Part shown: in pieces, positions 1 to 39,733 of the stretch
Layout of the letters: each line of letters starts with the position of its first letter
Position numbering within the stretch: position 1 is the stretch's first letter
The notes under the pieces: generated by a model
Database searches by the model: none
What the model saw: the letters and a program-made list of their open reading frames with translations, nothing else
Told to the model about the DNA's origin: nothing
Made by a program: the position numbers and the translations under genes
Origin: a virus
IMG/VR virus record: IMGVR_UViG_3300031084_000003
Coordinates: 1 to 39,733 of that record
DNA: 39,733 bases
Strand: one strand, 5' to 3'

Positions 1-127
1 GCTGACTCGTTCCCGTTCGGCAAAATGCAGTCTGATTCCGTCGGTGGTTATGCCGACGTGCTGATCGTTCAGTAATGGCCCTCGCCCGTTTCAGAGAAGT
101 GGCTGACCGTGTGGACGCATTGCTGGT
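1..127. repeat. Terminal direct repeat, copy 1 (identical to 39607..39733); overlap of a circular or circularly permuted assembly
   Basis: Read directly: bases 1..127 are the same string as 39607..39733. So 1..75 is a second copy of the 3' end of CDS 39361..39681, and the unique length is 39606 bp. Confidence 0.95.
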
Positions 128-458
128 TAGTCGTTTGGGCGATCCGGTCACCCTCGCAGACGGGCGCGACATATCAGGGGCCTTTGCCTCCCCATTTGTC
201 GGCGCCGAAATTGGCGGAGGGAAAACCGGAGCAGCACGCCTGGGCGGGGCAATCAACGCCGACGAGGTGTTAGAGCCCACCCTGACCGCGCGAGTGGTCG
301 ACGTGCAAGGCGTCAAAAAGGGCGACCATTTAACCATTGAGCTGCCGCCCCTGTTGGGTGGTGGCCGTTATAAGGTTGTCCGTCTAAAGCCCGATGGTTC
401 CGGCATGGTCGACTTAGTATTGAGTGTGTCCAATGAGCGAACTGACGACATTACATGA
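75..458 (+). CDS. Head-tail joining protein, lambda gpFII-like
   Basis: 127-aa ORF whose ATG overlaps the stop of the preceding head gene (TAATG). By eye, the pattern G.F..P...EPTL..RV.DV..V.KGD.LTI...Y.V..L.PDGSG..L.L resembles lambda FII. It sits directly after the capsid genes. Confidence 0.65.
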   Translation: MALARFREVADRVDALLVSRLGDPVTLADGRDISGAFASPFVGAEIGGGKTGAARLGGAINADEVLEPTLTARVVDVQGVKKGDHLTIELPPLLGGGRYKVVRLKPDGSGMVDLVLSVSNERTDDIT

Positions 459-939
459 TGCGATCACTCGCATTATTAGCAAACAGATGCCCCGAGTTGT
501 GCATGTTGAACAGTTCCCCGAATTGGGTGCTGAGGTTATGACGCCGGCGCTGTTGTACGGGATCACTGATATGGCCCCGGGCCAGGATCGGGGGGAGGGG
601 AAAACGGCGATCATTGGTCGTTTCCAATCCTGCATTCTGGTGGAGGCAGACCGGCCCAAAGCATCGCTCCAAGCCGCTATCTTGGCTGGCCAAATGATGA
701 CGGTGCTAAAGGATCAGCTTTGGGATTTGGATTTTGTTACCGGCCCGCCGGCGCAGGTCCACGCCCAGCCTGAAGCCCCAACGCCTGAGCTTGAACAGTT
801 CGTCATGTGGTCGGTTCAATGGATTCAGCCTTTCGAGGTGGGCGAGTTCACTTGGCCATGGCCTGATGAGCCGCCCGGGTCTTTGCTGGTCGAAATCGAG
901 CCTGGCGACGGCCCGGTTGCGCCCGAGGATCTGACGTGA
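433..939 (+). CDS. Putative neck / tail-completion protein
   Basis: ORF 424..939, with the first ATG at 433. It lies between the head-joining gene and baseplate gene V and overlaps both neighbours (its stop overlaps the V start as GTGA). No motif recognised. Confidence 0.55.
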   Translation: MSELTTLHDAITRIISKQMPRVVHVEQFPELGAEVMTPALLYGITDMAPGQDRGEGKTAIIGRFQSCILVEADRPKASLQAAILAGQMMTVLKDQLWDLDFVTGPPAQVHAQPEAPTPELEQFVMWSVQWIQPFEVGEFTWPWPDEPPGSLLVEIEPGDGPVAPEDLT

Positions 940-1541
940 GCTACGTCAGTGCGGAGCATGACCGCATGATCGCCGCCATGCTGATGCCTTGTGTGGTGGT
1001 CGGCGTGGATCTGGCGGCCCCGGCGGTGCGTGTCGGCAATGGCGAATGGACCAGCGCCTGGGTGCGTTGGCATAGCCTGGCGGCCGGCAAGGCGCGACAC
1101 TGGCGCGCGCCCAGCCTGGGCGAGCAGGGGGTGTTGTTCAATCCCAGCGGCCAGGCAGGCATGGGCACGTTTATTCCAGGGCTGTACGGCAATGCCGGCG
1201 GCCCGCCGGATAACCGCGACCATGTGGAGGTGTGGCGCTTTGATGATGGTGGATCCCTGGTTTATGACTGGGAGGCCAAGAGCTACACAATCGCCCTGCC
1301 TACCGGCACGGTCACTATCAAGGTGGGCAGCACGGTTGTAACCGTTACGGATAACGCAGTGAATGCGACGGTTGGCGGTACCGAGTTCGATCTAGCGCCC
1401 GGTTGGGCCGCGATCAAATCGCCTCAGATAGCGTTGATCGGTGCGGTAGAGATCGACGGCCCGTTACACGTAACGCAGACCATCACCGGTGATGCCGATA
1501 TCTTGGCGGCCGGTAACAGCGACAACCACCACAAGCATTAA
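936..1541 (+). CDS. V: Baseplate spike / assembly protein, P2 gpV-like
   Basis: 201 aa. The N-terminal half (VVVGVDLAAPAVRVGNGEWTSAWVRW...HWRAPSLGEQGVLF...GTFIPGLYG) parallels the P2 gpV pattern by eye. Followed by W, J and I in P2 order. Confidence 0.85.
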   Translation: MSYVSAEHDRMIAAMLMPCVVVGVDLAAPAVRVGNGEWTSAWVRWHSLAAGKARHWRAPSLGEQGVLFNPSGQAGMGTFIPGLYGNAGGPPDNRDHVEVWRFDDGGSLVYDWEAKSYTIALPTGTVTIKVGSTVVTVTDNAVNATVGGTEFDLAPGWAAIKSPQIALIGAVEIDGPLHVTQTITGDADILAAGNSDNHHKH

Positions 1542-1557
1542 CCAAAATCACCTACAG

Positions 1558-1578
1558 CCCGCCGCGTGCGGGTTTTTT
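1558..1578 (+). terminator. Hairpin plus T6, candidate intrinsic terminator after V
   Basis: CCCGC-cgcgt-GCGGG followed by TTTTTT. The same 15-mer cccgccgcgtgcggg recurs at 14115..14129. Confidence 0.5.
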
Positions 1579-1595
1579 CATGCCCGGAGAAAATC

Positions 1596-1805
1596 ATGGC
1601 CAAGACCATCGAAAAGCCCGTAACCGACGAACAAGCCCCGTCCCTGACGTTCCGCGATCTGGTCTACACATCGCGCACGCTGGTTGTGCCTGGCACCGAA
1701 CGCACTTACCCAGTGGTCAAGGCCCTGGTAGTGGTGCCGGAGTCTGACAAAGAGGCTGTGGTCTTCCTGAAGGCCAGCAGCGAATACGCCGCCCAGGAGG
1801 GCTAA
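1596..1805 (+). CDS. Hypothetical 69-aa protein inserted between baseplate genes V and W
   Basis: ATG at 1596 preceded by GGAGA, and preceded by the hairpin/T-run at 1558..1578. No recognisable motif. Confidence 0.55.
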   Translation: MAKTIEKPVTDEQAPSLTFRDLVYTSRTLVVPGTERTYPVVKALVVVPESDKEAVVFLKASSEYAAQEG

Positions 1806-1810
1806 GCCAG

Positions 1811-2137
1811 ATGATCGGAATGGATCGCCACACCGGGCAGCCCATATCCGGCATCGAGCATCTGCGGCAGTCCATCGCCGATATCTTGAGTACGCCCCTT
1901 GGCAGTCGCCGGCACCGGCCGGACTACGGCAGCAAGCTACGCGGGTTTGTTGACTTGCCAATCAACGCTGGCTGGAAAAGTGCAGTTCAGGCCGAAGCGG
2001 CTCATGCCCTCGGCCGAAATGAGCCGCGCCTGAAGCTTGAGCGCGTAACGGCACTGTCGCTGCTGGACGGGAAAATCAATATGAGCGTTGCCGGCGAGTA
2101 CCTGGGCGACAGCTTTGTCTTGGAGGTAAGCGTATGA
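1811..2137 (+). CDS. W: Baseplate wedge protein, P2 gpW / T4 gp25-like
   Basis: 108 aa. GIEHLRQSIADILSTPLGSRRHRPDYGSKL is the typical GPW_gp25 N-terminal signature. ATGA overlap with J. Confidence 0.9.
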   Translation: MIGMDRHTGQPISGIEHLRQSIADILSTPLGSRRHRPDYGSKLRGFVDLPINAGWKSAVQAEAAHALGRNEPRLKLERVTALSLLDGKINMSVAGEYLGDSFVLEVSV

Positions 2138-3036
2138 GCATCGTGGATTTGTCGGCCTTGCCGGCGCCGGAGGTGCTTGAGCCGCTGGACTTCGAAGATG
2201 TCTACGGCGAAGCGTTGTCAGCGTTTCGCGGCTACATGGGCGACAACTGGAACGCCGCGCTGGAAAGCGATCCGGTCACCAAGGTGCTGGAGGTGGGGGC
2301 TTATAACAAGGTTGGCAACCGCGCCCGGGTTAACGATGCATGCAAGGCACTGCTGTTGGCACACGCCATCAAGGGCGACCTTGATCAACTGGGCGCGAAC
2401 GTCAATTTGAAACGCCTGGTGATTCAGCAGGAGGACCTGCAGGCGGTCCCGCCGGTGGCTGAAGTCCTTGAGGATGATGATTCGTTTCGTGAGCGGATCC
2501 AGTTGGCCTATGAGGGGCTGACCACGGCGGGCCCGCGTAACAGCTACATCCTGCATGCGCGTAACGCGTCCGGCTTCGTGCGGGATGCCACTGCGGAAAG
2601 CCCTTCGCCAGCGCGCGTTACCGTAACGGTGTTGAGCACGGAAGGGGACGGAACATCCGCGCCGGATTTGTTGGCCACGGTCGCTAAGGCTCTGAATGAC
2701 GAGGACGTCCGCCCATTGGGCGACCGGGTAACCGTCCAAGGCGCCGAAATTCTGAATTACCGAGTTGACGCGATCCTGCACATGAATAGTGCGGGGCCAG
2801 AAGGTGACGCGGCCCTGGCCGAGGCAAAAAGCCGACTAGCGAAGTGGATCAACCCCCGTAAACGCCTAGGTGTTGAGGTGGCGCGGTCTGCTGTGGATGC
2901 TCAGTTGCACGTTGCTGGCGTTTCGCGGGTCGAGCTGACCGGGTGGGCCGACCTATCACCTACCAAGGCGCAGGCGGCGTATTGCACCGGTTATGACGTG
3001 AGGTTGGCGGATGAGAAGCCTACTGCCCAGCAATAG
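2134..3036 (+). CDS. J: Baseplate protein, P2 gpJ-like
   Basis: 300 aa. Position and size match P2 J, with translational coupling to W and I. Confidence 0.85.
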   Translation: MSIVDLSALPAPEVLEPLDFEDVYGEALSAFRGYMGDNWNAALESDPVTKVLEVGAYNKVGNRARVNDACKALLLAHAIKGDLDQLGANVNLKRLVIQQEDLQAVPPVAEVLEDDDSFRERIQLAYEGLTTAGPRNSYILHARNASGFVRDATAESPSPARVTVTVLSTEGDGTSAPDLLATVAKALNDEDVRPLGDRVTVQGAEILNYRVDAILHMNSAGPEGDAALAEAKSRLAKWINPRKRLGVEVARSAVDAQLHVAGVSRVELTGWADLSPTKAQAAYCTGYDVRLADEKPTAQQ

Positions 3037-3616
3037 CACGCAGTTAGAGCGGGCCCTTGAGGCTGCGCTTTACGAAAAAACCATTGTTCCGTTGCGCACG
3101 CTCTACAACGCCGATACCTGTCCGGCTCACTTACTTCTGCATCTGGCGTGGGCCTGGTCGGTTGATCGCTGGGATTACCGGTGGAATGAGGCGACCAAGC
3201 GTGCCGCTATCAAGGCCTCGTATTACATCCATAAGCACAAAGGCACGATTGGTGCGCTGCGCCGAGTGGTCGAACCCCTGGGCTACCTGATCGAGGTCAT
3301 GGAGTGGTGGCAGACGGTGCCCGAGGGGGTTCCGGGCACGTTCGCCCTGAAGGTCGGCGTTCTGGATACCGGTATTACCGAAGAAATGTACGACGAGCTG
3401 ACCCGGCTCATTGATGACGCCAAGCCCGTCAGTCGGCACATGACCGGGTTGGCGATCAGTTTGGAGACCACCGGTTACATCGGCGTCGGCGCCTGTGTAA
3501 GCGAGGGTGAAGTGATCGACGTTTACCCACCAACCCCCCGCGATATCGAGGTGACCGGCACTTATGGCCTGGTCATGTGTATTGATGAAATTGACACCCT
3601 GGACGTGTATCCATGA
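3011..3616 (+). CDS. I: Tail protein, P2 gpI-like
   Basis: 201 aa starting MRSLLPSNSTQLERALEAA..., the characteristic gpI N-terminus. P2 gene order. Confidence 0.85.
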   Translation: MRSLLPSNSTQLERALEAALYEKTIVPLRTLYNADTCPAHLLLHLAWAWSVDRWDYRWNEATKRAAIKASYYIHKHKGTIGALRRVVEPLGYLIEVMEWWQTVPEGVPGTFALKVGVLDTGITEEMYDELTRLIDDAKPVSRHMTGLAISLETTGYIGVGACVSEGEVIDVYPPTPRDIEVTGTYGLVMCIDEIDTLDVYP

Positions 3617-5610
3617 TTGATCAGAACAGTCAGTTCTTTGCCATCCTCACGGCAGTGGGAGAGGCGAAACAGGCAAACGCTACCGCCCTAGGCCAGTCCT
3701 GGACGTTTTCCCAAATGGGCGTGGGTGATGCCAACGACACCGACCCAATCCCCAATCGCGCGCAAACCCGCCTGATCAACGAATGGCGCCGCGCAGGGGT
3801 CAATCAGGTGCGAACCGATCCGGCTAACCCGAACATCATCATCACCGAGCAGGTAATTCCCGCCGACGTGGGCGGTAAGTGGATTCGGGAAATCGGTCTG
3901 TATGACGCAGATGGTGACATGGTGGCGGTGGCCAACTGTGCGCCCAGCTTCAAGCCTTTGCTTGTGCAGGGGACCGGCAAGACCCAAATCATTCGGATGA
4001 ATTTCATCGTCTCGAATGCCGCGAGCGTCGTCCTGAAGATTGACCCGTCGATTGTATTGGCGACCCGCGAATACGTTGATGCTCAGATTGTTGAAGCCAT
4101 GGCAAAAATGGACTTCAAACACTCGGTGTTGGTGGCTACAACGGCCAACATCGCCTTGAGCGGCGTGCAGACTATCGACGGCGTTCTGTTGCCGGCGGAG
4201 GCGCGCGTTCTGGTGAAGAATCAGACGGTCGCCAAGGAAAACGGCTTGTATGTAGTTTCTTCGACCGGCGTATGGAAGCGCACCCAGGACGCAGACAGTA
4301 GCGTCGAGGTGACGCCGGGCCTGTTCGTCAGTGTAGAAACCGGCACCGTCAACGGCGACAGCGTTTGGCAGTTGGTGACGGATGCGCCGATTGTGCTGGG
4401 CACGACAGCTCTGGCTTTTGAAATGGCTGTGGGTCGTACAGGGGTCAGTGCTGGCTCTTACGCCAATGTCACCGTCGACAAATACGGTCGAGTAATCGCC
4501 GGCACCAACCCGACAACGCTTGCGGGATATGGGATTACCGACGCTATTTTGTCCACGCCACAAACGGGTGTGGTCGGCAAAATTGCTGACATCATGAAGC
4601 ATGCCGTTGGGGTGTCTGCGAGCGGGACTACTGACAGTCACCCAGAATCAAACGGCGGCTTATTTCTGCACATGAAATATCCGGGTGTTACTGCTACGGC
4701 GTTTGACATTTTTGGGCATGTAGGCGGCGGCTATGACATCTTTGGCTTTCGCCGCGTGCTTGCTGATGGCAGCTATGTGTGGAGGACGGTGTGGCATAGC
4801 GGAAACTTCGACCCGACTCTCAAAGCCAACCTCGCATCCCCTGCGTTTACTGGTCTGCCTACGGCCCCGCTGGCCCCGGCGGCCAATAGCAATCAGGTGG
4901 CAAACACTGCATTCGTCTGGAACGCGGTGAACACTTATGCAACCACTGTTACCGCATCTCTTGCCGGAAAGGCTGATAAAGATAAAGCGCTAGCTGTTGG
5001 CGTTATCAGTCAGCAGCAGCCAGTGCTGGCATCACCAAGTACCGGATCCAGCGCCGCTTCTGGCGGTTTGATTATTCGAGAAGCGACGGCGGTGGGGGCG
5101 GCTCAATCCGGCGAGGATTTCAGCCCAGGGATCGGTTTCTACTGGCTTGGGCAAGCTGCTGGAAAGCTGATAATGGATGCTTTCGGAAAATTGAAGTGGA
5201 ACGGCTTGCCAGTACTGACGGGCGCTGTAGCGAATCAAAGCGAGGTCGACACCGGCAGCACTGACACCAACGTCGTCACCCCGTTCAAAATGCGCTTCGG
5301 GTTCGCGATGAGCTTTACGGCAGCCAGCGGCTACGTGTTGTTTCCAACCTGGCTGGGCGGCTTGTTGTTCCAATACGGGCGGCTCTCTTTGCCCGGTGAT
5401 TCCGGTCAGCTATTTACTTGGCCTCTCGCCTGGCCAGATAAGTGCTATTCGCTAAGCGGCGCGGTTTTGAGTGCCTTCGCGCGGCAAGAGGATAGCGTTA
5501 CACCTCAATTCCGTCTGCTGACAAAAGTCGACGTGGTTATCGAGCGACAAGATAGCTACACGGTGACGGCCAACAACCGCGACATCTTTGTATTGGGGAT
5601 GGGCAAATAA
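3613..5610 (+). CDS. H: Tail fiber protein (P2 gpH-like N-terminus)
   Basis: 665 aa. The N-terminal roughly 150 aa (SQFFAILT..G.AK.ANA...W.F..MGVGDAN...P....QT.L.NE..R) is the conserved tail-collar fiber domain. The C-terminus is divergent. Confidence 0.85.
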   Translation: MIDQNSQFFAILTAVGEAKQANATALGQSWTFSQMGVGDANDTDPIPNRAQTRLINEWRRAGVNQVRTDPANPNIIITEQVIPADVGGKWIREIGLYDADGDMVAVANCAPSFKPLLVQGTGKTQIIRMNFIVSNAASVVLKIDPSIVLATREYVDAQIVEAMAKMDFKHSVLVATTANIALSGVQTIDGVLLPAEARVLVKNQTVAKENGLYVVSSTGVWKRTQDADSSVEVTPGLFVSVETGTVNGDSVWQLVTDAPIVLGTTALAFEMAVGRTGVSAGSYANVTVDKYGRVIAGTNPTTLAGYGITDAILSTPQTGVVGKIADIMKHAVGVSASGTTDSHPESNGGLFLHMKYPGVTATAFDIFGHVGGGYDIFGFRRVLADGSYVWRTVWHSGNFDPTLKANLASPAFTGLPTAPLAPAANSNQVANTAFVWNAVNTYATTVTASLAGKADKDKALAVGVISQQQPVLASPSTGSSAASGGLIIREATAVGAAQSGEDFSPGIGFYWLGQAAGKLIMDAFGKLKWNGLPVLTGAVANQSEVDTGSTDTNVVTPFKMRFGFAMSFTAASGYVLFPTWLGGLLFQYGRLSLPGDSGQLFTWPLAWPDKCYSLSGAVLSAFARQEDSVTPQFRLLTKVDVVIERQDSYTVTANNRDIFVLGMGK

Positions 5611-6039
5611 ATGGCGATCCTTTTTTGTGCAGAAACTTGCGGCTTTTACCTGCCGGGAATGCAGCCCAAAGGCTTGGGGTGTGTGGAGATAACGAAGTTA
5701 GAGCATGAGGAGCTGCGGGCGCAAAACGCCGCTGGCAAGATCATCAGTGCAGGGCCTGGCGGTGTCCCTGTTGCCATTGATCCGCCGCCACCTACGAGCG
5801 AAGAAATGGCCGTCAAGGAGCGTGGATGGCGTGATATTCAGGTATCCCAGGCGGCGATCCTGCGAGACCGTCACCGCGATCAGCAGGAGATAGGGGCAGA
5901 GACGGCGCTTACGCCTGAGCAATTCAAGGCGCTGCTTGTGTACATGCAGGCACTACGTGACTGGCCGCAATCGCCGGACTTCCCTGATAGCGAGCATCGC
6001 CCCGGCGCGCCGGCCTGGCTCGCCGAGCAATCCCAATAA
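5611..6039 (+). CDS. G: Tail fiber assembly chaperone (gpG-like)
   Basis: 142 aa immediately after the fiber gene. The N-terminal F...GFY and C-terminal LT.EQ...L..Y..ALRDWP pattern is typical of fiber assembly proteins. Confidence 0.7.
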   Translation: MAILFCAETCGFYLPGMQPKGLGCVEITKLEHEELRAQNAAGKIISAGPGGVPVAIDPPPPTSEEMAVKERGWRDIQVSQAAILRDRHRDQQEIGAETALTPEQFKALLVYMQALRDWPQSPDFPDSEHRPGAPAWLAEQSQ

Positions 6040-6069
6040 CGCCCCGCACTGACGGGGCGTTTTCTTTTC
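6040..6069 (+). terminator. Intrinsic terminator after the fiber-chaperone gene
   Basis: CGCCCCG-cactga-CGGGGCG followed by TTTTCTTTT. Confidence 0.7.
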
Positions 6070-6094
6070 CGCTTTTCCTTCTGGAAGTACAACG

Positions 6095-6769
6095 ATGAAA
6101 AACGCTTTCAATAGCGCGGCCTGGCTGTGCGCGTTCGTTTTGGCCGGGTTGCAGTGGTTGGGCTTGGTGCTGTTGCGCCTGGTGCTGATCGTCCTGGGCG
6201 TGCCAGTGGTTGCCGTAGCGGTGCTATTCCCGGTTGCCGGGGTGTCGCTGAGCGATGCCCGCCCCATCGTCAACCTGCGCCGCTGGGCCTGGCTCTTTGG
6301 CAATGACTTCGACGGACTCGACGGCGATAAGCGCAACTGGTGGGCCGACAACTGCGACGCCCTGGTGATGTTCGGTCTGCTCCCGCTGCTGCGGCGCGCT
6401 GGTTTGCCGATCGGCACCCTTGCGGTCACCAGTTGGCTTGCCCGCTGGTGGTGGGCAGCTCTGCGCAACCCTGTGAACAACATGCGGCTACTGCCGGTAT
6501 TCAGTTGCCCGGTGAGCGAGTGCCTGATTGATCACCTCGGCGCGGCGCTGGTTGAGGATAAGCCCGGGCAATCTGGCTGGCAGTTCGTCAGCGCCCGGCG
6601 CCCTGATGGCCTGGCTCGTTGGTACGGGCTGTATTGCGTATGGCAACTGAGCGCCGAGCGGGCTTTTGTGTTGCGCCTGGGCTTCAAGATCAAGCCAGAA
6701 CATGCGATGGCCACCGGTGAGCCGGCCAAAGGGATGACGTTCAAGCTCAACCCTTTGAAGTCCATTTAA
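6095..6769 (+). CDS. Integral membrane protein of unknown function (moron at the P2 Z/fun position)
   Basis: 224 aa. Two strongly hydrophobic N-terminal segments (AAWLCAFVLAGLQWLGLVLLRLVLIVLGVPVVAVAVLFPVAGV), a W/R-rich middle and an RNPVNN motif. Bracketed by terminators at 6040 and 6827. Confidence 0.75.
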   Translation: MKNAFNSAAWLCAFVLAGLQWLGLVLLRLVLIVLGVPVVAVAVLFPVAGVSLSDARPIVNLRRWAWLFGNDFDGLDGDKRNWWADNCDALVMFGLLPLLRRAGLPIGTLAVTSWLARWWWAALRNPVNNMRLLPVFSCPVSECLIDHLGAALVEDKPGQSGWQFVSARRPDGLARWYGLYCVWQLSAERAFVLRLGFKIKPEHAMATGEPAKGMTFKLNPLKSI

Positions 6770-6800
6770 CCCAAGCCGGCATCCGTTCCGGATCGCCAAG

Positions 6801-6814
6801 CGTTACGCGTAACG
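6801..6814. promoter_or_regulatory. Palindrome CGTTACGCGTAACG (16-mer GCGTTACGCGTAACGC at 6800..6815), about 58 nt upstream of the sheath ATG
   Basis: Perfect copy of the dispersed palindrome family described in findings. Confidence 0.6.
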
Positions 6815-6826
6815 CGATCAACCTAC

Positions 6827-6855
6827 GGCCTCGCTTATGCGGGGCTTTTTCGTTT
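6827..6855 (+). terminator. Intrinsic terminator directly upstream of the sheath gene
   Basis: GGCCTCGC-ttat-GCGGGGCT with a T5 run, ending 17 nt before the ATG at 6872. Confidence 0.6.
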
Positions 6856-6871
6856 CTGGAGATTGAGCCTT

Positions 6872-8038
6872 ATGAGTTTCTTTCACGGTATCACCACTTC
6901 GCTGATCGACACGGGACCGCGCACTATCTCGCTCCCGTCGTCCTCGATCATCGGCCTGTGCGACACCTTCACCCCTGGCGTCCTCGGTGGTGGTAGTGCC
7001 AAGGCTGGCGAGCTGAAGCTGATCACGTCCGAGCGCGAAGCCATTGCCGCGTTCGGTACCGATTCTGCAATCACCCGGGCTTGTCAGGCGATCTATGTTC
7101 GGGCGAAGGCTGTAATCGTCGCCGTTGGCGTCCCTAAGCTCGCTGACGCCGCGCTGCAAGCGTCCGCGATCATCGGTGGCGTTCTGGCGGACGGGCACCG
7201 CACGGGGCTCCAGGCGCTGCTGGACGGCAAGAGCCGGCACAACGCCCAGCCCAAACTGCTGATCGCCCCGGGGCACTCGGCCACCCAGGCGGTGGCCACT
7301 GCCATGGATGCCCTGGCGGGCAAGCTGAGGGCGATTGCCATTGTCGACGGCCCGAACACCACCGACGAGGCCGCCATGGCCTACGCCTTGAACTTCGGCA
7401 GTAAGCGCATCTACTTGGTGGATCCGGGCGTGCAGTTCTGGAGCACCGTCGAAAGCGCGACGGTGGATGCCCCGGCTTCGGCCTGGGTGGCGGGCTTGTT
7501 TGCCTGGACCGATGCCGAGTACGGCTACTGGGCGTCGCCGTCGAACAAAGAGTTTGTCGGCATCACCGGTACCACCCGGCCGGTGGAGTACTTGGACGGC
7601 GATGAGACGTGCCGGGCCAACCTGCTCAATAACGCGAACATCACCACGATTATTCGCGATGGCGGTTACCGCCTGTGGGGCAACCGTACCTGTTCGGCGG
7701 ATGCCAAGTGGTCGTTTGTTACCCGCGTGCGTACCTGCGACATCCTCATGGATGCGATCCAGGCGGGCCACAAGTGGGCCGTAGACCGCTCGATCACGAA
7801 GACCTATGTGTCCGACGTCACCGAGGGTCTTCAAGCCTTCATGCGTGACCAGAAGAACGCGGGCGCGGTGATCAACTTCGAAGTTTACGCGGACACCGAG
7901 CGGAACACTGCCAGCCAAATCGAGCAGGGCAAAATCTACTGGCGCATTCGCTTTACCGACGTGCCGCCGGCCGAGAACCCGAATTTCCTGATCGAAGTCA
8001 CCAACGAGTGGCTGACCGAAGTACTTGAAGCAGCCTAA
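6872..8038 (+). CDS. FI: Contractile tail sheath protein, P2 FI-like
   Basis: The ORF opens at 6863 (TTG). The ATG at 6872 gives MSFFHGITTS.I..G.R.I, matching the P2 FI N-terminus pattern. 388 aa. Confidence 0.9.
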   Translation: MSFFHGITTSLIDTGPRTISLPSSSIIGLCDTFTPGVLGGGSAKAGELKLITSEREAIAAFGTDSAITRACQAIYVRAKAVIVAVGVPKLADAALQASAIIGGVLADGHRTGLQALLDGKSRHNAQPKLLIAPGHSATQAVATAMDALAGKLRAIAIVDGPNTTDEAAMAYALNFGSKRIYLVDPGVQFWSTVESATVDAPASAWVAGLFAWTDAEYGYWASPSNKEFVGITGTTRPVEYLDGDETCRANLLNNANITTIIRDGGYRLWGNRTCSADAKWSFVTRVRTCDILMDAIQAGHKWAVDRSITKTYVSDVTEGLQAFMRDQKNAGAVINFEVYADTERNTASQIEQGKIYWRIRFTDVPPAENPNFLIEVTNEWLTEVLEAA

Positions 8039-8050
8039 GGGGGCCGAGCA

Positions 8051-8554
8051 ATGATTCCTGAAATGTTGACCAACTGCGTCATGTTTGTTGATGGCGTGAG
8101 CTTTTCCGGTGATGTGCCGTCCATGACGCTGCCCAAGCTGTCGATTAAAACCGAGGAATATCGGGGGGGCGGCATGAGCGGTCCGGTCGACCTCCCCACC
8201 GGCTTGGAAAAGCTGGAAGCTGCATTCACCACCAACGGCGTGCGTAAAGAGGCTCTGAAGTTCTTCGGCCTGGCGGATCAGACCGCATGCAACCTTGTTT
8301 TCCGTGGTTCGTTCAAAGGTCAGAAAGGCACCGTCAAGTCGGTAACTGTGACGATGCGCGGATCGCTCAAAGAGGTTGATATGGGCGACTGGAAGCCAGG
8401 CGACAAAGCCGAAGTCAAACACGCCGTAGCCGTCACCTACTACAAGCTCGAAATCGACGGCCGTGTGATGTTCGAAATCGACTTTGCCAACATGGTGCAA
8501 GTGATCAACGGTGTTGATCAATTGGCCGCTGAACGTTCGGCCCTGGGCCTTTAA
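8051..8554 (+). CDS. FII: Tail tube protein, P2 FII-like
   Basis: 167 aa directly after the sheath gene. MIPEMLTNCVMFVDG... is typical of P2-type tubes. Confidence 0.85.
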   Translation: MIPEMLTNCVMFVDGVSFSGDVPSMTLPKLSIKTEEYRGGGMSGPVDLPTGLEKLEAAFTTNGVRKEALKFFGLADQTACNLVFRGSFKGQKGTVKSVTVTMRGSLKEVDMGDWKPGDKAEVKHAVAVTYYKLEIDGRVMFEIDFANMVQVINGVDQLAAERSALGL

Positions 8555-8565
8555 GGATTAACGAC

Positions 8566-8874
8566 ATGACCGATTCCCTCACTGCGCCGCTCCCTTCGTG
8601 GCTGGTCCTGAGCGACGACGGCGTTACGGTAACGCTCAAGCACAAGGCCAACTTTAATGGGGTTGTGACCGACAAACTCATGATGCGCGCGCCAAGCGTA
8701 AAGGATGTTATGGGCGCCAAGATCACCGGCAATGGTGACCATGAAAAAGTGGAGCTGAACCTGTTTTGCAGCTTGCTCACGGCCACCGAGGCAGAACTCA
8801 CGGCCCTCAAATACAAGGACTACATGCGCCTTCAGGCGGGCTATTTTCGCCTGGTTGAGGAAGACGACGTGTAA
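8566..8874 (+). CDS. E: Tail assembly chaperone, P2 gpE-like
   Basis: 102 aa between the tube and tape-measure genes. Confidence 0.8.
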   Translation: MTDSLTAPLPSWLVLSDDGVTVTLKHKANFNGVVTDKLMMRAPSVKDVMGAKITGNGDHEKVELNLFCSLLTATEAELTALKYKDYMRLQAGYFRLVEEDDV

Positions 8875-8986
8875 CGAAGCCACGCTTAAAGTGCTGGCCA
8901 AGCGCTTGGCAAAAGAGACGGGTTTCTCGTCTGCCGAGATCCTGGCCATGCCCTTTAACGTGATGGTGTGGTGGCTCACGGATTGA
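8759..8986 (+). CDS. E': E' extension frame of the tail chaperone (needs a programmed frameshift from E; open in the +1 frame)
   Basis: The frame is open from 8759 to TGA 8984..8986. Its distal part EATLKVLAKRLAKETGFSSAEILAMPFNVMVWWLTD fits the P2 GpE' C-terminal pattern (F.W.PSEL..M...EL..W). It has no start codon of its own and ends 37 nt before T. Confidence 0.6.
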   Translation, partial: TCFAACSRPPRQNSRPSNTRTTCAFRRAIFAWLRKTTCNEATLKVLAKRLAKETGFSSAEILAMPFNVMVWWLTD

Positions 8987-9022
8987 GCCGCTGTTGATCT
9001 ACCCGACGTATAGGGCGCGCAC

Positions 9023-11509
9023 ATGGCGAACAAACTTGCTCTCGGCCTGGTGATTGGCGGGGCCGTCAGCTCGACGGTAGGGGCGGCGTTTAAGGACGTC
9101 AGCAACAAAATCAAGAAGCTGGAGGAACAAGGCAACAAGGCGCGGGTGCTGCAAAAGACCATCGGCGAAACCATGCGTTTGCGTGAGGAATGGCTCAAAG
9201 CGCACGCGGCCGGCGAAAAGGGCGCTGATGCGCTACGGCGAAAGCTGGAGAACAATCTGGACGGCCTGCGTAAGCAGGGCGTTGAGGTGCGCAACCTGAC
9301 CAAGGCTTACGCGGCCATGGGGCAGGCGGCGACAAAGGCCGAACTCAAGGCCAAGGGCCATATGCAACTTGATGCTGGTAAACAGCAGTTGAAAAGCAGC
9401 ATAGGCCAGGCGGCGGCCGCCACGGCAGCGATGGCTGTTCCTACGAAGGTGAGCGCGGACTATGGCGCGATCATTCGTGACATTGCGATCAAGGCAAACA
9501 TTGCCAACACGCCCGAAGAAGCGCAGATGTCGAAAACGATCATCGGCACGTCGCGTGATACCGGCATGGCCCGTAATCAGGTGGCCGAGGTGGTCAACGC
9601 CCTGGTGGGGGCTGGCATGGAGCTTGATAAGGCCATGTCTTACGCGCCGGTGGCGGCCAAGTTTGCAATTGGGCAGGGGTCGGACGGTGGCGAAACGGCG
9701 CGCATGATTAACGCGCTGGGGCAGAACGCCAAAATCTCCGATCCGGCGGTGATGCAAAAGGCGCTGGAGGCCATCGCCTATCAGGGCCAGGCCGGCAGTT
9801 TTGAAGCCGCCGACATGGCGCGTTGGTTCCCCGAGCTGCTGGCGGGCATGGGCAAGATCGGTATCACCGGCATGGATGCGGTGACGCAACTGGGCTCAAT
9901 GCTACAGGTGCAAATGAAGACCGCCGGCGGCGCTGATGAAGCGGCCAACAACCTCAAAAACTGGATGGAGAAAATCGGTTCTGGCGATACGGTCAAGGCC
10001 TACAAGGATGCCGGAATTGACTACCAAGGGTCGATGAATACCGGCCTGCAAAACGGTAAATCCACGCTGGAATCAAGCTTTGAGCTGGCACAAAAGTACA
10101 TCGCGGCCACGGACCCTAAGAAGGCCGCCGCAATGGCGGCCGCTACGGCGAAGATCAGTAAGGAGACGGACCCCGAGAAGGCCAAGGCCATGATTGCATC
10201 CCTGGAGCAGGCTTTGCGTACCGGGGATCTGTTCGCAGATATGCAGGTTAAAGGCGCTTTGACGGCCTATATGCAGAACAAAGAGCTGTACGCCCAGCTC
10301 AAGAAAGACTCGGCCTCGGCCACTGGCATCCTTGATAAGAACCTTGAGGAGCGCCGGCAGGCTTCAGCGCAGAAATGGGCCGAAATGGCCCAGGGCATGG
10401 ATGACGCTATGCGCGCCATTGGTGATGCGTTCCGGCCGGTCACTGACAAAGTGGCGGATGGCCTGGCATACGTCTCCCAGGGGCTGGCCAAGCTGTCGGA
10501 CGAATCGCCCCGGGTTGTGACCGGTATCGGCGCTGCCGTTGCCGCCGTGATCGCTTTCCAGACCGCTATGAGCGGATTCAAGATCGCCAAGGGCCTGCTC
10601 AACCTTGGGCGCGGTTCGTTGATGGGTAATCCCAATATCCCGCAAAAAGTCATTGTTACCAACATGCCTATGGGTGGATCTGGTGGCATGGATTTGGGCG
10701 GCGTCGATGACGCTGGCGGTAAGGATGGGAAGGGCAAGGGCAGGGGTGGCGGCCGTGGCCGAAGTCCCGGCCGTGGCGTTGGCGCGGGTCTGAAGGGGCC
10801 GGCAGTGTTGGCCGTAATTGAGGCCGGTTTTAAGGTCAAAGACACTTACGACAACGCTGAAACCCAGAACGAAAAAGCTGAAGGCTATGGCGCGGCGGCT
10901 GGTGGTCTTGCCGGCACGCTTGCCGGTGCGGCGGCCGGTGCGGCCATTGGTTCGGCGGTGCCAGTAATAGGCACCATCTTGGGTGGCCTGATTGGGGGTT
11001 ATCTGGGAAGCCTGGGCGGCGACGCTTTGGGCGGTGCCATCGGCAAGTCGATGTTTGGCTCTGACGAAAGCAAGAACGCCATGCCTGTGGCCGGCCCGCT
11101 GATGATGAAGGATGCCGGCAAGGACGTCCCGCCGGTACTGGGGGATATCGCCAAGTCGTTCGCGCCTTCGCGCGCGGGGCCTCTTGTGTTGGCCAATCCA
11201 GGCCCAGGCACGCTGCCGGGAACGCCTGGCACGGTCAATCCGGGTGATGCCGCGCGCTCCATGATGATGCCCCAGGCTAGTGCAGACGCGGTTGCGGCAC
11301 CACTTGCGGCGGCTGTGGTGGCGAAGGTGCAGCCGGCGAATATCGAATCCAAGGTTGATATTCACGCGCCTATCTCGCTCACGGTGCAAGGCGACGTGAA
11401 AGACCCGAACGAGATCCTGGCCCAGCTGCGGCCGATGATGGAGCAGCAACAACGGGAGATCGCCCAGCAGTTGGAAAACCGCAAGCTCTACGATGCGCCC
11501 AATATCTAA
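9023..11509 (+). CDS. T: Tail tape measure protein
   Basis: 828 aa, Ala/Gly-rich and coiled-coil, with a Gly-rich hydrophobic segment. P2 T position. Confidence 0.9.
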   Translation: MANKLALGLVIGGAVSSTVGAAFKDVSNKIKKLEEQGNKARVLQKTIGETMRLREEWLKAHAAGEKGADALRRKLENNLDGLRKQGVEVRNLTKAYAAMGQAATKAELKAKGHMQLDAGKQQLKSSIGQAAAATAAMAVPTKVSADYGAIIRDIAIKANIANTPEEAQMSKTIIGTSRDTGMARNQVAEVVNALVGAGMELDKAMSYAPVAAKFAIGQGSDGGETARMINALGQNAKISDPAVMQKALEAIAYQGQAGSFEAADMARWFPELLAGMGKIGITGMDAVTQLGSMLQVQMKTAGGADEAANNLKNWMEKIGSGDTVKAYKDAGIDYQGSMNTGLQNGKSTLESSFELAQKYIAATDPKKAAAMAAATAKISKETDPEKAKAMIASLEQALRTGDLFADMQVKGALTAYMQNKELYAQLKKDSASATGILDKNLEERRQASAQKWAEMAQGMDDAMRAIGDAFRPVTDKVADGLAYVSQGLAKLSDESPRVVTGIGAAVAAVIAFQTAMSGFKIAKGLLNLGRGSLMGNPNIPQKVIVTNMPMGGSGGMDLGGVDDAGGKDGKGKGRGGGRGRSPGRGVGAGLKGPAVLAVIEAGFKVKDTYDNAETQNEKAEGYGAAAGGLAGTLAGAAAGAAIGSAVPVIGTILGGLIGGYLGSLGGDALGGAIGKSMFGSDESKNAMPVAGPLMMKDAGKDVPPVLGDIAKSFAPSRAGPLVLANPGPGTLPGTPGTVNPGDAARSMMMPQASADAVAAPLAAAVVAKVQPANIESKVDIHAPISLTVQGDVKDPNEILAQLRPMMEQQQREIAQQLENRKLYDAPNI

Positions 11510-11518
11510 GGGGGGAAT

Positions 11519-12364
11519 ATGGAATCACTGGCACAGCTACAGTCCGGCCTGAAGTACCTGGCCACGGCCGGCGAAGCGGGCCGGCGCAGTATCGACGGGG
11601 TGATTGGTCCGGTAAACGGGGCGATCAGCGAAATCACCGGCGCGGCCAATGAGCTGGAGGATCTGCCGTTTATTGGTCCTGCCGTGGGGGAAAAGCTCCA
11701 GCGTGTCATGCGCGGTATTGCCACTGCCCAGGCCAAGGTTGGCCAAGTGGTTGCCACCTATAACCGGGCCTCGCGCGCCCTGTCGCAGATTGACGAGCGT
11801 CTGGGTACCTTGAAGGAGCAGGCCGGGCGGGCAGCTACGGCGATCAACAAGATCGCCGGCAAGATTGACCCGTCGCTGGCCAATATCCTGCCGACCGGTG
11901 CGTTTGCCACGGACGGCACGCCGGCGAAAGAGGCGGTGAAGCCTTTCCCCCATCTGCTGATCATTCAGCCGCTGGATCCGAAGGCGCAGCCGTATTACTT
12001 CAACCTCGATACGGCGGCTTTTGACTCGTTGCGGCGCTCGACCGAATACCGCTGGGCCTCCCAGGAGCGTCTGACGCGACGGGCCGCCCAGCAGGCCGTG
12101 GGTATGGGTGACGAGAAAATGACGCTCAAGGGCGATATTTTTCCGGGCTACCGTGGAGGGCTGGAGCAGCTCAACACACTGCGTTCGATAGGTTCCCAGC
12201 TCAAGCCGGTGACCCTGACCACGGGCTATGGCATGGTGCTGGGCACCTGGTGCCTCAAGACGATTGACGAAGATCAAAGCGCGCTGATGCAGGGCGGTAT
12301 TCCCCGCAAACAGGCGTTTACCTTGGAGTTTGTACGCTATGGCGACGATATGCAGAACATCTGA
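11519..12364 (+). CDS. U: Tail protein, P2 gpU-like with an N-terminal extension of about 140 aa
   Basis: The C-terminal roughly 140 aa (PHLLIIQPL....YYFNLD...FDSL.R...YRW..QERL......Q..G.GD..M.L.G.IFP) fits the GpU pattern. The N-terminal helical part is extra. Confidence 0.75.
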   Translation: MESLAQLQSGLKYLATAGEAGRRSIDGVIGPVNGAISEITGAANELEDLPFIGPAVGEKLQRVMRGIATAQAKVGQVVATYNRASRALSQIDERLGTLKEQAGRAATAINKIAGKIDPSLANILPTGAFATDGTPAKEAVKPFPHLLIIQPLDPKAQPYYFNLDTAAFDSLRRSTEYRWASQERLTRRAAQQAVGMGDEKMTLKGDIFPGYRGGLEQLNTLRSIGSQLKPVTLTTGYGMVLGTWCLKTIDEDQSALMQGGIPRKQAFTLEFVRYGDDMQNI

Positions 12365-12545
12365 CGGGGATCTGCTGGATACCATTTGCCATAACTTCTA
12401 TGGCCATCTAGTGGGCAGTGTCGAGGCAGTTCTTGCGGCTAATCAGGGCCTGGCGGATGAGGATCAGCCTTACCGTGCCGGCGTGCTAATTGTCTTGCCG
12501 GATTTGCCAGGCGCTGTAGATGAGCAAGTGGCTCTGTGGGACTGA
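12339..12545 (+). CDS. X: Tail protein X (P2 gpX-like)
   Basis: ORF 12330..12545, ATG at 12339. TSDGDLLDTICHNFYG....VEAVLAANQGLA......AGVLIVLPD is the Phage_tail_X pattern. Confidence 0.8.
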   Translation: MATICRTSDGDLLDTICHNFYGHLVGSVEAVLAANQGLADEDQPYRAGVLIVLPDLPGAVDEQVALWD

Positions 12546-12546
12546 T

Positions 12547-12918
12547 TCAGTCCAGTGCGTCCAGGCAGGCCTGCCGCTCTTTGTCGTAGCTCTCTATGCC
12601 GTTGTCGAACTGCTGTTTGTTGTTGCCAAGCAGGCCTTGCCACGACGATCCCGCGCTGATTGAAGCCTCGTTGCACTTGTGAAACGGGGTAAAGAGAACG
12701 CCGAATTTCTGGCCTTCGTTCTGGAGTGCGTTCAAGTCCTGGGCCTGCCTGCGCCGGGCTACAGGATCAATTTTGCCGCTGAGGATCTGTGCGTTTCCGC
12801 GCTCCACCGCCGCATCCAGGCGGGTAATAAAGTCCTTTGCTTCACGCTTCGTTGGTTCGGCGGCTTGGCTGGAAAGCGCAGCGCCGGCGAGCAGCGCGGC
12901 AAATAAAGTCCGTTTCAT
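12547..12918 (-). CDS. Secreted/periplasmic protein of unknown function, antisense moron between X and D
   Basis: 123 aa with a signal-peptide-like N-terminus MKRTLFAALLAGAALSSQA/AEP and two Cys. AAAGGAA Shine-Dalgarno (SD) sequence. Candidate promoter TGGACT-N17-TAGAAT on the minus strand (12975..12980 and 12952..12957). Confidence 0.75.
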   Translation of the reverse strand: MKRTLFAALLAGAALSSQAAEPTKREAKDFITRLDAAVERGNAQILSGKIDPVARRRQAQDLNALQNEGQKFGVLFTPFHKCNEASISAGSSWQGLLGNNKQQFDNGIESYDKERQACLDALD

Positions 12919-12985
12919 GGGGTTCCTTTCTGGCTGAGGTTGGAGGCCGGGATTCTATGGGCGGCCGTGGGCTGAGTCCATTCAG

Positions 12986-12999
12986 CGTTACGCGTAACG
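12986..12999. promoter_or_regulatory. Palindrome CGTTACGCGTAACG (16-mer at 12985..13000) in the divergent region between the antisense moron and D
   Basis: Perfect copy. It starts 5 nt upstream of the candidate -35 of the minus-strand promoter and lies 45 nt before the D ATG. Confidence 0.6.
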
Positions 13000-13043
13000 C
13001 CACCCCTTAATCCCGCCCTGTGCGTTCTCTTGGTCAATGCCCT

Positions 13044-14093
13044 ATGACTCCGCAATTTAGAATCGTCGCGAACGGTTCCGACATCACGTCGCTGATTAAC
13101 GATCGGCTTTTACTGTTACGCACCACGGACAAGCCCGGCATGGAGTCGGACGAGTTTGAGTTGCGCATTGACGACCGTGACGGCCTGGTGACGCTGCCCA
13201 AGCGCGGCGCCGGGATCGAGGTCTACCTGGGCTATGTGGAAACGTCCCTGGTGCGCCTGGGGCGGTATGTGGTCGATGAAATCGAGGTTTCAGGCCCGCC
13301 GGACACCATCGTTATCCGGGGCAAGGCCAGCGATATGCGCGGCACCGGAAAATCGATCCGCAGCGGTAGCTGGGAAGACGTGCCCCTTTCGAAAATCGTT
13401 TCCGATATCGCCGCGCGAAATGGTTGGACGCCGGCCTGCACCATCGCCACGAAGGTCGCCCGCGCTGACCAGCTCCACGAATCAGACTTTAGCTTTGTCA
13501 CGCGTCTGGCCAAGCAGTACGACTGCACCGCCAAGGTGGGCGACGGCAAACTGATGGTGATGCAGCGCCAAGCGGGGCTGAGTGCCAGCGGAAAGGTAAT
13601 TGGCGCGATCATCCTCACGCGTAGCGACGTCAGCCGCTGGCAGTTCCGCCTGGGCGACCGTAGCGCGCACAAGACCGTGACGGCCAAGCATCAGGACAAG
13701 AAGACGGGCACGTTGTCGGTGGTCTCCCTGGAGAATGACGACGTGCCGGATGGCCTGCCGGCAGTGCACACCGACCGACACATTCACCCGAACAAGACCG
13801 CCGCTGAATCTGCGGCCAAGGCGCGCTTGGCGGCGTTCAACCGCTCCACGGCCGGCGTGCGCCTGGAAATGCCTGGGCGCACCGACTTGTTCGCGGAACG
13901 CTCTATCAATGCCCAGGGCTTCAAGGTGGGGCTTGATGGCGAGTACCTAGTTGATTCCGTGGAGCAGACATTCACCCAAGCCGGCTGGTCCACCACCGTC
14001 GAATGCAACGGCGGCAAAAAGGGTAAGGCTAAAGCCAAGGGCAAGAAAACCAAGAAAGCCGCGAAGCCCGTCAAGGTTGTCAGCCTGGCGTAG
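13044..14093 (+). CDS. D: Tail protein D (P2 late control gene D-like)
   Basis: ATG at 13044 gives MTPQFRIVANGSDITSLINDRLLLLRTTDKPG.ESDEFELRIDDRD, parallel to the P2 gpD N-terminus. Unusual Lys-rich C-terminal tail GGKKGKAKAKGKKTKKAAKP. Confidence 0.9.
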   Translation: MTPQFRIVANGSDITSLINDRLLLLRTTDKPGMESDEFELRIDDRDGLVTLPKRGAGIEVYLGYVETSLVRLGRYVVDEIEVSGPPDTIVIRGKASDMRGTGKSIRSGSWEDVPLSKIVSDIAARNGWTPACTIATKVARADQLHESDFSFVTRLAKQYDCTAKVGDGKLMVMQRQAGLSASGKVIGAIILTRSDVSRWQFRLGDRSAHKTVTAKHQDKKTGTLSVVSLENDDVPDGLPAVHTDRHIHPNKTAAESAAKARLAAFNRSTAGVRLEMPGRTDLFAERSINAQGFKVGLDGEYLVDSVEQTFTQAGWSTTVECNGGKKGKAKAKGKKTKKAAKPVKVVSLA

Positions 14094-14150
14094 CGGCGCT
14101 GTGCACCATCCACACCCGCCGCGTGCGGGCTATTCCCGTTAGGAGCTTGT

Positions 14151-14810
14151 ATGCCCATCACCCAGCAGCAGTTGCTGCAAATCCTCCCGAACGCCCGCCC
14201 AGTCGCGGGCGTTTTTGTGTCTGCCCTCAATCAGGCTATGGCGCGGTTCGACATCACTTCGCCGGTGCGCCAGGCGGCGTTCGTGGCCCAGGTGGGGCAC
14301 GAGTCCCTGCACCTGACCAAGCTATCGGAAAGTCTCTACTACAAGGACGCCGAGCGCGTGGCGGGCTTGTTCAAATACGGCTTTGACCTGAATCGAAACG
14401 GCAAGGTGGACGCCGCCGAAGTGGCAGACGCCCAGGCTTATCTGCGCAACTCCGAAAAGTTAGCCAACCGTGTCTATGCCAATCGCATGGGCAATGGTCC
14501 TGAAGCATCTGGCGACGGCTATCGCTATCGGGCGCGGGGCTGCATTGGTATCACCGGCCGGGATATGTATCGCCGGTGTGGCCAGGCCCTTGGGCTGCCG
14601 CTGGTTGACCGTCCGGAGCTGCTGGAGCTGCCCGAGAATGCCGCACTGTCGGCCGCCTGGTTCTGGTGGGATCACCGCTTGAATGAGCTGGCCGACGCCG
14701 GCGCCTTCGACAGCATCACGCGGGTTATCAATGGTGGCCAGACCGGCCGGGAGGATCGTTTGGGGCTGTGGGCTAAAGCCAAGGTGGTGCTATGTCTGCC
14801 CTCGATTTGA
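14151..14810 (+). CDS. Endolysin, glycoside hydrolase family 19 type
   Basis: AAFVAQVGHES...E and YRYRARGCIGITGRDMY motifs typical of GH19 lysozymes. AGGAG SD sequence. Confidence 0.85.
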   Translation: MPITQQQLLQILPNARPVAGVFVSALNQAMARFDITSPVRQAAFVAQVGHESLHLTKLSESLYYKDAERVAGLFKYGFDLNRNGKVDAAEVADAQAYLRNSEKLANRVYANRMGNGPEASGDGYRYRARGCIGITGRDMYRRCGQALGLPLVDRPELLELPENAALSAAWFWWDHRLNELADAGAFDSITRVINGGQTGREDRLGLWAKAKVVLCLPSI

Positions 14811-15355
14811 TCCCGGCAACGCTGCGGCCCTGGGCGTCTGTCCTGGCGGTGCTGTTGATCGCTGGCGCCGGCGCGTGGGGCGCCTGGACTGTGCAGGACT
14901 TGCGTTACGGTAACGCGCTGGCCAAGCAAGAAACCAAGGCCGCCGAGAAGGCGCGAGGCATTGCCGAATCGACGGCCGCGCAACTCAGGCGCGAGCAGAG
15001 CCGGGGCCTGGCCCTGGAAGCTCGCATAAGGATCGATGAACAGGCCCACTACAAGGAACTCACCGATGCAAAGAAAGCTCGCCAGCTTGTGTTTGATCGT
15101 CTTGCCACTACTGATTTGCGGCTGTCAGTCCTCCTTGCCGCTGGATCCGGCCGCCCAGGTGATGCCGGAGTGTCGGCCACCACCAGCCCCGGCGGCGTGG
15201 ATCATGGAGGCGCGCGAGCCGAACTTGACCCAGCGCATGCTCAAAGAATTGTCGGCATCACCGGTGACGGTGACGACGGACTAACCGCGCTGGCTGCGTG
15301 CCAGGGTTGGGTGCGTGAAGTCTTGACGGCGGGCAAGACGGCGGCGGCATTGTAG
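14792..15355 (+). CDS. Rz: i-spanin (Rz-like)
   Basis: 187 aa with an N-terminal TM (WASVLAVLLIAGAGAWGAW), then coiled coil. It overlaps the endolysin 3' end and contains the Rz1 ORF in the +1 frame. Confidence 0.8.
   Translation: MSALDLIPATLRPWASVLAVLLIAGAGAWGAWTVQDLRYGNALAKQETKAAEKARGIAESTAAQLRREQSRGLALEARIRIDEQAHYKELTDAKKARQLVFDRLATTDLRLSVLLAAGSGRPGDAGVSATTSPGGVDHGGARAELDPAHAQRIVGITGDGDDGLTALAACQGWVREVLTAGKTAAAL
15066..15284 (+). CDS. Rz1: o-spanin (Rz1-like lipoprotein) embedded in Rz
   Basis: MQRKLASLCLIVLPLLICGCQSS has a lipobox-like signal, followed by a Pro-rich mature part (PECRPPPAPAAW). Nested within Rz as in lambda. Confidence 0.75.
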   Translation: MQRKLASLCLIVLPLLICGCQSSLPLDPAAQVMPECRPPPAPAAWIMEAREPNLTQRMLKELSASPVTVTTD

Positions 15356-15524
15356 GGGCGGGCTTTATCCGACGGAGGGTTGGCGGCGTGTAAGCCTCCC
15401 TCGGGTAAAGTGCGCCGGCCGCGCGCCACTGCGGGGCCACCACTGTTTATATATCCAGTATTGAGCGATTCTAGATAGAATCGTCGCACTTGTACTTGAA
15501 TGACTGCTGTAGGAAGGAGCCCCT

Positions 15525-15707
15525 ATGTCGAATACACCCTCTGCAAACCCTTTGATCAAAAGTGACCAAGCGTCTACTATCGACGCGATTAATCACTACA
15601 TAGAGTTGTTGTGCATACAGAAAGCCAACGACGACACAGCGCATCCAGGGGAAGCGCTGCAACTGGAGACGTTGCGGCAGGCTATTGTATCGCTGAGGAA
15701 AGTGTAA
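15525..15707 (+). CDS. Hypothetical 60-aa protein in an AT-rich islet
   Basis: GGAAGGAG SD 6 nt before the ATG. Local AT-richness contrasts with the flanks. The stop lies inside the 16-bp palindrome at 15701..15716. Confidence 0.6.
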   Translation: MSNTPSANPLIKSDQASTIDAINHYIELLCIQKANDDTAHPGEALQLETLRQAIVSLRKV

Positions 15708-15725
15708 ATTTACACTAATTGTGGA
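15701..15725. promoter_or_regulatory. Perfect 16-bp palindrome AGTGTAAATTTACACT overlapping a TACAC-N5-GTGGA operator-like site
   Basis: Read directly. It shares GTGTAAATT and TACAC half-sites with the sites at 25585, 26384, 26447, 30845 and 30864. Confidence 0.5.
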
Positions 15726-15823
15726 CGACTAAAGTTAGGCGCGTTATTCTGAGCGCCGTCAGCCCCTTGGGGCACAGCAGTTACGAAGAATTAGAAATTT
15801 TTAGGCAGGCTTAAAAAAGAAAA

Positions 15824-15852
15824 CCCCCGACCTTGGCGGGACGGGGGTTTCT
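15824..15852 (+). terminator. Intrinsic terminator ending the late/lysis region
   Basis: CCCCCG-N12-CGGGGG followed by TTTCT. An A-run upstream makes it potentially bidirectional. Confidence 0.7.
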
Positions 15853-16055
15853 GGTAATCAGCACAAATATGGCTTCAAACCGGGCAGGTAGAAGTCTATT
15901 AGCTGATCACCGCATAAGCAAGCCCTAGCATCTAGGGAAGTTTGGATGATTGGCGAAGCCTCAGTAGAAGGCCGCCCCGGCATTATGCGGGGGCGCATAG
16001 ATTTTCAGCCCCTGGCCCGCGCCCTGCGCCGGGTTCTGGCTGTCGGTGGCTCCCT

Positions 16056-16949
16056 GTGAGGTCCGTTAGCCAGTTGCTGCCAGGCTCCATTGAGGCCGCC
16101 GCGTATGCGGGCCTGTCTGATATCCCCGACCTACTGCCCAAGCGTAAGAAGTTGCCACTGCGCGACCGCGCGGGCCAGCAGCGCCGGCTAACAGGCGTCA
16201 CCGCCGATCAGGGCCGCATGTTCGGCGGCCTGTTCAATAAGGCCATTGCCCGCGTTCATGAAGAAGCCGACAAGCGCGAGGGCAAATTCCTGCGCCGCTT
16301 TGACGATATCAACGACTCCCGCACCTATCAGCAACGATGGGACGCCCTGGCCGAGCTGATAGGCCCGCTATGCGCGCGCCTCGATCTGGCGCAGTTGGTG
16401 GTGGGTTGGCTGGACAAGAATGGCAAGATGCACGTTAACCGTCAGCGCAAGTTGTGCGAGGACTCCGGCGTTCGCGAGTGGACACTATCGCGCCTACTGA
16501 CCGATCTGGAGCGTGCCGGCTATGTGCGTCGCAAGTTCCGCCGGATCTTTCACAAGGGCACGAAGTGGATAACGCGCGTAACGATCCACGTACGCCGCCG
16601 CTTTTTTATCGACCTGGGGCTAGGCCACGAACTGGCCGAAGCGCAAACCCGTAAGCGCGTCGAGCGTCGTACTGTGTTGGGCGTGGCTCAGAACAACCGC
16701 AAAGCCGCCTTTACCAAAGAGCAGGCGGCCGCCAAGGTTCGCAAGGACTCCCACGAAGGCGCCCAGCGCGCCGCCAGGCGCAAGCAGCAGCAACAGCAGG
16801 GCGTCGACAAGGTGGAATATAAGCGCGCCTGGACAGCTGCCTGGGTGGAGTTCGCCCAGTCTCGCCCAGACCTTACCGGCCGACAGCGCTCCGAGGTGTT
16901 TACCCGGGAACACCCACACTTCGCCGTTCACCCCGACAGCCTCCCCTAG
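16056..16949 (+). CDS. repA: Plasmid-type replication initiator, IncFII RepA-like (start uncertain: TTG 15942, GTG 16056 or ATG 16218)
   Basis: The segment RWDALAELIGPLCARLD......L....G.....LSRLLTDLERAGYV......I.....FFIDLGL, followed by a basic R/K/Q tail, parallels the R1/R100 RepA layout by eye. The extreme N-terminus of the long ORF looks non-coding. Confidence 0.55.
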   Translation: MRSVSQLLPGSIEAAAYAGLSDIPDLLPKRKKLPLRDRAGQQRRLTGVTADQGRMFGGLFNKAIARVHEEADKREGKFLRRFDDINDSRTYQQRWDALAELIGPLCARLDLAQLVVGWLDKNGKMHVNRQRKLCEDSGVREWTLSRLLTDLERAGYVRRKFRRIFHKGTKWITRVTIHVRRRFFIDLGLGHELAEAQTRKRVERRTVLGVAQNNRKAAFTKEQAAAKVRKDSHEGAQRAARRKQQQQQGVDKVEYKRAWTAAWVEFAQSRPDLTGRQRSEVFTREHPHFAVHPDSLP

Positions 16950-17250
16950 CTTCTCTCAGACTGCACCGCCCCCCGGCGGTGCCTTCGCACGTCTGTACCC
17001 CGCCAAAGCCCGTACGGGCGCATACAGCCCCACAAATTCCCCCTCTGATCGTCCGAACACCCCCGTTTCCGAGCAAATCCCCTCCCGAAATCCGAAGGCG
17101 CGCACCGTTCAAGCGGGAGGCTTTTAAATATCTGCAAGATTAGGCGTTCACTGGTACCGAAGGGCTTTTAAAGATCCGCTTTAAAGCTCATAAACCATGC
17201 CAACTGTGCATGACTGACTGACGAAATAAGAATGCCTGCCCACTTCGCGC
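16950..17250. other. Candidate origin of replication downstream of repA
   Basis: An ORF-free, C-run-rich stretch, then AT-rich DNA carrying two 13/14-identical repeats GGCTTTTAAA(T/G)ATC at 17119..17132 and 17163..17176, 44 bp apart. Confidence 0.35.
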
Positions 17251-17610
17251 CTGGAGGCGCGGGGCAAGGAAACAGCTCTGCGCTGATTAGGCCGCCGTTC
17301 CGTCAGCAAGGCGCCTTCCAGTCGCTGTGGGGCGCTTAACGACCGCGCCCGACTCTCGGTTAGCGATACGCCCCTTCGCTCCTTCACGCGCCGGCTACGC
17401 TCACGCAGTCGCGCAAGCGCTCCAGTGATCAGTGATAGGGGCTCGCCTGGCTGATTTGTCAGGCTTCAAGCCAGCCAGCGCTTGTTTGGGCGTAGTTCAA
17501 GCTAACTACGTGCCGTCACCGCCCTGAGCGCTTCGCGTGGCTTATGTGCTTTCTGTGGCTGTTACAGCGGACAAGGGCGCAGCAACAGCCGGACAAGAAA
17601 GATTTTCGAG

Positions 17611-17650
17611 AATGACGAAATAACGAATTGACGAAATAACGAAACGCAAA
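17611..17650 (+). repeat. ACGAA box array A (4 boxes, exact 8-bp phasing)
   Basis: ACGAA at 17615, 17623, 17631 and 17639, separated by AT-rich trinucleotides (TGACGAAATAACGAATTGACGAAATAACGAA). Confidence 0.9.
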
Positions 17651-17653
17651 TAA

Positions 17654-17706
17654 GGTTCATGCCAAGGCCGGGCATTACGCCAAGGCCGCTATCCGGGGTA
17701 TGAACC
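17654..17706 (+). promoter_or_regulatory. Leader module 1: inverted repeat GGTTCAT/ATGAACC enclosing two CCAAGGCCG repeats 18 bp apart, ending 1 nt before the ATG at 17708
   Basis: Read directly. Paralogous to 18537..18585. Confidence 0.7.
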
Positions 17707-17707
17707 G

Positions 17708-18022
17708 ATGACTAGGCAAGATCCGCACGTGGTCGCTTTGAAGGCGGCATTTTTTGACCGCTACGCAATCCAACTCAATGCACGCATTGCCGGGGGATCG
17801 CAGCGCGATTGCCTGGTGTTGGCCGTGCCTGATTTTCGCAAGAGCGCCGAGATAGACCGCTCGCAGTTAGTGAACATCGGTATTTGGCTTGAGTCCCAAG
17901 GGTATTATTTGTGCGAGGATTACGGGCGCGTCGGCCTGCTGGCTTCGCCGTCTGGCTGGACCTGCTGGAACGCCGGCGTGTCGGTCAAGGTGCGTTATTG
18001 TCCTGGGCGTTTAACGAAATAA
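17708..18022 (+). CDS. Hypothetical protein (104 aa)
   Basis: ORF between arrays A and B. The last codons (LTK, stop) are encoded by array B. Confidence 0.6.
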   Translation: MTRQDPHVVALKAAFFDRYAIQLNARIAGGSQRDCLVLAVPDFRKSAEIDRSQLVNIGIWLESQGYYLCEDYGRVGLLASPSGWTCWNAGVSVKVRYCPGRLTK

Positions 18023-18045
18023 CGATTTAACGAAATGACGAATGA
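18011..18045 (+). repeat. ACGAA box array B (4 boxes, 8-bp phasing)
   Basis: ACGAA/ACGAT at 18014, 18022, 18030 and 18038, followed by the 9-bp-stem hairpin ACCGCCGGC-aca-GCCGGCGGT (18045..18065). Confidence 0.9.
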
Positions 18046-18085
18046 CCGCCGGCACAGCCGGCGGTTTAGCATTGGAGGCTGAAGG

Positions 18086-18505
18086 ATGTTTGTTTTGCTG
18101 CTGCGTGACGGGTCACGCACTGAGATAGAGGCGCCAGATTTTTGGGAGGCTATGCGCGTAGCGCTCCGCCTCGACGCGGCGCAACTTGAAGTGCCGGGCG
18201 ATCCGCCCCGCTCGATGACGGCGGATCAAGTTCGGCATGAGTTGGCCCTTGATCGTCCGGGTCTGTTCGATCCGTACGCGCCTGACTGGTCTCCACCGAC
18301 GGCGGCCGAGTTTCGCGAGTTGTTGCGGGTTGCTGATCTTTCCGCGAGCAAGGCCGGCATGCTGGTGGGGGTCGACTCTCGCAAAATCCGCAAGTGGGCG
18401 GGTGACGAAAAAGCGGACATGCCTTATGCCGTGTGGCGCCTTCTGAGCATCTACGCTGGGCTTGCAGAAGCACCAAACCATCCAGCTAACGAAATAACGA
18501 AATAA
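18086..18505 (+). CDS. Putative DNA-binding protein with a C-terminal XRE-type helix-turn-helix
   Basis: 139 aa. AEFRELLRVADLSASKAGMLVGVDSRKIRKWAGDEK.MPYAVWRLL is an XRE-like HTH pattern. GGAGG SD. The last codons (EITK, stop) are encoded by array C. Confidence 0.65.
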   Translation: MFVLLLRDGSRTEIEAPDFWEAMRVALRLDAAQLEVPGDPPRSMTADQVRHELALDRPGLFDPYAPDWSPPTAAEFRELLRVADLSASKAGMLVGVDSRKIRKWAGDEKADMPYAVWRLLSIYAGLAEAPNHPANEITK

Positions 18506-18530
18506 CGAATTGACGAAATAACGAATTGAT
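18486..18530 (+). repeat. ACGAA box array C (5 boxes, 8-bp phasing)
   Basis: ACGAA at 18489, 18497, 18505, 18513 and 18521. Confidence 0.9.
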
Positions 18531-18536
18531 TTTAAA

Positions 18537-18585
18537 GTCTGCTCCAAGGCCGGGGATTGACCCAAGGCCGCACCCTGGAGCAGAC
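18537..18585 (+). promoter_or_regulatory. Leader module 2: inverted repeat GTCTGCTCC/GGAGCAGAC enclosing two CCAAGGCCG repeats 18 bp apart, ending 2 nt before the ATG at 18588
   Basis: Read directly. Same architecture as 17654..17706, but the arms have a different sequence. Confidence 0.7.
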
Positions 18586-18587
18586 CG

Positions 18588-18791
18588 ATGACTACCGCGC
18601 AACTTGCGGCCCGCATGCAAAAAGTGGCCGACCAACTCCCTACCTCCCGCCTGATTGAAGCTGTCCACCACCTGGGCGGCGCCATCTTGCCGCCGACCGA
18701 TAACATGGTGCGCGCGGCGCTGCTGTCAGCTTATGAGGCGCGCAAAGGTGGCGAAGCCATGGATGCGCTGATGGATCAAATCGGACTTTAA
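18588..18791 (+). CDS. Hypothetical protein (67 aa)
   Basis: ORF starting ATGACT, like the 17708 ORF. Helical, with no motif recognised. Confidence 0.55.
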   Translation: MTTAQLAARMQKVADQLPTSRLIEAVHHLGGAILPPTDNMVRAALLSAYEARKGGEAMDALMDQIGL

Positions 18792-18837
18792 GCATGATCG
18801 CCCCGGCTGCGCCGGGGCTGTTGATGGAGCTGCAAGC

Positions 18838-20529
18838 ATGGCTAAGAAGAAAACCGACGCCCAGGAACTGCCGCTGGAGCAGCAGCCGCTGTTCCTCAAA
18901 ACTCTTGAATTTCTGCCGGCCGAACGTGCCGCCCTGGAGCAACTGGCCGGCGATATGCTGCGGCTGTTCAACGATGCCATGGTTGCCAGCAGTGCGCGCG
19001 ACATTGAAACGTCAGTGCTTCGGTATAAAGCGGTGGTCTATCGATTGAATGGCGATACGTTCATGGGGTGCGCCACGGATGAGGGTGCAGGGGGGCAGTT
19101 GCTCAAGCAGTTAGCCGCGCCTGCAGGTGTGGTGCCAGGCTGGGGACAGGCCGGCCAATATTTGCTTGATATCGACGGCATGCGGCTGCGCGTGAACGTA
19201 GACCCCTGGAGCATGGGAGGCATGCACAGTTTGAGTTTTCGCGCTGTAGACGCCTCGGCCAAGTTCATCAGTGAAACAGGCTACCTGAGCCAGTTCCTGC
19301 ACACTGACAAGCATGTGGGCCAAACCTTCGGCCAGGCGGTGCGCGCCCTGGTGGAGCAGCTACTGCATGGCGAGTTCAAGCCGAAGGCCATCCGCGAGGA
19401 AGATCGCGCCAAGATCACCGTGCCGGCCTGGCTTGTGCCGGCACTGCAAGGCGTTACGCGTAACGGTCAGTTGAATATGCCGCTGTCGGGTGAGCCGCAA
19501 TTGACTGAGCCGGTAGCGAAGGTGCCACTGAGCAACGCCAAGCGGCAGCAACTGCACCGGCAGCGCCTCAAGGAGCGCGCGCAGACCGAAGGGCTTAAAG
19601 TTATCCCGCTGACCCAAGAAGAGCGCATGGTGTTGAGCCTGGGCGTGCTGGCTCATGAGGATTTGTTTCATCGGCCGAAGGACTGGGCCACCAGCAAGAA
19701 GCCTGGATTTGATTCGCTGCTGATCAAGCTGTGGCCCGAAGGCGATGACGGCCGTTATTTGGCTGAGCCTGAGCGTAGCACCCGCCGGCCTGCTGGGTTC
19801 CTGCGCGATGAGTTGAAGTATCAGCGCGAGCGAGTCACCCGCCTTGAGATTGAAAACCGCGCGCTGCGCGCCGGTGAGCCAGTAGCCGGTGAGGTGGTCG
19901 TGTCCGCTGATGACCCGCATAACTGGGCGCGCACCGTGAAGCTGACGCGGGATGAAGATTCGCTGATGCTGTGGGCTTTCAGTGTGTTTTTCACGGCACG
20001 CGCTGACCTCGATCACTTGAAGTCGCCTTTAGTGCTGGAGAACCTAGAGACGATATTTCAGGGTTGCCCCATGTGGACCGAGAAATTCAAGGCCCAGCTG
20101 GATCAGGATCAGGGGATAATCAACGGCACCAAATACCGGGAAAAAGAGGCTAAGCGCGGCTGGAAATGTTACGAAGATGAGCGAAAGCAAAACGTCCAGT
20201 TGTTCAAAGAGCGGGCCGCTGATCGCGCTGAAATCGAGCGTCTAAAAGCCGCGCTCAACGAGATTGCCGCCGAGGTTGGGGCACCAGCTGCGGCGCCTAT
20301 GGTGCGCAAGCATGATGGCAAGCCCATGGATTTGGAGGGCCTGAATCGTGAAGTTGATTGGCTGGTAGGTGAGCTGAACAAGGCTACGGCCAAGGCCGAC
20401 GCGGTGGAAAGAGAGCAGGTTTTGCTGGAGTCTGAGCGAAACAAGGCGTTTGAGGCCAACAAGACTTTGACCGAGCGCCTACGCCGCGCAGGCCTGCCGA
20501 CCGATTACCGCAAGCAACCGGGCGAGTGA
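18838..20529 (+). CDS. Large hypothetical protein (563 aa) with a coiled-coil C-terminal third
   Basis: GGAG SD. Protein-like composition throughout. C-terminal heptad-like charged region (ERLKAALNEIAAE..., KATAKADAVEREQVLLESERNKAFEANKTLTERL). No catalytic motif recognised. Confidence 0.75.
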   Translation: MAKKKTDAQELPLEQQPLFLKTLEFLPAERAALEQLAGDMLRLFNDAMVASSARDIETSVLRYKAVVYRLNGDTFMGCATDEGAGGQLLKQLAAPAGVVPGWGQAGQYLLDIDGMRLRVNVDPWSMGGMHSLSFRAVDASAKFISETGYLSQFLHTDKHVGQTFGQAVRALVEQLLHGEFKPKAIREEDRAKITVPAWLVPALQGVTRNGQLNMPLSGEPQLTEPVAKVPLSNAKRQQLHRQRLKERAQTEGLKVIPLTQEERMVLSLGVLAHEDLFHRPKDWATSKKPGFDSLLIKLWPEGDDGRYLAEPERSTRRPAGFLRDELKYQRERVTRLEIENRALRAGEPVAGEVVVSADDPHNWARTVKLTRDEDSLMLWAFSVFFTARADLDHLKSPLVLENLETIFQGCPMWTEKFKAQLDQDQGIINGTKYREKEAKRGWKCYEDERKQNVQLFKERAADRAEIERLKAALNEIAAEVGAPAAAPMVRKHDGKPMDLEGLNREVDWLVGELNKATAKADAVEREQVLLESERNKAFEANKTLTERLRRAGLPTDYRKQPGE

Positions 20530-20534
20530 TCACA

Positions 20535-20548
20535 TGTTATGCGTAACG
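20535..20548. promoter_or_regulatory. Palindrome variant TGTTATGCGTAACG, about 20 nt upstream of the ATG at 20568
   Basis: Two mismatches to CGTTACGCGTAACG. Intergenic. Confidence 0.45.
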
Positions 20549-20567
20549 ATCTGCGAGAGTGGCCGCC

Positions 20568-20819
20568 ATGTTTGATGAGTTGCCCGTACTGACGGATGCC
20601 CAGGTGGCGGCCCTGGCGCAGCCTGGCGAAAGCTGGGAAGCGGCCCGCGTGCGGGCTGAGCGGCTGTATAGCTGTGTCCAGGCATGTACCCCATGCTATC
20701 GCTGCAATGCCACGGGGGTGATGCGCTGGGGCGGCTGGATCGATGACCCTTCGATGGGTTGTCCTGTATGCGCGCGCTGGGATTCTGTTTGGCGCAGCAA
20801 TCCGAATATCTACGATTGA
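20568..20819 (+). CDS. Small Cys-rich (zinc-ribbon-like) protein
   Basis: 83 aa from the ATG at 20568 (the ORF opens at GTG 20559). CTPCYRC ... CPVC motifs. Confidence 0.55.
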   Translation: MFDELPVLTDAQVAALAQPGESWEAARVRAERLYSCVQACTPCYRCNATGVMRWGGWIDDPSMGCPVCARWDSVWRSNPNIYD

Positions 20820-20837
20820 AAGGAAGGAACCTAGCGA

Positions 20838-21044
20838 ATGACATTGAATGCACCTAAACAATCATCCCGTCGCTTCCAGGGCGCGGCCCTGCTGTTGGCG
20901 CTGTCGTTGCTGGCCTACGCCCTGGTGCAGCACCAGCAAGCCGTCACCCGCGAGCAGGCCGCCGAGCTGGATGCGTATTGCTCCGAGCCTGCCACGGGCG
21001 AATTCTCCCTGAAATTGGCGTGCGTCCCGCGCAACAAGCTATAA
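20838..21044 (+). CDS. Small membrane protein (68 aa)
   Basis: GGAAGGAA SD. One TM segment, GAALLLALSLLAYALV. Confidence 0.55.
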   Translation: MTLNAPKQSSRRFQGAALLLALSLLAYALVQHQQAVTREQAAELDAYCSEPATGEFSLKLACVPRNKL

Positions 21045-21055
21045 GGAGCCCCCGC

Positions 21056-21343
21056 ATGAGCGACTTTCAACACGACCCCATCCCCCTGGAGCTGCCCGGC
21101 TATCTGGTTGAGACGCTGGCCGAATGGGCGCGCGCCGATACCGTGGCGCAGCGACCGGACGCCGAGCGGCCGGACAAGGCAGCGGCCCGCGAGACGCGCC
21201 AGAATCTGGCCGACACCTTTGTGCGTGGATTGCTGCTGAATCTGCCGGCGTTTTCCGCCGAGGGTGATTTTGCCGATGCGCTCAACGAGCGCGCCGAAGC
21301 CTATGCCGACTACCGCGCCGCCCAGGACGCGAAAGACAACTGA
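21056..21343 (+). CDS. Hypothetical acidic protein (95 aa)
   Basis: ATG at 21056 preceded by AAGGAG. The longer ORF from 20978 overlaps the previous gene. Confidence 0.55.
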   Translation: MSDFQHDPIPLELPGYLVETLAEWARADTVAQRPDAERPDKAAARETRQNLADTFVRGLLLNLPAFSAEGDFADALNERAEAYADYRAAQDAKDN

Positions 21344-21357
21344 AAGGAACCCAATTT

Positions 21358-21597
21358 ATGCTGACTGAACAATCCCCATCCCCCCGCCAGCCTATCGTGC
21401 GCCGCTATTTCTTCGGCATGACCAGTCATATCGAGCTGGCATGCGGCCATAGCCGTGATGAGCGCGTGATGTGGGCCGGTAGCGATGTAATGCCAGGTGA
21501 AGCGACGACCTGCTTTGACTGCGGCCTGGTGGCCGCTGGCCTGATGCCGACAGAGGAACAGTTGCAAGCGTTCCGGCGCGAACACGGGACGGAGTGA
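21358..21597 (+). CDS. Small Cys/His-containing protein (79 aa)
   Basis: AAAGGAA SD. LACGH ... CFDC motifs. Confidence 0.55.
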   Translation: MLTEQSPSPRQPIVRRYFFGMTSHIELACGHSRDERVMWAGSDVMPGEATTCFDCGLVAAGLMPTEEQLQAFRREHGTE

Positions 21598-21632
21598 CGC
21601 CGCGTTACCAATAACGCCGCTTATGTATAAAA

Positions 21633-21670
21633 GGCCCCCACACTTACGCCAAGTGTGGGGGCCTTTTTTT
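21633..21670 (+). terminator. Strong intrinsic terminator
   Basis: 13-bp stem GGCCCCCACACTT/AAGTGTGGGGGCC followed by T7. Confidence 0.85.
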
Positions 21671-21769
21671 ATGCCCACGGAAACCACACCCCCCTAGACT
21701 GGCATACCAGTACCCCATAGAGTGGTTTTACGCACTGATACCCCCTCACTCGAAAAAGGAATCCGGCCT

Positions 21770-22087
21770 ATGCCGCGTTATCACATTCACTTCGCTGCAA
21801 CCCGCGACCACTACCCGCAGAGTAGTGAACATACCCGCGTGGTTGAGCTGGAAAATCCGATTGAATACGACAGTGATATTGAGCTGGTGCAAACCCTGGC
21901 GGCCGAGGCGGTGGGGGCCAAGGCTGCAATGCTGACCAGTTGGCGCGAACTCAAGGGCCAGGCGCGCCCAGCGCTTTACCACTGCGCGCCGTGCCGTATG
22001 GAATGGCCGGTTGGCTATGAGATTCGCTGCACGCTGTGTTCACGCCTGGCTGAGCCTGGGCCGCTGTTTGCCGAGGCGGCAGCATGA
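21770..22087 (+). CDS. Small Cys-rich protein (105 aa)
   Basis: ATG at 21770 preceded by AAAGGAA. CAPC ... CTLC motifs. Confidence 0.55.
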   Translation: MPRYHIHFAATRDHYPQSSEHTRVVELENPIEYDSDIELVQTLAAEAVGAKAAMLTSWRELKGQARPALYHCAPCRMEWPVGYEIRCTLCSRLAEPGPLFAEAAA

Positions 22088-22329
22088 GCGCACGTGACAG
22101 TAACGCACGCCAGTATCGGCTGCATGAGGCCCTGGAGTTTTGGCACGAACGCTGGACCCTTGAGGGTCTGTATGTGTCCTGCCCAGGCTGTCACGCGCAG
22201 CAGTTGGCCGACGATGCGCGCGAGCCGTTTATGCACGTCGACGGCTGCGCCATGACCACCGAGTTTGCCAAACACCCCTGGATTGAATTACGCGACCTGC
22301 TGGCCGACCTGCCCCCGGTGCCGGCATGA
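22084..22329 (+). CDS. Small Cys/His protein (81 aa)
   Basis: ATGA overlap with the preceding gene. CPGC ... HVDGC motifs. Confidence 0.55.
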   Translation: MSARDSNARQYRLHEALEFWHERWTLEGLYVSCPGCHAQQLADDAREPFMHVDGCAMTTEFAKHPWIELRDLLADLPPVPA

Positions 22330-22571
22330 GCGGCGGGCTTTCACTGAATGGGATCAGCCTTCCGGATCTGATCCGCACCAAGTTGGCCAACCACCTGGCG
22401 CGCCTGGAGCGGGTCGAGGATCTGCACGCCCTGGAGCTGGCCCAGGAACGCGCGGAAGGCTTTGTCGAAGGCATCGAGGCGGCACGCGCACTGACCCCGG
22501 CCACCGTCGAGGCGCTGTTTATTGCGGTGGAAGAAGCGGCCGCAGCGCGCCGCCAGGGGCTGGCGGCATGA
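22326..22571 (+). CDS. Hypothetical helical protein (81 aa)
   Basis: ATGA overlaps at both ends (translationally coupled chain). Confidence 0.55.
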   Translation: MSGGLSLNGISLPDLIRTKLANHLARLERVEDLHALELAQERAEGFVEGIEAARALTPATVEALFIAVEEAAAARRQGLAA

Positions 22572-22819
22572 TCGGGGAGGCCATCCAGTCGGACACCTTG
22601 AAAGCCCTGGTGAGCCAGCACGCCGTCCGCGAGGCCGTGGTGGGCCGCGTTGCCGGCAGTGACGCGCAGTGGACGCTATCGGTACGCCTGGGCGGGCCCA
22701 CGTCGCGCCTGGTGCCAGTGCGCTCCCGGCGTGAGCCGTTGCGCACCTGGGCTAGCCTGACGGCCGTGGGACGCTTTGCCGACGCTGTGGGCCTACGCGG
22801 GTTTACCGTCGAGCTGTGA
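22568..22819 (+). CDS. Hypothetical protein (83 aa)
   Basis: ATG at 22568 within the long ORF 22265..22819. The upstream part of that ORF overlaps the two preceding genes and is Arg/Gly-rich junk. Confidence 0.5.
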   Translation: MIGEAIQSDTLKALVSQHAVREAVVGRVAGSDAQWTLSVRLGGPTSRLVPVRSRREPLRTWASLTAVGRFADAVGLRGFTVEL

Positions 22820-23014
22820 TTACACGCCCTGGGCCTGGGCGGCTTTGTCCAGGGCTTCGGCCAGGATCTGCGCGGCGGTGCTGAGTGAGCTGTAGAGCTT
22901 GGCTAATTCCAGTTCCGGCGCGCTGGCCGGCGTGCGCCGGTATTGCGCGTGGTACTGGCGGAAATCGGCCAGGGTTTGCAGTTCGTGCGCGGTCAGGTCC
23001 AGGGTGATCAACAT
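22820..23014 (-). CDS. Hypothetical helical protein (64 aa), convergent with the preceding operon
   Basis: GAGG SD 7 nt upstream on the minus strand. Its stop abuts the stop of the plus-strand gene. Confidence 0.5.
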   Translation of the reverse strand: MLITLDLTAHELQTLADFRQYHAQYRRTPASAPELELAKLYSSLSTAAQILAEALDKAAQAQGV

Positions 23015-23030
23015 CGGGCTACCTCGATGG

Positions 23031-23044
23031 CGTTATGCGTAACG
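23031..23044. promoter_or_regulatory. Palindrome variant CGTTATGCGTAACG, about 17 nt upstream of the minus-strand start at 23014
   Basis: One mismatch to the perfect 14-mer. It is the reverse complement of the variant at 31451. Confidence 0.5.
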
Positions 23045-23061
23045 GGGCAAACGTACAGGCG

Positions 23062-23094
23062 AAAAAAAACCGCCTTAGAGAGGGCGGTCTTTTC
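23062..23094. terminator. Bidirectional hairpin terminator (A8-ACCGCC-ttagagag-GGCGGT-CTTTTC)
   Basis: Read directly. Confidence 0.6.
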
Positions 23095-23569
23095 GTGCAA
23101 TCCGGTTAGAGGCCGGGCTTGCGTTCTCACAGGGAGCATTAGCGTGTGCGTTGATGGTAGCGCCGGGCTGCAAGTAAACACAAGACAACACAATGAAATA
23201 ATCGTTATTTACGATCTACGGTCGATTATACGCCAACCATTCGTCAACTTTTAAAACCCCGCAAACCCAAGCTGTGCGCGGCTCTTGGCTGAAAATGAAA
23301 CGAATTCTGAAACGCAATGCGCCGGCGCCGCAACACAAAGCTGAAATCCTCGATATGATGGTCACGTTCCGCGTTCGTCACCTTTGAGGTTGGCCGGGCC
23401 AGCGCGCGAATTTTGGACCGACTGCCACGGATTAGAGACCCGTACCGGTTAATGCAGAAGGACCATAAGCCCAGCCGCCTCATAGGGAGCATTAGCGTGT
23501 TTCCCGAAGGTGCGCAAGTTCCGGTAGAGCGCACTGGAGGTACGGCCCAACCACGGGAGGGCCGCCAAC

Positions 23570-23671
23570 ATGTTTAAGTTTTTTAAACGTGCGTGGAACC
23601 TCGTCAGAAACGCGTTAGGGGCTTTTCGTCTCTACGAGTTGCTGCGAGACCATTGGAACGAACTGCTGTAA
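23570..23671 (+). CDS. Candidate 33-aa basic amphipathic peptide (MFKFFKRAWNLVRNALGAFRLYELLRDHWNELL)
   Basis: GGGAGG SD 9 nt upstream. Its ATG overlaps the stop of a 26-codon upstream ORF (CATGTTTAA). A strong terminator follows at 23690. It is below the ORF-track size cut-off. Confidence 0.35.
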   Translation: MFKFFKRAWNLVRNALGAFRLYELLRDHWNELL

Positions 23672-23689
23672 GGGTTTGAACTGAGGGGA

Positions 23690-23723
23690 AACCGTCTTGG
23701 CTTCGGCCAGGGCGGTTTTTTTT
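23690..23723 (+). terminator. Intrinsic terminator (12-bp stem with two G-U pairs, then T8)
   Basis: AACCGTCTTGGC-ttcg-GCCAGGGCGGTT followed by TTTTTT. Confidence 0.75.
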
Positions 23724-23727
23724 GCCC

Positions 23728-23755
23728 ATAAAAAAGCCCCGCCAGGTGCGGGGCT
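23728..23755 (-). terminator. Terminator of the par operon (minus strand)
   Basis: AGCCCCGC-caggt-GCGGGGCT, with the T-run on the minus strand (A-run 23730..23735 on plus). Confidence 0.7.
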
Positions 23756-23772
23756 TGGTTTGCTGCTAGCGA

Positions 23773-24033
23773 TCACTTCCCGCCCTTAGCGTCCTTGAGT
23801 AGGGCAAAGCCTTGGCGAAGAACATCAACCATGCTCATCTTGTGCATGGCCGCAAACATCTTAAGCTCATGCTTGAATTGAGCGTCCACCTTGAAGTTGG
23901 CTGTTACAAGTTCTTCTGGTGCCGCCTGGTGGGTGTGGCCGGCTTTGCTCAGTGCTTCGGCAGCCAGTGGCGAGGCCGGGGCGATGCCCTTCGTGGAGTT
24001 GCGGCGAGGTGGCTTCGGGGCTTGTACTGTCAT
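23773..24033 (-). CDS. parG: Ribbon-helix-helix DNA-binding protein, ParG-like centromere-binding/repressor candidate
   Basis: 86 aa. A disordered basic N-terminus, then ANFKVDAQFKHELKMFAAMHKMSMVDVLRQGFALL, a strand-helix-helix pattern like TP228 ParG. Directly downstream of the ParA-like gene. Confidence 0.65.
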   Translation of the reverse strand: MTVQAPKPPRRNSTKGIAPASPLAAEALSKAGHTHQAAPEELVTANFKVDAQFKHELKMFAAMHKMSMVDVLRQGFALLKDAKGGK

Positions 24034-24045
24034 GGCGCGACGTCC

Positions 24046-24072
24046 TTTAATTCGTTAATTCGTCAATTCGTT
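24046..24072 (-). repeat. ACGAA box array D (3 boxes) between the parA stop and parG start
   Basis: TTCGT at 24051, 24059 and 24067 on the plus strand (ACGAA on the minus strand), 8-bp phasing. Confidence 0.85.
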
Positions 24073-24718
24073 ACTTGGATTGTAGCGCAGTAGCGCGAGC
24101 GATGATTGCGCTAATTAGTTGTTCGGCCTGGCCGCGCAACCCTTTGTGTGAAACTTCGATAACGGATAAGCCTACGTCCATGGCGCGGCTGTAGCTGACC
24201 TTTTGCGGGAGGTAGCCGGCTAATACGTGATAAGGCTTTGCGCCGAGGTAAGCTTGAGCTTCTTCAAGTTCGGCTTGGCTGTCGCCTACGTGATTCAGGG
24301 CGAAGGCGATTCGCGCGGTCGGGATGCTGTGTTTGTAATGGAGAGCGTCGGCCAGCTCTACGGCCGGCTCTAGATCGTCCAAAGCCAGGCCGGTAGGTAT
24401 CACCAGCAGGTCGCAAGCTTCGGCCATGGCGGCCGTGTCCTTGCTGGCGCGTGGGGCGCCGTCGAAGATCATTGCGTCGTAGTCGTCAGCGCGTGCCAGC
24501 GCGTGCCCCATGGAGCCAAACTGCTCTACTGATACCTGCGGTGTGTGTCCGCGCTGCAAGCGACGCACGCCCCAGCGTGTACTGGTCGACTGGTTTAGGT
24601 CAAAGTCGGCGATCTTAACGGCCCAGCCATTTTGCGCGAGTCCGACAGCCGTGCCGCGTGCGTTGGTGGATTTGCCAGGTCCACCCTTCTGTGTTGCGAA
24701 GCCAATGAATAGTGCCAC
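24071..24718 (-). CDS. parA: Partition ATPase, small ParA/ParF-type (deviant Walker A)
   Basis: 215 aa. N-terminal FATQKGGPGKST is the KGGxGKS/T deviant Walker A. GTG start with a GAGGG SD. Confidence 0.85.
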   Translation of the reverse strand: MALFIGFATQKGGPGKSTNARGTAVGLAQNGWAVKIADFDLNQSTSTRWGVRRLQRGHTPQVSVEQFGSMGHALARADDYDAMIFDGAPRASKDTAAMAEACDLLVIPTGLALDDLEPAVELADALHYKHSIPTARIAFALNHVGDSQAELEEAQAYLGAKPYHVLAGYLPQKVSYSRAMDVGLSVIEVSHKGLRGQAEQLISAIIARATALQSK

Positions 24719-24732
24719 GGTCGAAGCCCTCT

Positions 24733-24775
24733 AATTCGTCAATTCGTCAATTCGTCAATTCGTTAATTCGTTAAC
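24733..24775 (-). repeat. ACGAA box array E (5 boxes), between the par promoter and the parA start
   Basis: TTCGT at 24735, 24743, 24751, 24759 and 24767 on the plus strand. Confidence 0.9.
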
Positions 24776-24783
24776 GCTGGGCC

Positions 24784-24813
24784 AGTATAGGCGTTCCAGT
24801 GTTACAGGATCAA
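24784..24813 (-). promoter_or_regulatory. Candidate sigma70 promoter of parA-parG (TTGATC-N18-TATACT on the minus strand)
   Basis: The reverse complement of GATCAA (24808..24813) and AGTATA (24784..24789). Flanked on both sides by ACGAA arrays in opposite orientation. Confidence 0.55.
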
Positions 24814-24814
24814 G

Positions 24815-24842
24815 AAATAACGAATTAACGAAATAACGAAGT
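24815..24842 (+). repeat. ACGAA box array F (3 boxes, inverted relative to array E)
   Basis: ACGAA at 24820, 24828 and 24836. Confidence 0.85.
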
Positions 24843-24844
24843 AT

Positions 24845-25261
24845 TCAGACGTAGAGAGTTTGGCGGGATGGGGGGCCGCCGGCGCTGGCGGGGGAGGTGC
24901 GGAAGCTGCGGGAGTGTTCCGTTAGGGTTCTGCTGCGCCGCTGTGAGCGCGTGCGGTTCATGTCTGTGTCAACTTCCAGCACAGCAATAACACAGAGCAT
25001 TAAGCAAAGTGCTTGTGGTACCAGAACCCCCAGCGTGAAGCCGCGCGTGATCATATGCGCTTTATTCTTGGCGCCCAGCTTGCTCAGAATATTGCGCTCG
25101 ACCATCCGCATGCCGATATCGTCAAGCTGCAATTCTTGGGCGATGATGGGGGTTGCGAACCCTTCAGCGGTTTTGACTAGAACGAACAGTTCTTTATCCG
25201 TCAGGTTCTGGCCAGGGTAGCCAATCACTTCGTCGCCGTGGACCTGGACGCACGCATTCAT
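24845..25261 (-). CDS. LuxR/GerE-type HTH protein with a C-terminal transmembrane segment
   Basis: From the ATG at 25261. LTDKELFVLVKTAEGFATPIIAQELQLDDIGMRMVERNILSKLGAKNKAHMI is a LuxR_C-like HTH. It is followed by the hydrophobic VLVPQALCLMLCVIAVLEV and a basic tail. Confidence 0.65.
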   Translation of the reverse strand: MNACVQVHGDEVIGYPGQNLTDKELFVLVKTAEGFATPIIAQELQLDDIGMRMVERNILSKLGAKNKAHMITRGFTLGVLVPQALCLMLCVIAVLEVDTDMNRTRSQRRSRTLTEHSRSFRTSPASAGGPPSRQTLYV

Positions 25262-25295
25262 GGAGGGACGCTTCCTTGCGAGAGGGGAGTGGGTC

Positions 25296-25547
25296 TTAGT
25301 GACTGGAGAGGTCGAGACGAAGCGCATCTACTTGGCGTTTGAGCAGACCCAGTAAGTCGGCCATTGCTTCCATGCTCTCCATGGTGACGTGTCCCTGGTC
25401 GATGGCGTAAACAGCCATGGTGTGCATGCTGCCTGCTAGCGATGACACTTCTTTCAAGGCTATGACGCGCTGTTGTTGAATGGCGAGTGCACCTTTTTGG
25501 GCGACCACAAGTTGACTGTTTGGTGGGGTATCTACGCTGCCTTGCAT
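25296..25547 (-). CDS. Hypothetical protein (83 aa), first gene of the leftward operon
   Basis: ORF downstream of the operator-like site at 25585. No motif recognised. Confidence 0.5.
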   Translation of the reverse strand: MQGSVDTPPNSQLVVAQKGALAIQQQRVIALKEVSSLAGSMHTMAVYAIDQGHVTMESMEAMADLLGLLKRQVDALRLDLSSH

Positions 25548-25584
25548 GGGGGTTAACCTGTCATTCCTGATTTGCGTGGCATGT

Positions 25585-25599
25585 TACACGTAAAGTGTA
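25585..25599. promoter_or_regulatory. Operator-like site TACAC-GTAAA-GTGTA (OL candidate)
   Basis: Same TACAC-N5-GTGTA dyad as in the cI-cro region. It lies between the cI terminator and the leftward operon. Confidence 0.55.
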
Positions 25600-25608
25600 A
25601 ATTCCAGC

Positions 25609-25634
25609 AATAAAAAAGCCCTTATACAAGGGCT
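25609..25634 (-). terminator. Terminator downstream of cI (hairpin AGCCCTT-atac-AAGGGCT, with T-runs on both strands)
   Basis: Read directly. Confidence 0.7.
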
Positions 25635-25641
25635 GTTTTTA

Positions 25642-26307
25642 CTATCTGTCGTGGGATATTCGGACCACGCGACCCACAATATCCAGTTCCGCCAGAGCTT
25701 CAGGTGTCAAAGTGCTATCAGGGTATTGCTGTGAGTCCCCTGCTTTGAGAGTGAAGGTGCTATTTAATTCCGGGCAAATCCAGCGAACCCAAACAGTGCC
25801 GGCTACCACAATGCCAAAAAGGTCGGCGCCGCGAACAGTGGTTTGCGCGCCATCTAATAGCAGTTCGTCGCCTTCAGCGATAAGTGGAGCCATGCTTGTG
25901 TCGATCTGCTTAATGCAAAGCAGCTTGTTTCGGTTCATGCCACGGCTTTCGATGTAATCAAGGCTGAAAGCGGTGTTATCCGTGACTTGCGAGAGTGTCA
26001 GCAGGCCGTTTTTGGTCGAGATATTTGGCGGGTTGGCTGTCACATAATTGGACGTGACCGCACTCAAGCTGTCGTTGTCGGTGTAGCCCTGGATCCAGGC
26101 GGGGGTTTTGCCAAATAGCTTGGCAAGCAAGATAACTTGATCGGTTGGCGGCATCCGCAACCCAAGCTCCCAGTTGGAATACCGGGAGTAAGTCATATTC
26201 GTACCCGACAAGTCGCTGAGTCGTTTGGCCGTTTCCTCAAGGGTCCAGCCGGTGGCCTGGCGACAATCTTTAAGCCGCTGAGCCACTACTTGTACTAATT
26301 CAGACAT
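25642..26307 (-). CDS. cI: CI-type repressor: N-terminal XRE HTH plus C-terminal S24 (LexA-like) autopeptidase domain
   Basis: ATG at 26307 with a GAGAG SD (the ORF opens at TTG 26313). HTH WTLEETAKRLSDLSG. C-terminal DTSMAPLI (Ser) and TLKAGD (Lys), as in S24 peptidases. Divergent from the cro-like gene. Confidence 0.85.
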   Translation of the reverse strand: MSELVQVVAQRLKDCRQATGWTLEETAKRLSDLSGTNMTYSRYSNWELGLRMPPTDQVILLAKLFGKTPAWIQGYTDNDSLSAVTSNYVTANPPNISTKNGLLTLSQVTDNTAFSLDYIESRGMNRNKLLCIKQIDTSMAPLIAEGDELLLDGAQTTVRGADLFGIVVAGTVWVRWICPELNSTFTLKAGDSQQYPDSTLTPEALAELDIVGRVVRISHDR

Positions 26308-26383
26308 GCGCAATCTCTCATAGGGCGCCGTGAGGTTTCACGCCTTGGCAATTGTTTAATACTAGCGTCTATCTGGTGAAATA

Positions 26384-26398
26384 TACACTTTAAGTGTA
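26384..26398. promoter_or_regulatory. Operator-like site TACAC-TTTAA-GTGTA (OR region)
   Basis: Read directly, in the cI/cro intergenic region. Confidence 0.6.
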
Positions 26399-26416
26399 GA
26401 AGGCGGCAAAAAAAGC

Positions 26417-26446
26417 TTGAGAAATGGGATGGAGTCGAAATAGACT
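26417..26446 (+). promoter_or_regulatory. Candidate PR promoter (TTGAGA-N18-TAGACT)
   Basis: Hexamers read directly. The operator at 26447..26461 abuts the -10. Confidence 0.4.
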
Positions 26447-26461
26447 TACACCAATCGTGTA
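26447..26461. promoter_or_regulatory. Operator-like site TACAC-CAATC-GTGTA (OR region), nested in a longer inverted repeat AATAGAC..ACACCAAT / ATTGGTGTCTATT
   Basis: Read directly. Confidence 0.6.
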
Positions 26462-26476
26462 AATTGGTGTCTATTC

Positions 26477-26740
26477 GTGGAACTAAACAAGTGGATTGAA
26501 ATCGTCGGCGCTGTAGAGCCAGGAGGCAAGTTAGGCCAGGCTGGCCTGGGCGCTGTCGCCAGTCTACTCGGCGAAAAGGCACGTACTGTGTCCTCTTGGT
26601 ATCGCCAAGAGCGCATACCGTCATTCACTGCCGGTGCCAATATCGTCCTCAAGTCCAAGGGGCTGGTGGACTGGAACGGAATCTATACCCCTTTCGCAAT
26701 CAAGCTGTTCCGGCCTGGTGCTAATCATGCCGGCGATTAA
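26477..26740 (+). CDS. cro: Cro-like HTH regulator
   Basis: 87 aa, divergent from cI. AVASLLGEKARTVSSWYRQERIP is a Cro/YdaS-like HTH. GTG start without an obvious SD sequence. Confidence 0.6.
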   Translation: MELNKWIEIVGAVEPGGKLGQAGLGAVASLLGEKARTVSSWYRQERIPSFTAGANIVLKSKGLVDWNGIYTPFAIKLFRPGANHAGD

Positions 26741-27293
26741 CCTGCCTATCGGCTTCTCCCAACAACCCGTTGTTCTGAAGGTAGAACAGCGGTTTGGCCT
26801 GGCTGGCTTCGCTCGCCTGGTTAAATTGTTGGAGTTGTTCGCGGCAAGCCCGTTGCGCGATATGGGCGTGATCGAATTGCCCATAAGCGACTGGGGGGAT
26901 GCTCTGCAATCTGGCCCGCTCAACGCCTCCGTGTTGTTGGACTACCTGAGCAATGACGGCTGGCTATCCCAAGAGCGCGGCGCCGAATCTGGATCAGCGT
27001 TACGCGTAACGCTGACGCACTTTGCTGACTTCTTGCCCGTACTTGAAATGCCGAAAACACCAGAGCAGTGGATTGGCTGGTTTCGGTCTGAGCTGAACAT
27101 GCCCGACCAGCACGGAACAGACCCTGACAATCAGGCTTTGTTCCGCCGTTGGTGTGCCACCAACGTGACGATTGAAGAAATGAATGCCGCCATAGAGCTG
27201 GCAGTTAAGGCGGGTAGGGGCTTCGCCCCGGCGTGCCTGCATTCCCTTTTGATGACTGTGCGAAAAGAAAAACTAGAAATGGCCCGCCGTTGA
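26727..27293 (+). CDS. Hypothetical early protein (188 aa), possible DNA-binding/replication-associated
   Basis: ATG at 26727 inside ORF 26634..27293. Second gene of the rightward early operon. It contains a perfect palindrome copy at 26998. Confidence 0.5.
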   Translation: MPAINLPIGFSQQPVVLKVEQRFGLAGFARLVKLLELFAASPLRDMGVIELPISDWGDALQSGPLNASVLLDYLSNDGWLSQERGAESGSALRVTLTHFADFLPVLEMPKTPEQWIGWFRSELNMPDQHGTDPDNQALFRRWCATNVTIEEMNAAIELAVKAGRGFAPACLHSLLMTVRKEKLEMARR

Positions 27294-27772
27294 TGGCGAG
27301 TCAAAAGGGGAATTCCTTGTTACTAATTGCACTATCTGGCGGCACTCCGAGCGAGCGTGTCGAAATTGCGGATCGCCTTGTGGGTTCGGGTAAGGGGCAG
27401 TTCGCGGCCTATGTCCAGGCCACGCCTAGCGCGGACTATGGCTTGCGCCGTCTTGAGGTGTTGCGCGCCTACCTGGGCAATGCAGATGAGCCGTCTGGAT
27501 CGTCTTCGCCCGTTGAAGGTTTGGTGATTGCCCACTGCCTGACTGAGCAAGAGGCGCAAGAAGTCCGCGCCCGTGGCGGCGCGATTTGGCACCTCTATAG
27601 CCGTCCTTCGGGATCGGTCAGTATTCGCCAGGGGGACGTGATGGTTACAGATGGCCAGGCCGGTTTCCGGCACGTTCGCGAGCCCCTTGAAGCCCTCTCC
27701 GAGCTGATCCTATCGCGACTGGCTAATAACCCCTCGGTCCGTGCGGCCCTGAAGGGGCTGGCCAGTGATTAG
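27293..27772 (+). CDS. Hypothetical protein (159 aa)
   Basis: ATG at 27293 overlaps the previous stop (TGATG). No motif recognised. Confidence 0.5.
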   Translation: MASQKGNSLLLIALSGGTPSERVEIADRLVGSGKGQFAAYVQATPSADYGLRRLEVLRAYLGNADEPSGSSSPVEGLVIAHCLTEQEAQEVRARGGAIWHLYSRPSGSVSIRQGDVMVTDGQAGFRHVREPLEALSELILSRLANNPSVRAALKGLASD

Positions 27773-27980
27773 GCACGTCAGCCAGGCCTTGCCGGGGTAT
27801 GCCTACGGCGATCCGGCCAAGATCGTCGAAGCCCAGGAATTGCGCACGCTCGGTTGCGCGGCGTGCGTTCGATCCGACAGCGTTTTTGGCGTGCGGATCT
27901 GCACCAGTGGGCTCAAGTTGCCGGCGTGCAAGCAGGGTCACCGTAACGGCTACAAGTTGGCCTCTGAATACGGGGGCTAA
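27765..27980 (+). CDS. Small Cys-containing protein (71 aa)
   Basis: GTG start preceded by AAGGGG. CAAC ... C ... C. Confidence 0.45.
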   Translation: MIRHVSQALPGYAYGDPAKIVEAQELRTLGCAACVRSDSVFGVRICTSGLKLPACKQGHRNGYKLASEYGG

Positions 27981-27990
27981 AGGGGGGGGG

Positions 27991-28401
27991 ATGGCAAAGC
28001 GCGATATAGCCGGCGCCCTGGAGTTATGGGCGCGCTGGTCAGTGCCAGACGCCCAGCGGGGGGGCGGTAAAACGATGCTGGCCAAGTTGATCGACAACAA
28101 AGGCGAATTGATCTTTGGAGGCAGTAGCGGGGGCTCTGGCGGGCCATCTGACAGCCTGGAAGTGATTGTAGAGGCGGCGGTGATGAAAATGTTTGCTGAC
28201 GATCCTATGCGCGCTGACGTGTTGCGCTTGGAATGCAATGCCGCCTGGTGGTTGGTAGCCAGCCGTCGCGGCATTGCCGACTACGATCCGCGCGGCCTGG
28301 GGCATTTTGAAAAGGCGTTGGCCCTGGGTATAAGCCTGCGCACCTATCGCCGCCGGCTGGCTGAGGCCAAAAAAATTATTGAAACGGCACTGGGGAAATG
28401 A
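27991..28401 (+). CDS. Q: Late-gene antiterminator, Q-like
   Basis: 136 aa from the ATG at 27991. LELWARWS, then EAAVMKM...DVLRLE, and a C-terminal HTH-like LALGISLRTYRRRLAEAKKIIETAL follow the phage antitermination-Q layout (82/21-type). Confidence 0.6.
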   Translation: MAKRDIAGALELWARWSVPDAQRGGGKTMLAKLIDNKGELIFGGSSGGSGGPSDSLEVIVEAAVMKMFADDPMRADVLRLECNAAWWLVASRRGIADYDPRGLGHFEKALALGISLRTYRRRLAEAKKIIETALGK

Positions 28402-28682
28402 TGGACATGCATCCGCTTTTTGCTGGGTTCCAAGGGGCTGATCCGTATGCAGTGGGTGCCGCCTTGGGTTTTTTGATCCACGTCGAGGTTGTGCGCGGGC
28501 CGCTTCCTGCTGCGCTTCAGGTGGGTGAGCGGGAAAGGATTGGTGATCGCGTGAGCCTGGACGGCTTTGAGTTTGCCGGCGGTTGGAGCGCGCCTGGTGC
28601 GCATTGCCTAATGTTCGCCAAGCCGCTAACCGACCACGCGACGCGCTGGTGGCATGCCAGCTTGCCAGGGGTCGCGACATGA
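28398..28682 (+). CDS. Hypothetical protein (94 aa)
   Basis: ATGA overlap with Q. Confidence 0.45.
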   Translation: MMDMHPLFAGFQGADPYAVGAALGFLIHVEVVRGPLPAALQVGERERIGDRVSLDGFEFAGGWSAPGAHCLMFAKPLTDHATRWWHASLPGVAT

Positions 28683-28915
28683 GCCGCTTTATTGCTGTTT
28701 TTCATCATTGGCACGTAAACAGCCGGGGTTTTGATGTCCTGGAGCTGACTGGCAGTGACAAGGATCAAGCGAATGCCCAAGCGGCGGTTGAGCTGCGTTC
28801 TCGCGATGGTTTCTACAGAGCTGATTATGTTCTGGTTGAGATTGGCAGCGCCGAGTCTCTGCCTCGGCGTTTGACCTGGCGCGAACGTATTACCGGCAAG
28901 CTGTCGCTGAAATAG
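28679..28915 (+). CDS. Hypothetical protein (78 aa)
   Basis: ATG at 28679 overlaps the previous stop (ATGA). Confidence 0.5.
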   Translation: MSRFIAVFHHWHVNSRGFDVLELTGSDKDQANAQAAVELRSRDGFYRADYVLVEIGSAESLPRRLTWRERITGKLSLK

Positions 28916-29060
28916 AGCTGTTCGCGCAAGGCGTCAGTTGATTGGTACCTGATTCATCCATATCCGATTTGTTAGGCATTGCAGCGCTGCGGCTTTGCTT
29001 CGCCTGAAGAAAGACAACGCCGCCCGCAGGCTTGGCCGTGGGCGCCAGTGAGGCCCGTAC

Positions 29061-30329
29061 ATGGCGCAAACCCTTAAAGTCCAAATATCTGACGCTGCTA
29101 TTAGGCGGTATGCGGAGGATCTGACCATTGGTGAGCTGAAAGACCCACGGCACCCGTTGCGCTTTCGTTACCGTAACGACAGAAGCAAAGGTAGTTGGCA
29201 CCTGATCCGTTTTGACAAGGGGGGCAAGTGGAGAAAGGCCGCCAACTGGCCCGAGGTTCCGGCACGGCTGATGATCGACAGTGTGCCCGTGGTGATGGCT
29301 CGCCTGATGACTGACCCCGAAGCGGTGGCCACCGTGGATGGCTGGGAGTCAGTTGGCCAAGTATTGCGCTGGTACGTCGACCGGCTGAAGGTCGATAGAG
29401 GGCTATCCAAGGATCGGCGCTCGTCCTCGATGTCGGTGATCAATCGCCAGTTGTTGCCCGCCCTGGACACGCTACCGCTATGCAAGATCAACCGTGACAC
29501 CCTCGACCGGCATTTGGTCTGGCACATGCAGGAAGAGTACAGCCTGGGCTACGTTAAATCGGCCCTGGACGTACTGAAGGTGATTTTTGGGCGAGCCTTG
29601 ATCCTCAAGAAAATCACCGTAAACCCGCTGGCTGGTGTGACCTTCGGCAACTTTACCAAGGTCAAGATCCGGCCCAAGGGTGCACGCCTTCGTCATGTCG
29701 CCGTTGTGGATCTGCTGGCTGATTGGGCGGAGGCCTTCCAGGCTGATCCTGCTGGCATTGCCTTAATGGTGCTGATGCTGACCCATGGCACGCGGATCAC
29801 TGAAACCCGCCTGGCCAAGTGGAAGAACGTCCACCTACAGGAAGGGGAGTGGTTTATTCCTGGGGCTGATACCAAGTCGAAACGCGACCACCTGTTGCCG
29901 CTGACGCCTGCCGCTGCGGCCTTCCTTGACCGGTACCGAGAAAACCAAAAGGCGCGGGGGTATGACGGGGCCTATCTGTTCCCGTCTGCTACTCACCCCG
30001 GCCGGCCTATGTCGCGTAGCCAGGCGTTTGCCGTCTTCACTCGCTACGGCGCCGGCGAATGGACCAGTCATGACCTGCGCAAACTGGCGCGTACCTGCTG
30101 GGCCAAATTCCGCGTGGATAGCCTAGTGGTGAAGCTGCTGCTCAACCACTCCCTGACCGATTTGGAGGCGACCTACTTTCAAGACCGAGGCGAGGACATC
30201 AAGCGCGACGCCCTGGAGCGCTGGCACGAATGGCTCAACGCACAGGGTTTTGATGCGTTGCAGGACAAGACAGGAGCAAGACGCGCCGTTAAGCCCACTG
30301 CCGTAGACCCTGCGGGATGGCTGGCTTAG
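29061..30329 (+). CDS. int: Tyrosine integrase, P4-like (N-terminal arm-binding domain plus C-terminal catalytic domain)
   Basis: 422 aa. N-terminus LKDPRHPLRFRYRNDRSKGSWHLIR (DUF4102-like). C-terminus HGTRITE...HDLRKLARTCW...LLNHS....ATYF contains the R..H.xR..Y catalytic pattern. Confidence 0.9.
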   Translation: MAQTLKVQISDAAIRRYAEDLTIGELKDPRHPLRFRYRNDRSKGSWHLIRFDKGGKWRKAANWPEVPARLMIDSVPVVMARLMTDPEAVATVDGWESVGQVLRWYVDRLKVDRGLSKDRRSSSMSVINRQLLPALDTLPLCKINRDTLDRHLVWHMQEEYSLGYVKSALDVLKVIFGRALILKKITVNPLAGVTFGNFTKVKIRPKGARLRHVAVVDLLADWAEAFQADPAGIALMVLMLTHGTRITETRLAKWKNVHLQEGEWFIPGADTKSKRDHLLPLTPAAAAFLDRYRENQKARGYDGAYLFPSATHPGRPMSRSQAFAVFTRYGAGEWTSHDLRKLARTCWAKFRVDSLVVKLLLNHSLTDLEATYFQDRGEDIKRDALERWHEWLNAQGFDALQDKTGARRAVKPTAVDPAGWLA

Positions 30330-30369
30330 AGCCCCAAACCCAAATTAATCATATAAGAGGATTTTAAAT

Positions 30370-30804
30370 ATGACCGAGCGAGCGAAGTTTGGCGGCGACG
30401 GCATGAATCATGGCCGCGTTGAAATTCCTGTGTCTTGGCCTGTGACTGGTCACAGCGATGGCGAAAACGAACTGAGCCCCGAGGCGCAGCGCAAACGGGA
30501 GCAGCGAGAGCGCGAAAAAGAGGCCGGCGTTGAGGTGTTTGAGCTGAAAATGGGGCCTGCGGAGAGGCTGATGTTGGCTGAAGGCCGCGTGCGGCGGGGC
30601 TCTAAGGGTGTTCCGTATACCGCAACCGAGTACTTTTTGACGCTGCTGAGAAACGACAACCGGTTGTTGGAAAAGCAGCTCGAAAAGCTGGATGGCCGCA
30701 CCTGCAAAAACTGCCAGAAGCAATTGCCACGGGGCTGCGGCGGCACTTGGGCGCGTGAGTCGCGGTGCCTTTTGGCGCGATCAGAGGTCGCCCTGGAGCT
30801 GTGA
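30370..30804 (+). CDS. Hypothetical protein (144 aa) between int and the late promoter
   Basis: AAGAGGA SD in an AT-rich leader. Charged coiled segment and a C-terminal CKNC....C cluster. Confidence 0.55.
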   Translation: MTERAKFGGDGMNHGRVEIPVSWPVTGHSDGENELSPEAQRKREQREREKEAGVEVFELKMGPAERLMLAEGRVRRGSKGVPYTATEYFLTLLRNDNRLLEKQLEKLDGRTCKNCQKQLPRGCGGTWARESRCLLARSEVALEL

Positions 30805-30844
30805 GGCGCAGCCAAAAATCCAAGGGTTGACAGTGTGCGGGTTT

Positions 30845-30878
30845 TACACGATTAGTGTTAATTTACACGAATGGTGTT
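30845..30878. promoter_or_regulatory. Two tandem operator-like sites TACAC-N5-GTGTT (30845..30859 and 30864..30878) overlapping the late promoter -35
   Basis: Read directly, 19-bp centre-to-centre. They include the near-palindrome GTGTTAATTTACAC (30855..30868). Confidence 0.5.
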
Positions 30879-30905
30879 GACAGGCTTGGCAGCTTTCCCT
30901 ATCTT
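30877..30905 (+). promoter_or_regulatory. Candidate late promoter PR' (TTGACA-N17-TATCTT)
   Basis: Consensus -35 and a good -10 read directly. A second TTGACA lies at 30827..30832. Confidence 0.6.
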
Positions 30906-30962
30906 TCGCTGCATTGTGGTGTTGTTCCGGCCACGATGCTCATGGCGACACAGTTCATTCAG

Positions 30963-30993
30963 CCCCCGGCCCTCACAGGTCGGGGGTTTTTTT
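30963..30993 (+). terminator. tR'-like intrinsic terminator about 60-90 nt downstream of PR'
   Basis: CCCCCGGCC-N-GGTCGGGGG stem followed by T7, ending immediately before the holin region. Confidence 0.8.
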
Positions 30994-31026
30994 ATGCCTA
31001 TTCCCCGTCATTCGGGAGAAATCGAG

Positions 31027-31353
31027 ATGCCGAACATGCCCCCAGAAAAAGACCCGACTTTCTGGGTCATTGTTGTTGCAGCCCTCAAGGATCACGGTTT
31101 TGCGGGCCTGCTGGCCTTCGGCCTGAGCTACATGCGGATCCTCTACGACGACAAAGAGCCGCGATGGGATCGCCAGTTGTTGGAGGCCGCTTTGGGCGGC
31201 GTTCTGACGTTCCTGGTCGGTATCGGTGTTGAGAAAGCTGGCTTGGGCGGCGGTTGGTCGTATGGCTTTGCCGGTGTGATCGGCGTCCTGGGTGTTGAGC
31301 AGGTTCGACAGTTCGGCCGTCGTTGGGCTGAGCGCAAGGCGGAAACCCTGTGA
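31027..31353 (+). CDS. Holin, lambda S-like class I with a dual-start motif
   Basis: GGGAGA SD before the ATG at 31027. MPNMPPEKD gives two Met codons 3 codons apart. Three hydrophobic segments and a charged C-terminus (RQFGRRWAERKAE). 108 aa. Confidence 0.75.
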   Translation: MPNMPPEKDPTFWVIVVAALKDHGFAGLLAFGLSYMRILYDDKEPRWDRQLLEAALGGVLTFLVGIGVEKAGLGGGWSYGFAGVIGVLGVEQVRQFGRRWAERKAETL

Positions 31354-31478
31354 GGGTCCGGCCGCTGGTGACGTTGTTGGTGGTCCTGCTGGCTTACGCC
31401 TTGACGGGGCATGTGGATTGTCGAGAGTCGGAAGCCTGCCAGGCACCGACCGTTACGCATAACGAGGTGATGAATTGA
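31350..31478 (+). CDS. Candidate 42-aa membrane peptide overlapping the holin stop (GTGA)
   Basis: MRVRPLVTLLVVLLAYALTG... Its stop overlaps the TTG start of the next ORF. It is below the ORF-track cut-off and contains the palindrome variant at 31451. Confidence 0.3.
   Translation: MRVRPLVTLLVVLLAYALTGHVDCRESEACQAPTVTHNEVMN
31451..31464. promoter_or_regulatory. Palindrome variant CGTTACGCATAACG, 11 nt upstream of the 31475 start
   Basis: One mismatch to the perfect 14-mer. Confidence 0.5.
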
Positions 31479-31846
31479 ATAAGTATCGAGTGACTGTGCC
31501 AGGTGGAACCGTTCATTTTGTCGAGGCTGAGCGAATGGAGTTGTTGGAAAGTACCCTCGCCTTGTTTGTTGGTCAGCTCATCAAAGCCCATTTTCCCGTG
31601 ATCGAGAGTGTGCTTGTGGATCTGGCGGTTGCGCAGCCTCAGGCCCTGATGGCTGGTGTTCCACTTTGCCGTGAGGTGCCGGCCGAGGCTGCTGTTTCGG
31701 CGCTGGGGATGGTTGACCTTCCTCCGACCGTCTCGATTGGCTCGATCCATATTGCTGTGGGTTCGATTGATGATGCCCGCGCTGCGCTGGCTTCGGCCCT
31801 GGCTGAGTTCCGCGCCTTTTGCCGTCATGAGGGCGTTCACCAATGA
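31475..31846 (+). CDS. Hypothetical protein (123 aa)
   Basis: TTG start preceded by GAGGTG. No motif recognised. Confidence 0.45.
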   Translation: MNKYRVTVPGGTVHFVEAERMELLESTLALFVGQLIKAHFPVIESVLVDLAVAQPQALMAGVPLCREVPAEAAVSALGMVDLPPTVSIGSIHIAVGSIDDARAALASALAEFRAFCRHEGVHQ

Positions 31847-32062
31847 AGTGATTCCAGGGCCTTCTCGGCCGCAAGAGACGATTAATCCCCTCGACAGGAA
31901 GCCGGTGCGCCGGCGGGATCGCTTGGCACGACGAGAGAATATCGGGCCCGGATTGCGCCAGTAGCTGCTGGCACCGACAGCGGGACAGTGTGCCCACGCG
32001 ATGCGGCCTGTTAGCACGGGCGCCGGATGCGTAACCGGCTCAATCATTCGAAAGGTGTCCGT

Positions 32063-32800
32063 ATGTTCAAGATCGATTTAGGGTTTGATTCTGCCCCGGT
32101 CACTGCGGGCATGCTGGAGCTGGAGAAAAAGCACCTGCCCTTCGTGGCGGCCCTGACCGCTACCCGGCTGGCCCAGCGGGTCAAGAAGGGCACCATTACG
32201 GTGATGCAGAAGCGCCTGGATCGGCCAACCCCGACCACGCTGAATAGCCTGTTTGTGAAGATGGCCACCAAGAGCCGGGCGGCCCAGGTCTATTTCAAAG
32301 ACTCTTGGGCGTCTGGTGTGCCTGCTGACACCTACCTACAGCAGGCGGTGAGTGGCGGTCTGCGGCCTCACAAGCGCTTTGAAAAGTCGCTTATTGCGCA
32401 CGGCATCATGCGTAGCGGCCAATATGCGGTGCCCACCACGGCTTTTATGAACCAATACGGCAACGTGTCGCGAGGCACGATGCTGAAAATCCTGTCGGGC
32501 CTGGGGGCTGCTGAGTCAAAGCGGGGCTATCAGGCGAATGCCAGCGGCAGTGCCAAGAGTCGACGCAAGGGGAATGCCCATCGCTATTTCTCTGGTGATG
32601 TCGACGGCACGCAGGGTGTGTGGGAGCGCAAGTCTATGGGTATGGGCGATGCGGTGCGGCCGGTGTTCATCTTTGCCGACTCGGCCCCGCGATATCGCAC
32701 CATCTTTCCGTTCTTCAAGATCGCCGAGAACATCGTGAAGGCCAACCGAGAGGAAGAGTTCGCGGCCGCCTGGGCGCAGGCCCTGGGCAGTTCGCGCTGA
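32063..32800 (+). CDS. Hypothetical protein (245 aa), possibly virion-associated
   Basis: ATG at 32063 (AAAGGTG SD) within ORF 32027..32800. It lies just upstream of the cos/terS region. No motif confidently recognised. Confidence 0.6.
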   Translation: MFKIDLGFDSAPVTAGMLELEKKHLPFVAALTATRLAQRVKKGTITVMQKRLDRPTPTTLNSLFVKMATKSRAAQVYFKDSWASGVPADTYLQQAVSGGLRPHKRFEKSLIAHGIMRSGQYAVPTTAFMNQYGNVSRGTMLKILSGLGAAESKRGYQANASGSAKSRRKGNAHRYFSGDVDGTQGVWERKSMGMGDAVRPVFIFADSAPRYRTIFPFFKIAENIVKANREEEFAAAWAQALGSSR

Positions 32801-32863
32801 GGTGCGTCATGGGAGCGGAAAGGGTGAAAAAAGACGGCTTTTCGTCGTCTTTCTGCGTTTTTT

Positions 32864-32945
32864 GGCTTGACAAGCCCCCCCGGGGGCAAAAACCAAAAGG
32901 TACTCCCGGACCCCACCCCCTAAGGGGGTAATTCGGGCCCCGCCT
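32864..32945. other. Candidate cos / packaging-recognition region
   Basis: ORF-free stretch just upstream of the Nu1-like terS. It carries a C7G5 run (32875..32886) and the palindrome ACCCCCTAAGGGGGT (32915..32929). Confidence 0.35.
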
Positions 32946-32986
32946 CATCGCTATGTATGACCCTTTTCCAGAGGTTGGTTGTTGTT

Positions 32987-33538
32987 ATGTCTTCGAAGAT
33001 CACCACCATCACGCGTCAGCCGGGATGGCTGAACAAGAAGAACATGGCCGACAGCCTCGGAATTTCAGTGCAAGCCTTTGATAAATGGGACGTCGCGGCA
33101 GTCGCGAAGATCGGCCGCGAGTCGTTTTATGACGTCCGGTCGGTGCTGGATAACCGCCTGCAACACCAGACCGGCAAGCAACAACCTGGCGCCGATGAAG
33201 TCGATCCGCTGATTAGTTACAAGATCGATTGCGAACGGTTGCGCCTGACCAAAGAGCAGGCCGACGCCCAGGCGCGCAAAAACAAGGTCGGCGACAAGGA
33301 GCTTGTGCCGGTCGGTTTCATGATTTTTGCCCTGTCCAGTTTGTCGGCGCAGTTGGCCTCAACCCTTAATACCATTCCCAAGAGCGTAAAGCGCAAGCAT
33401 CCCGATATTGCCGTGCGTCACCTCGACGCCGTAGAAACCGAGATTGCCGTTACGCGTAACGCTGCCGTGGGTTTGGCTGACCGCGTGCCGGAGCTTCTGG
33501 ATGAGTACATCGCCTCTTTGGATGAGGCCACTGGTTGA
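32987..33538 (+). CDS. nu1: Terminase small subunit, lambda Nu1-like
   Basis: From the ATG at 32987. WLNKKNMADSLGISVQAFDKWDV........GRESFYDVRSV matches the Nu1 winged-HTH N-terminus pattern. Confidence 0.8.
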   Translation: MSSKITTITRQPGWLNKKNMADSLGISVQAFDKWDVAAVAKIGRESFYDVRSVLDNRLQHQTGKQQPGADEVDPLISYKIDCERLRLTKEQADAQARKNKVGDKELVPVGFMIFALSSLSAQLASTLNTIPKSVKRKHPDIAVRHLDAVETEIAVTRNAAVGLADRVPELLDEYIASLDEATG

Positions 33539-35573
33539 CGCTGTCCGGCGCGGGCTGAAAAGCCTCAAAAAAGACGCCCCGATGACAGCGGTCGAGTGGG
33601 CAGACGAATACTTCTACATGTCCTCGGAATCGTCCTACGGAGAAGGCAAGTGGACGACCGAGGCCTTTCAGGTGCCTTTGCTCAACGCAATGGGCAATGA
33701 CCTGATCGAAGAACTGAACCTGCTGAAGTCGGCGCGGGTTGGCTACACAAAAATGCTCGTGGCGAACATCGCCTACAAGATCGAGCATAAGAAACGCAGC
33801 GTCTGCATGTGGAGTCCGACAGACGACGACGCCAAAGACATCATGAAAAAGCACGTCGACCCGATGATTCGGGACGTGCCGGTGATCAAAGCGTTGGCGC
33901 CCTGGTGCGGCAAGAAGCACGGCGACAACACCCAAGAATCCAAGGTGTTTGAAAACCGCAAAGTGTTGTGGTGGTTGGGCGGTACAGCTGGCGGCAACTA
34001 CCGGGAGAAAAGCCCGGATGAGGTGGGCTACGACGAGCTGTCGAACTTCGATGAAGACATTGATGGCGAGGGGTCGCCGACCTTTCTGGGCGATAAACGC
34101 CTTGAGGGTGCGACCTACCCGAAGTCAATCCGGGGTTCCACGCCCAAGCTGGCGGGCACCTGCCAAATCACACGTGCGGCCGAGGAATCGGCTTACCTGA
34201 TGCGCTTCCATATTCGCTGCCCGCATTGCCGTACCGAGCAGACCCTAAAGTGGGGAGGCCCGGAAGAAGCGTTTGGCATCAAGTGGCTGAAAGACGAGCG
34301 GGGTGAGGTGGTCAAGGCCTGGTATCTGTGCGAGTCCGGCCATGGCTGCACGTTCGAACACTACGAAATGATCGAGGCGTCACGATCTGGTCGCTACATC
34401 TGCGAAAAAACCGGGATTTGGACGCGTGACAGCATGGAGTGGTTCGAAGCGGATGACGCGCCGATGCGCACGCCGCGCCGTCTGACGTTCCATATCTGGA
34501 CGGTTTATTCAACGTTTACGACCTGGGTAAAGATCGCTGACGAGCGCGTGAAGGCTGGCAAGGATAGGGGCAAGCTCAAGACCTTCACCAACACCACGCT
34601 GGGCGAGACGTGGGAAGAAGATCAGACCGAGAAGGTCGATTGGGAATTGCTGCATGGCCGGCGTGAGGTTTACGCCGCCCAGGTGCCGCCGCGCGTTGTT
34701 GTTCTGACAGGCGCGATCGACACCCAGGACGACCGTTACGAGTTGCGGGTATGGGGCTGGGGTGCGGGTGAGGAAGCTTGGCTAATTGACCGCAAGATTC
34801 TGTACGGCGATCCATCAAGCGCGGTTCTCAAGCGCAAGGTAGGTCGAGAGCTGCACCGCATGTACACCCGCGCCGATGGCGCGGTTATGCGGATCGAGCG
34901 TTGGTGCTGGGACTCCGGTGGCCACCACTCGGACGCTGTCCGCGCCGAAAGTCGCAAGCATGGCGTGCATTGGGTGATCCCTATTTTCGGGGCCAGCACT
35001 TACGGCAAGCCGATTGCGAGCTTCCCAAGGCGCAAGGAGAAGAAATCTAAAACCTATCTGACCGAAGTCGGTACGGATAACGCCAAAGAGGTGATTTACA
35101 ACCGCCTCAAGCTGCAACCGGACGGCAATCGCCCGGTGCCGGGTCTGGTGCACTTTCCGGCAGACGACCTGATCTGTGACGGCGACGAGCTGAAACAGCT
35201 AACCAGTGAAACGAAGAAATGGATCATGGCCCGAGGGCGCCGCGTGCTTCGCTGGGATGCCAGCAAAAAGCGCAACGAGGCGCTCGACTGCTTTGTGTAC
35301 GCCTTGGCGGCGCTGCGTATCTGCCAAGAGAAGTTCGGCCTCGATCTTGAGTATCTGGCCCGCCAGAGCTCGGCAACGGATGACGAGGACGAGCCTGACG
35401 AGCCGGACGAGCCGGACGATTCAGACGAGTCGGACCACATCGATGAACCACAAGCGCCGGCCGCTGAGCCGGAGCCAGAACCTGAGCCGGCCCCTGCGCC
35501 GATCCAACCTCAACCAGACCACCAGTCTGCCGCCGGCGGCTGGATTGATACAGGAGCGAGCGCATGGCTGTGA
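33522..35573 (+). CDS. A: Terminase large subunit, lambda gpA-like
   Basis: About 683 aa. The N-terminus VEWADEYFYMSSESSYGEGKWTTEAFQVPLLNAMGND...KSARVGYTKML is the GpA pattern. The start (33522 or 33501) overlaps the terS end. The acidic Pro/Glu/Asp C-terminal tail is unusual. Confidence 0.9.
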   Translation: MRPLVDAVRRGLKSLKKDAPMTAVEWADEYFYMSSESSYGEGKWTTEAFQVPLLNAMGNDLIEELNLLKSARVGYTKMLVANIAYKIEHKKRSVCMWSPTDDDAKDIMKKHVDPMIRDVPVIKALAPWCGKKHGDNTQESKVFENRKVLWWLGGTAGGNYREKSPDEVGYDELSNFDEDIDGEGSPTFLGDKRLEGATYPKSIRGSTPKLAGTCQITRAAEESAYLMRFHIRCPHCRTEQTLKWGGPEEAFGIKWLKDERGEVVKAWYLCESGHGCTFEHYEMIEASRSGRYICEKTGIWTRDSMEWFEADDAPMRTPRRLTFHIWTVYSTFTTWVKIADERVKAGKDRGKLKTFTNTTLGETWEEDQTEKVDWELLHGRREVYAAQVPPRVVVLTGAIDTQDDRYELRVWGWGAGEEAWLIDRKILYGDPSSAVLKRKVGRELHRMYTRADGAVMRIERWCWDSGGHHSDAVRAESRKHGVHWVIPIFGASTYGKPIASFPRRKEKKSKTYLTEVGTDNAKEVIYNRLKLQPDGNRPVPGLVHFPADDLICDGDELKQLTSETKKWIMARGRRVLRWDASKKRNEALDCFVYALAALRICQEKFGLDLEYLARQSSATDDEDEPDEPDEPDDSDESDHIDEPQAPAAEPEPEPEPAPAPIQPQPDHQSAAGGWIDTGASAWL

Positions 35574-35770
35574 CAGCGCAGGATATGGTCGACAAGTACC
35601 TTCAGGCCGAAATGGACGTGTTGGCCGGTAAAGACGTGCAGTTCAACGGACGGCGCGTGGTTATGTCGGATCTGCCGTCGATTATCAAAGGCCGGCAGGA
35701 ATGGGAGCGCCGTGTGGTGCAGGTACAGCGCGGAGGTCGCCCGGCTTATTCCCTGGCGTCGTTTGAATGA
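35564..35770 (+). CDS. W: Head-tail joining protein, lambda gpW-like
   Basis: 68 aa between terL and the portal gene. AGGAG SD. Confidence 0.8.
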   Translation: MAVTAQDMVDKYLQAEMDVLAGKDVQFNGRRVVMSDLPSIIKGRQEWERRVVQVQRGGRPAYSLASFE

Positions 35771-37302
35771 ACCTGCTGGACAAAGCCCTGGCGCCGATGT
35801 TTCCGGGGATGGTCGCCCAGCGACTACGAGCGCGGAACGTGATAATGGCCTTCGAAGCCGCCACGGTCACGCGCACGCACAAAGCCAAAAAGCAGACGAA
35901 AAGCGCCGACGCTTCGCTGAATCGCACGCTCAAATCACTGCGCGAGCAGTGCCGCAAGCTGGACGAAGATCACGATCTTGTCACGGGCCTATTAGATCGC
36001 CTGGAAGAGCGAGTGGTGGGTGGGCCAGGCATTGCCGTTGAGCCGATTCCGATGGGCTATGACGGTGCGATAAATGTCGAGTTTGCAGCGCAAATCAAGG
36101 CGCTGTGGGGGGAGTGGTCACTTAAGCCCGAGGCGTCTGGTGAACTGACTCGGCCGCAAATGGAGCGGCTTATCTGTCGCACCTGGCTGCGCGATGGCGA
36201 GGCCTTGGCGCAAATGCTGATGGGCAATGTGGCCGGCTACGAGCATCTGCACGGCGTACCGTTTGCCCTGGAGTTGTTGGAACCGGATTACTTGCCCGTT
36301 GAGTACACCGACCTGTCCAAGGGCATCGTGCAGGGCGTTGAGCGCAACGACTGGCGCCGGGTGCGTGCTTATCACTTGCTCAAGTCGCACCCAGGCGATC
36401 AGCGCGGCATTTTTGCGCAGAACACCAAGCGCGTCCCGGCAGAGCAAATGATTCACATCGCGCACCGTAAACGCATTGGTCAGAACCGTGGCCAGCCGCT
36501 GCTACATGCCGTTTTGATCCGCCTGGCGGACATCAAGGATTACGAGGAAAGCGAACGGGTGGCGGCGCGGATCAGTGCGGCGTTGGCCATGTACATCAAG
36601 AAGGGCAATAACGAGGACTTTATCCCCCCGGTCAGCGGTGAGGTTCGTGCTGAGCGAACTTTCCCGCTCGCGCCCGGGATCGTGGTCGACAGCCTGTTGC
36701 CAGGTGAAGACGTCGGGATGATCGAAAGCAACCGTCCGAACACGTTCCTTGAGGGATACCGCAACGGCCAGCTCAAGGCGGTAGCGGCGGGTACGCGCGG
36801 CACCTTTTCCAGTGTTGCGCGCAGTTATGACGGTACCTACTCGGCACAGCGCCAGGAACTGGTCGAAGGCCAGTTGGGTTACGACCTGCTGCAGCATGAG
36901 TTCATTGACTACTGGTGCCGCCCCGTTTATCGAAAATGGCTCGAAATAGCGATTCTTAGCGGCCAACTGGTTGTGCCCGATAGCGTTGACCCTAAGACGG
37001 TCTATGGGGCGTTTTATCAAGGCCCGGTGATGCCCTGGATCAATCCGGTGCATGAGGCCACGGCGTGGAAGCTTCTGGTTGAGGCCGGCTTTGCAGATGA
37101 GGCCGAAGTGGCCCGGTCGCGGCAGCGCAACCCTTCAGAACTCAAGGCATCGCGCACGGCGGAAGTTGCCGCGAACCGCGAGAACGGGCTGGTTTACAGC
37201 TCGGACTACTACCACCAAATCTACGGGAAGAATCAGCCCAATGATGAAGAAAAACAACGGGCCGCTGATGCGGCCACGGGCGTCGATCAGCGCGACGAAT
37301 AA
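35767..37302 (+). CDS. B: Portal protein, lambda gpB family
   Basis: 511 aa. ATGA overlap with W. Size and position as for lambda B. Confidence 0.9.
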   Translation: MNLLDKALAPMFPGMVAQRLRARNVIMAFEAATVTRTHKAKKQTKSADASLNRTLKSLREQCRKLDEDHDLVTGLLDRLEERVVGGPGIAVEPIPMGYDGAINVEFAAQIKALWGEWSLKPEASGELTRPQMERLICRTWLRDGEALAQMLMGNVAGYEHLHGVPFALELLEPDYLPVEYTDLSKGIVQGVERNDWRRVRAYHLLKSHPGDQRGIFAQNTKRVPAEQMIHIAHRKRIGQNRGQPLLHAVLIRLADIKDYEESERVAARISAALAMYIKKGNNEDFIPPVSGEVRAERTFPLAPGIVVDSLLPGEDVGMIESNRPNTFLEGYRNGQLKAVAAGTRGTFSSVARSYDGTYSAQRQELVEGQLGYDLLQHEFIDYWCRPVYRKWLEIAILSGQLVVPDSVDPKTVYGAFYQGPVMPWINPVHEATAWKLLVEAGFADEAEVARSRQRNPSELKASRTAEVAANRENGLVYSSDYYHQIYGKNQPNDEEKQRAADAATGVDQRDE

Positions 37303-39298
37303 GCCCGAGGAAAGTTGGTATTCCATCCGAGCTGCGTCGCGGGGGGTGGCCGAAATCATGCTCTACGACGACATCGGCGCGTGGGGGATCTCGGCTCGCC
37401 AGTTCGCGCGCGATCTTGCTGCACTCGGTGACGTGTCACAAATCAACCTGCGGATTCATTCAGGCGGTGGTGACGTGATGGACGGCACGGCCATGTACAA
37501 CATTTTGCGCGGCCATTCGGCCCGCGTAGAGGTGTACATCGACGGCATGGCCGCGTCGATGGCCAGCGTTGTCGCGATGGCGGGTGACGTGATCTACATG
37601 CCGGCCAACTCCATGATGATGATCCACAAACCATGGGGCGGGCAGATTGGCGATGCCGACGACCTGCGCGAATACGCCGACTTGCTCGACAAGGTCGAGG
37701 GCACGTTGGTGCAGGCCTATGCACGTAAGACGGGCAAATCTGCCGAGGAAATCGCGGCAATGCTCAAGGTAACAACGTGGATGGATGGAAACGAAGCGGT
37801 GGCGGCCGGCTTCGCGGATCAGGTGTTAGAGCCTATCAAGGCCGCCGCACAACTTAATTCGAAACGTCTGGAGGAATACACCAGCATGCCTCAAACAATG
37901 CACACCTTGATGAATCCGCGCGGTTCGATTCCTGCACCTGCACCTGCACCTGCACCTGCACCTGCACCAGCCCCTGCCCCGGTCGCTACCCTGACGCCGG
38001 ATCAAATCCGCGCCCAGGTGTTGGCCGATGAGGTGTCCCGTCGTGGCGGCATTGTGGCGGCCTTCGGTGCTTTCGGCGCCGCTCATGCGGATCTGCTGCG
38101 CACTTGCCAGGATGACGTCACTTGCACGGTCGCCCAGGCGCGCGAGCAACTACTGGCGGCAATGGGTGCGGGCACTGCGCCTGTCGCTTCCCTGCGTCAC
38201 CCTGGCCACGTCGGCAACGGCAATCTGGTAGGTGACTCGGTACAAGCGTCGTTGCTGGGCCGCCTGGGCATCGAAGCCAACCAAGCAGACAACGCTTATA
38301 ACCACATGACTTTGCGCGAACTGGCCCGTGCTTCGCTGCATGATCGCGGTATCGGGGTGGCGACTCTACGCCCGATGGATATGGTCGGTCTGGCGTTTAC
38401 CCACGATGCCAGCGACTTCGGCAACATCCTGTTGGATGCCTCGCACCGTTCGCTGCTTGCGGGCTGGGAAGATGCCGAAGAGACCTATCACTTGTGGACT
38501 CGCCAAGGCCGTTTGAGCGATTTTAAGGTGGCCAACCGCGTCGGCCTGGGTTCGTTCTCGACCCTGCGTGAAGTTCGCCCAGGTGCTGAATACAAGTACA
38601 TCACCCTCGGTGACACCGGCGAGACGATCCGCCTGGCCACTTACGGCGAAATCTTCAGCATCAACCGTCAGGCGATCATCAACGATGACCTCGACGCCTT
38701 GAGCGCGATCCCGCGGTTGATGGGCGCCGCAGCCCGCGCGACTATCGGTGATCTGGTGTATGACACCCTGATCAATAACGGCAAGATGAAGGACGGCAAG
38801 CCACTGTTCGACGCCTCGCGTAAAAATCTGTTTTCCGGCGCCGGTTCGGCGCTATCGATCGCGGCCATGAGTACGGCCAAGACCGCTATGGCGTTGCAGA
38901 AGGGCAAGCCGGCCAAGGAAGGTGAGAAGAACCGTACATTGAATGTGCGTCCTGCTTACCTCTTGTGCCCCGTGGCCCTGGAAGATCAGGCCAACCAGTT
39001 GATCCGCTCCACGTCGGTGCCAACTGCCCAGGTCAACGCCGGCGTGGTCAACCCAATCCAGAACTTCGCCCAAGTAATCGGCGAGCCGCGCCTGGACGAC
39101 AATTCGTCCTCGACTTGGTATCTGGCTGCGAAGCAGGGTAGCGACACCATCGAAGTGGCTTATCTGGATGGCGTCGACGTGCCATACATCGACCAGATGG
39201 AAGGTTTTACCAGCGACGGTATCGCGACGAAGGTTCGTATTGACGCTGGCGTCTCTGCGCTCGATGCGCGAGGCCTGAACAAGTCTGTCGGCGCGTAA
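37241..39298 (+). CDS. Prohead protease (ClpP-like) / major capsid protein fusion
   Basis: From the ATG at 37241 inside ORF 37052..39298. N-terminal ClpP-type motifs (INLRIHSGGGDVMDG, GMAASMASVV, MMIHKPW), a (PA)n linker, and a C-terminal roughly 370-aa capsid-like domain. Confidence 0.85.
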   Translation: MMKKNNGPLMRPRASISATNKPEESWYSIRAASRGVAEIMLYDDIGAWGISARQFARDLAALGDVSQINLRIHSGGGDVMDGTAMYNILRGHSARVEVYIDGMAASMASVVAMAGDVIYMPANSMMMIHKPWGGQIGDADDLREYADLLDKVEGTLVQAYARKTGKSAEEIAAMLKVTTWMDGNEAVAAGFADQVLEPIKAAAQLNSKRLEEYTSMPQTMHTLMNPRGSIPAPAPAPAPAPAPAPAPVATLTPDQIRAQVLADEVSRRGGIVAAFGAFGAAHADLLRTCQDDVTCTVAQAREQLLAAMGAGTAPVASLRHPGHVGNGNLVGDSVQASLLGRLGIEANQADNAYNHMTLRELARASLHDRGIGVATLRPMDMVGLAFTHDASDFGNILLDASHRSLLAGWEDAEETYHLWTRQGRLSDFKVANRVGLGSFSTLREVRPGAEYKYITLGDTGETIRLATYGEIFSINRQAIINDDLDALSAIPRLMGAAARATIGDLVYDTLINNGKMKDGKPLFDASRKNLFSGAGSALSIAAMSTAKTAMALQKGKPAKEGEKNRTLNVRPAYLLCPVALEDQANQLIRSTSVPTAQVNAGVVNPIQNFAQVIGEPRLDDNSSSTWYLAAKQGSDTIEVAYLDGVDVPYIDQMEGFTSDGIATKVRIDAGVSALDARGLNKSVGA
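37931..37981 (+). repeat. Tandem hexanucleotide repeat (CCTGCA)n encoding the (Pro-Ala)n linker
   Basis: Six perfect CCTGCA units followed by degenerate units, read directly. Confidence 0.9.
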
Positions 39299-39317
39299 CT
39301 CGCCGTCCACCCCCAAA

Positions 39318-39346
39318 GCCCCGCCTAGTGCGGGGTTTGTTGTTTC
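39318..39346 (+). terminator. Hairpin plus T-rich tract after the capsid gene
   Basis: GCCCCGC-ctagt-GCGGGG followed by TTTGTTGTTT. The downstream GTTTCTGGA motif is also found after the 6827 hairpin. Confidence 0.55.
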
Positions 39347-39360
39347 TGGATAGGAGAAAA

Positions 39361-39681
39361 ATGGCCATGGCCACGAATCATGTAAGCAGTGGTGAAACCG
39401 TTACGCTGCCGGCCCCAACTGGCGGTTCTGTCGCCGGCATTCCGCAGATGATCAACGATCTGGCGGTGATCCCGATGAGTACCGGTCCCAAGGGAACGAT
39501 CATCGTTTACCGCCTCTGTGGCGTCTGGAGCGTCCCGGCGGATGCGGCTCTGAAAGCTGGCATGAAAGCCAACGTCAAGGCGGGCGCGCTGGTGCTGCCT
39601 GCCACCGCTGACTCGTTCCCGTTCGGCAAAATGCAGTCTGATTCCGTCGGTGGTTATGCCGACGTGCTGATCGTTCAGTAA
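39361..39681 (+). CDS. Small head protein, DUF2190-like (decoration/cement candidate)
   Basis: ATG at 39361 preceded by AGGAGAAAA. 106 aa, beta-rich, directly after the capsid gene as in Gifsy/lambda-like heads. Confidence 0.7.
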   Translation: MAMATNHVSSGETVTLPAPTGGSVAGIPQMINDLAVIPMSTGPKGTIIVYRLCGVWSVPADAALKAGMKANVKAGALVLPATADSFPFGKMQSDSVGGYADVLIVQ

Positions 39682-39733
39682 TGGCCCTCGCCCGTTTCAG
39701 AGAAGTGGCTGACCGTGTGGACGCATTGCTGGT
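39607..39733. repeat. Terminal direct repeat, copy 2 (identical to 1..127)
   Basis: Read directly. Confidence 0.95.

Follow-up and report, generated by a model that had tools for sequence, protein, structure and literature searches.

A dispersed palindrome under selection in a Pseudomonas phage-plasmid, and a KlcB-family protein as its candidate binder

Introduction

Short palindromic operators distributed round a whole replicon, some in promoters and some within genes, are known from the IncP-1 plasmids (RK2/RP4), where they serve the plasmid-backbone proteins KorA and KorB. A further component of this network is KlcB, for which we know of no DNA binding in the IncP-1 plasmids and whose family has, to our knowledge, had no known function so far. 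IncP-1 KlcB carries a dimerisation and KorB-interaction module that is also found in KorA and TrbA (PMC2665229).

The second arrangement of relevance, one short palindrome repeated at several distinct places on a phage-plasmid, is that of N15. The centromere sites of this phage are dispersed through its genome. There are four of them (IR1-4), which act in partition and are bound by the ParB-type protein SopB (PMC7205306). A third comparison is offered by the small regulators of rolling-circle replicons collected in PF10723 (RepB-RCR_reg), which have a basic helix of the form N-A-E-R-Q...R-x-R and are flanked by copies of their own operator; no cognate DNA site was found described for a family of this type in the searchable literature.

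The element presented here, referred to as the window (the whole stretch of DNA analysed, ~39.7 kb), is a Pseudomonas temperate myovirus whose close relatives pPL-38ph and pHN2 have been deposited as circular plasmids. Like the IncP-1 plasmids it carries short palindromes round the replicon, in promoters and within genes, which are proposed to serve a plasmid-backbone protein, and the candidate binder has a KlcB-type N-terminal domain; unlike them it is a tailed phage, with no KorB/ParB or KorA homolog among the window ORFs scanned, and the binding is here a prediction. The palindrome, CGTTAC-N1-2-GTAACG, also differs in sequence from the IncP-1 operators OA, OB and OC. With N15 the window shares the phage-plasmid lifestyle and the separate copies of one palindrome, but its partition module has cognate arrays of its own, with which the palindrome does not co-vary. 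The basic helix and the self-flanking sites recall the PF10723 regulators, although in the window the motif forms part of a multidomain protein of 563 aa, which falls under every Pfam threshold.

Number and distribution of the palindromes

The palindrome occurs ten times in the window with perfect arms and 15 times when up to one mismatch is allowed, against about 0.01-0.04 copies expected from dinucleotide shuffles of the window. The 16-mer GCGTTACGCGTAACGC is the extended form of three of the 14-mers, and palindromes account for 13 of the window's 17 CGTTAC hexamers. All copies originally listed were recovered at their positions (Table 1), as were the distances to neighbouring start codons and the antisense promoter-like site adjoining copy 12986, and three degenerate copies can be added (1343, 21603 and 22093). 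Eight exact copies, or ten with up to one mismatch, are found in coding sequence; 300 permutations of synonymous codons within each gene gave means of only 0.11 (maximum 2) and 1.27 (maximum 5), so that the excess over chance claimed in the original prediction holds when codons are preserved. Non-coding DNA makes up 11.7% of the window, yet it holds five of the 15 copies with up to one mismatch.

Table 1. Palindromes and associated features of the window
Feature	Position	Strand	Remarks
Degenerate copy CGTTACGGATAACG	1343..1356		Within baseplate gene V; variant shared by 5 of 6 homologs that span the site, and seen in both classes of relatives
Copy CGTTACACGTAACG, 14-mer, 1 mismatch	1462..1475		Close to 3' end of gene V; arms kept in 13 homologs, centre GC/AC/TC
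Exact 13-mer CGTTACCGTAACG	2616..2628		Baseplate gene J; centre C or G among orthologous copies
Exact 14-mer (16-mer with flanks), intergenic	6801..6814		58 nt 5' of sheath ATG (6872); followed by terminator-like hairpin
GC-rich hairpin and T run	6827..6846	+	Between palindrome 6801 and sheath start codon; same layout upstream of D in relatives
Exact 13-mer	8622..8634		Tail gene E; equal offset from D in most D-anchored relatives
Exact 14-mer (16-mer), intergenic	12986..12999		45 nt 5' of D start codon (ATG 13044)
Exact 13-mer	14903..14915		Rz-like spanin gene; window-like relatives only
KlcB-family ORF, 563 aa, best candidate binder	18838..20529	+	Homologs named KlcB family by NCBI
Exact 14-mer	19452..19465		Inside KlcB-family gene, coding for GVTRNG; orthologous copy in pA506
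Basic helix LSNAKRQQLHRQRLKERAQTE, proposed DNA-recognition element	19528..19590	+	Codons 231-251 of KlcB-family ORF; helical in AlphaFold2
Copy TGTTATGCGTAACG, 14-mer, 2 mismatches	20535..20548		6 nt past KlcB-family stop codon; 19 nt to start at 20568
Degenerate copy CGTTACCAATAACG, intergenic	21603..21616		Identical variant in pHN2 and pA506
Copy CGTTATGCGTAACG, 14-mer, 1 mismatch, intergenic	23031..23044		Flanked by hairpin 23069-23088 and minus-strand gene 22820-23014; 16-17 nt to start at 23014
RHH protein, 86 aa	23773-24033		After ParA; type-Ib partition module
AATTCGTY octamer arrays	24049-24074, 24733-24774, 24814-24843		Flanking parA
ParA	24071-24718		From Pfam, PHROG and NCBIfam scans
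Exact 14-mer (16-mer)	26998..27011		Early ORF 26727-27293; exact in 3 of 3 homologs; orthologous copy in pPL-38ph
Exact 13-mer	29166..29178		Integrase gene; still a 13-mer in 6 of 8 homologs, pPL-38ph and pHN2
Copy CGTTACGCATAACG, 14-mer, 1 mismatch, intergenic	31451..31464		Same variant in 5 of 6 homologs; ~10 nt to start at 31475
Exact 14-mer	33448..33461		3' end of terS, ~40 nt 5' of terL start; exact in 41 of 48 distinct homologs

The hairpin next to copy 23031 is of a bidirectional, terminator-like kind. The gene that follows copy 31451 (31475-31846) is an extra one in the window, and the relative L146 is without it.

Conservation of the palindromes

Many relatives carry palindromes at orthologous positions, and copies lie around the whole genome of both pPL-38ph (seven) and pHN2 (14), the latter also having one 6 nt past the stop codon of its KlcB-family ortholog. 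BLAST blocks shared with relatives begin exactly at palindrome 6801, and in relatives anchored on gene D a palindrome again precedes the sheath gene by ~60 nt. No other copy is conserved as widely as that in terS, where third codon positions differ between pairs of sequences by 0.04 inside the motif versus 0.32 outside it (~8-fold), in both classes of relatives. The one or two central bases are free to differ, also between orthologous sites (C or G; GC, AC, TC or CC). The dispersed palindrome is real, and it is kept by purifying selection at the DNA level; the arms are maintained as sequence, the centre varies, and within the motif synonymous positions stay fixed, which bears out the earlier proposal of a constraint on nucleic acid and not on protein, and which supports double-stranded DNA, as opposed to RNA, as the form on which it acts.

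Certain positions might suggest a hairpin working at the RNA level in termination or processing, the site of a late-promoter activator, or a terminase-binding site. Most alleles of the X-D intergenic region keep copy 12986, with a conserved hairpin and T run following 12-20 nt downstream, the copy before the sheath gene is placed in the same way, and that in terS is close to terL. All three readings are nevertheless very improbable: compensatory changes are absent from the arms, which are kept as sequence, the innermost pair is the least conserved, and half of the copies are intragenic with no start nearby. Moreover, the late regulator differs between the two classes of relatives, being Q-like in one and an unrelated 144-aa phrog_536 protein in the other; the cos region (32800-32960) contains no half-sites, and no sigma-70-like hexamers recur at constant spacing from the palindromes.

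The partition module

The layout of the sites had been compared with KorB operators and with parS. Of this analogy the part that stands is the picture of dispersed operators for a global DNA-binding protein of plasmid type, while a role as centromere does not, and the complete type-Ib module that the window encodes had been overlooked. Scans with Pfam, PHROG and NCBIfam found ParA and no ParB or KorB among the non-structural ORFs. The ParA gene has its own octamers, each a 4-bp box with a 4-bp AT-rich spacer, and is followed by the RHH protein, which is the ParF/ParG-parH layout of the TP228 locus (PMC3130281); it is a neighbouring system, separate from the palindrome. The nearest palindromes are ~1.0 kb (23031) and 2.3 kb (26998) away from parA.

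That the palindromes are parS-like sites for this ParA, scattered as in N15 or as the KorB OB sites, is a reading to which we give almost no credence, even though a ParA ATPase gene is present, relatives have been deposited as plasmids and N15 sets a precedent with its separate sites. The arrays flanking parA are AATTAGCK octamers in pHN2 and other repeats in pPL-38ph, and the palindrome is identical in both; because the arrays differ between relatives while the palindrome is constant, the palindrome is not the centromere. Integrative relatives carry it without ParA, and the Vibrio phage VPHZ6, which has the same architecture including ParA, has no such palindrome. Both centromere models were rejected, the ParB/KorB-parS type because neither protein was found among the non-structural ORFs and the site sequence does not co-vary with the partition proteins, and the ParG/RHH type because the iterated boxes flanking parA are the AATTCGTY arrays. 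The palindromes are independent of the ParA centromere, and the octamer-array ParA/RHH system is most likely the centromere of the element.

The KlcB-family protein as candidate binder

The best candidate for a palindrome-binding protein is the KlcB-family protein, and the palindromes are most likely its predicted binding sites. Residues ~25-200 of the 563-aa ORF have 35-37% identity (tblastn) to the annotated klcB of IncP-1 plasmids, and close homologs have precomputed matches to PF27190/PF27393. In the AlphaFold2 model the N-terminal domain has a pLDDT above 90, the central region is of only moderate confidence and the C-terminus consists of long helices; no fold match to this model was found in the PDB. 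Neither Pfam nor NCBIfam gives a DNA-binding domain in the ORF, and PF10723 has no match in it even at E <=10. What points to DNA binding is the basic helix, in which N233, R236, Q237, R241 and R243 are invariant across 44 homologs and which is found in no other protein of the window element. A bZIP was considered and rejected, as the N-x7-R spacing is present but a loop in the model parts the basic helix from the next helix or coiled coil.

The conjugative plasmid pA506 has a KlcB-family gene (77% identity) together with three exact and four near palindromes, and only one exact palindrome is found in P. aeruginosa plasmids in which the KlcB-like protein reads G for N and R for F. Two other binders put forward earlier have no support: the LuxR/GerE protein occurs solely in window-like relatives and shows no association with the motif in other elements, and Pfam gives no HTH in the supposed XRE-type protein at 18086-18505.

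The palindromes (core CGTTA-N3-4-TAACG) may then be dispersed, operator-like double-stranded sites for a symmetric dimer, with the short basic helix S/T-N-A-x-R-Q-x-x-(F/Y/H)-R-x-R as the putative recognition element of a protein that would join it to the KlcB-type N-terminal domain and the long C-terminal helices. The free centre and the maintenance of both 13- and 14-mers fit a dimer with two independently docking helices, and a textbook parallel is GCN4, which binds both AP-1 and CRE sites. With one site within its own gene, one just after it and some 15 bound in all, this single plasmid-backbone protein could act on the whole replicon, whether by repressing or modulating transcription globally, in particular from the sites that closely precede the terminator-like hairpins ahead of the sheath gene and D, or alternatively by bridging or compacting DNA through its coiled coil. 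The sites would in either case be global operator or organiser sites. As the best explanation of the whole, we give operator-like sites bound by the KlcB-family basic helix about an even chance of being right.

Palindrome and basic helix in unrelated elements

A genome scan starting from the palindrome found at least three Burkholderiaceae loci, in inovirus-type prophages, with 3-5 clustered 13-/14-mers, which sit in the promoter, body and end of one gene, for a protein of 162-186 aa, adjoining inovirus genes (Zot-like and secretin-like). The signature N-A-x-R-Q-x3-R-x-R is invariant in this family as in the KlcB-family protein, and the profiles of the two align with an hhalign probability of 91% (E 1e-6), the likeness being limited to ~24-35 residues and not significant in pairwise BLAST. 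AlphaFold2 places the basic helix at residues 27-40 of the Burkholderiaceae protein and at 233-251 of the KlcB-family model, in each case with a loop before the following helix or coiled coil. An HMM of the motif matches ORFs within ~700 nt of a palindrome in six of 26 viral contigs unrelated to the phage and at one further genome locus; on 3.1 Mb of protein-anchored control loci it found no match beyond the KlcB-family ORFs. Palindrome and basic-helix motif are therefore found together in mobile elements that are not related. PF10723 is precomputed for some members of the Burkholderiaceae family and for some of the profile matches. In the KlcB-family protein the motif is most likely a previously undescribed DNA-binding one.

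From these associations a wider reading can be put forward tentatively, with rather less than an even chance of holding in all its parts. Here a ~20-residue basic helix (S/T-N-A-x-R-Q-x2-aromatic-R-x-R), often with an AT hook before it, and the palindrome that it would read form a previously unrecognised, widely mobile pair, which may have been put to use repeatedly: in inovirus regulators, in phage replisome organisers, in a conjugative plasmid and in tailed phage-plasmids. Among the phage-plasmids the KlcB-family protein would have become a genome-wide DNA-binding regulator or organiser, and selection on sites in relatives that do not encode the binder would imply trans regulation between co-resident elements. 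Should the pairing hold, KlcB-family proteins would gain a testable DNA-binding function, and the annotation of regulators in inoviruses, plasmids and phage-plasmids would benefit from a small recognition module that is new and whose target sequence is known. The window would further stand as a second case among phage-plasmids, and a non-centromeric one, of a backbone protein addressing the whole genome, late genes included.

Integrative relatives

A second class of relatives is integrative (class B) and has its structural module in common with the window-like relatives. It has no KlcB-family gene and no ORF with the basic-helix motif, yet the density of sites in the structural module (3.00 per 10 kb versus 2.97 in window-like relatives) and the constraint on synonymous sites are the same, and the mismatch spectra of the two classes do not differ significantly. 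Since class B keeps sites without the gene, either another protein of the same specificity would be present in those hosts, or the modules would be continually re-derived from phage-plasmids.

The former possibility, a binder encoded outside the window-specific region, either by the host or as a small basic-helix protein of another resident mobile element, would have both classes use the same factor and leave the KlcB-family protein as at most a second user. It would account for the unchanged sites of class B, and proteins of 50-90 aa with an AT hook and the same motif are indeed widespread, some of them on P. aeruginosa chromosomes. We nonetheless think it unlikely, though deserving of attention. 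Among the 120 genome matches listed, all 12 from Pseudomonas lie in prophages related to the phage, so that there is no sign of chromosomal sites, and an abundant host motif (uptake sequence, Chi or REP) was rejected on the same grounds. Only seven copies are found in ~655 kb of non-structural DNA of the integrative relatives, which would be odd were a general factor useful to them, and no such host gene was identified for fluorescens-group hosts.

The latter possibility confines selection to the phage-plasmids, the integrative relatives being recent recombinants with sites that are neutral relics. [quoted passage not shown] One-mismatch copies are slightly more frequent in integrative relatives, which might reflect such a history but is not significant (odds ratio 1.6, p = 0.24). 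We regard this account as distinctly improbable.

If the KlcB-family protein is the binder, the contrast between the classes amounts to a natural experiment, in which relatives keep the same sites at the same density without the binder gene, and it allows one to ask whether there is trans regulation between mobile elements or whether integrative prophages branch off from phage-plasmids and soon die out. Against recent derivation speak the numbers of the integrative class, which outnumbers the other class 5-10 times in the samples and has no measurable decay of its sites, and its third-position distances to the nearest sampled window-like sequence, which are 0.1-0.4.

Palindrome copies and enrichment

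A pattern search of the window recovered five exact 14-mers, three 14-mers with one mismatch and four exact 13-mers of the palindrome CGTTAC-N1-2-GTAACG, where shuffles lead one to expect 0.01–0.04 copies. All of the copies listed in the original prediction were found at their coordinates, the one at 20535 having two mismatches, and three further degenerate copies lie at 1343, 21603 and 22093. Most CGTTAC hexamers, 13 of 17 across the window, fall inside palindromes, so lone half-sites are not enriched. The prediction was to be checked by codon-preserving shuffling, and a synonymous-codon shuffle that kept proteins and codon usage gene by gene bore it out, with eight exact coding copies observed against a mean of 0.11 and a maximum of 2. 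Of the 15 copies that have one mismatch or none, five fall in non-coding DNA, which makes up 11.7% of the window. Beyond the arms the window copies share only a weak G...C flank and no more extended consensus; within the arms conservation is lowest at the innermost pair, and the centre is unconstrained, so the core is CGTTA-N3-4-TAACG. The palindromes are very probably selected protein-binding DNA sites.

Conservation in relatives

Searching IMG/VR for the exact 14-mer gave at least 119 matching stretches, and among the matches listed 93 of 119 are relatives of the window phage. BLAST blocks shared with relatives open precisely at 6801 and at 12985/6, where the palindrome is the first conserved element past the variable tail-fibre region and past a moron. 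Across homologs spanning a site, identity is 0.86–1.00 in the motif columns and 0.69–0.90 in the flanks, a margin that is large at sites with many homologs (1462, 2616, 31451 and 33448) and small at those with just one or two. The copy in the terminase gene terS, sampled motif-blind by a TerL-anchored search, keeps its exact form in 41 of 48 distinct homologs, and its third codon positions differ pairwise by 0.04 within the motif versus 0.32 outside, so that conservation does extend to synonymous positions, as the original prediction called for.

The central bases differ between orthologous sites (C or G in 13-mers; GC, AC, TC or CC in 14-mers), 13-mer sites remain 13-mers among orthologs, and site positions turn over between relatives; pHN2, for example, is missing the terS copy, has one at the 3' end of terL instead, and keeps 14 copies, as against 7 in pPL-38ph. 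Such a pattern marks selection acting on double-stranded DNA that is recognised symmetrically via its arms. The palindrome is not an intrinsic property of the tail module, as the Pseudomonas aeruginosa R-pyocin cluster shows a single near-match and an F10-like record (L122) has zero copies.

A probable phage-plasmid with a probable partition locus of its own

At about 39.7 kb, the window amounts to the whole genome of a temperate phage, with a lambda-like head and packaging set (Nu1/GpA terminase, portal, ClpP–capsid fusion) and a contractile tail of the P2/R-pyocin type. Its leftward operon encodes, in order, an S24 repressor, an 83-aa ORF, a GerE-type HTH protein, ParA and an 86-aa protein. 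A near-identity search against GenBank phages gave no match, and the closest named relatives are only tail and terminase homologs from P. aeruginosa phages and R-pyocin. Two syntenic relatives, pPL-38ph (P. lundensis 2T.2.5.2) and pHN2 (Pseudomonas sp. HN2), are deposited as circular Pseudomonas plasmids; the 81,985-bp pHN2 record (NZ_CP085886.1) joins two copies of a 41.2-kb phage-plasmid head to tail, the gene order starting over at about 41,243. Since, in addition, the conjugative plasmid pA506 has part of the window's left-hand region in common, the element is best read as a phage-plasmid, a lifestyle taken from the records of its relatives and not from the window itself. HicA/HicB toxin–antitoxin pairs lie 3' of the KlcB-family gene, directly or past one small ORF, in three plasmids, and none follows that gene at the corresponding position in the window. 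Two palindromes are adjoined by small accessory genes (see table).

Features of the window and of related loci (window coordinates unless a locus is named)
Feature	Coordinates	Strand	Remarks
GC hairpin with T run	6827-6846		also in X–D intergenic region of relatives
Moron between X and D	12547-12918	minus	own promoter-like site; adjoins a palindrome
Degenerate hairpin	around 13005-13030		antisense-moron allele
563-aa KlcB-family ORF	18838-20529		candidate binder
Bidirectional hairpin	23069-23088		adjoins a third site
Third AATTCGTY array	24049-24074		between parA and 86-aa gene
parA	24071-24718	minus	flanked by own repeats
Inverted AATTCGTY octamer arrays	24733-24774, 24814-24843		upstream of parA
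Tyrosine integrase		plus	apart from leftward operon, between rightward early genes and lysis genes
phrog_536 'transcriptional regulator', 144 aa	30370-30804		after integrase in all window-like relatives and Vibrio phage VPHZ6
Extra ORF right after 31451 copy	31475-31846	plus	missing from a 96-98%-identical relative (L146)
HicA/HicB, pPL-38ph (L121)	4773-5410		
HicA/HicB, pHN2 (L181)	36468-37104		
HicA/HicB, pA506 (L461)	17098-17733		
436-aa low-GC gene, integrative relative L125	6170-7480	minus	between Q-like and holin genes
Tandem repeats, L023 (IMGVR_UViG_3300048919_000249)	8378-8756		8 x 52 bp, palindrome in each

The palindromes had been likened to parS or centromere sites, an analogy that the partition genes contradict. 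An inverted pair of AATTCGTY arrays surrounds a promoter-like site, and the 86-aa protein, encoded downstream of parA, has a strand–helix–helix sequence pattern by which it looks like the RHH centromere-binding type; together the arrays and this protein probably make up a partition locus of type Ib that has a centromere and operator to itself. The account of ParF/ParG–parH (PMC3130281) gives the same layout, a 4-bp box with a 4-bp AT-rich spacer. The arrays beside parA consist of AATTAGCK octamers in pHN2 and of other repeats in pPL-38ph, and despite these differences the palindrome is unaltered in both. Integrative relatives without the KlcB-family gene (class B) have palindromes without ParA, and the converse holds for the Vibrio phage VPHZ6, which has ParA and the same gene order without a convincing dispersed palindrome; the palindrome is thus not the centromere, nor is it a general feature of the window's architecture.

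A candidate binding protein

In a 14-mer scan of genomes, one per species, the matches listed are mostly scattered single ones across phyla, as chance predicts, and all 12 of those in Pseudomonas belong to prophages related to the window phage, which gives no hint of a motif on the chromosome. The standouts among the matches listed are loci in the Burkholderiaceae Trinickia soli, T. dinghuensis and Paraburkholderia domus, each with 3–5 clustered copies, both 13- and 14-mers, occupying the promoter, body and end of a 162–186-aa gene whose neighbours are read as Zot-like and secretin-like inovirus genes. The encoded protein has an AT hook, a helix M-T/S-N-A-Q/E-R-Q-A-A-F/W-R-A-R and a coiled coil. 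The sole window protein with such a helix is the 563-aa ORF (LSNAKRQQLHRQRLK), homologs of which are named 'KlcB family protein' by NCBI, and its first ~200 residues are 35–37% identical to IncP-1 KlcB. Residues N233, R236, Q237, R241 and R243 are invariant across 44 homologs. Pairwise BLASTP of the Burkholderiaceae protein against the window ORFs was not significant; hhalign matched the two motif regions with a probability of 91% (E 1e-6, 24 columns).

A motif HMM was run on six-frame ORFs of all fetched sequence. Of 26 viral contigs with no relation to the window phage, six gave a match, each time in an ORF overlapping a palindrome or at most ~700 nt from one, and so did one more genome locus; a seventh viral contig (L108) had scored 0.006 in an earlier run, the matching ORF being a phage replisome organiser with three palindrome copies within its gene. 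On 3.1 Mb of protein-anchored control loci the HMM matched KlcB-family ORFs and nothing else. The plasmid pA506 has the KlcB-family gene and three exact plus four near palindromes (its 'RepB' was set aside as a different family), and where the homolog reads LSGAERQKRRREK, in P. aeruginosa plasmids, only one exact copy is present. AlphaFold2 places the motif in a helix (pLDDT ~72 for the KlcB-family protein and ~80 for that of Trinickia) and predicts long helices at the C-terminus; compared with PDB folds, the KlcB-family model had no counterpart at E <=0.001.

The 144-aa phrog_536 protein, probably the late regulator in place of the Q-like protein of integrative relatives, has a basic helix, strand and helix that bear a weak resemblance to the motif region of the KlcB family, together with a CxxC...C cluster. 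It was rejected as the binder, its profile similarity being weak (E 0.0013, probability 19%) and the invariant N missing.

Two classes of relatives

Both genome classes have in common the structural module that runs from terS to the tail gene D (protein identity 70–97%). The early and plasmid region of class A, which includes pPL-38ph and pHN2, is that of the window; the early region of class B is ordinary integrative lambdoid, with DnaB, an O-like protein, a Q-like antiterminator and a different integrase. Sites with at most one mismatch occur per 10 kb at 2.97 in the structural module and 2.98 elsewhere in class A (16 loci), and at 3.00 and 0.11 in class B (71 loci), the last figure corresponding to seven sites in 655 kb. 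Synonymous-site constraint in terS is equal in the two classes, and the ratio of exact to one-mismatch sites does not differ significantly. A late-activator site was rejected, the late regulators being unrelated between the classes, and so was a TerS/cos site, as the cos region holds no palindrome half-sites. The low-GC gene of L125 may be accessory cargo.

Class B thus keeps palindromes yet has no gene for the candidate binder. Its sites may possibly be served by a protein of the same specificity from the host or another resident element, and small stand-alone homologs do exist, for example on P. aeruginosa chromosomes. Possibly, too, class B structural modules are recent derivatives of phage-plasmids, conversions of this kind being documented for P1-like elements (PMC10879196), or the palindromes are bound by something else entirely. 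With these alternatives in play, we give the 563-aa KlcB-family protein an even chance of being the binder. Three small P. aeruginosa proteins (P0258, P0261 and P0279; 64–83 aa) combine an AT hook with LSNAERQRLYRQRQ, and at least two of them are encoded on one 7.24-Mb contig.

Proposed mechanism

Were the KlcB-family protein the binder, a dimer would dock two basic helices into the major grooves of both arms. GCN4 binds both AP-1 and CRE sites, a parallel to a palindrome that tolerates one or two central base pairs; the KlcB-family protein is not a bZIP, because its basic helix does not run on into the coiled coil in the AlphaFold2 model. A coiled-coil protein on some 15 sites might act on transcription across the genome, by repression or by tuning, or might bridge DNA.

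At two intergenic sites, in a layout that is conserved, the palindrome is followed after 12–20 nt by a GC hairpin with a T run and, ~15 nt further, by a start codon, that of the sheath gene or of D. This layout, together with the third site beside a bidirectional hairpin, suggests from sequence arrangement that the sites may affect termination or read-through into the sheath and D genes. Of 64 X–D alleles, even the 17 without the palindrome retain the hairpin; it is degenerate in antisense-moron alleles, the window included.

Relation to known systems and other repeats

Among known systems, those nearest to this one are the IncP-1 operator network of KorA/KorB, which shares a domain with the candidate binder, and the phage-plasmid N15 with its separate SopB sites (PMC7205306). 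The window differs in that its non-structural ORFs, when scanned, showed no ParB or KorB, in agreement with the original prediction, its palindromes are separate from the centromere, and its sites persist in relatives without the candidate gene. The basic-helix recognition module proposed here is undescribed; KlcB is described as a protein of unknown function for which DNA binding is not predicted (PMC2665229), and literature string searches for the palindrome returned only primers and nothing on the motif.

The tandem repeats of L023 lie where a related prophage ends, with a gene for a Dam-type methylase on one side and umuDC on the other. They look like an iteron or decoy array, and no ORF bearing the KlcB-type basic-helix motif was found in the stretch examined. 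The 14-mer is also present in low-GC (36–38%) Vulcanimicrobiota and Synergistia MAGs (L350, L404, L411, L426, L457 and others), where it is part of heptamer-phased runs of CGTTACG/CGTAACG/CGTGACG, several per 8 kb, which appear to be an unrelated repeat phenomenon.

Follow-up and report, generated by a model that had tools for sequence, protein, structure and literature searches.

Phased ACGAA arrays in a small-gene cassette and at the partition operon of a putative Pseudomonas phage-plasmid are probably read by one ribbon-helix-helix protein

A viral genome of 39,733 nucleotides (IMG/VR record IMGVR_UViG_3300031084_000003; the whole of this stretch is referred to here as the window) carries six arrays of ACGAA boxes at an 8-bp phase, three of them (A to C) in a cassette of small genes at 17.6 to 18.5 kb and three (D to F) at the parA operon (Table 1). 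This arrangement raises the question of whether the distal arrays are read by the partition machinery and whether they serve segregation, gene control, or both. The pattern ACGAAN3ACGAA has 16 matches in the window against 0.04 expected, a count reached in none of 100 shuffles, and a search of the whole window for a three-box pattern with up to 3 mismatches found no match beyond arrays A to F. Confirming an earlier note on this DNA, arrays A to C use the same box and phase as arrays D to F, and the 24 boxes counted in that note correspond to 23 perfect boxes and one variant. Its counts of four boxes in array A and five in array C hold, but the four perfect boxes it credited to array B are three perfect boxes and the variant ACGAT. 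The same note had taken the box to be 5 bp long, with an AT-rich spacer free to vary. We instead observed a unit, W-T-R-A-C-G-A-A, in which seven of the eight positions are essentially fixed across 218 units from relatives.

Each of the 24 units in the window has TAA or TGA at unit positions 2 to 4, so that three units at 8-nt spacing place stops in all three frames. Array B is intercistronic and overlaps the orf104 stop codon, and array C runs over the final codons of orf139 and its stop. The LTK-stop end of orf104 within array B and the EITK-stop end of orf139 within array C share the TK-stop to which attention had been drawn earlier, but this shared ending is a trivial by-product of the unit sequence. 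At the par operon, the first base of box 1 of array D is the last base of the parA stop, and array F is inverted relative to the operon and abuts the −35 element of the par promoter.

A 127-bp overlap between the ends of the window indicates a closed 39.6-kb genome without chromosomal flanks, which contains a complete tailed-phage gene set and plasmid maintenance genes. Homologues sit on contigs of 34 to 41 kb, and distant relatives have been deposited as circular plasmids (pEI-2083-2 and pVPGX2) and as a virion isolate (VPHZ6). From the end overlap, the element-sized contigs, and the plasmid records of distant relatives, we infer that the Pseudomonas element probably lives as a plasmid, its integrase-family gene being a point against this, and it would belong to an undescribed phage-plasmid family. 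A CI-like repressor gene is located at 25642 to 26313, and a gene for a GerE/LuxR-type protein of 160 aa lies between the repressor gene and par in those Pseudomonas relatives with sequence covering the interval.

Table 1. Arrays, promoters, hairpins, and genes of the distal cassette and the par operon (window coordinates)
Feature	Coordinates	Strand	Description
Array A	17612..17643	+	4 units WTRACGAA; ACGAA at 17615, 17623, 17631, 17639
Putative promoter PA	17628..17656	+	TTGACG, 17 nt, TAAGGT (17651-17656)
Leader A two-tier hairpin/imperfect palindrome	17654..17706	+	dG −28.1, z −3.64
orf104	17708..18022	+	Conserved small gene; 81-97% aa identity in 10 relatives
Array B	18012..18042	+	ACGAA at 18014, 18030, 18038; variant ACGAT at 18022
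Hairpin after array B	18045..18065	+	GC-rich, conserved; z −4.05; terminator-like, weak T tract
orf139	18086..18505	+	N-terminal alpha/beta domain and C-terminal AcrIF24/Aca1-type HTH
Array C	18486..18525	+	5 units; ACGAA at 18489, 18497, 18505, 18513, 18521
Putative promoter PC	18510..18538	+	TTGACG, 17 nt, TAAAGT
Leader C two-tier hairpin/imperfect palindrome	18537..18586	+	dG −28, z −4.12
orf67	18588..18791	+	Variable cargo gene behind leader C; found in 7 relatives
KlcB-family gene, 563 aa	18838..20529	+	80% nt identity to 'KlcB family protein' of pA506
86-aa RHH protein	23773..24033	−	Predicted centromere-binding protein/regulator, ParG-like in function
Array D	24051..24071	−	3 units, between parA stop and SD of RHH gene
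Type Ib ParA, 215 aa	24071..24718	−	Deviant Walker A KGGPGKST
Array E	24735..24771	−	5 units, between par promoter −10 and parA SD
par promoter	24784..24813	−	TTGATC-18 nt-TATACT, between arrays F and E
Array F	24812..24840	+	3 boxes (24820-24840) and degenerate fourth box AAGAA at 24812

As in type Ib partition systems, the ParA of the window is a small Walker-type protein without an N-terminal DNA-binding domain, a gene for a small predicted centromere-binding protein lies directly 3′ of parA, and iterated short repeats surround the operon promoter, with arrays F and E flanking it and array D between the genes. ParA matches Pfam CbiA/MipZ/AAA_31 and NCBIfam ParA_partition (E 1.7e-26, below the curated cutoff). 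The second gene, an 86-aa ORF, begins 37 nt past the parA stop, and the pair is kept in relatives with sequence covering it. We also observed the same promoter sandwich in the Shewanella relative L167 (TTGACA-N18-TACAAT).

The 86-aa protein is predicted to have the ribbon-helix-helix (RHH) fold with a disordered N-terminal tail that is typical of type Ib centromere-binding proteins. In a monomer AF2 model of modest confidence (pLDDT 68), a disordered and basic tail (residues 1 to 43) precedes an extended segment (44 to 49) and helices at 51 to 63 and 68 to 83, giving a strand-helix-helix order. About 28 of the 31 Foldseek matches were RHH proteins, ParG (1P94) among them, at 1.4 to 1.6 Å and each with an E value of at least 1. 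Among 60 diverse family members, 14 matched Pfam RHH_10 and one matched ParG (E 0.0015), and diverse members also matched Pfam Antitox_RHH. The window protein itself had no Pfam or NCBIfam match at E ≤ 0.01 and no PDB sequence match, 1P94 included. By sequence it belongs to neither the ParG family (Pfam PF09274) nor the Omega repressor family, and direct ParG or omega homology was rejected because the sequence searches were empty. Together, the predicted fold order, the Foldseek RHH matches, and the RHH_10 matches in the family support the earlier description of the protein as RHH and ParG-like, and they point to an RHH protein of an unannotated family that is predicted to work like ParG but is no ParG member by sequence. 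The family is annotated only as "hypothetical protein," without a Pfam domain.

In the distal cassette, unit 3 of array A and unit 4 of array C each contribute the TTGACG −35 hexamer (17628 to 17633 at array A) of a promoter-like site. PC was the sole sigma-70-like match in a promoter scan of 17400 to 18900, and its hexamers and spacing are unchanged in 10 of 10 relatives. PA fell under the consensus scan threshold, with a −10 hexamer that matches at three of six positions; its hexamers and 17-nt spacing are likewise fixed in all 10 relatives, and 6 to 7 of the spacer bases vary. The GGT of the PA −10 hexamer is under hairpin constraint too. Because TTGACG units are present in arrays D and E as well, with no −10 element after them, the −35 match at the arrays is partly a by-product of the repeat. 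A conserved −35/−10 pair was sought in array B, both in the scan and in an alignment of the relatives, and was not found, and a promoter there was rejected. Arrays B and D are intercistronic, have no promoter, and cannot act as promoter operators. Arrays A and C are probably operators, judging from their sequence, since they hold the −35 element of conserved promoter-like sites. The proposal in the earlier note that the arrays could be operators of the genes beginning at 17708, 18086, and 18588, and perhaps of the 563-aa gene, is supported: the sites at arrays A and C fit the 17708 and 18588 genes and the klcB homologue, although array B is without a promoter.

A strong hairpin after each of the three arrays had also been reported, and we found these to be stable (z-scores of −3.6, −4.05, and −4.1). 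The hairpins are an element separate from the arrays. The leader A hairpin has an inner stem that covaries and a 3′ arm that stops 2 nt short of the orf104 ATG, and its core motif was seen elsewhere only in leader C. There, the 3′ arm contains the SD GGAG (18577 to 18580), and a compensatory change in two relatives (L121 and L124) turns CTGCTCC/GGAGCAG into CAGCTCC/GGAGCTG. The CCAAGGCCG pairs, which form the opposite arms of the inner stem or imperfect palindrome and are confined to leaders A and C, were rejected as iterons. The hairpin after array B (CCGCCGGC...GCCGGCGGTTTAGCATTGGAGGCT) is near-invariant among 10 relatives, and the SD GGAGG of orf139 comes next. Rfam was empty at gathering thresholds, with two weak chance-level matches only in 17400 to 18900, and on this result a known RNA family was rejected. 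A replication origin beside arrays A to C was also rejected, as no iteron-like repeats are present there.

Among the cassette genes, orf139 matched AcrIF24 in profile searches of the PDB (E 0.002 to 0.006), and its AF2 model (pLDDT 91.8) had AcrIF24, Aca1, Aca2, and Aca10 as best Foldseek matches; some orf139 homologues are annotated as an XRE regulator. The arrays are poorer candidate targets for orf139 than the palindromic cores of the hairpins. Family searches with orf104 gave no match of any kind. The order of a small gene and then an HTH gene (orf139), behind a putative promoter with a palindromic element, resembles acr-aca operons (Aca1 and AcrIF24), but the resemblance of orf139 is weak at the sequence level (E about 0.002) and no homology of orf104 to anti-CRISPR proteins was detected. 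An unrelated 108-aa ORF takes the place of orf67 in other relatives. The homologue of the 563-aa gene in the relative L134 has Pfam KlcB_N; a KlcB-family gene is part of the RK2 regulated accessory set, and the function of KlcB is unknown (PMC2665229). PADLOC found nothing relevant in the cassette, and a defense-system annotation was rejected. The cassette resembles anti-defense and establishment genes.

All six array positions are kept in the Pseudomonas relatives with sequence covering them, including L134, which shares the par/klcB block of the window but has a different head (structural) module. Array A is unchanged in 10 of 10 aligned relatives, next to upstream sequence that is unalignable, and arrays B and C are kept in all relatives with 3 to 5 and 4 to 5 units, respectively. 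Unit number per array ranges from 3 to 6 among relatives. By phylogenetic footprint, the boxes are invariant and the flanks are not. An array at the position of array D is kept in all relatives covering the parA-RHH junction, including Shewanella, Halomonas (ACGC), and Aliivibrio (AAGAA), and an array, usually inverted, lies upstream of the par promoter in all relatives with sequence covering that promoter.

The box itself differs among replicons, and in three dialects (ACGAA, ACGC, and AAGAA) the distal arrays carry the par box of their own replicon; the family as a whole has the dialects ACGAA, ACGC, AAGAA, and ACGGA. The Halomonas phage-plasmid L133 has ACGC at par. Its distal ACGC runs comprise one of 3 units where two genes meet (10077) and others of 2 units, among them a 2+2 pair preceding the integrase gene. 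Four ACGC runs of at least 3 units were observed in this replicon against 0.03 expected, and it has no ACGAA runs. Plasmid pZM3H1 has ACGC/ACGT at par, and an array of the matching type precedes its toxin-antitoxin operon. In Aliivibrio phage H905 both par and four distal junctions carry AAGAA, and ACGAA arrays are absent; in Vibrio VPHZ6/pVPGX2 and Edwardsiella pEI-2083-2, ACGAA marks par as well as many gene junctions. In pVPGX2, the 9 scanned runs and two further runs are all at gene junctions, as are 6 of 6 in H905, and some relatives have arrays inside late operons. Our tally found 25 of 31 arrays co-oriented with transcription, and the array in front of the par promoter accounts for four of the six exceptions.

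Within what sequence comparison can indicate, the co-variation of distal with par boxes is the decisive evidence for a common binder. Along with the conserved placement of the arrays, it supports the earlier suggestion that the 86-aa protein is the likely binder of arrays A to C, and it indirectly points to one protein for par-proximal and distal arrays, as with omega. A simple code between beta-strand residues and box was sought among the family and none emerged. A one-residue code (K to R with ACGAA to ACGC) was rejected as a rule, because ACGAA is found with NFAV as well and the motif that goes with NFQV is not phased. Aeromonas phage 32 has the RHH gene without clear par arrays, and a Roseibium homologue of the RHH gene is not beside parA and has no arrays. 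A pattern scan of a genome collection returned mostly unrelated repeats from other phyla, the true relatives being only L167 and L187, and a chromosomal match in P. koreensis (L174) was rejected as a relative because it has no par or cassette homologues.

We therefore favor, as the probable reading, that arrays A to C are bound by the 86-aa RHH protein that is also predicted to coat arrays D to F, repressing the cassette genes, with an accessory centromere role possible. By analogy with ParG and omega, one RHH dimer would occupy each 8-bp WTRACGAA unit, with neighbors cooperative along the array. On arrays A and C, the protein would cover the −35 TTGACG of a sigma-70-type promoter, and because these arrays include that element, occupancy may repress orf104-orf139 and orf67-klcB. 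Both gene pairs would be on at entry into a cell without the protein and off as the protein accumulates. Arrays B and D may be roadblocks or insulators, extra loading sites, or both. Since ParA would be activated by array-bound RHH protein, arrays of at least 4 units (A, C, E, and marginally B) may be accessory centromeres. Because the comparative evidence indicates one partition protein for all six arrays, the RHH segregation protein probably doubles as a gene regulator.

The arrays and their RHH protein, with binding as predicted, are a variation on the theme of omega (pSM19035), ParG (TP228), and KorB (RK2). Like TP228 ParF-ParG (parH and OF), the window has a small Walker ParA and, after it, a small protein of predicted RHH fold whose N-terminal tail is flexible, as well as an 8-bp periodicity and direct and inverted repeats that flank or overlap the operon promoter, with dual operator/centromere potential; the par promoter between arrays F and E resembles the TP228 OF operator (PMC3130281). 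However, the ParG site is a 4-bp box and an AT spacer of another 4 bp, whereas the window unit is fixed at seven of eight positions; the 86-aa protein has no detectable sequence similarity to ParG; and the window, a putative phage-plasmid, has further arrays between the two par genes and at other genes 5.5 kb off. In pSM19035, repeat arrays for omega over several promoters double as parS, and at least 4 contiguous repeats are required for ParA activation (PMC9499535). The contiguous short repeats of delta/omega lie over promoters of several operons (PcopS, Pdelta, and Pomega; PMC9499535), and at arrays A and C we likewise found cognate arrays over promoter-like sites of non-par operons in 10 of 10 relatives. 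In contrast to the window, pSM19035 is a Firmicute plasmid with 7-bp heptads at promoter sites only, whereas arrays B and D and many arrays of relatives are intercistronic without a promoter.

N15 SopAB, as the window system probably does, belongs to a phage-plasmid with centromere-binding sites spread through the phage genome (IR1-4; PMC7205306). Unlike the window system, it is type Ia, with an HTH ParB and single palindromic sites on a linear plasmid prophage. The title of a 2008 paper, cited in PMC11652158, reports that late gene expression is facilitated by the Sop system. In the KorB/IncC system of RK2, a global repressor of plasmid genes doubles as the DNA-binding protein for partition (PMC13584720), and, as would be the case in the window, a KlcB-family gene is in the regulated accessory set (PMC2665229), but KorB is a ParB-type CTPase sliding clamp that acts together with KorA and TrbA and has palindromic OB sites as its targets. 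The stoperators of mycobacteriophage L5 are many short asymmetric repressor sites in promoters and intergenic gaps, oriented with transcription (PMC9283540). Arrays B and D and the junction arrays of VPHZ6/pVPGX2 and H905 resemble them, and the sites we found in arrays B and D, pVPGX2, and H905 are likewise asymmetric, lie in narrow gaps between genes, and follow the direction of transcription. L5 differs in having single 13-bp sites and a monomeric immunity repressor, whereas the predicted binder of the window repeat arrays is a partition protein and not a CI-like repressor.

Several other explanations bear on the same evidence. Arrays A to C could be purely accessory centromeres, extra loading sites with no regulation of the flanking genes. 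Such a role would be consistent with the four separate centromere sites of N15, IR1-4 (PMC7205306), with the TP228 finding that 4 to 6 boxes keep about half of centromere activity (PMC3130281), and with arrays B and D being without a promoter and arrays lying within late operons of relatives. We nevertheless consider it unlikely, as arrays A and C have a −35 element inside them with a conserved −10 exactly 17 nt away, the orientation bias with transcription (25 of 31 arrays) would not be expected, and known RHH systems repress when promoter sites are occupied (PMC3130281, PMC9499535). It is very improbable that the arrays act at the RNA level, as A-rich unstructured intercistronic leaders that stop upstream translation in three frames and boost the next gene without a dedicated DNA-binding protein. 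That explanation fails for the inverted arrays that precede the par promoter (array F and its counterparts) and for array A if PA is a promoter, and it leaves unexplained the strict 8-bp phasing and the change of box in step with the par locus. It would account for the TAA or TGA in every window unit, but Vibrio units of the form AGCACGAA have no stop codons; it would also account for arrays at gene junctions just 5′ of SD sequences and mostly co-oriented with transcription.

Binding of the arrays by a different protein, either the GerE/LuxR-type 160-aa protein upstream of par or the orf139 HTH protein, is also highly improbable. A GerE-HTH gene does lie between the repressor gene and par in the covered Pseudomonas relatives, and orf139 is a predicted DNA-binding protein encoded within the A-C cluster. 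However, neither was detected or annotated in the array-bearing Vibrio, Edwardsiella, Aliivibrio, Halomonas, and Shewanella replicons, all of which retain ParA and the RHH gene. The usual target of an HTH dimer is a palindrome, which the 8-bp direct repeats do not resemble. Finally, the differing gene after array C among relatives, the unit number of 3 to 6, and L134, with its other structural module and the same par/klcB block, would suit module-boundary or selfish repeats that favor recombination among the modules of mosaic phages and contribute to neither regulation nor partition. We find this scarcely credible, as purifying selection acts strongly on where the arrays lie and on their sequence, compared with their flanks, the arrays are tied to a par operon with the same repeats around its own promoter, and the box dialect follows the par locus in each replicon.

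Beyond binding and repression by the 86-aa protein in the window, we tentatively raise the possibility that the RHH protein is a genome-wide organizer in phage-plasmids of about 37 to 46 kb from Pseudomonas, Vibrio, Aliivibrio, Edwardsiella, and Halomonas. It might there be a centromere binder, a stoperator-like silencer/insulator, and a zygotic-induction switch for a candidate anti-defense cassette (AcrIF24/Aca-like and KlcB). These phage-plasmids have arrays both at promoters and between cistrons, in some members within late structural operons too.

If the RHH protein binds all of the arrays, one 86-aa protein of a temperate phage would link plasmid segregation to copy-number sensing and gene control. 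The logic of omega and KorB would then extend from conjugative plasmids to phage-plasmids, and the cassette would be under an entry-triggered switch, with genes on without the protein and off after establishment. The dispersed junction arrays in relatives would be a natural system for a centromere-binding protein as a roadblock, comparable to the L5 stoperators, and the repeat dialects ACGAA, ACGC, AAGAA, and ACGGA could give a compact set of orthogonal RHH-DNA pairs.

The phased ACGAA boxes that the earlier note had placed around three small genes and the par operon were borne out by a reading of 17400-18900 and by whole-window scans, in which a two-box pattern gave 16 matches versus 0.04 expected. 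With up to three mismatches allowed, we found no three-box run in the 39.7 kb besides arrays A, B, and C, near orf104, orf139, and orf67, and arrays D, E, and F, at parA. Array B, described as four boxes, has all four positions occupied, but one is a variant and only three are perfect. The repeat unit is W-T-R-A-C-G-A-A, with 7 of 8 positions fixed over the 24 window units and 218 units of relatives. Because every window unit (24/24) contains TAA or TGA, three units at an 8-nt period supply stops in all three frames. Thus, the ORFs upstream of arrays B and C do end in TK-stop within the arrays, as noted, but this is a trivial consequence of the repeat unit.

Coordinates of box arrays and an associated ORF in the window and in records of relatives
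Feature	Boxes	Positions	Strand	Basis
Array A	ACGAA	17615, 17623, 17631, 17639	plus	window reading and pattern scan
Array B	ACGAA; ACGAT at 18022	18014, 18022, 18030, 18038	plus	window reading and pattern scan
Array C	ACGAA	18489, 18497, 18505, 18513, 18521	plus	window reading and pattern scan
Array D	3	24051-24071	minus	whole-window scan
Array E	5	24735-24771	minus	whole-window scan
Array F	3 and a degenerate fourth	24820-24840	plus	whole-window scan
Vibrio late-operon arrays, L132 (pVPGX2)		8151, 9138, 11537, 16125, 21370		
Vibrio late-operon arrays, L129 (VPHZ6)		2494, 3481, 5881, 14828		
Array upstream of integrase-family gene, L085		4128-4148		
Array upstream of integrase-family gene, L123		10392-10412		
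Array upstream of integrase-family gene, L128		32088-32114		
Array upstream of integrase-family gene, L133 (Halomonas)		9193-9229		
Array upstream of integrase-family gene, L135		18852-18881		
108-aa ORF behind leader C, L121		5701-6027		

If one protein reads both par and distal arrays, changed par boxes should recur at the distal arrays. We observed distal boxes to follow par boxes in three dialects, ACGAA, ACGC, and AAGAA. The ACGAA dialect is used by Pseudomonas elements, including L018 (ParA only 46% identical; one distal array in a leader), by Edwardsiella pEI-2083-2, where the tape-measure/tail and integrase junctions have arrays, and by Vibrio VPHZ6/pVPGX2, with ~10 arrays at gene junctions that include those of the capsid and tape-measure genes. 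The Halomonas qaidamensis phage-plasmid, whose par locus has the F/E/D layout, uses ACGC, and its distal runs include one of 3 units at a gene junction and, in front of the integrase gene, a 2+2 pair; ACGC runs of at least three units number 4 versus 0.03 expected, and ACGAA runs are absent from this replicon. The non-phage plasmid pZM3H1 likewise pairs ACGC at par with a matching distal array upstream of a RelE/ParE operon. In Aliivibrio phage H905, AAGAA arrays occur at par, ahead of the integrase gene and of a gp25-like gene, and at two other junctions. A fourth dialect, ACGGA, was found at the par locus of one short contig. We found no simple code linking residue to base: NFRV accompanies ACGC and NFCV accompanies ACGGA, yet NFAV still pairs with ACGAA. 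Many relatives carry an extra array in their own dialect just upstream of an integrase-family gene, where the window has none.

ParA and the gene for the 86-aa protein encoded downstream of it were always present, non-Pseudomonas replicons included, whereas in those replicons neither orf139 nor the GerE/LuxR-type gene by par was detected or annotated. The GerE/LuxR-type gene, which encodes a 160-aa helix-turn-helix (HTH) protein (24845-25327, minus strand), has the CI-like repressor gene on one side and the par operon on the other, and array F directly follows its stop codon. Pseudomonas relatives retain this gene, and we did not find it in those from Vibrio, Edwardsiella, or Halomonas. Separately, Latescibacterota MAG chromosomes (genome-contig matches L138-L217, e.g., OZ242195.1) carry many 8-bp-phased ACGAA-type arrays unrelated to the par family, and no ParA or 86-aa protein homologues were found in the stretches fetched.

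The 86-aa protein gave no match in Pfam, NCBIfam, or PDB sequence searches and matched only one unknown-function family in PHROGs. Its AlphaFold model (pLDDT 68 overall, 84-87 over residues 50-80) has a disordered basic tail (1-43), an extended TANFKV segment, and two helices. About 28 of 31 Foldseek matches were ribbon-helix-helix (RHH) proteins (CopA_SO, VapB, CopG, Arc, ParG 1P94, AmrZ, PutA, and ParD) at 1.4-1.6 A over ~40 residues, none individually significant. An exhaustive profile search assembled a family of 183 clusters of small proteins that have the N-terminal motif PPKK...(S/T)KG-x-P in common, along with a strand N-F that hardly varies; of 60 diverse members, 14 matched Pfam RHH_10, and others matched Antitox_RHH, 56B_RHH, FitA-like RHH, or ParG. 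As modeled, the 86-aa protein is an RHH protein of centromere-binding type, predicted to work like ParG or omega, while by sequence it lies outside both families.

In the best-supported reading, the RHH protein would coat each array cooperatively, with one dimer per 8-bp unit; dimer-by-dimer cooperative coating is known for ParG on the 8-bp-spaced boxes of TP228 (PMC3130281) and for omega on heptads (PMC9499535). Arrays F and E would autoregulate par, whose promoter (TTGATC-18-TATACT) lies between them. Arrays A and C contain the -35 elements of putative promoters PA and PC and would repress orf104-orf139 and orf67-klcB, so that these genes would be expressed upon entry into a naive cell and shut off as the RHH protein accumulates. 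About a dozen Pseudomonas relatives, gathered by scanning viral contigs for the pattern and by searching with orf139, have arrays of 3 to 6 units, with A, B, and C flanking orf104 and orf139 and D, E, and F flanking parA wherever the fetched sequence covers them; L134 retains all six despite a different packaging and head module. In leader alignments, the boxes are invariant and followed by a variable 6-7 nt patch, and sequence upstream of array A is unalignable. Exactly 17 nt past the TTGACG unit, TAAGGTTC (leader A) or TAAAGTC (leader C) is invariant in 10/10 sequences. PC is the sole sigma-70-like site in the region by consensus scan, and the PA -10 is weaker. A Shewanella relative has arrays on both sides of TTGACA-N18-TACAAT in the same layout, and both parA and the RHH gene are followed by further arrays.

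Arrays B and D cannot serve as promoter operators, as they lie between cistrons, starting at the stop codon of the upstream gene; array D stops just short of the next Shine-Dalgarno (SD) sequence, and a hairpin separates array B from the SD that follows it. Although coding density is 84-90%, nearly all arrays of relatives fall at gene junctions, and by our tally 25 of 31 arrays point in the direction of transcription, four of the six exceptions being the array upstream of the par promoter. In placement and orientation, these arrays and those of the window resemble the stoperators of L5 (PMC9283540), but the orientation bias could instead reflect mRNA constraints, the sense strand being A-rich with stops and the antisense strand T-rich. 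Vibrio arrays also occur within late structural operons, at capsid, gp25-like, tail fibre assembly/sheath (pVPGX2 only), and tape measure/tail junctions, in gaps of only 25-110 nt, which makes a role as promoter operators seem unlikely there. The earlier note had also proposed the distal arrays as extra centromeres. Since ParA activation in pSM19035 takes at least 4 contiguous repeats (PMC9499535) and about half of TP228 centromere activity is kept with 4-6 boxes (PMC3130281), an additional centromere role is by analogy possible for arrays A, C, and E, with B a marginal case; regulatory and partition roles are compatible with each other.

A hairpin does follow each of arrays A, B, and C, as had been noted. 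Those in leaders A (17654-17706; z -3.6) and C (18537-18586; z -4.1) form a conserved two-tier structure, and the one after array B is conserved and GC-rich with a weak T tract (z -4.05). The core CAAGGCCGGG-N8-CAAGGCC is confined to leaders A and C within the window. The 5' arm of the hairpin overlaps the putative -10, and the 3' arm includes the SD. A transcript starting at PA or PC would retain the inner stem alone, while in a transcript reading through from upstream the complete hairpin would fold and mask the SD. Inner-stem changes (CG to GC in 7 sequences, UA to CG in 5, G-U in 3) fit an RNA structure, but because the core is an imperfect palindrome, an operator bound by the orf139 HTH is equally possible, and the covariation fits that reading too.

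The window is a complete tailed-phage genome, with tail sheath, baseplate, tape measure, gpA-type terminase, holin, endolysin, CI-like S24 repressor, integrase-family recombinase, and a capsid/protease fusion, the last a single 748-aa ORF (37052-39298) joining ClpP-type protease and major capsid protein domains. Positions 1-127 recur exactly at 39607-39733 and therefore close a circle of ~39.6 kb without chromosomal flanks. This closure, the plasmid-type genes (a 215-aa type Ib ParA, the 86-aa protein, and a KlcB-family gene), the mostly 34-41 kb contigs bearing homologues of the 86-aa protein and orf139, and distant relatives deposited as circular plasmids (pEI-2083-2 from Edwardsiella and pVPGX2 from Vibrio parahaemolyticus) or isolated as a virion (Vibrio phage VPHZ6, collinear with pVPGX2) make a phage-plasmid lifestyle likely. 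A 22-nt direct repeat, CTCAYAGGGAGCATTAGCGTGT, occurs twice (23126-23147 and 23479-23500, 353 bp apart) in a 760-bp non-coding stretch adjoining the RHH gene that could be an origin or RNA gene. A perfect 17-nt inverted repeat, AAAAGGCCCCCACACTT / AAGTGTGGGGGCCTTTT, with A/T-run flanks (21629-21667) between convergent genes is probably a bidirectional terminator.

orf104 had no detectable homology. In the confident orf139 model (pLDDT 91.8), an alpha/beta domain at the N terminus precedes a C-terminal domain of four helices; a profile built from orf139 homologues hit the AcrIF24 HTH domain (E 0.002-0.006), and Foldseek ranked AcrIF24 first, with Aca1, Aca2, and Aca10 among other top matches. 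Together, orf104 and orf139 resemble an acr-aca-type cassette, with the C-terminal HTH of AcrIF24/Aca1 type. Leader C precedes orf67 in the window and in part of the relatives, and in L121, L124, L021, and L082 it precedes an unrelated 108-aa ORF; its promoter, array, and hairpin are conserved with either cargo, and a KlcB-family gene follows. KlcB of RK2, of unknown function, belongs to that plasmid's regulated accessory set (PMC2665229). Given the AcrIF24/Aca-type HTH, variable cargo, and KlcB-family gene, the cassette looks like an establishment or anti-defense module, which we regard as a lead only.

Each component idea was known beforehand: short phased repeats bound by an RHH centromere-binding protein (TP228), RHH partition proteins regulating multiple promoters from operators that are centromeres (pSM19035), a partition protein as global regulator (KorB; PMC13584720), and a phage-plasmid with dispersed centromere sites (N15; PMC7205306). 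Our literature search found no account of the 86-aa protein family, its boxes, or dispersed arrays, for the window or the other named replicons; the pZM3H1 paper predicted only a "ParB-type" 80-aa protein and "7-bp imperfect inverted repeats" (PMC3606827). Any binding, repression, or partition activity of family members is at this stage a prediction from sequence. pZM3H1 (L136) is a mercury-resistance plasmid of the same par family, and its distal array (21693-21712) lies ~120 bp upstream of the toxin-antitoxin operon; therefore, the RHH protein may regulate other maintenance genes in ordinary plasmids.

What the first reader, a model, noticed from the sequence alone, without database searches (positions are those of the whole stretch)
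23773..24842. ParF/ParG-like partition cassette with operator/centromere arrays, carried by a phage that also encodes an integrase
A 215-aa deviant-Walker-A ATPase (KGGPGKST) is followed by an 86-aa ribbon-helix-helix protein. Its candidate promoter (TTGATC-N18-TATACT on the minus strand, 24784..24813) is sandwiched between five ACGAA boxes (24735-24767) and three inverted boxes (24820-24836). Three more boxes lie in the parA-parG spacer (24051-24067). All are phased at exactly 8 bp.

This matches the type Ib ParF-ParG paradigm, in which the RHH protein autoregulates the operon and marks the centromere on short phased boxes. Partition systems are expected in plasmid prophages (P1, N15) and are unusual in an integrating lambdoid/P2-tail mosaic.

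Together with RepA this points to one of three things:
- a dual lifestyle;
- stabilisation of a transient episome;
- reuse of ParA/ParG as a genome-wide regulator, since the same boxes recur at 17.6-18.5 kb.

The cassette sits in the leftward early operon, downstream of an operator-like site, so it may be repressor-controlled.
Basis: partly seen in the sequence, partly recalled or inferred. Interest (0 to 1): 0.7.

Follow-up and report, generated by a model that had tools for sequence, protein, structure and literature searches.

The report
Partition cassette of a Pseudomonas phage-plasmid
This is a plasmid-type DNA-partition module (a small ParA ATPase, a small DNA-binding protein and 24 short phased binding boxes) carried by a Pseudomonas phage that most likely lives as a circular plasmid, not in the host chromosome; it is a well-formed new example of a known kind of system.

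Summary
A 215-aa ParA with KGGPGKST is followed by an 86-aa ribbon-helix-helix (RHH) protein. The TTGATC-18-TATACT promoter sits between 3 inverted and 5 direct ACGAA boxes. Three more boxes lie in the parA-RHH spacer, and 13 lie in three arrays at 17.6-18.5 kb. All are phased at exactly 8 bp.

About 20 relatives keep the promoter hexamers and all six arrays, while the promoter spacer varies freely. The layout (tetramer plus 4-bp AT-rich spacer, direct and inverted, around the promoter) is that of TP228 ParG/OF-parH. The distal arrays overlap two further conserved promoters, as with pSM19035 omega.

The "integrating phage" premise is not supported:
- The window is a circular contig with a 127-bp terminal overlap.
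- Close homologues of the RHH protein and the recombinase were never seen on contigs above 61 and 77 kb.
- A syntenic relative is deposited as a complete 42.8-kb circular P. aeruginosa plasmid.
- In the two chromosomal elements examined, the recombinase homologue is a second recombinase beside a canonical integrase.

Best reading: a type Ib partition and autoregulation module of a phage-plasmid, whose RHH protein probably also represses a KlcB-like gene cluster. It is a new member of a known kind, of moderate interest.

The parts
24071..24718 (-). ParA: small deviant-Walker-A partition ATPase (215 aa, KGGPGKST), with no N-terminal DNA-binding domain
   Evidence: Pfam MipZ/AAA_31/CbiA. NCBIfam ParA_partition scores 93 bits, below the 180-bit cutoff. 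phrog_164 ParA-like, E 1.7e-30. Best PDB sequence matches are TP228 ParA 5u1g and ParF 4dzz, E about 2e-7, over the full length.
23773..24033 (-). Centromere-binding / repressor protein (86 aa): a basic flexible N-terminal tail (PKPPRRNSTKG), then a ribbon-helix-helix domain (strand about 42-49 LVTANFKV, helices 51-63 and 68-83)
   Evidence: AF2 model with pLDDT 84-86 over the helices. In Foldseek, 16 of 17 hits are RHH proteins and ParG 1p94 is first, but no hit is significant. The family profile's top PDB hit is ParG, E 0.011. hhalign against ParG gives E 9.5e-5, probability 59%. 15 of 66 family members hit Pfam RHH_10 and 1 hits ParG.
23734..23756 (-). Intrinsic terminator closing the par operon
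   Evidence: 9-bp GC-rich stem followed by TTTTAT.
24784..24813 (-). Ppar promoter, TTGATC-18-TATACT
   Evidence: Found by the scan. Both hexamers are invariant in 19 relatives, while the spacer between them varies freely.
24732..24771 (-). Array A: 5 direct RACGAATT boxes between the -10 hexamer and the ParA start (operator, candidate centromere)
   Evidence: Conserved in relatives with 3-5 copies.
24820..24843 (+). Array B: 3 boxes upstream of the -35 hexamer, inverted relative to par
   Evidence: Relatives carry 3-6 copies.
24048..24071 (-). Array C: 3 direct boxes in the parA-RHH spacer, overlapping the ParA stop codon and abutting the RHH ribosome-binding site
   Evidence: Present in all relatives, with 6 boxes in L003.
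17615..17656 (+). Array D1 (4 boxes) with an embedded promoter: -35 TTGACG at 17628-17633, 17 nt, -10 TAAGGT at 17651-17656. It lies upstream of orf 17708-18022.
   Evidence: Boxes and both hexamers are invariant in 14 sequences, while the upstream flank is not conserved.
18014..18067 (+). Array D2 (4 boxes) overlapping the stop of orf 17708-18022, followed by a conserved GC hairpin (18046-18064) and TTT. It lies upstream of orf 18086-18505.
18489..18538 (+). Array D3 (5 boxes) with an embedded promoter, TTGACG-17-TAAAGT (18510-18538). It lies upstream of orf 18588-18791 and the KlcB-like gene.
   Evidence: Promoter scan; conservation.
17708..20529 (+). Gene cluster behind the distal arrays: orfs of 104, 139 and 67 aa plus a KlcB-like 563-aa protein. 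This is the candidate RHH regulon.
   Evidence: ORFs. 80% nucleotide identity to the 'KlcB family protein' gene of P. fluorescens A506 plasmid. KlcB_N and KlcB_3rd Pfam hits on the orthologues in L001 and L020.
16056..16949 (+).
   Evidence: No Pfam, NCBIfam or PHROG hit. AF2 pLDDT 83; only weak fold matches to MarR, TFE, RepA_N and ORC. Most homologues with long contigs sit on 34-45 kb contigs, though two Azotobacter ones sit on 142-kb and 4.87-Mb contigs.
29061..30329 (+). Tyrosine recombinase (422 aa) in the rightward early operon: probably not the lysogeny integrase, candidate multimer resolvase
   Evidence: Pfam Phage_integrase catalytic domain only. Homologues of at least 54% identity are never on contigs above 77 kb. 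The 46-47% homologues in chromosomes are second recombinases. Relatives L010 and L012 have a box array upstream of this gene.
25585..25599 (.). CI-type operator palindrome TACACGTAAAGTGTA, just after the cI terminator (25617-25634) and upstream of orf83, the LuxR-type gene and par
   Evidence: 6 sites against 0.34 expected.
1..127 (.). 127-bp stretch identical to 39607-39733: the circular-assembly overlap. The unique genome is 39,606 bp.
   Evidence: Two IMG/VR relatives show the same 127-nt signature.

Best explanation
The cassette is the type Ib (ParF/ParG-like) partition and autoregulation module of a circular phage-plasmid.

**Shown**
- There is a small deviant-Walker-A ParA and a downstream 86-aa protein with a predicted RHH fold.
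- 24 boxes of tetramer ACGA plus a 4-bp AT-rich spacer form six arrays phased at 8 bp.
- The autonomous Ppar promoter is bracketed by inverted and direct boxes.
- All of this is conserved across Pseudomonas relatives. The same design occurs in Aeromonas and Vibrio relatives and in true Pseudomonas plasmids.

**Inferred mechanism**
- RHH dimers bind one box each and coat the arrays cooperatively.
- At Ppar this represses the operon (autoregulation).
- The coated arrays (those with at least 4 contiguous boxes: A, D1, D2, D3) serve as centromeres.
- The basic N-terminal tail of the RHH protein (conserved K15-G16) stimulates ATP hydrolysis by nucleoid-bound ParA. Plasmid prophage copies are thereby separated before division.
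- The same protein also occludes the -35/spacer of two promoters inside arrays D1 and D3. It thus represses a KlcB-like gene cluster once it has accumulated. This resembles pSM19035 omega, whose binding sites are both operators and centromeres.
- The tyrosine recombinase is more likely a multimer resolvase, or has another role, than the lysogeny integrase.
For: - **ParA:** TP228 ParF/ParA are its best solved relatives, with Pfam and PHROG ParA hits.
- **RHH protein:**
- **Arrays:** real and non-random. All six are kept in place, orientation and phase in about 20 relatives, with varying copy number.
- **Promoter footprint:** the hexamers are invariant and the spacer is free.
- **Distal promoters:** they are embedded in the arrays and conserved.
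- **Same design elsewhere:** isolated Vibrio phage VPHZ6 and an Aeromonas 37-kb plasmid.
- **Protein and site change together:** a 113-kb conjugative P. coronafaciens plasmid has box ACGCA with strand NLR, instead of ACGAA with NFK.
- **Published ParG design:** ACTC tetramers, 4-bp AT spacers, direct and inverted, one dimer per box (PMC3130281).
- **Published omega design:** arrays overlap several promoters and act as centromeres, with at least 4 contiguous repeats needed (PMC9499535).
- **Plasmid state:** 127-bp circular overlap in the window and in two relatives. Contigs of 49 RHH homologue clusters reach at most 61 kb, and 16 of them peak at 34-42 kb. pPAC1.3b is a complete circular 42.8-kb plasmid syntenic with the window.
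- **Integrated prophage L024:** it has a canonical integrase next to tmRNA. No par genes were called in its immunity region, where CsrA and a small orf follow the GerE gene instead.
Against: - No binding, stability or localisation data exist. Every functional step is inferred.
- RHH assignment rests on a moderate AF2 monomer model (mean pLDDT 68), non-significant Foldseek E-values and a borderline profile match. The window protein itself hits no Pfam family.
- Circular contigs from metagenomes can also arise from replicating or concatemeric phage DNA.
- No recognised plasmid replication initiator or origin was found.
- A tyrosine recombinase is present, so occasional integration cannot be excluded.
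- Arrays B and C have only 3 boxes, fewer than omega needs for ATPase activation.
- The ParA score is below NCBIfam's equivalog cutoff.
Confidence: 0.75

Rival explanations
1. Dual lifestyle: the phage normally integrates through its tyrosine recombinase. The par cassette only stabilises a transient or alternative episomal form.
For: A 422-aa tyrosine recombinase is present. Phage-plasmids that alternate between states are mentioned in the literature (PMC7969092). One relative lies on a 60.9-kb contig of unknown structure.
Against: Close RHH homologues and recombinase homologues of at least 54% identity were never on a contig above 61 or 77 kb, despite many isolate assemblies. No arm-type DNA-binding domain was detected. 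In the two chromosomal contexts examined, the homologue is a second recombinase beside a canonical integrase. No tRNA or att-like feature is present in the window.
Confidence: 0.1
2. Regulator only: ParA and the RHH protein do not partition DNA. The RHH protein is a transcription factor for Ppar and the 17.6-18.5 kb promoters, and ParA is a co-regulator or has another role.
For: Four of the six arrays (A, B, D1, D3) sit on or beside promoters. RHH proteins are mostly repressors (Foldseek hits).
Against: The same ParA-RHH-array module occurs on true conjugative plasmids and on a complete circular phage-plasmid. ParA has the full ParF-type motifs. Arrays C and D2 lie at gene ends with no promoter. 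In omega and ParG, the regulator and centromere roles coexist.
Confidence: 0.08
3. The 8-bp boxes are iterons or origin repeats bound by the 297-aa winged-helix protein. They are not sites for the RHH protein.
For: Array D1 lies about 660 bp downstream of that gene. The arrays are AT-rich direct repeats. TRF also reports a 16-bp super-period.
Against: The boxes bracket the par promoter and fill the parA-RHH spacer in every relative. This includes a conjugative plasmid on which no homologue of that protein was looked for. The box sequence changes together with the RHH strand residues. An 8-bp unit with inverted copies is typical of RHH arrays, whereas iterons are usually 17-22 bp (from general knowledge, not tested here). 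No other repeats were found around the gene.
Confidence: 0.05

Closest known systems
TP228 parFGH (ParF ATPase, ParG RHH protein, OF operator and parH centromere)
   Same: Both have a small ParA of about 210 aa, and ParF/ParA of TP228 are the best solved matches. Both have a downstream protein of about 80 aa with a flexible basic tail and an RHH domain. In both, the sites are tetramer boxes separated by 4-bp AT-rich spacers (8-bp period), in direct and inverted orientation, overlapping the operon promoter, about 20 boxes in all (PMC3130281).
   Different: The tetramer is ACGA(A), not ACTC. The RHH protein is only remotely similar to ParG (hhalign E 9.5e-5, no Pfam ParG hit for the window protein). 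Boxes also lie inside the operon (parA-RHH spacer) and in three arrays 6-7 kb away at other promoters. The carrier is a phage genome.
pSM19035 delta/omega (Firmicutes inc18 plasmids)
   Same: An RHH protein binds contiguous short non-palindromic repeats. These overlap the promoters of several operons and double as centromeres. Arrays are scattered over the replicon, and one dimer binds per repeat (PMC9499535).
   Different: Omega uses 7-bp heptads (WATCACW) in arrays of 7-10, whereas here the units are 8 bp in arrays of 3-5. No sequence similarity to omega was detected. The host lineage and regulated genes differ (a KlcB-like cluster, not copS or epsilon-zeta).
Plasmid prophages P1 (ParA/ParB/parS) and N15 (SopA/SopB with dispersed centromeres)
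   Same: Each is a temperate phage maintained as a low-copy plasmid by a ParA-type partition system. N15 has centromere sites scattered through the phage genome (from my own knowledge; not retrieved).
   Different: P1 and N15 use type Ia systems, with a large ParA and an HTH ParB. N15 is linear with a protelomerase. Here the system is type Ib with an RHH protein on a circular genome.
Unstudied relatives: P. aeruginosa plasmid pPAC1.3b (NZ_CP097559.1), A. veronii plasmid AP022265.1, Vibrio phage VPHZ6 (OQ267696.1), and pPT23A-type plasmids of the P. syringae group
   Same: They share the same module of repressor, small orfs, ParA and RHH. Each also has inverted boxes, a promoter and direct boxes at 8-bp phase. 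pPAC1.3b shares the whole early region, the recombinase and the tail genes at 30-61% amino-acid identity.
   Different: Box sequences differ in some (GCGAA in pPAC1.3b, ACGCA in P. coronafaciens). The P. syringae-group plasmids are conjugative plasmids, not phages. No paper on any of them was found in the library searched.

Membership tests
Type Ib plasmid partition system | Small ParA (about 200-220 aa) with a deviant Walker A (KGGxxK[ST]) and no N-terminal HTH domain | tested here: met
   215 aa with KGGPGKST. Full-length alignment to ParF (206 aa), including the D-x-D and hydrophobic-DGA motifs.
Type Ib plasmid partition system | Small centromere-binding protein encoded directly downstream, usually with an RHH fold | tested here: met
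   86-aa orf 37 nt downstream. RHH fold is supported by the AF2 model, and 16 of 17 Foldseek hits are RHH proteins. Family members hit Pfam RHH_10. Confidence in this assignment is moderate.
Type Ib plasmid partition system | Centromere made of short repeated motifs next to the operon, bound by the small protein | tested here: inconclusive
   Arrays are present, non-random and conserved, and they co-vary with the protein. Binding itself cannot be tested with these tools.
Type Ib plasmid partition system | Confers segregational stability on a low-copy replicon | not testable with these tools
   Indirect evidence only: the module occurs on complete circular plasmids.
ParG family (Pfam PF09274) | Significant sequence match to the ParG model | tested here: not met
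   The window protein has no Pfam hit at E<=0.01. Only 1 of 66 family members hits ParG, at E 0.0015. The profile against 1p94 gives E 0.011, and hhalign gives 59% probability. It works like ParG but is not a demonstrable family member.
Phage-plasmid | Complete set of virion, packaging and lysis genes | tested here: met
   Terminase, portal, protease-capsid, P2-type tail, endolysin, spanin and CI-type repressor.
Phage-plasmid | Prophage maintained extrachromosomally | tested here: inconclusive
   Circular contig, circular relatives and replicon-sized contigs only. A complete circular plasmid record exists for a syntenic relative. There is no direct observation for this particular genome.
Phage-plasmid | Recognisable plasmid replication function | tested here: not met
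   The 297-aa winged-helix protein matches no Rep family. Its fold matches are weak. No iterons were found.
   Only the catalytic domain was detected, and the gene is internal to the early operon. No chromosomal context was found among close homologues. The integrated elements examined carry a separate canonical integrase.

The most novel reading that the evidence does not exclude
The RHH protein may act as a second, plasmid-style master repressor of the phage-plasmid. On entry into a naive cell the array-embedded promoters (D1, D3, Ppar, and in some relatives the recombinase promoter) would fire unrepressed. This would give a burst of KlcB-like establishment or anti-defence functions and of partition proteins. 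The promoters would then shut down as the RHH protein coats the arrays, and the coated arrays would become several dispersed centromeres. Partition, establishment and multimer resolution would thus be one regulon, replacing the int/xis module of integrating relatives.
Probability: 0.35. Interest if true: 0.6.

Novelty: new member of a known kind. Interest (0 to 1): 0.45.

Why it matters
- **A tractable Pseudomonas phage-plasmid group.** The cassette marks an apparently undescribed group of 34-43 kb phage-plasmids in Pseudomonas, and similar repressor-ParA-RHH modules occur in Aeromonas and Vibrio elements. No paper in the library searched couples phage-plasmids with RHH-type partition. Well-defined phage-plasmids are scarce in Pseudomonas.
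- **A clean cis/trans system to test.** The module has 24 boxes, three conserved promoters, and natural variants in which box and protein change together. It can test how RHH arrays serve both as operators and as centromeres.
- **A lesson for annotation.** The word "integrase" alone is a poor predictor of lifestyle. Here the recombinase is probably not the lysogeny enzyme.
- **Possible role in gene spread.** One relative already carries a Tn3-family transposon, so such elements may matter for gene dissemination.

Tried and rejected
- **Megablast of 15-27 kb:** no phage match. Among plasmids, the only annotated-function match was the KlcB-like gene; other matches covered hypothetical proteins or unannotated DNA.
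- **RHH protein against PDB by sequence:** nothing for the single sequence. The narrow alignment gave only spurious picornavirus VP1 hits. hhalign of the narrow alignment against ParG was not significant, E 0.1. A wider family profile was needed.
- **'RepA':** no Pfam, NCBIfam or PHROG hit. Foldseek gave only weak generic winged-helix hits. No iterons were found. The label is rejected as unproven.
- **Rfam on the whole window:** no family matched.
- **Conserved leaders of D1 and D3:** RNAalifold found only one covarying pair, so no RNA structure is claimed.
- **Genome-contig scan:** only one locus was returned.
- **Sample of origin:** look-ups gave nothing useful.
- **Small orfs at 20.5-23 kb, 26.5 kb and 28.6 kb:** no Pfam hits.
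- **Protelomerase / linear plasmid idea:** considered because of similar marine 'telomere phages'. Rejected because the enzyme is an ordinary Phage_integrase-type recombinase (422 aa) and the contigs close as circles.
- **Literature:** searches for pPAC1.3b, VPHZ6 and the N15 late-gene paper found nothing usable.
Full report
**1. Observation**

The region reads exactly as described.
- ParA is 24071-24718(-), 215 aa, beginning MALFIGFATQKGGPGKST.
- An 86-aa orf follows at 23773-24033(-). An intrinsic terminator closes the operon at 23756-23734.
- Read in the direction of par transcription, the control region is: three TTCGT boxes, TTGATC, 18 nt, TATACT, five RACGAATT boxes, a Shine-Dalgarno sequence, then GTG.
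- Three more boxes fill the parA-RHH spacer, overlapping the ParA stop codon.
- Every box is 8 bp from the next.
- The promoter scan returns this promoter as the only sigma-70-like hit in 2.2 kb.
- Tandem Repeats Finder finds all arrays with period 8. It also finds three more at 17.61, 18.01 and 18.49 kb.
- AATTCGT occurs 14 times against 3.3 expected.
- Runs of at least 3 phased boxes never occur in 200 shuffles.
- In total there are 24 boxes in six arrays.

**2. The proteins**

ParA hits Pfam MipZ/AAA_31/CbiA and phrog_164. It also hits NCBIfam ParA_partition, but below that model's cutoff. Its best solved relatives are TP228 ParA (5u1g) and ParF (4dzz), aligned over the full length.

The 86-aa protein has no Pfam hit. 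Its close homologues are all Pseudomonas proteins of 62-97% identity.
- AlphaFold gives two confident helices (51-63 and 68-83, pLDDT about 85). They follow the conserved LVTANFKV stretch and a low-confidence basic tail.
- 16 of 17 Foldseek matches are RHH proteins and ParG (1p94) is first, but no E-value is significant.
- An exhaustive profile search found 184 remote relatives of 54-110 aa with the same plan: M..PKPP.KK..KG.PP tail, linker, then RHH domain.
- With that wider profile, ParG is the top PDB sequence hit (E 0.011).
- hhalign against ParG gives E 9.5e-5 and 59% probability.
- 15 of 66 family members hit Pfam RHH_10 and one hits ParG.

I therefore accept "RHH, ParG-like in plan" but not "member of the ParG family".

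**3. Conservation of the DNA sites**

In 20 related loci from IMG/VR, NCBI and Logan assemblies, all six arrays are present at the same places. Orientation and phase are the same, and copy number varies from 3 to 6.

The Ppar alignment is a textbook footprint. CTTGATCC and CCTATACTCG are invariant, the spacer between them is free, and the boxes on both sides are kept.

The distal arrays behave as follows.
- D1 and D3 each contain a TTGACG -35 hexamer inside a box. A conserved TAAGGT or TAAAGT follows 17 nt later. The sequence upstream of each array is unconserved.
- D2 overlaps the end of orf 17708-18022. A conserved GC hairpin follows it.

The genes behind these arrays are three small orfs and a KlcB-like protein. 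That gene is 80% identical at DNA level to a plasmid pA506 gene.

**4. The same module elsewhere**

- *P. aeruginosa plasmid pPAC1.3b.* ParA is 54% identical. Boxes are GCGAA at 8-bp phase around the promoter and in the spacer.
- *Aeromonas veronii 37-kb plasmid and isolated Vibrio phage VPHZ6.* Both have TTCGT x3-4, a promoter, then ACGAA x3-4 in front of ParA plus an RHH protein of about 80 aa. The module lies downstream of the repressor gene.
- *P. coronafaciens 113-kb conjugative plasmid.* The layout is identical, but the boxes are ACGCA and the recognition strand reads VPMNLRV instead of VTANFKV. This is limited co-variation of protein and site.

This co-variation, and the arrays' constant association with the par operon, is the best available evidence that the RHH protein is what binds the boxes.

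**5. Comparison with known systems**

In TP228, OF is eight ACTC tetramers in direct and inverted orientation. They are separated by 4-bp AT-rich spacers, and each binds one ParG dimer. Twelve more boxes form parH, and both sites act as centromeres (PMC3130281). The unit here (ACGA plus AWTR) has the same geometry.

In pSM19035, omega binds arrays of heptads that overlap the promoters of copS, delta and omega. Those arrays are the centromeres, and at least 4 contiguous repeats are needed to activate the ATPase (PMC9499535). The distal promoter-embedded arrays here match that logic.

**6. Lifestyle**

Evidence for a plasmid state:
- The window has an exact 127-bp terminal overlap, so it is a circular assembly of 39,606 bp.
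- Two IMG/VR relatives (37.1 and 34.3 kb) show the same signature.
- Other relatives break at different genome positions.
- Across 49 RHH homologue clusters the longest contig is 61 kb, and 16 clusters peak at 34-42 kb.
- Recombinase homologues of at least 54% identity reach at most 77 kb.
- pPAC1.3b is a complete circular 42.8-kb plasmid from a pure culture. It shares the repressor, Cro, the LuxR-type gene, ParA, the early orfs, the recombinase (61%), the winged-helix protein (44%) and tail genes with the window.

Evidence on the recombinase:
- Recombinase homologues of 46-47% identity do occur in chromosomes, but as second recombinases.
- One lies in a prophage next to tmRNA that has its own arm-type integrase. 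No par genes are called in that prophage's immunity region; CsrA and a small orf follow the GerE gene instead. That prophage is distant, sharing only the recombinase and the holin by tblastn.
- The other lies in a P4-type island with its own integrase.
- In relatives L010 and L012, a box array precedes the recombinase gene.
- Phage-plasmids are known to carry recombinases for dimer resolution (PMC7969092).

A stable plasmid prophage is therefore the most likely state, and a par system is expected in one. Weak points remain. Metagenomic circles can come from replicating phage DNA. No bona fide Rep protein or origin was identified.

**7. Local transcription context**

The cI-type gene (25642-26313) ends in a strong terminator (25634-25617). 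A palindrome TACACGTAAAGTGTA follows at 25585-25599. It matches two palindromes in the cI/cro spacer. No terminator separates them from par, so read-through is possible. Par nevertheless has its own conserved, box-flanked promoter, which would maintain expression in the lysogen.

**8. Verdict**

Family membership in ParG is not shown, and the "integrating phage" anomaly is not supported.

The most likely function is partition plus autoregulation, plus omega-like repression of a KlcB-like cluster, in a circular phage-plasmid (confidence about 0.75 for the core and lower for the regulon). It is a new member of a known kind. Interest is moderate at 0.45. The value lies in defining an apparently unstudied phage-plasmid group and a clean model for dual operator/centromere RHH arrays.

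Noticed in passing
window 1-127 and 39607-39733: Exact 127-bp terminal direct overlap, so the window is a complete circular assembly of 39,606 bp. Two IMG/VR relatives (37,112 and 34,323 bp) have the same 127-nt overlap.
   Followed up: yes
window 17662-17688 and 18546-18573: The 5' leaders downstream of arrays D1 and D3 share a duplicated CCAAGGCCG motif flanked by short inverted repeats, and it is nearly invariant across relatives. There is no Rfam hit, and RNAalifold finds only one covarying pair. It may be a site for another protein or a small RNA element.
   Followed up: partly
window 25585-25599, 26384-26398, 26447-26461 (imperfect: 15711, 30845, 30864): Palindromes TACAC-N5-GTGTA (6 against 0.34 expected), probably operators of the CI-type repressor. 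One lies after the cI terminator, in front of orf83, the LuxR-type gene and par. Two imperfect copies sit at 30.85 kb, in front of the late/lysis region.
   Followed up: partly
window 29061-30329; L024 10001-11350; L025 10001-11233: The tyrosine recombinase belongs to a clade that is a second recombinase in both chromosomal elements examined, beside a canonical arm-type integrase. It is probably not the lysogeny integrase.
   Followed up: partly
L010 5212-5235; L012 4978-5009: In two relatives, a 3-4-box ACGAA array also lies about 125 nt upstream of the recombinase gene. This ties that gene to the RHH regulon. The window has no such array.
   Followed up: partly
It matches no Rep family, and no iterons lie nearby. 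Most homologues with long contigs lie on 34-45 kb contigs of Pseudomonas, but Azotobacter homologues reach 142 kb and one sits in a 4.87-Mb chromosome. Two 17-nt AT-rich repeats (GGCTTTTAAAKATCYGC) lie at 17119-17179.
   Followed up: partly
window 18838-20529: This 563-aa protein is 80% identical at DNA level to the 'KlcB family protein' gene of P. fluorescens A506 plasmid. It is a plasmid-derived gene inside a phage genome, under an array-embedded promoter.
   Followed up: partly
window 18046-18067: A conserved GC hairpin (CCGCCGGC-ACA-GCCGGCGG) followed by TTT lies directly after array D2, between orf 17708-18022 and orf 18086-18505. It may be an attenuator or partial terminator.
   Followed up: no
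L003 about 10646-10700; L031 2880-2990 and 3655-3695: Box variants exist. L003 has four ACGCATT plus two ACGAATT boxes in the parA-RHH spacer. The P. coronafaciens plasmid uses ACGCA boxes with strand NLR instead of NFK. pPAC1.3b uses GCGAA with strand DFNFK. These are natural specificity variants suited to a recognition-code study.
   Followed up: partly
L021 (NZ_CP097559.1) 37206-42774; L001 13505-14141: Relatives carry cargo in the variable region. pPAC1.3b has a Tn3-family transposon, a resolvase and RelE/HigA-type toxin-antitoxin genes. L001 and L002 have HicAB. Toxin-antitoxin modules and transposons are typical of plasmid-state elements.
   Followed up: no
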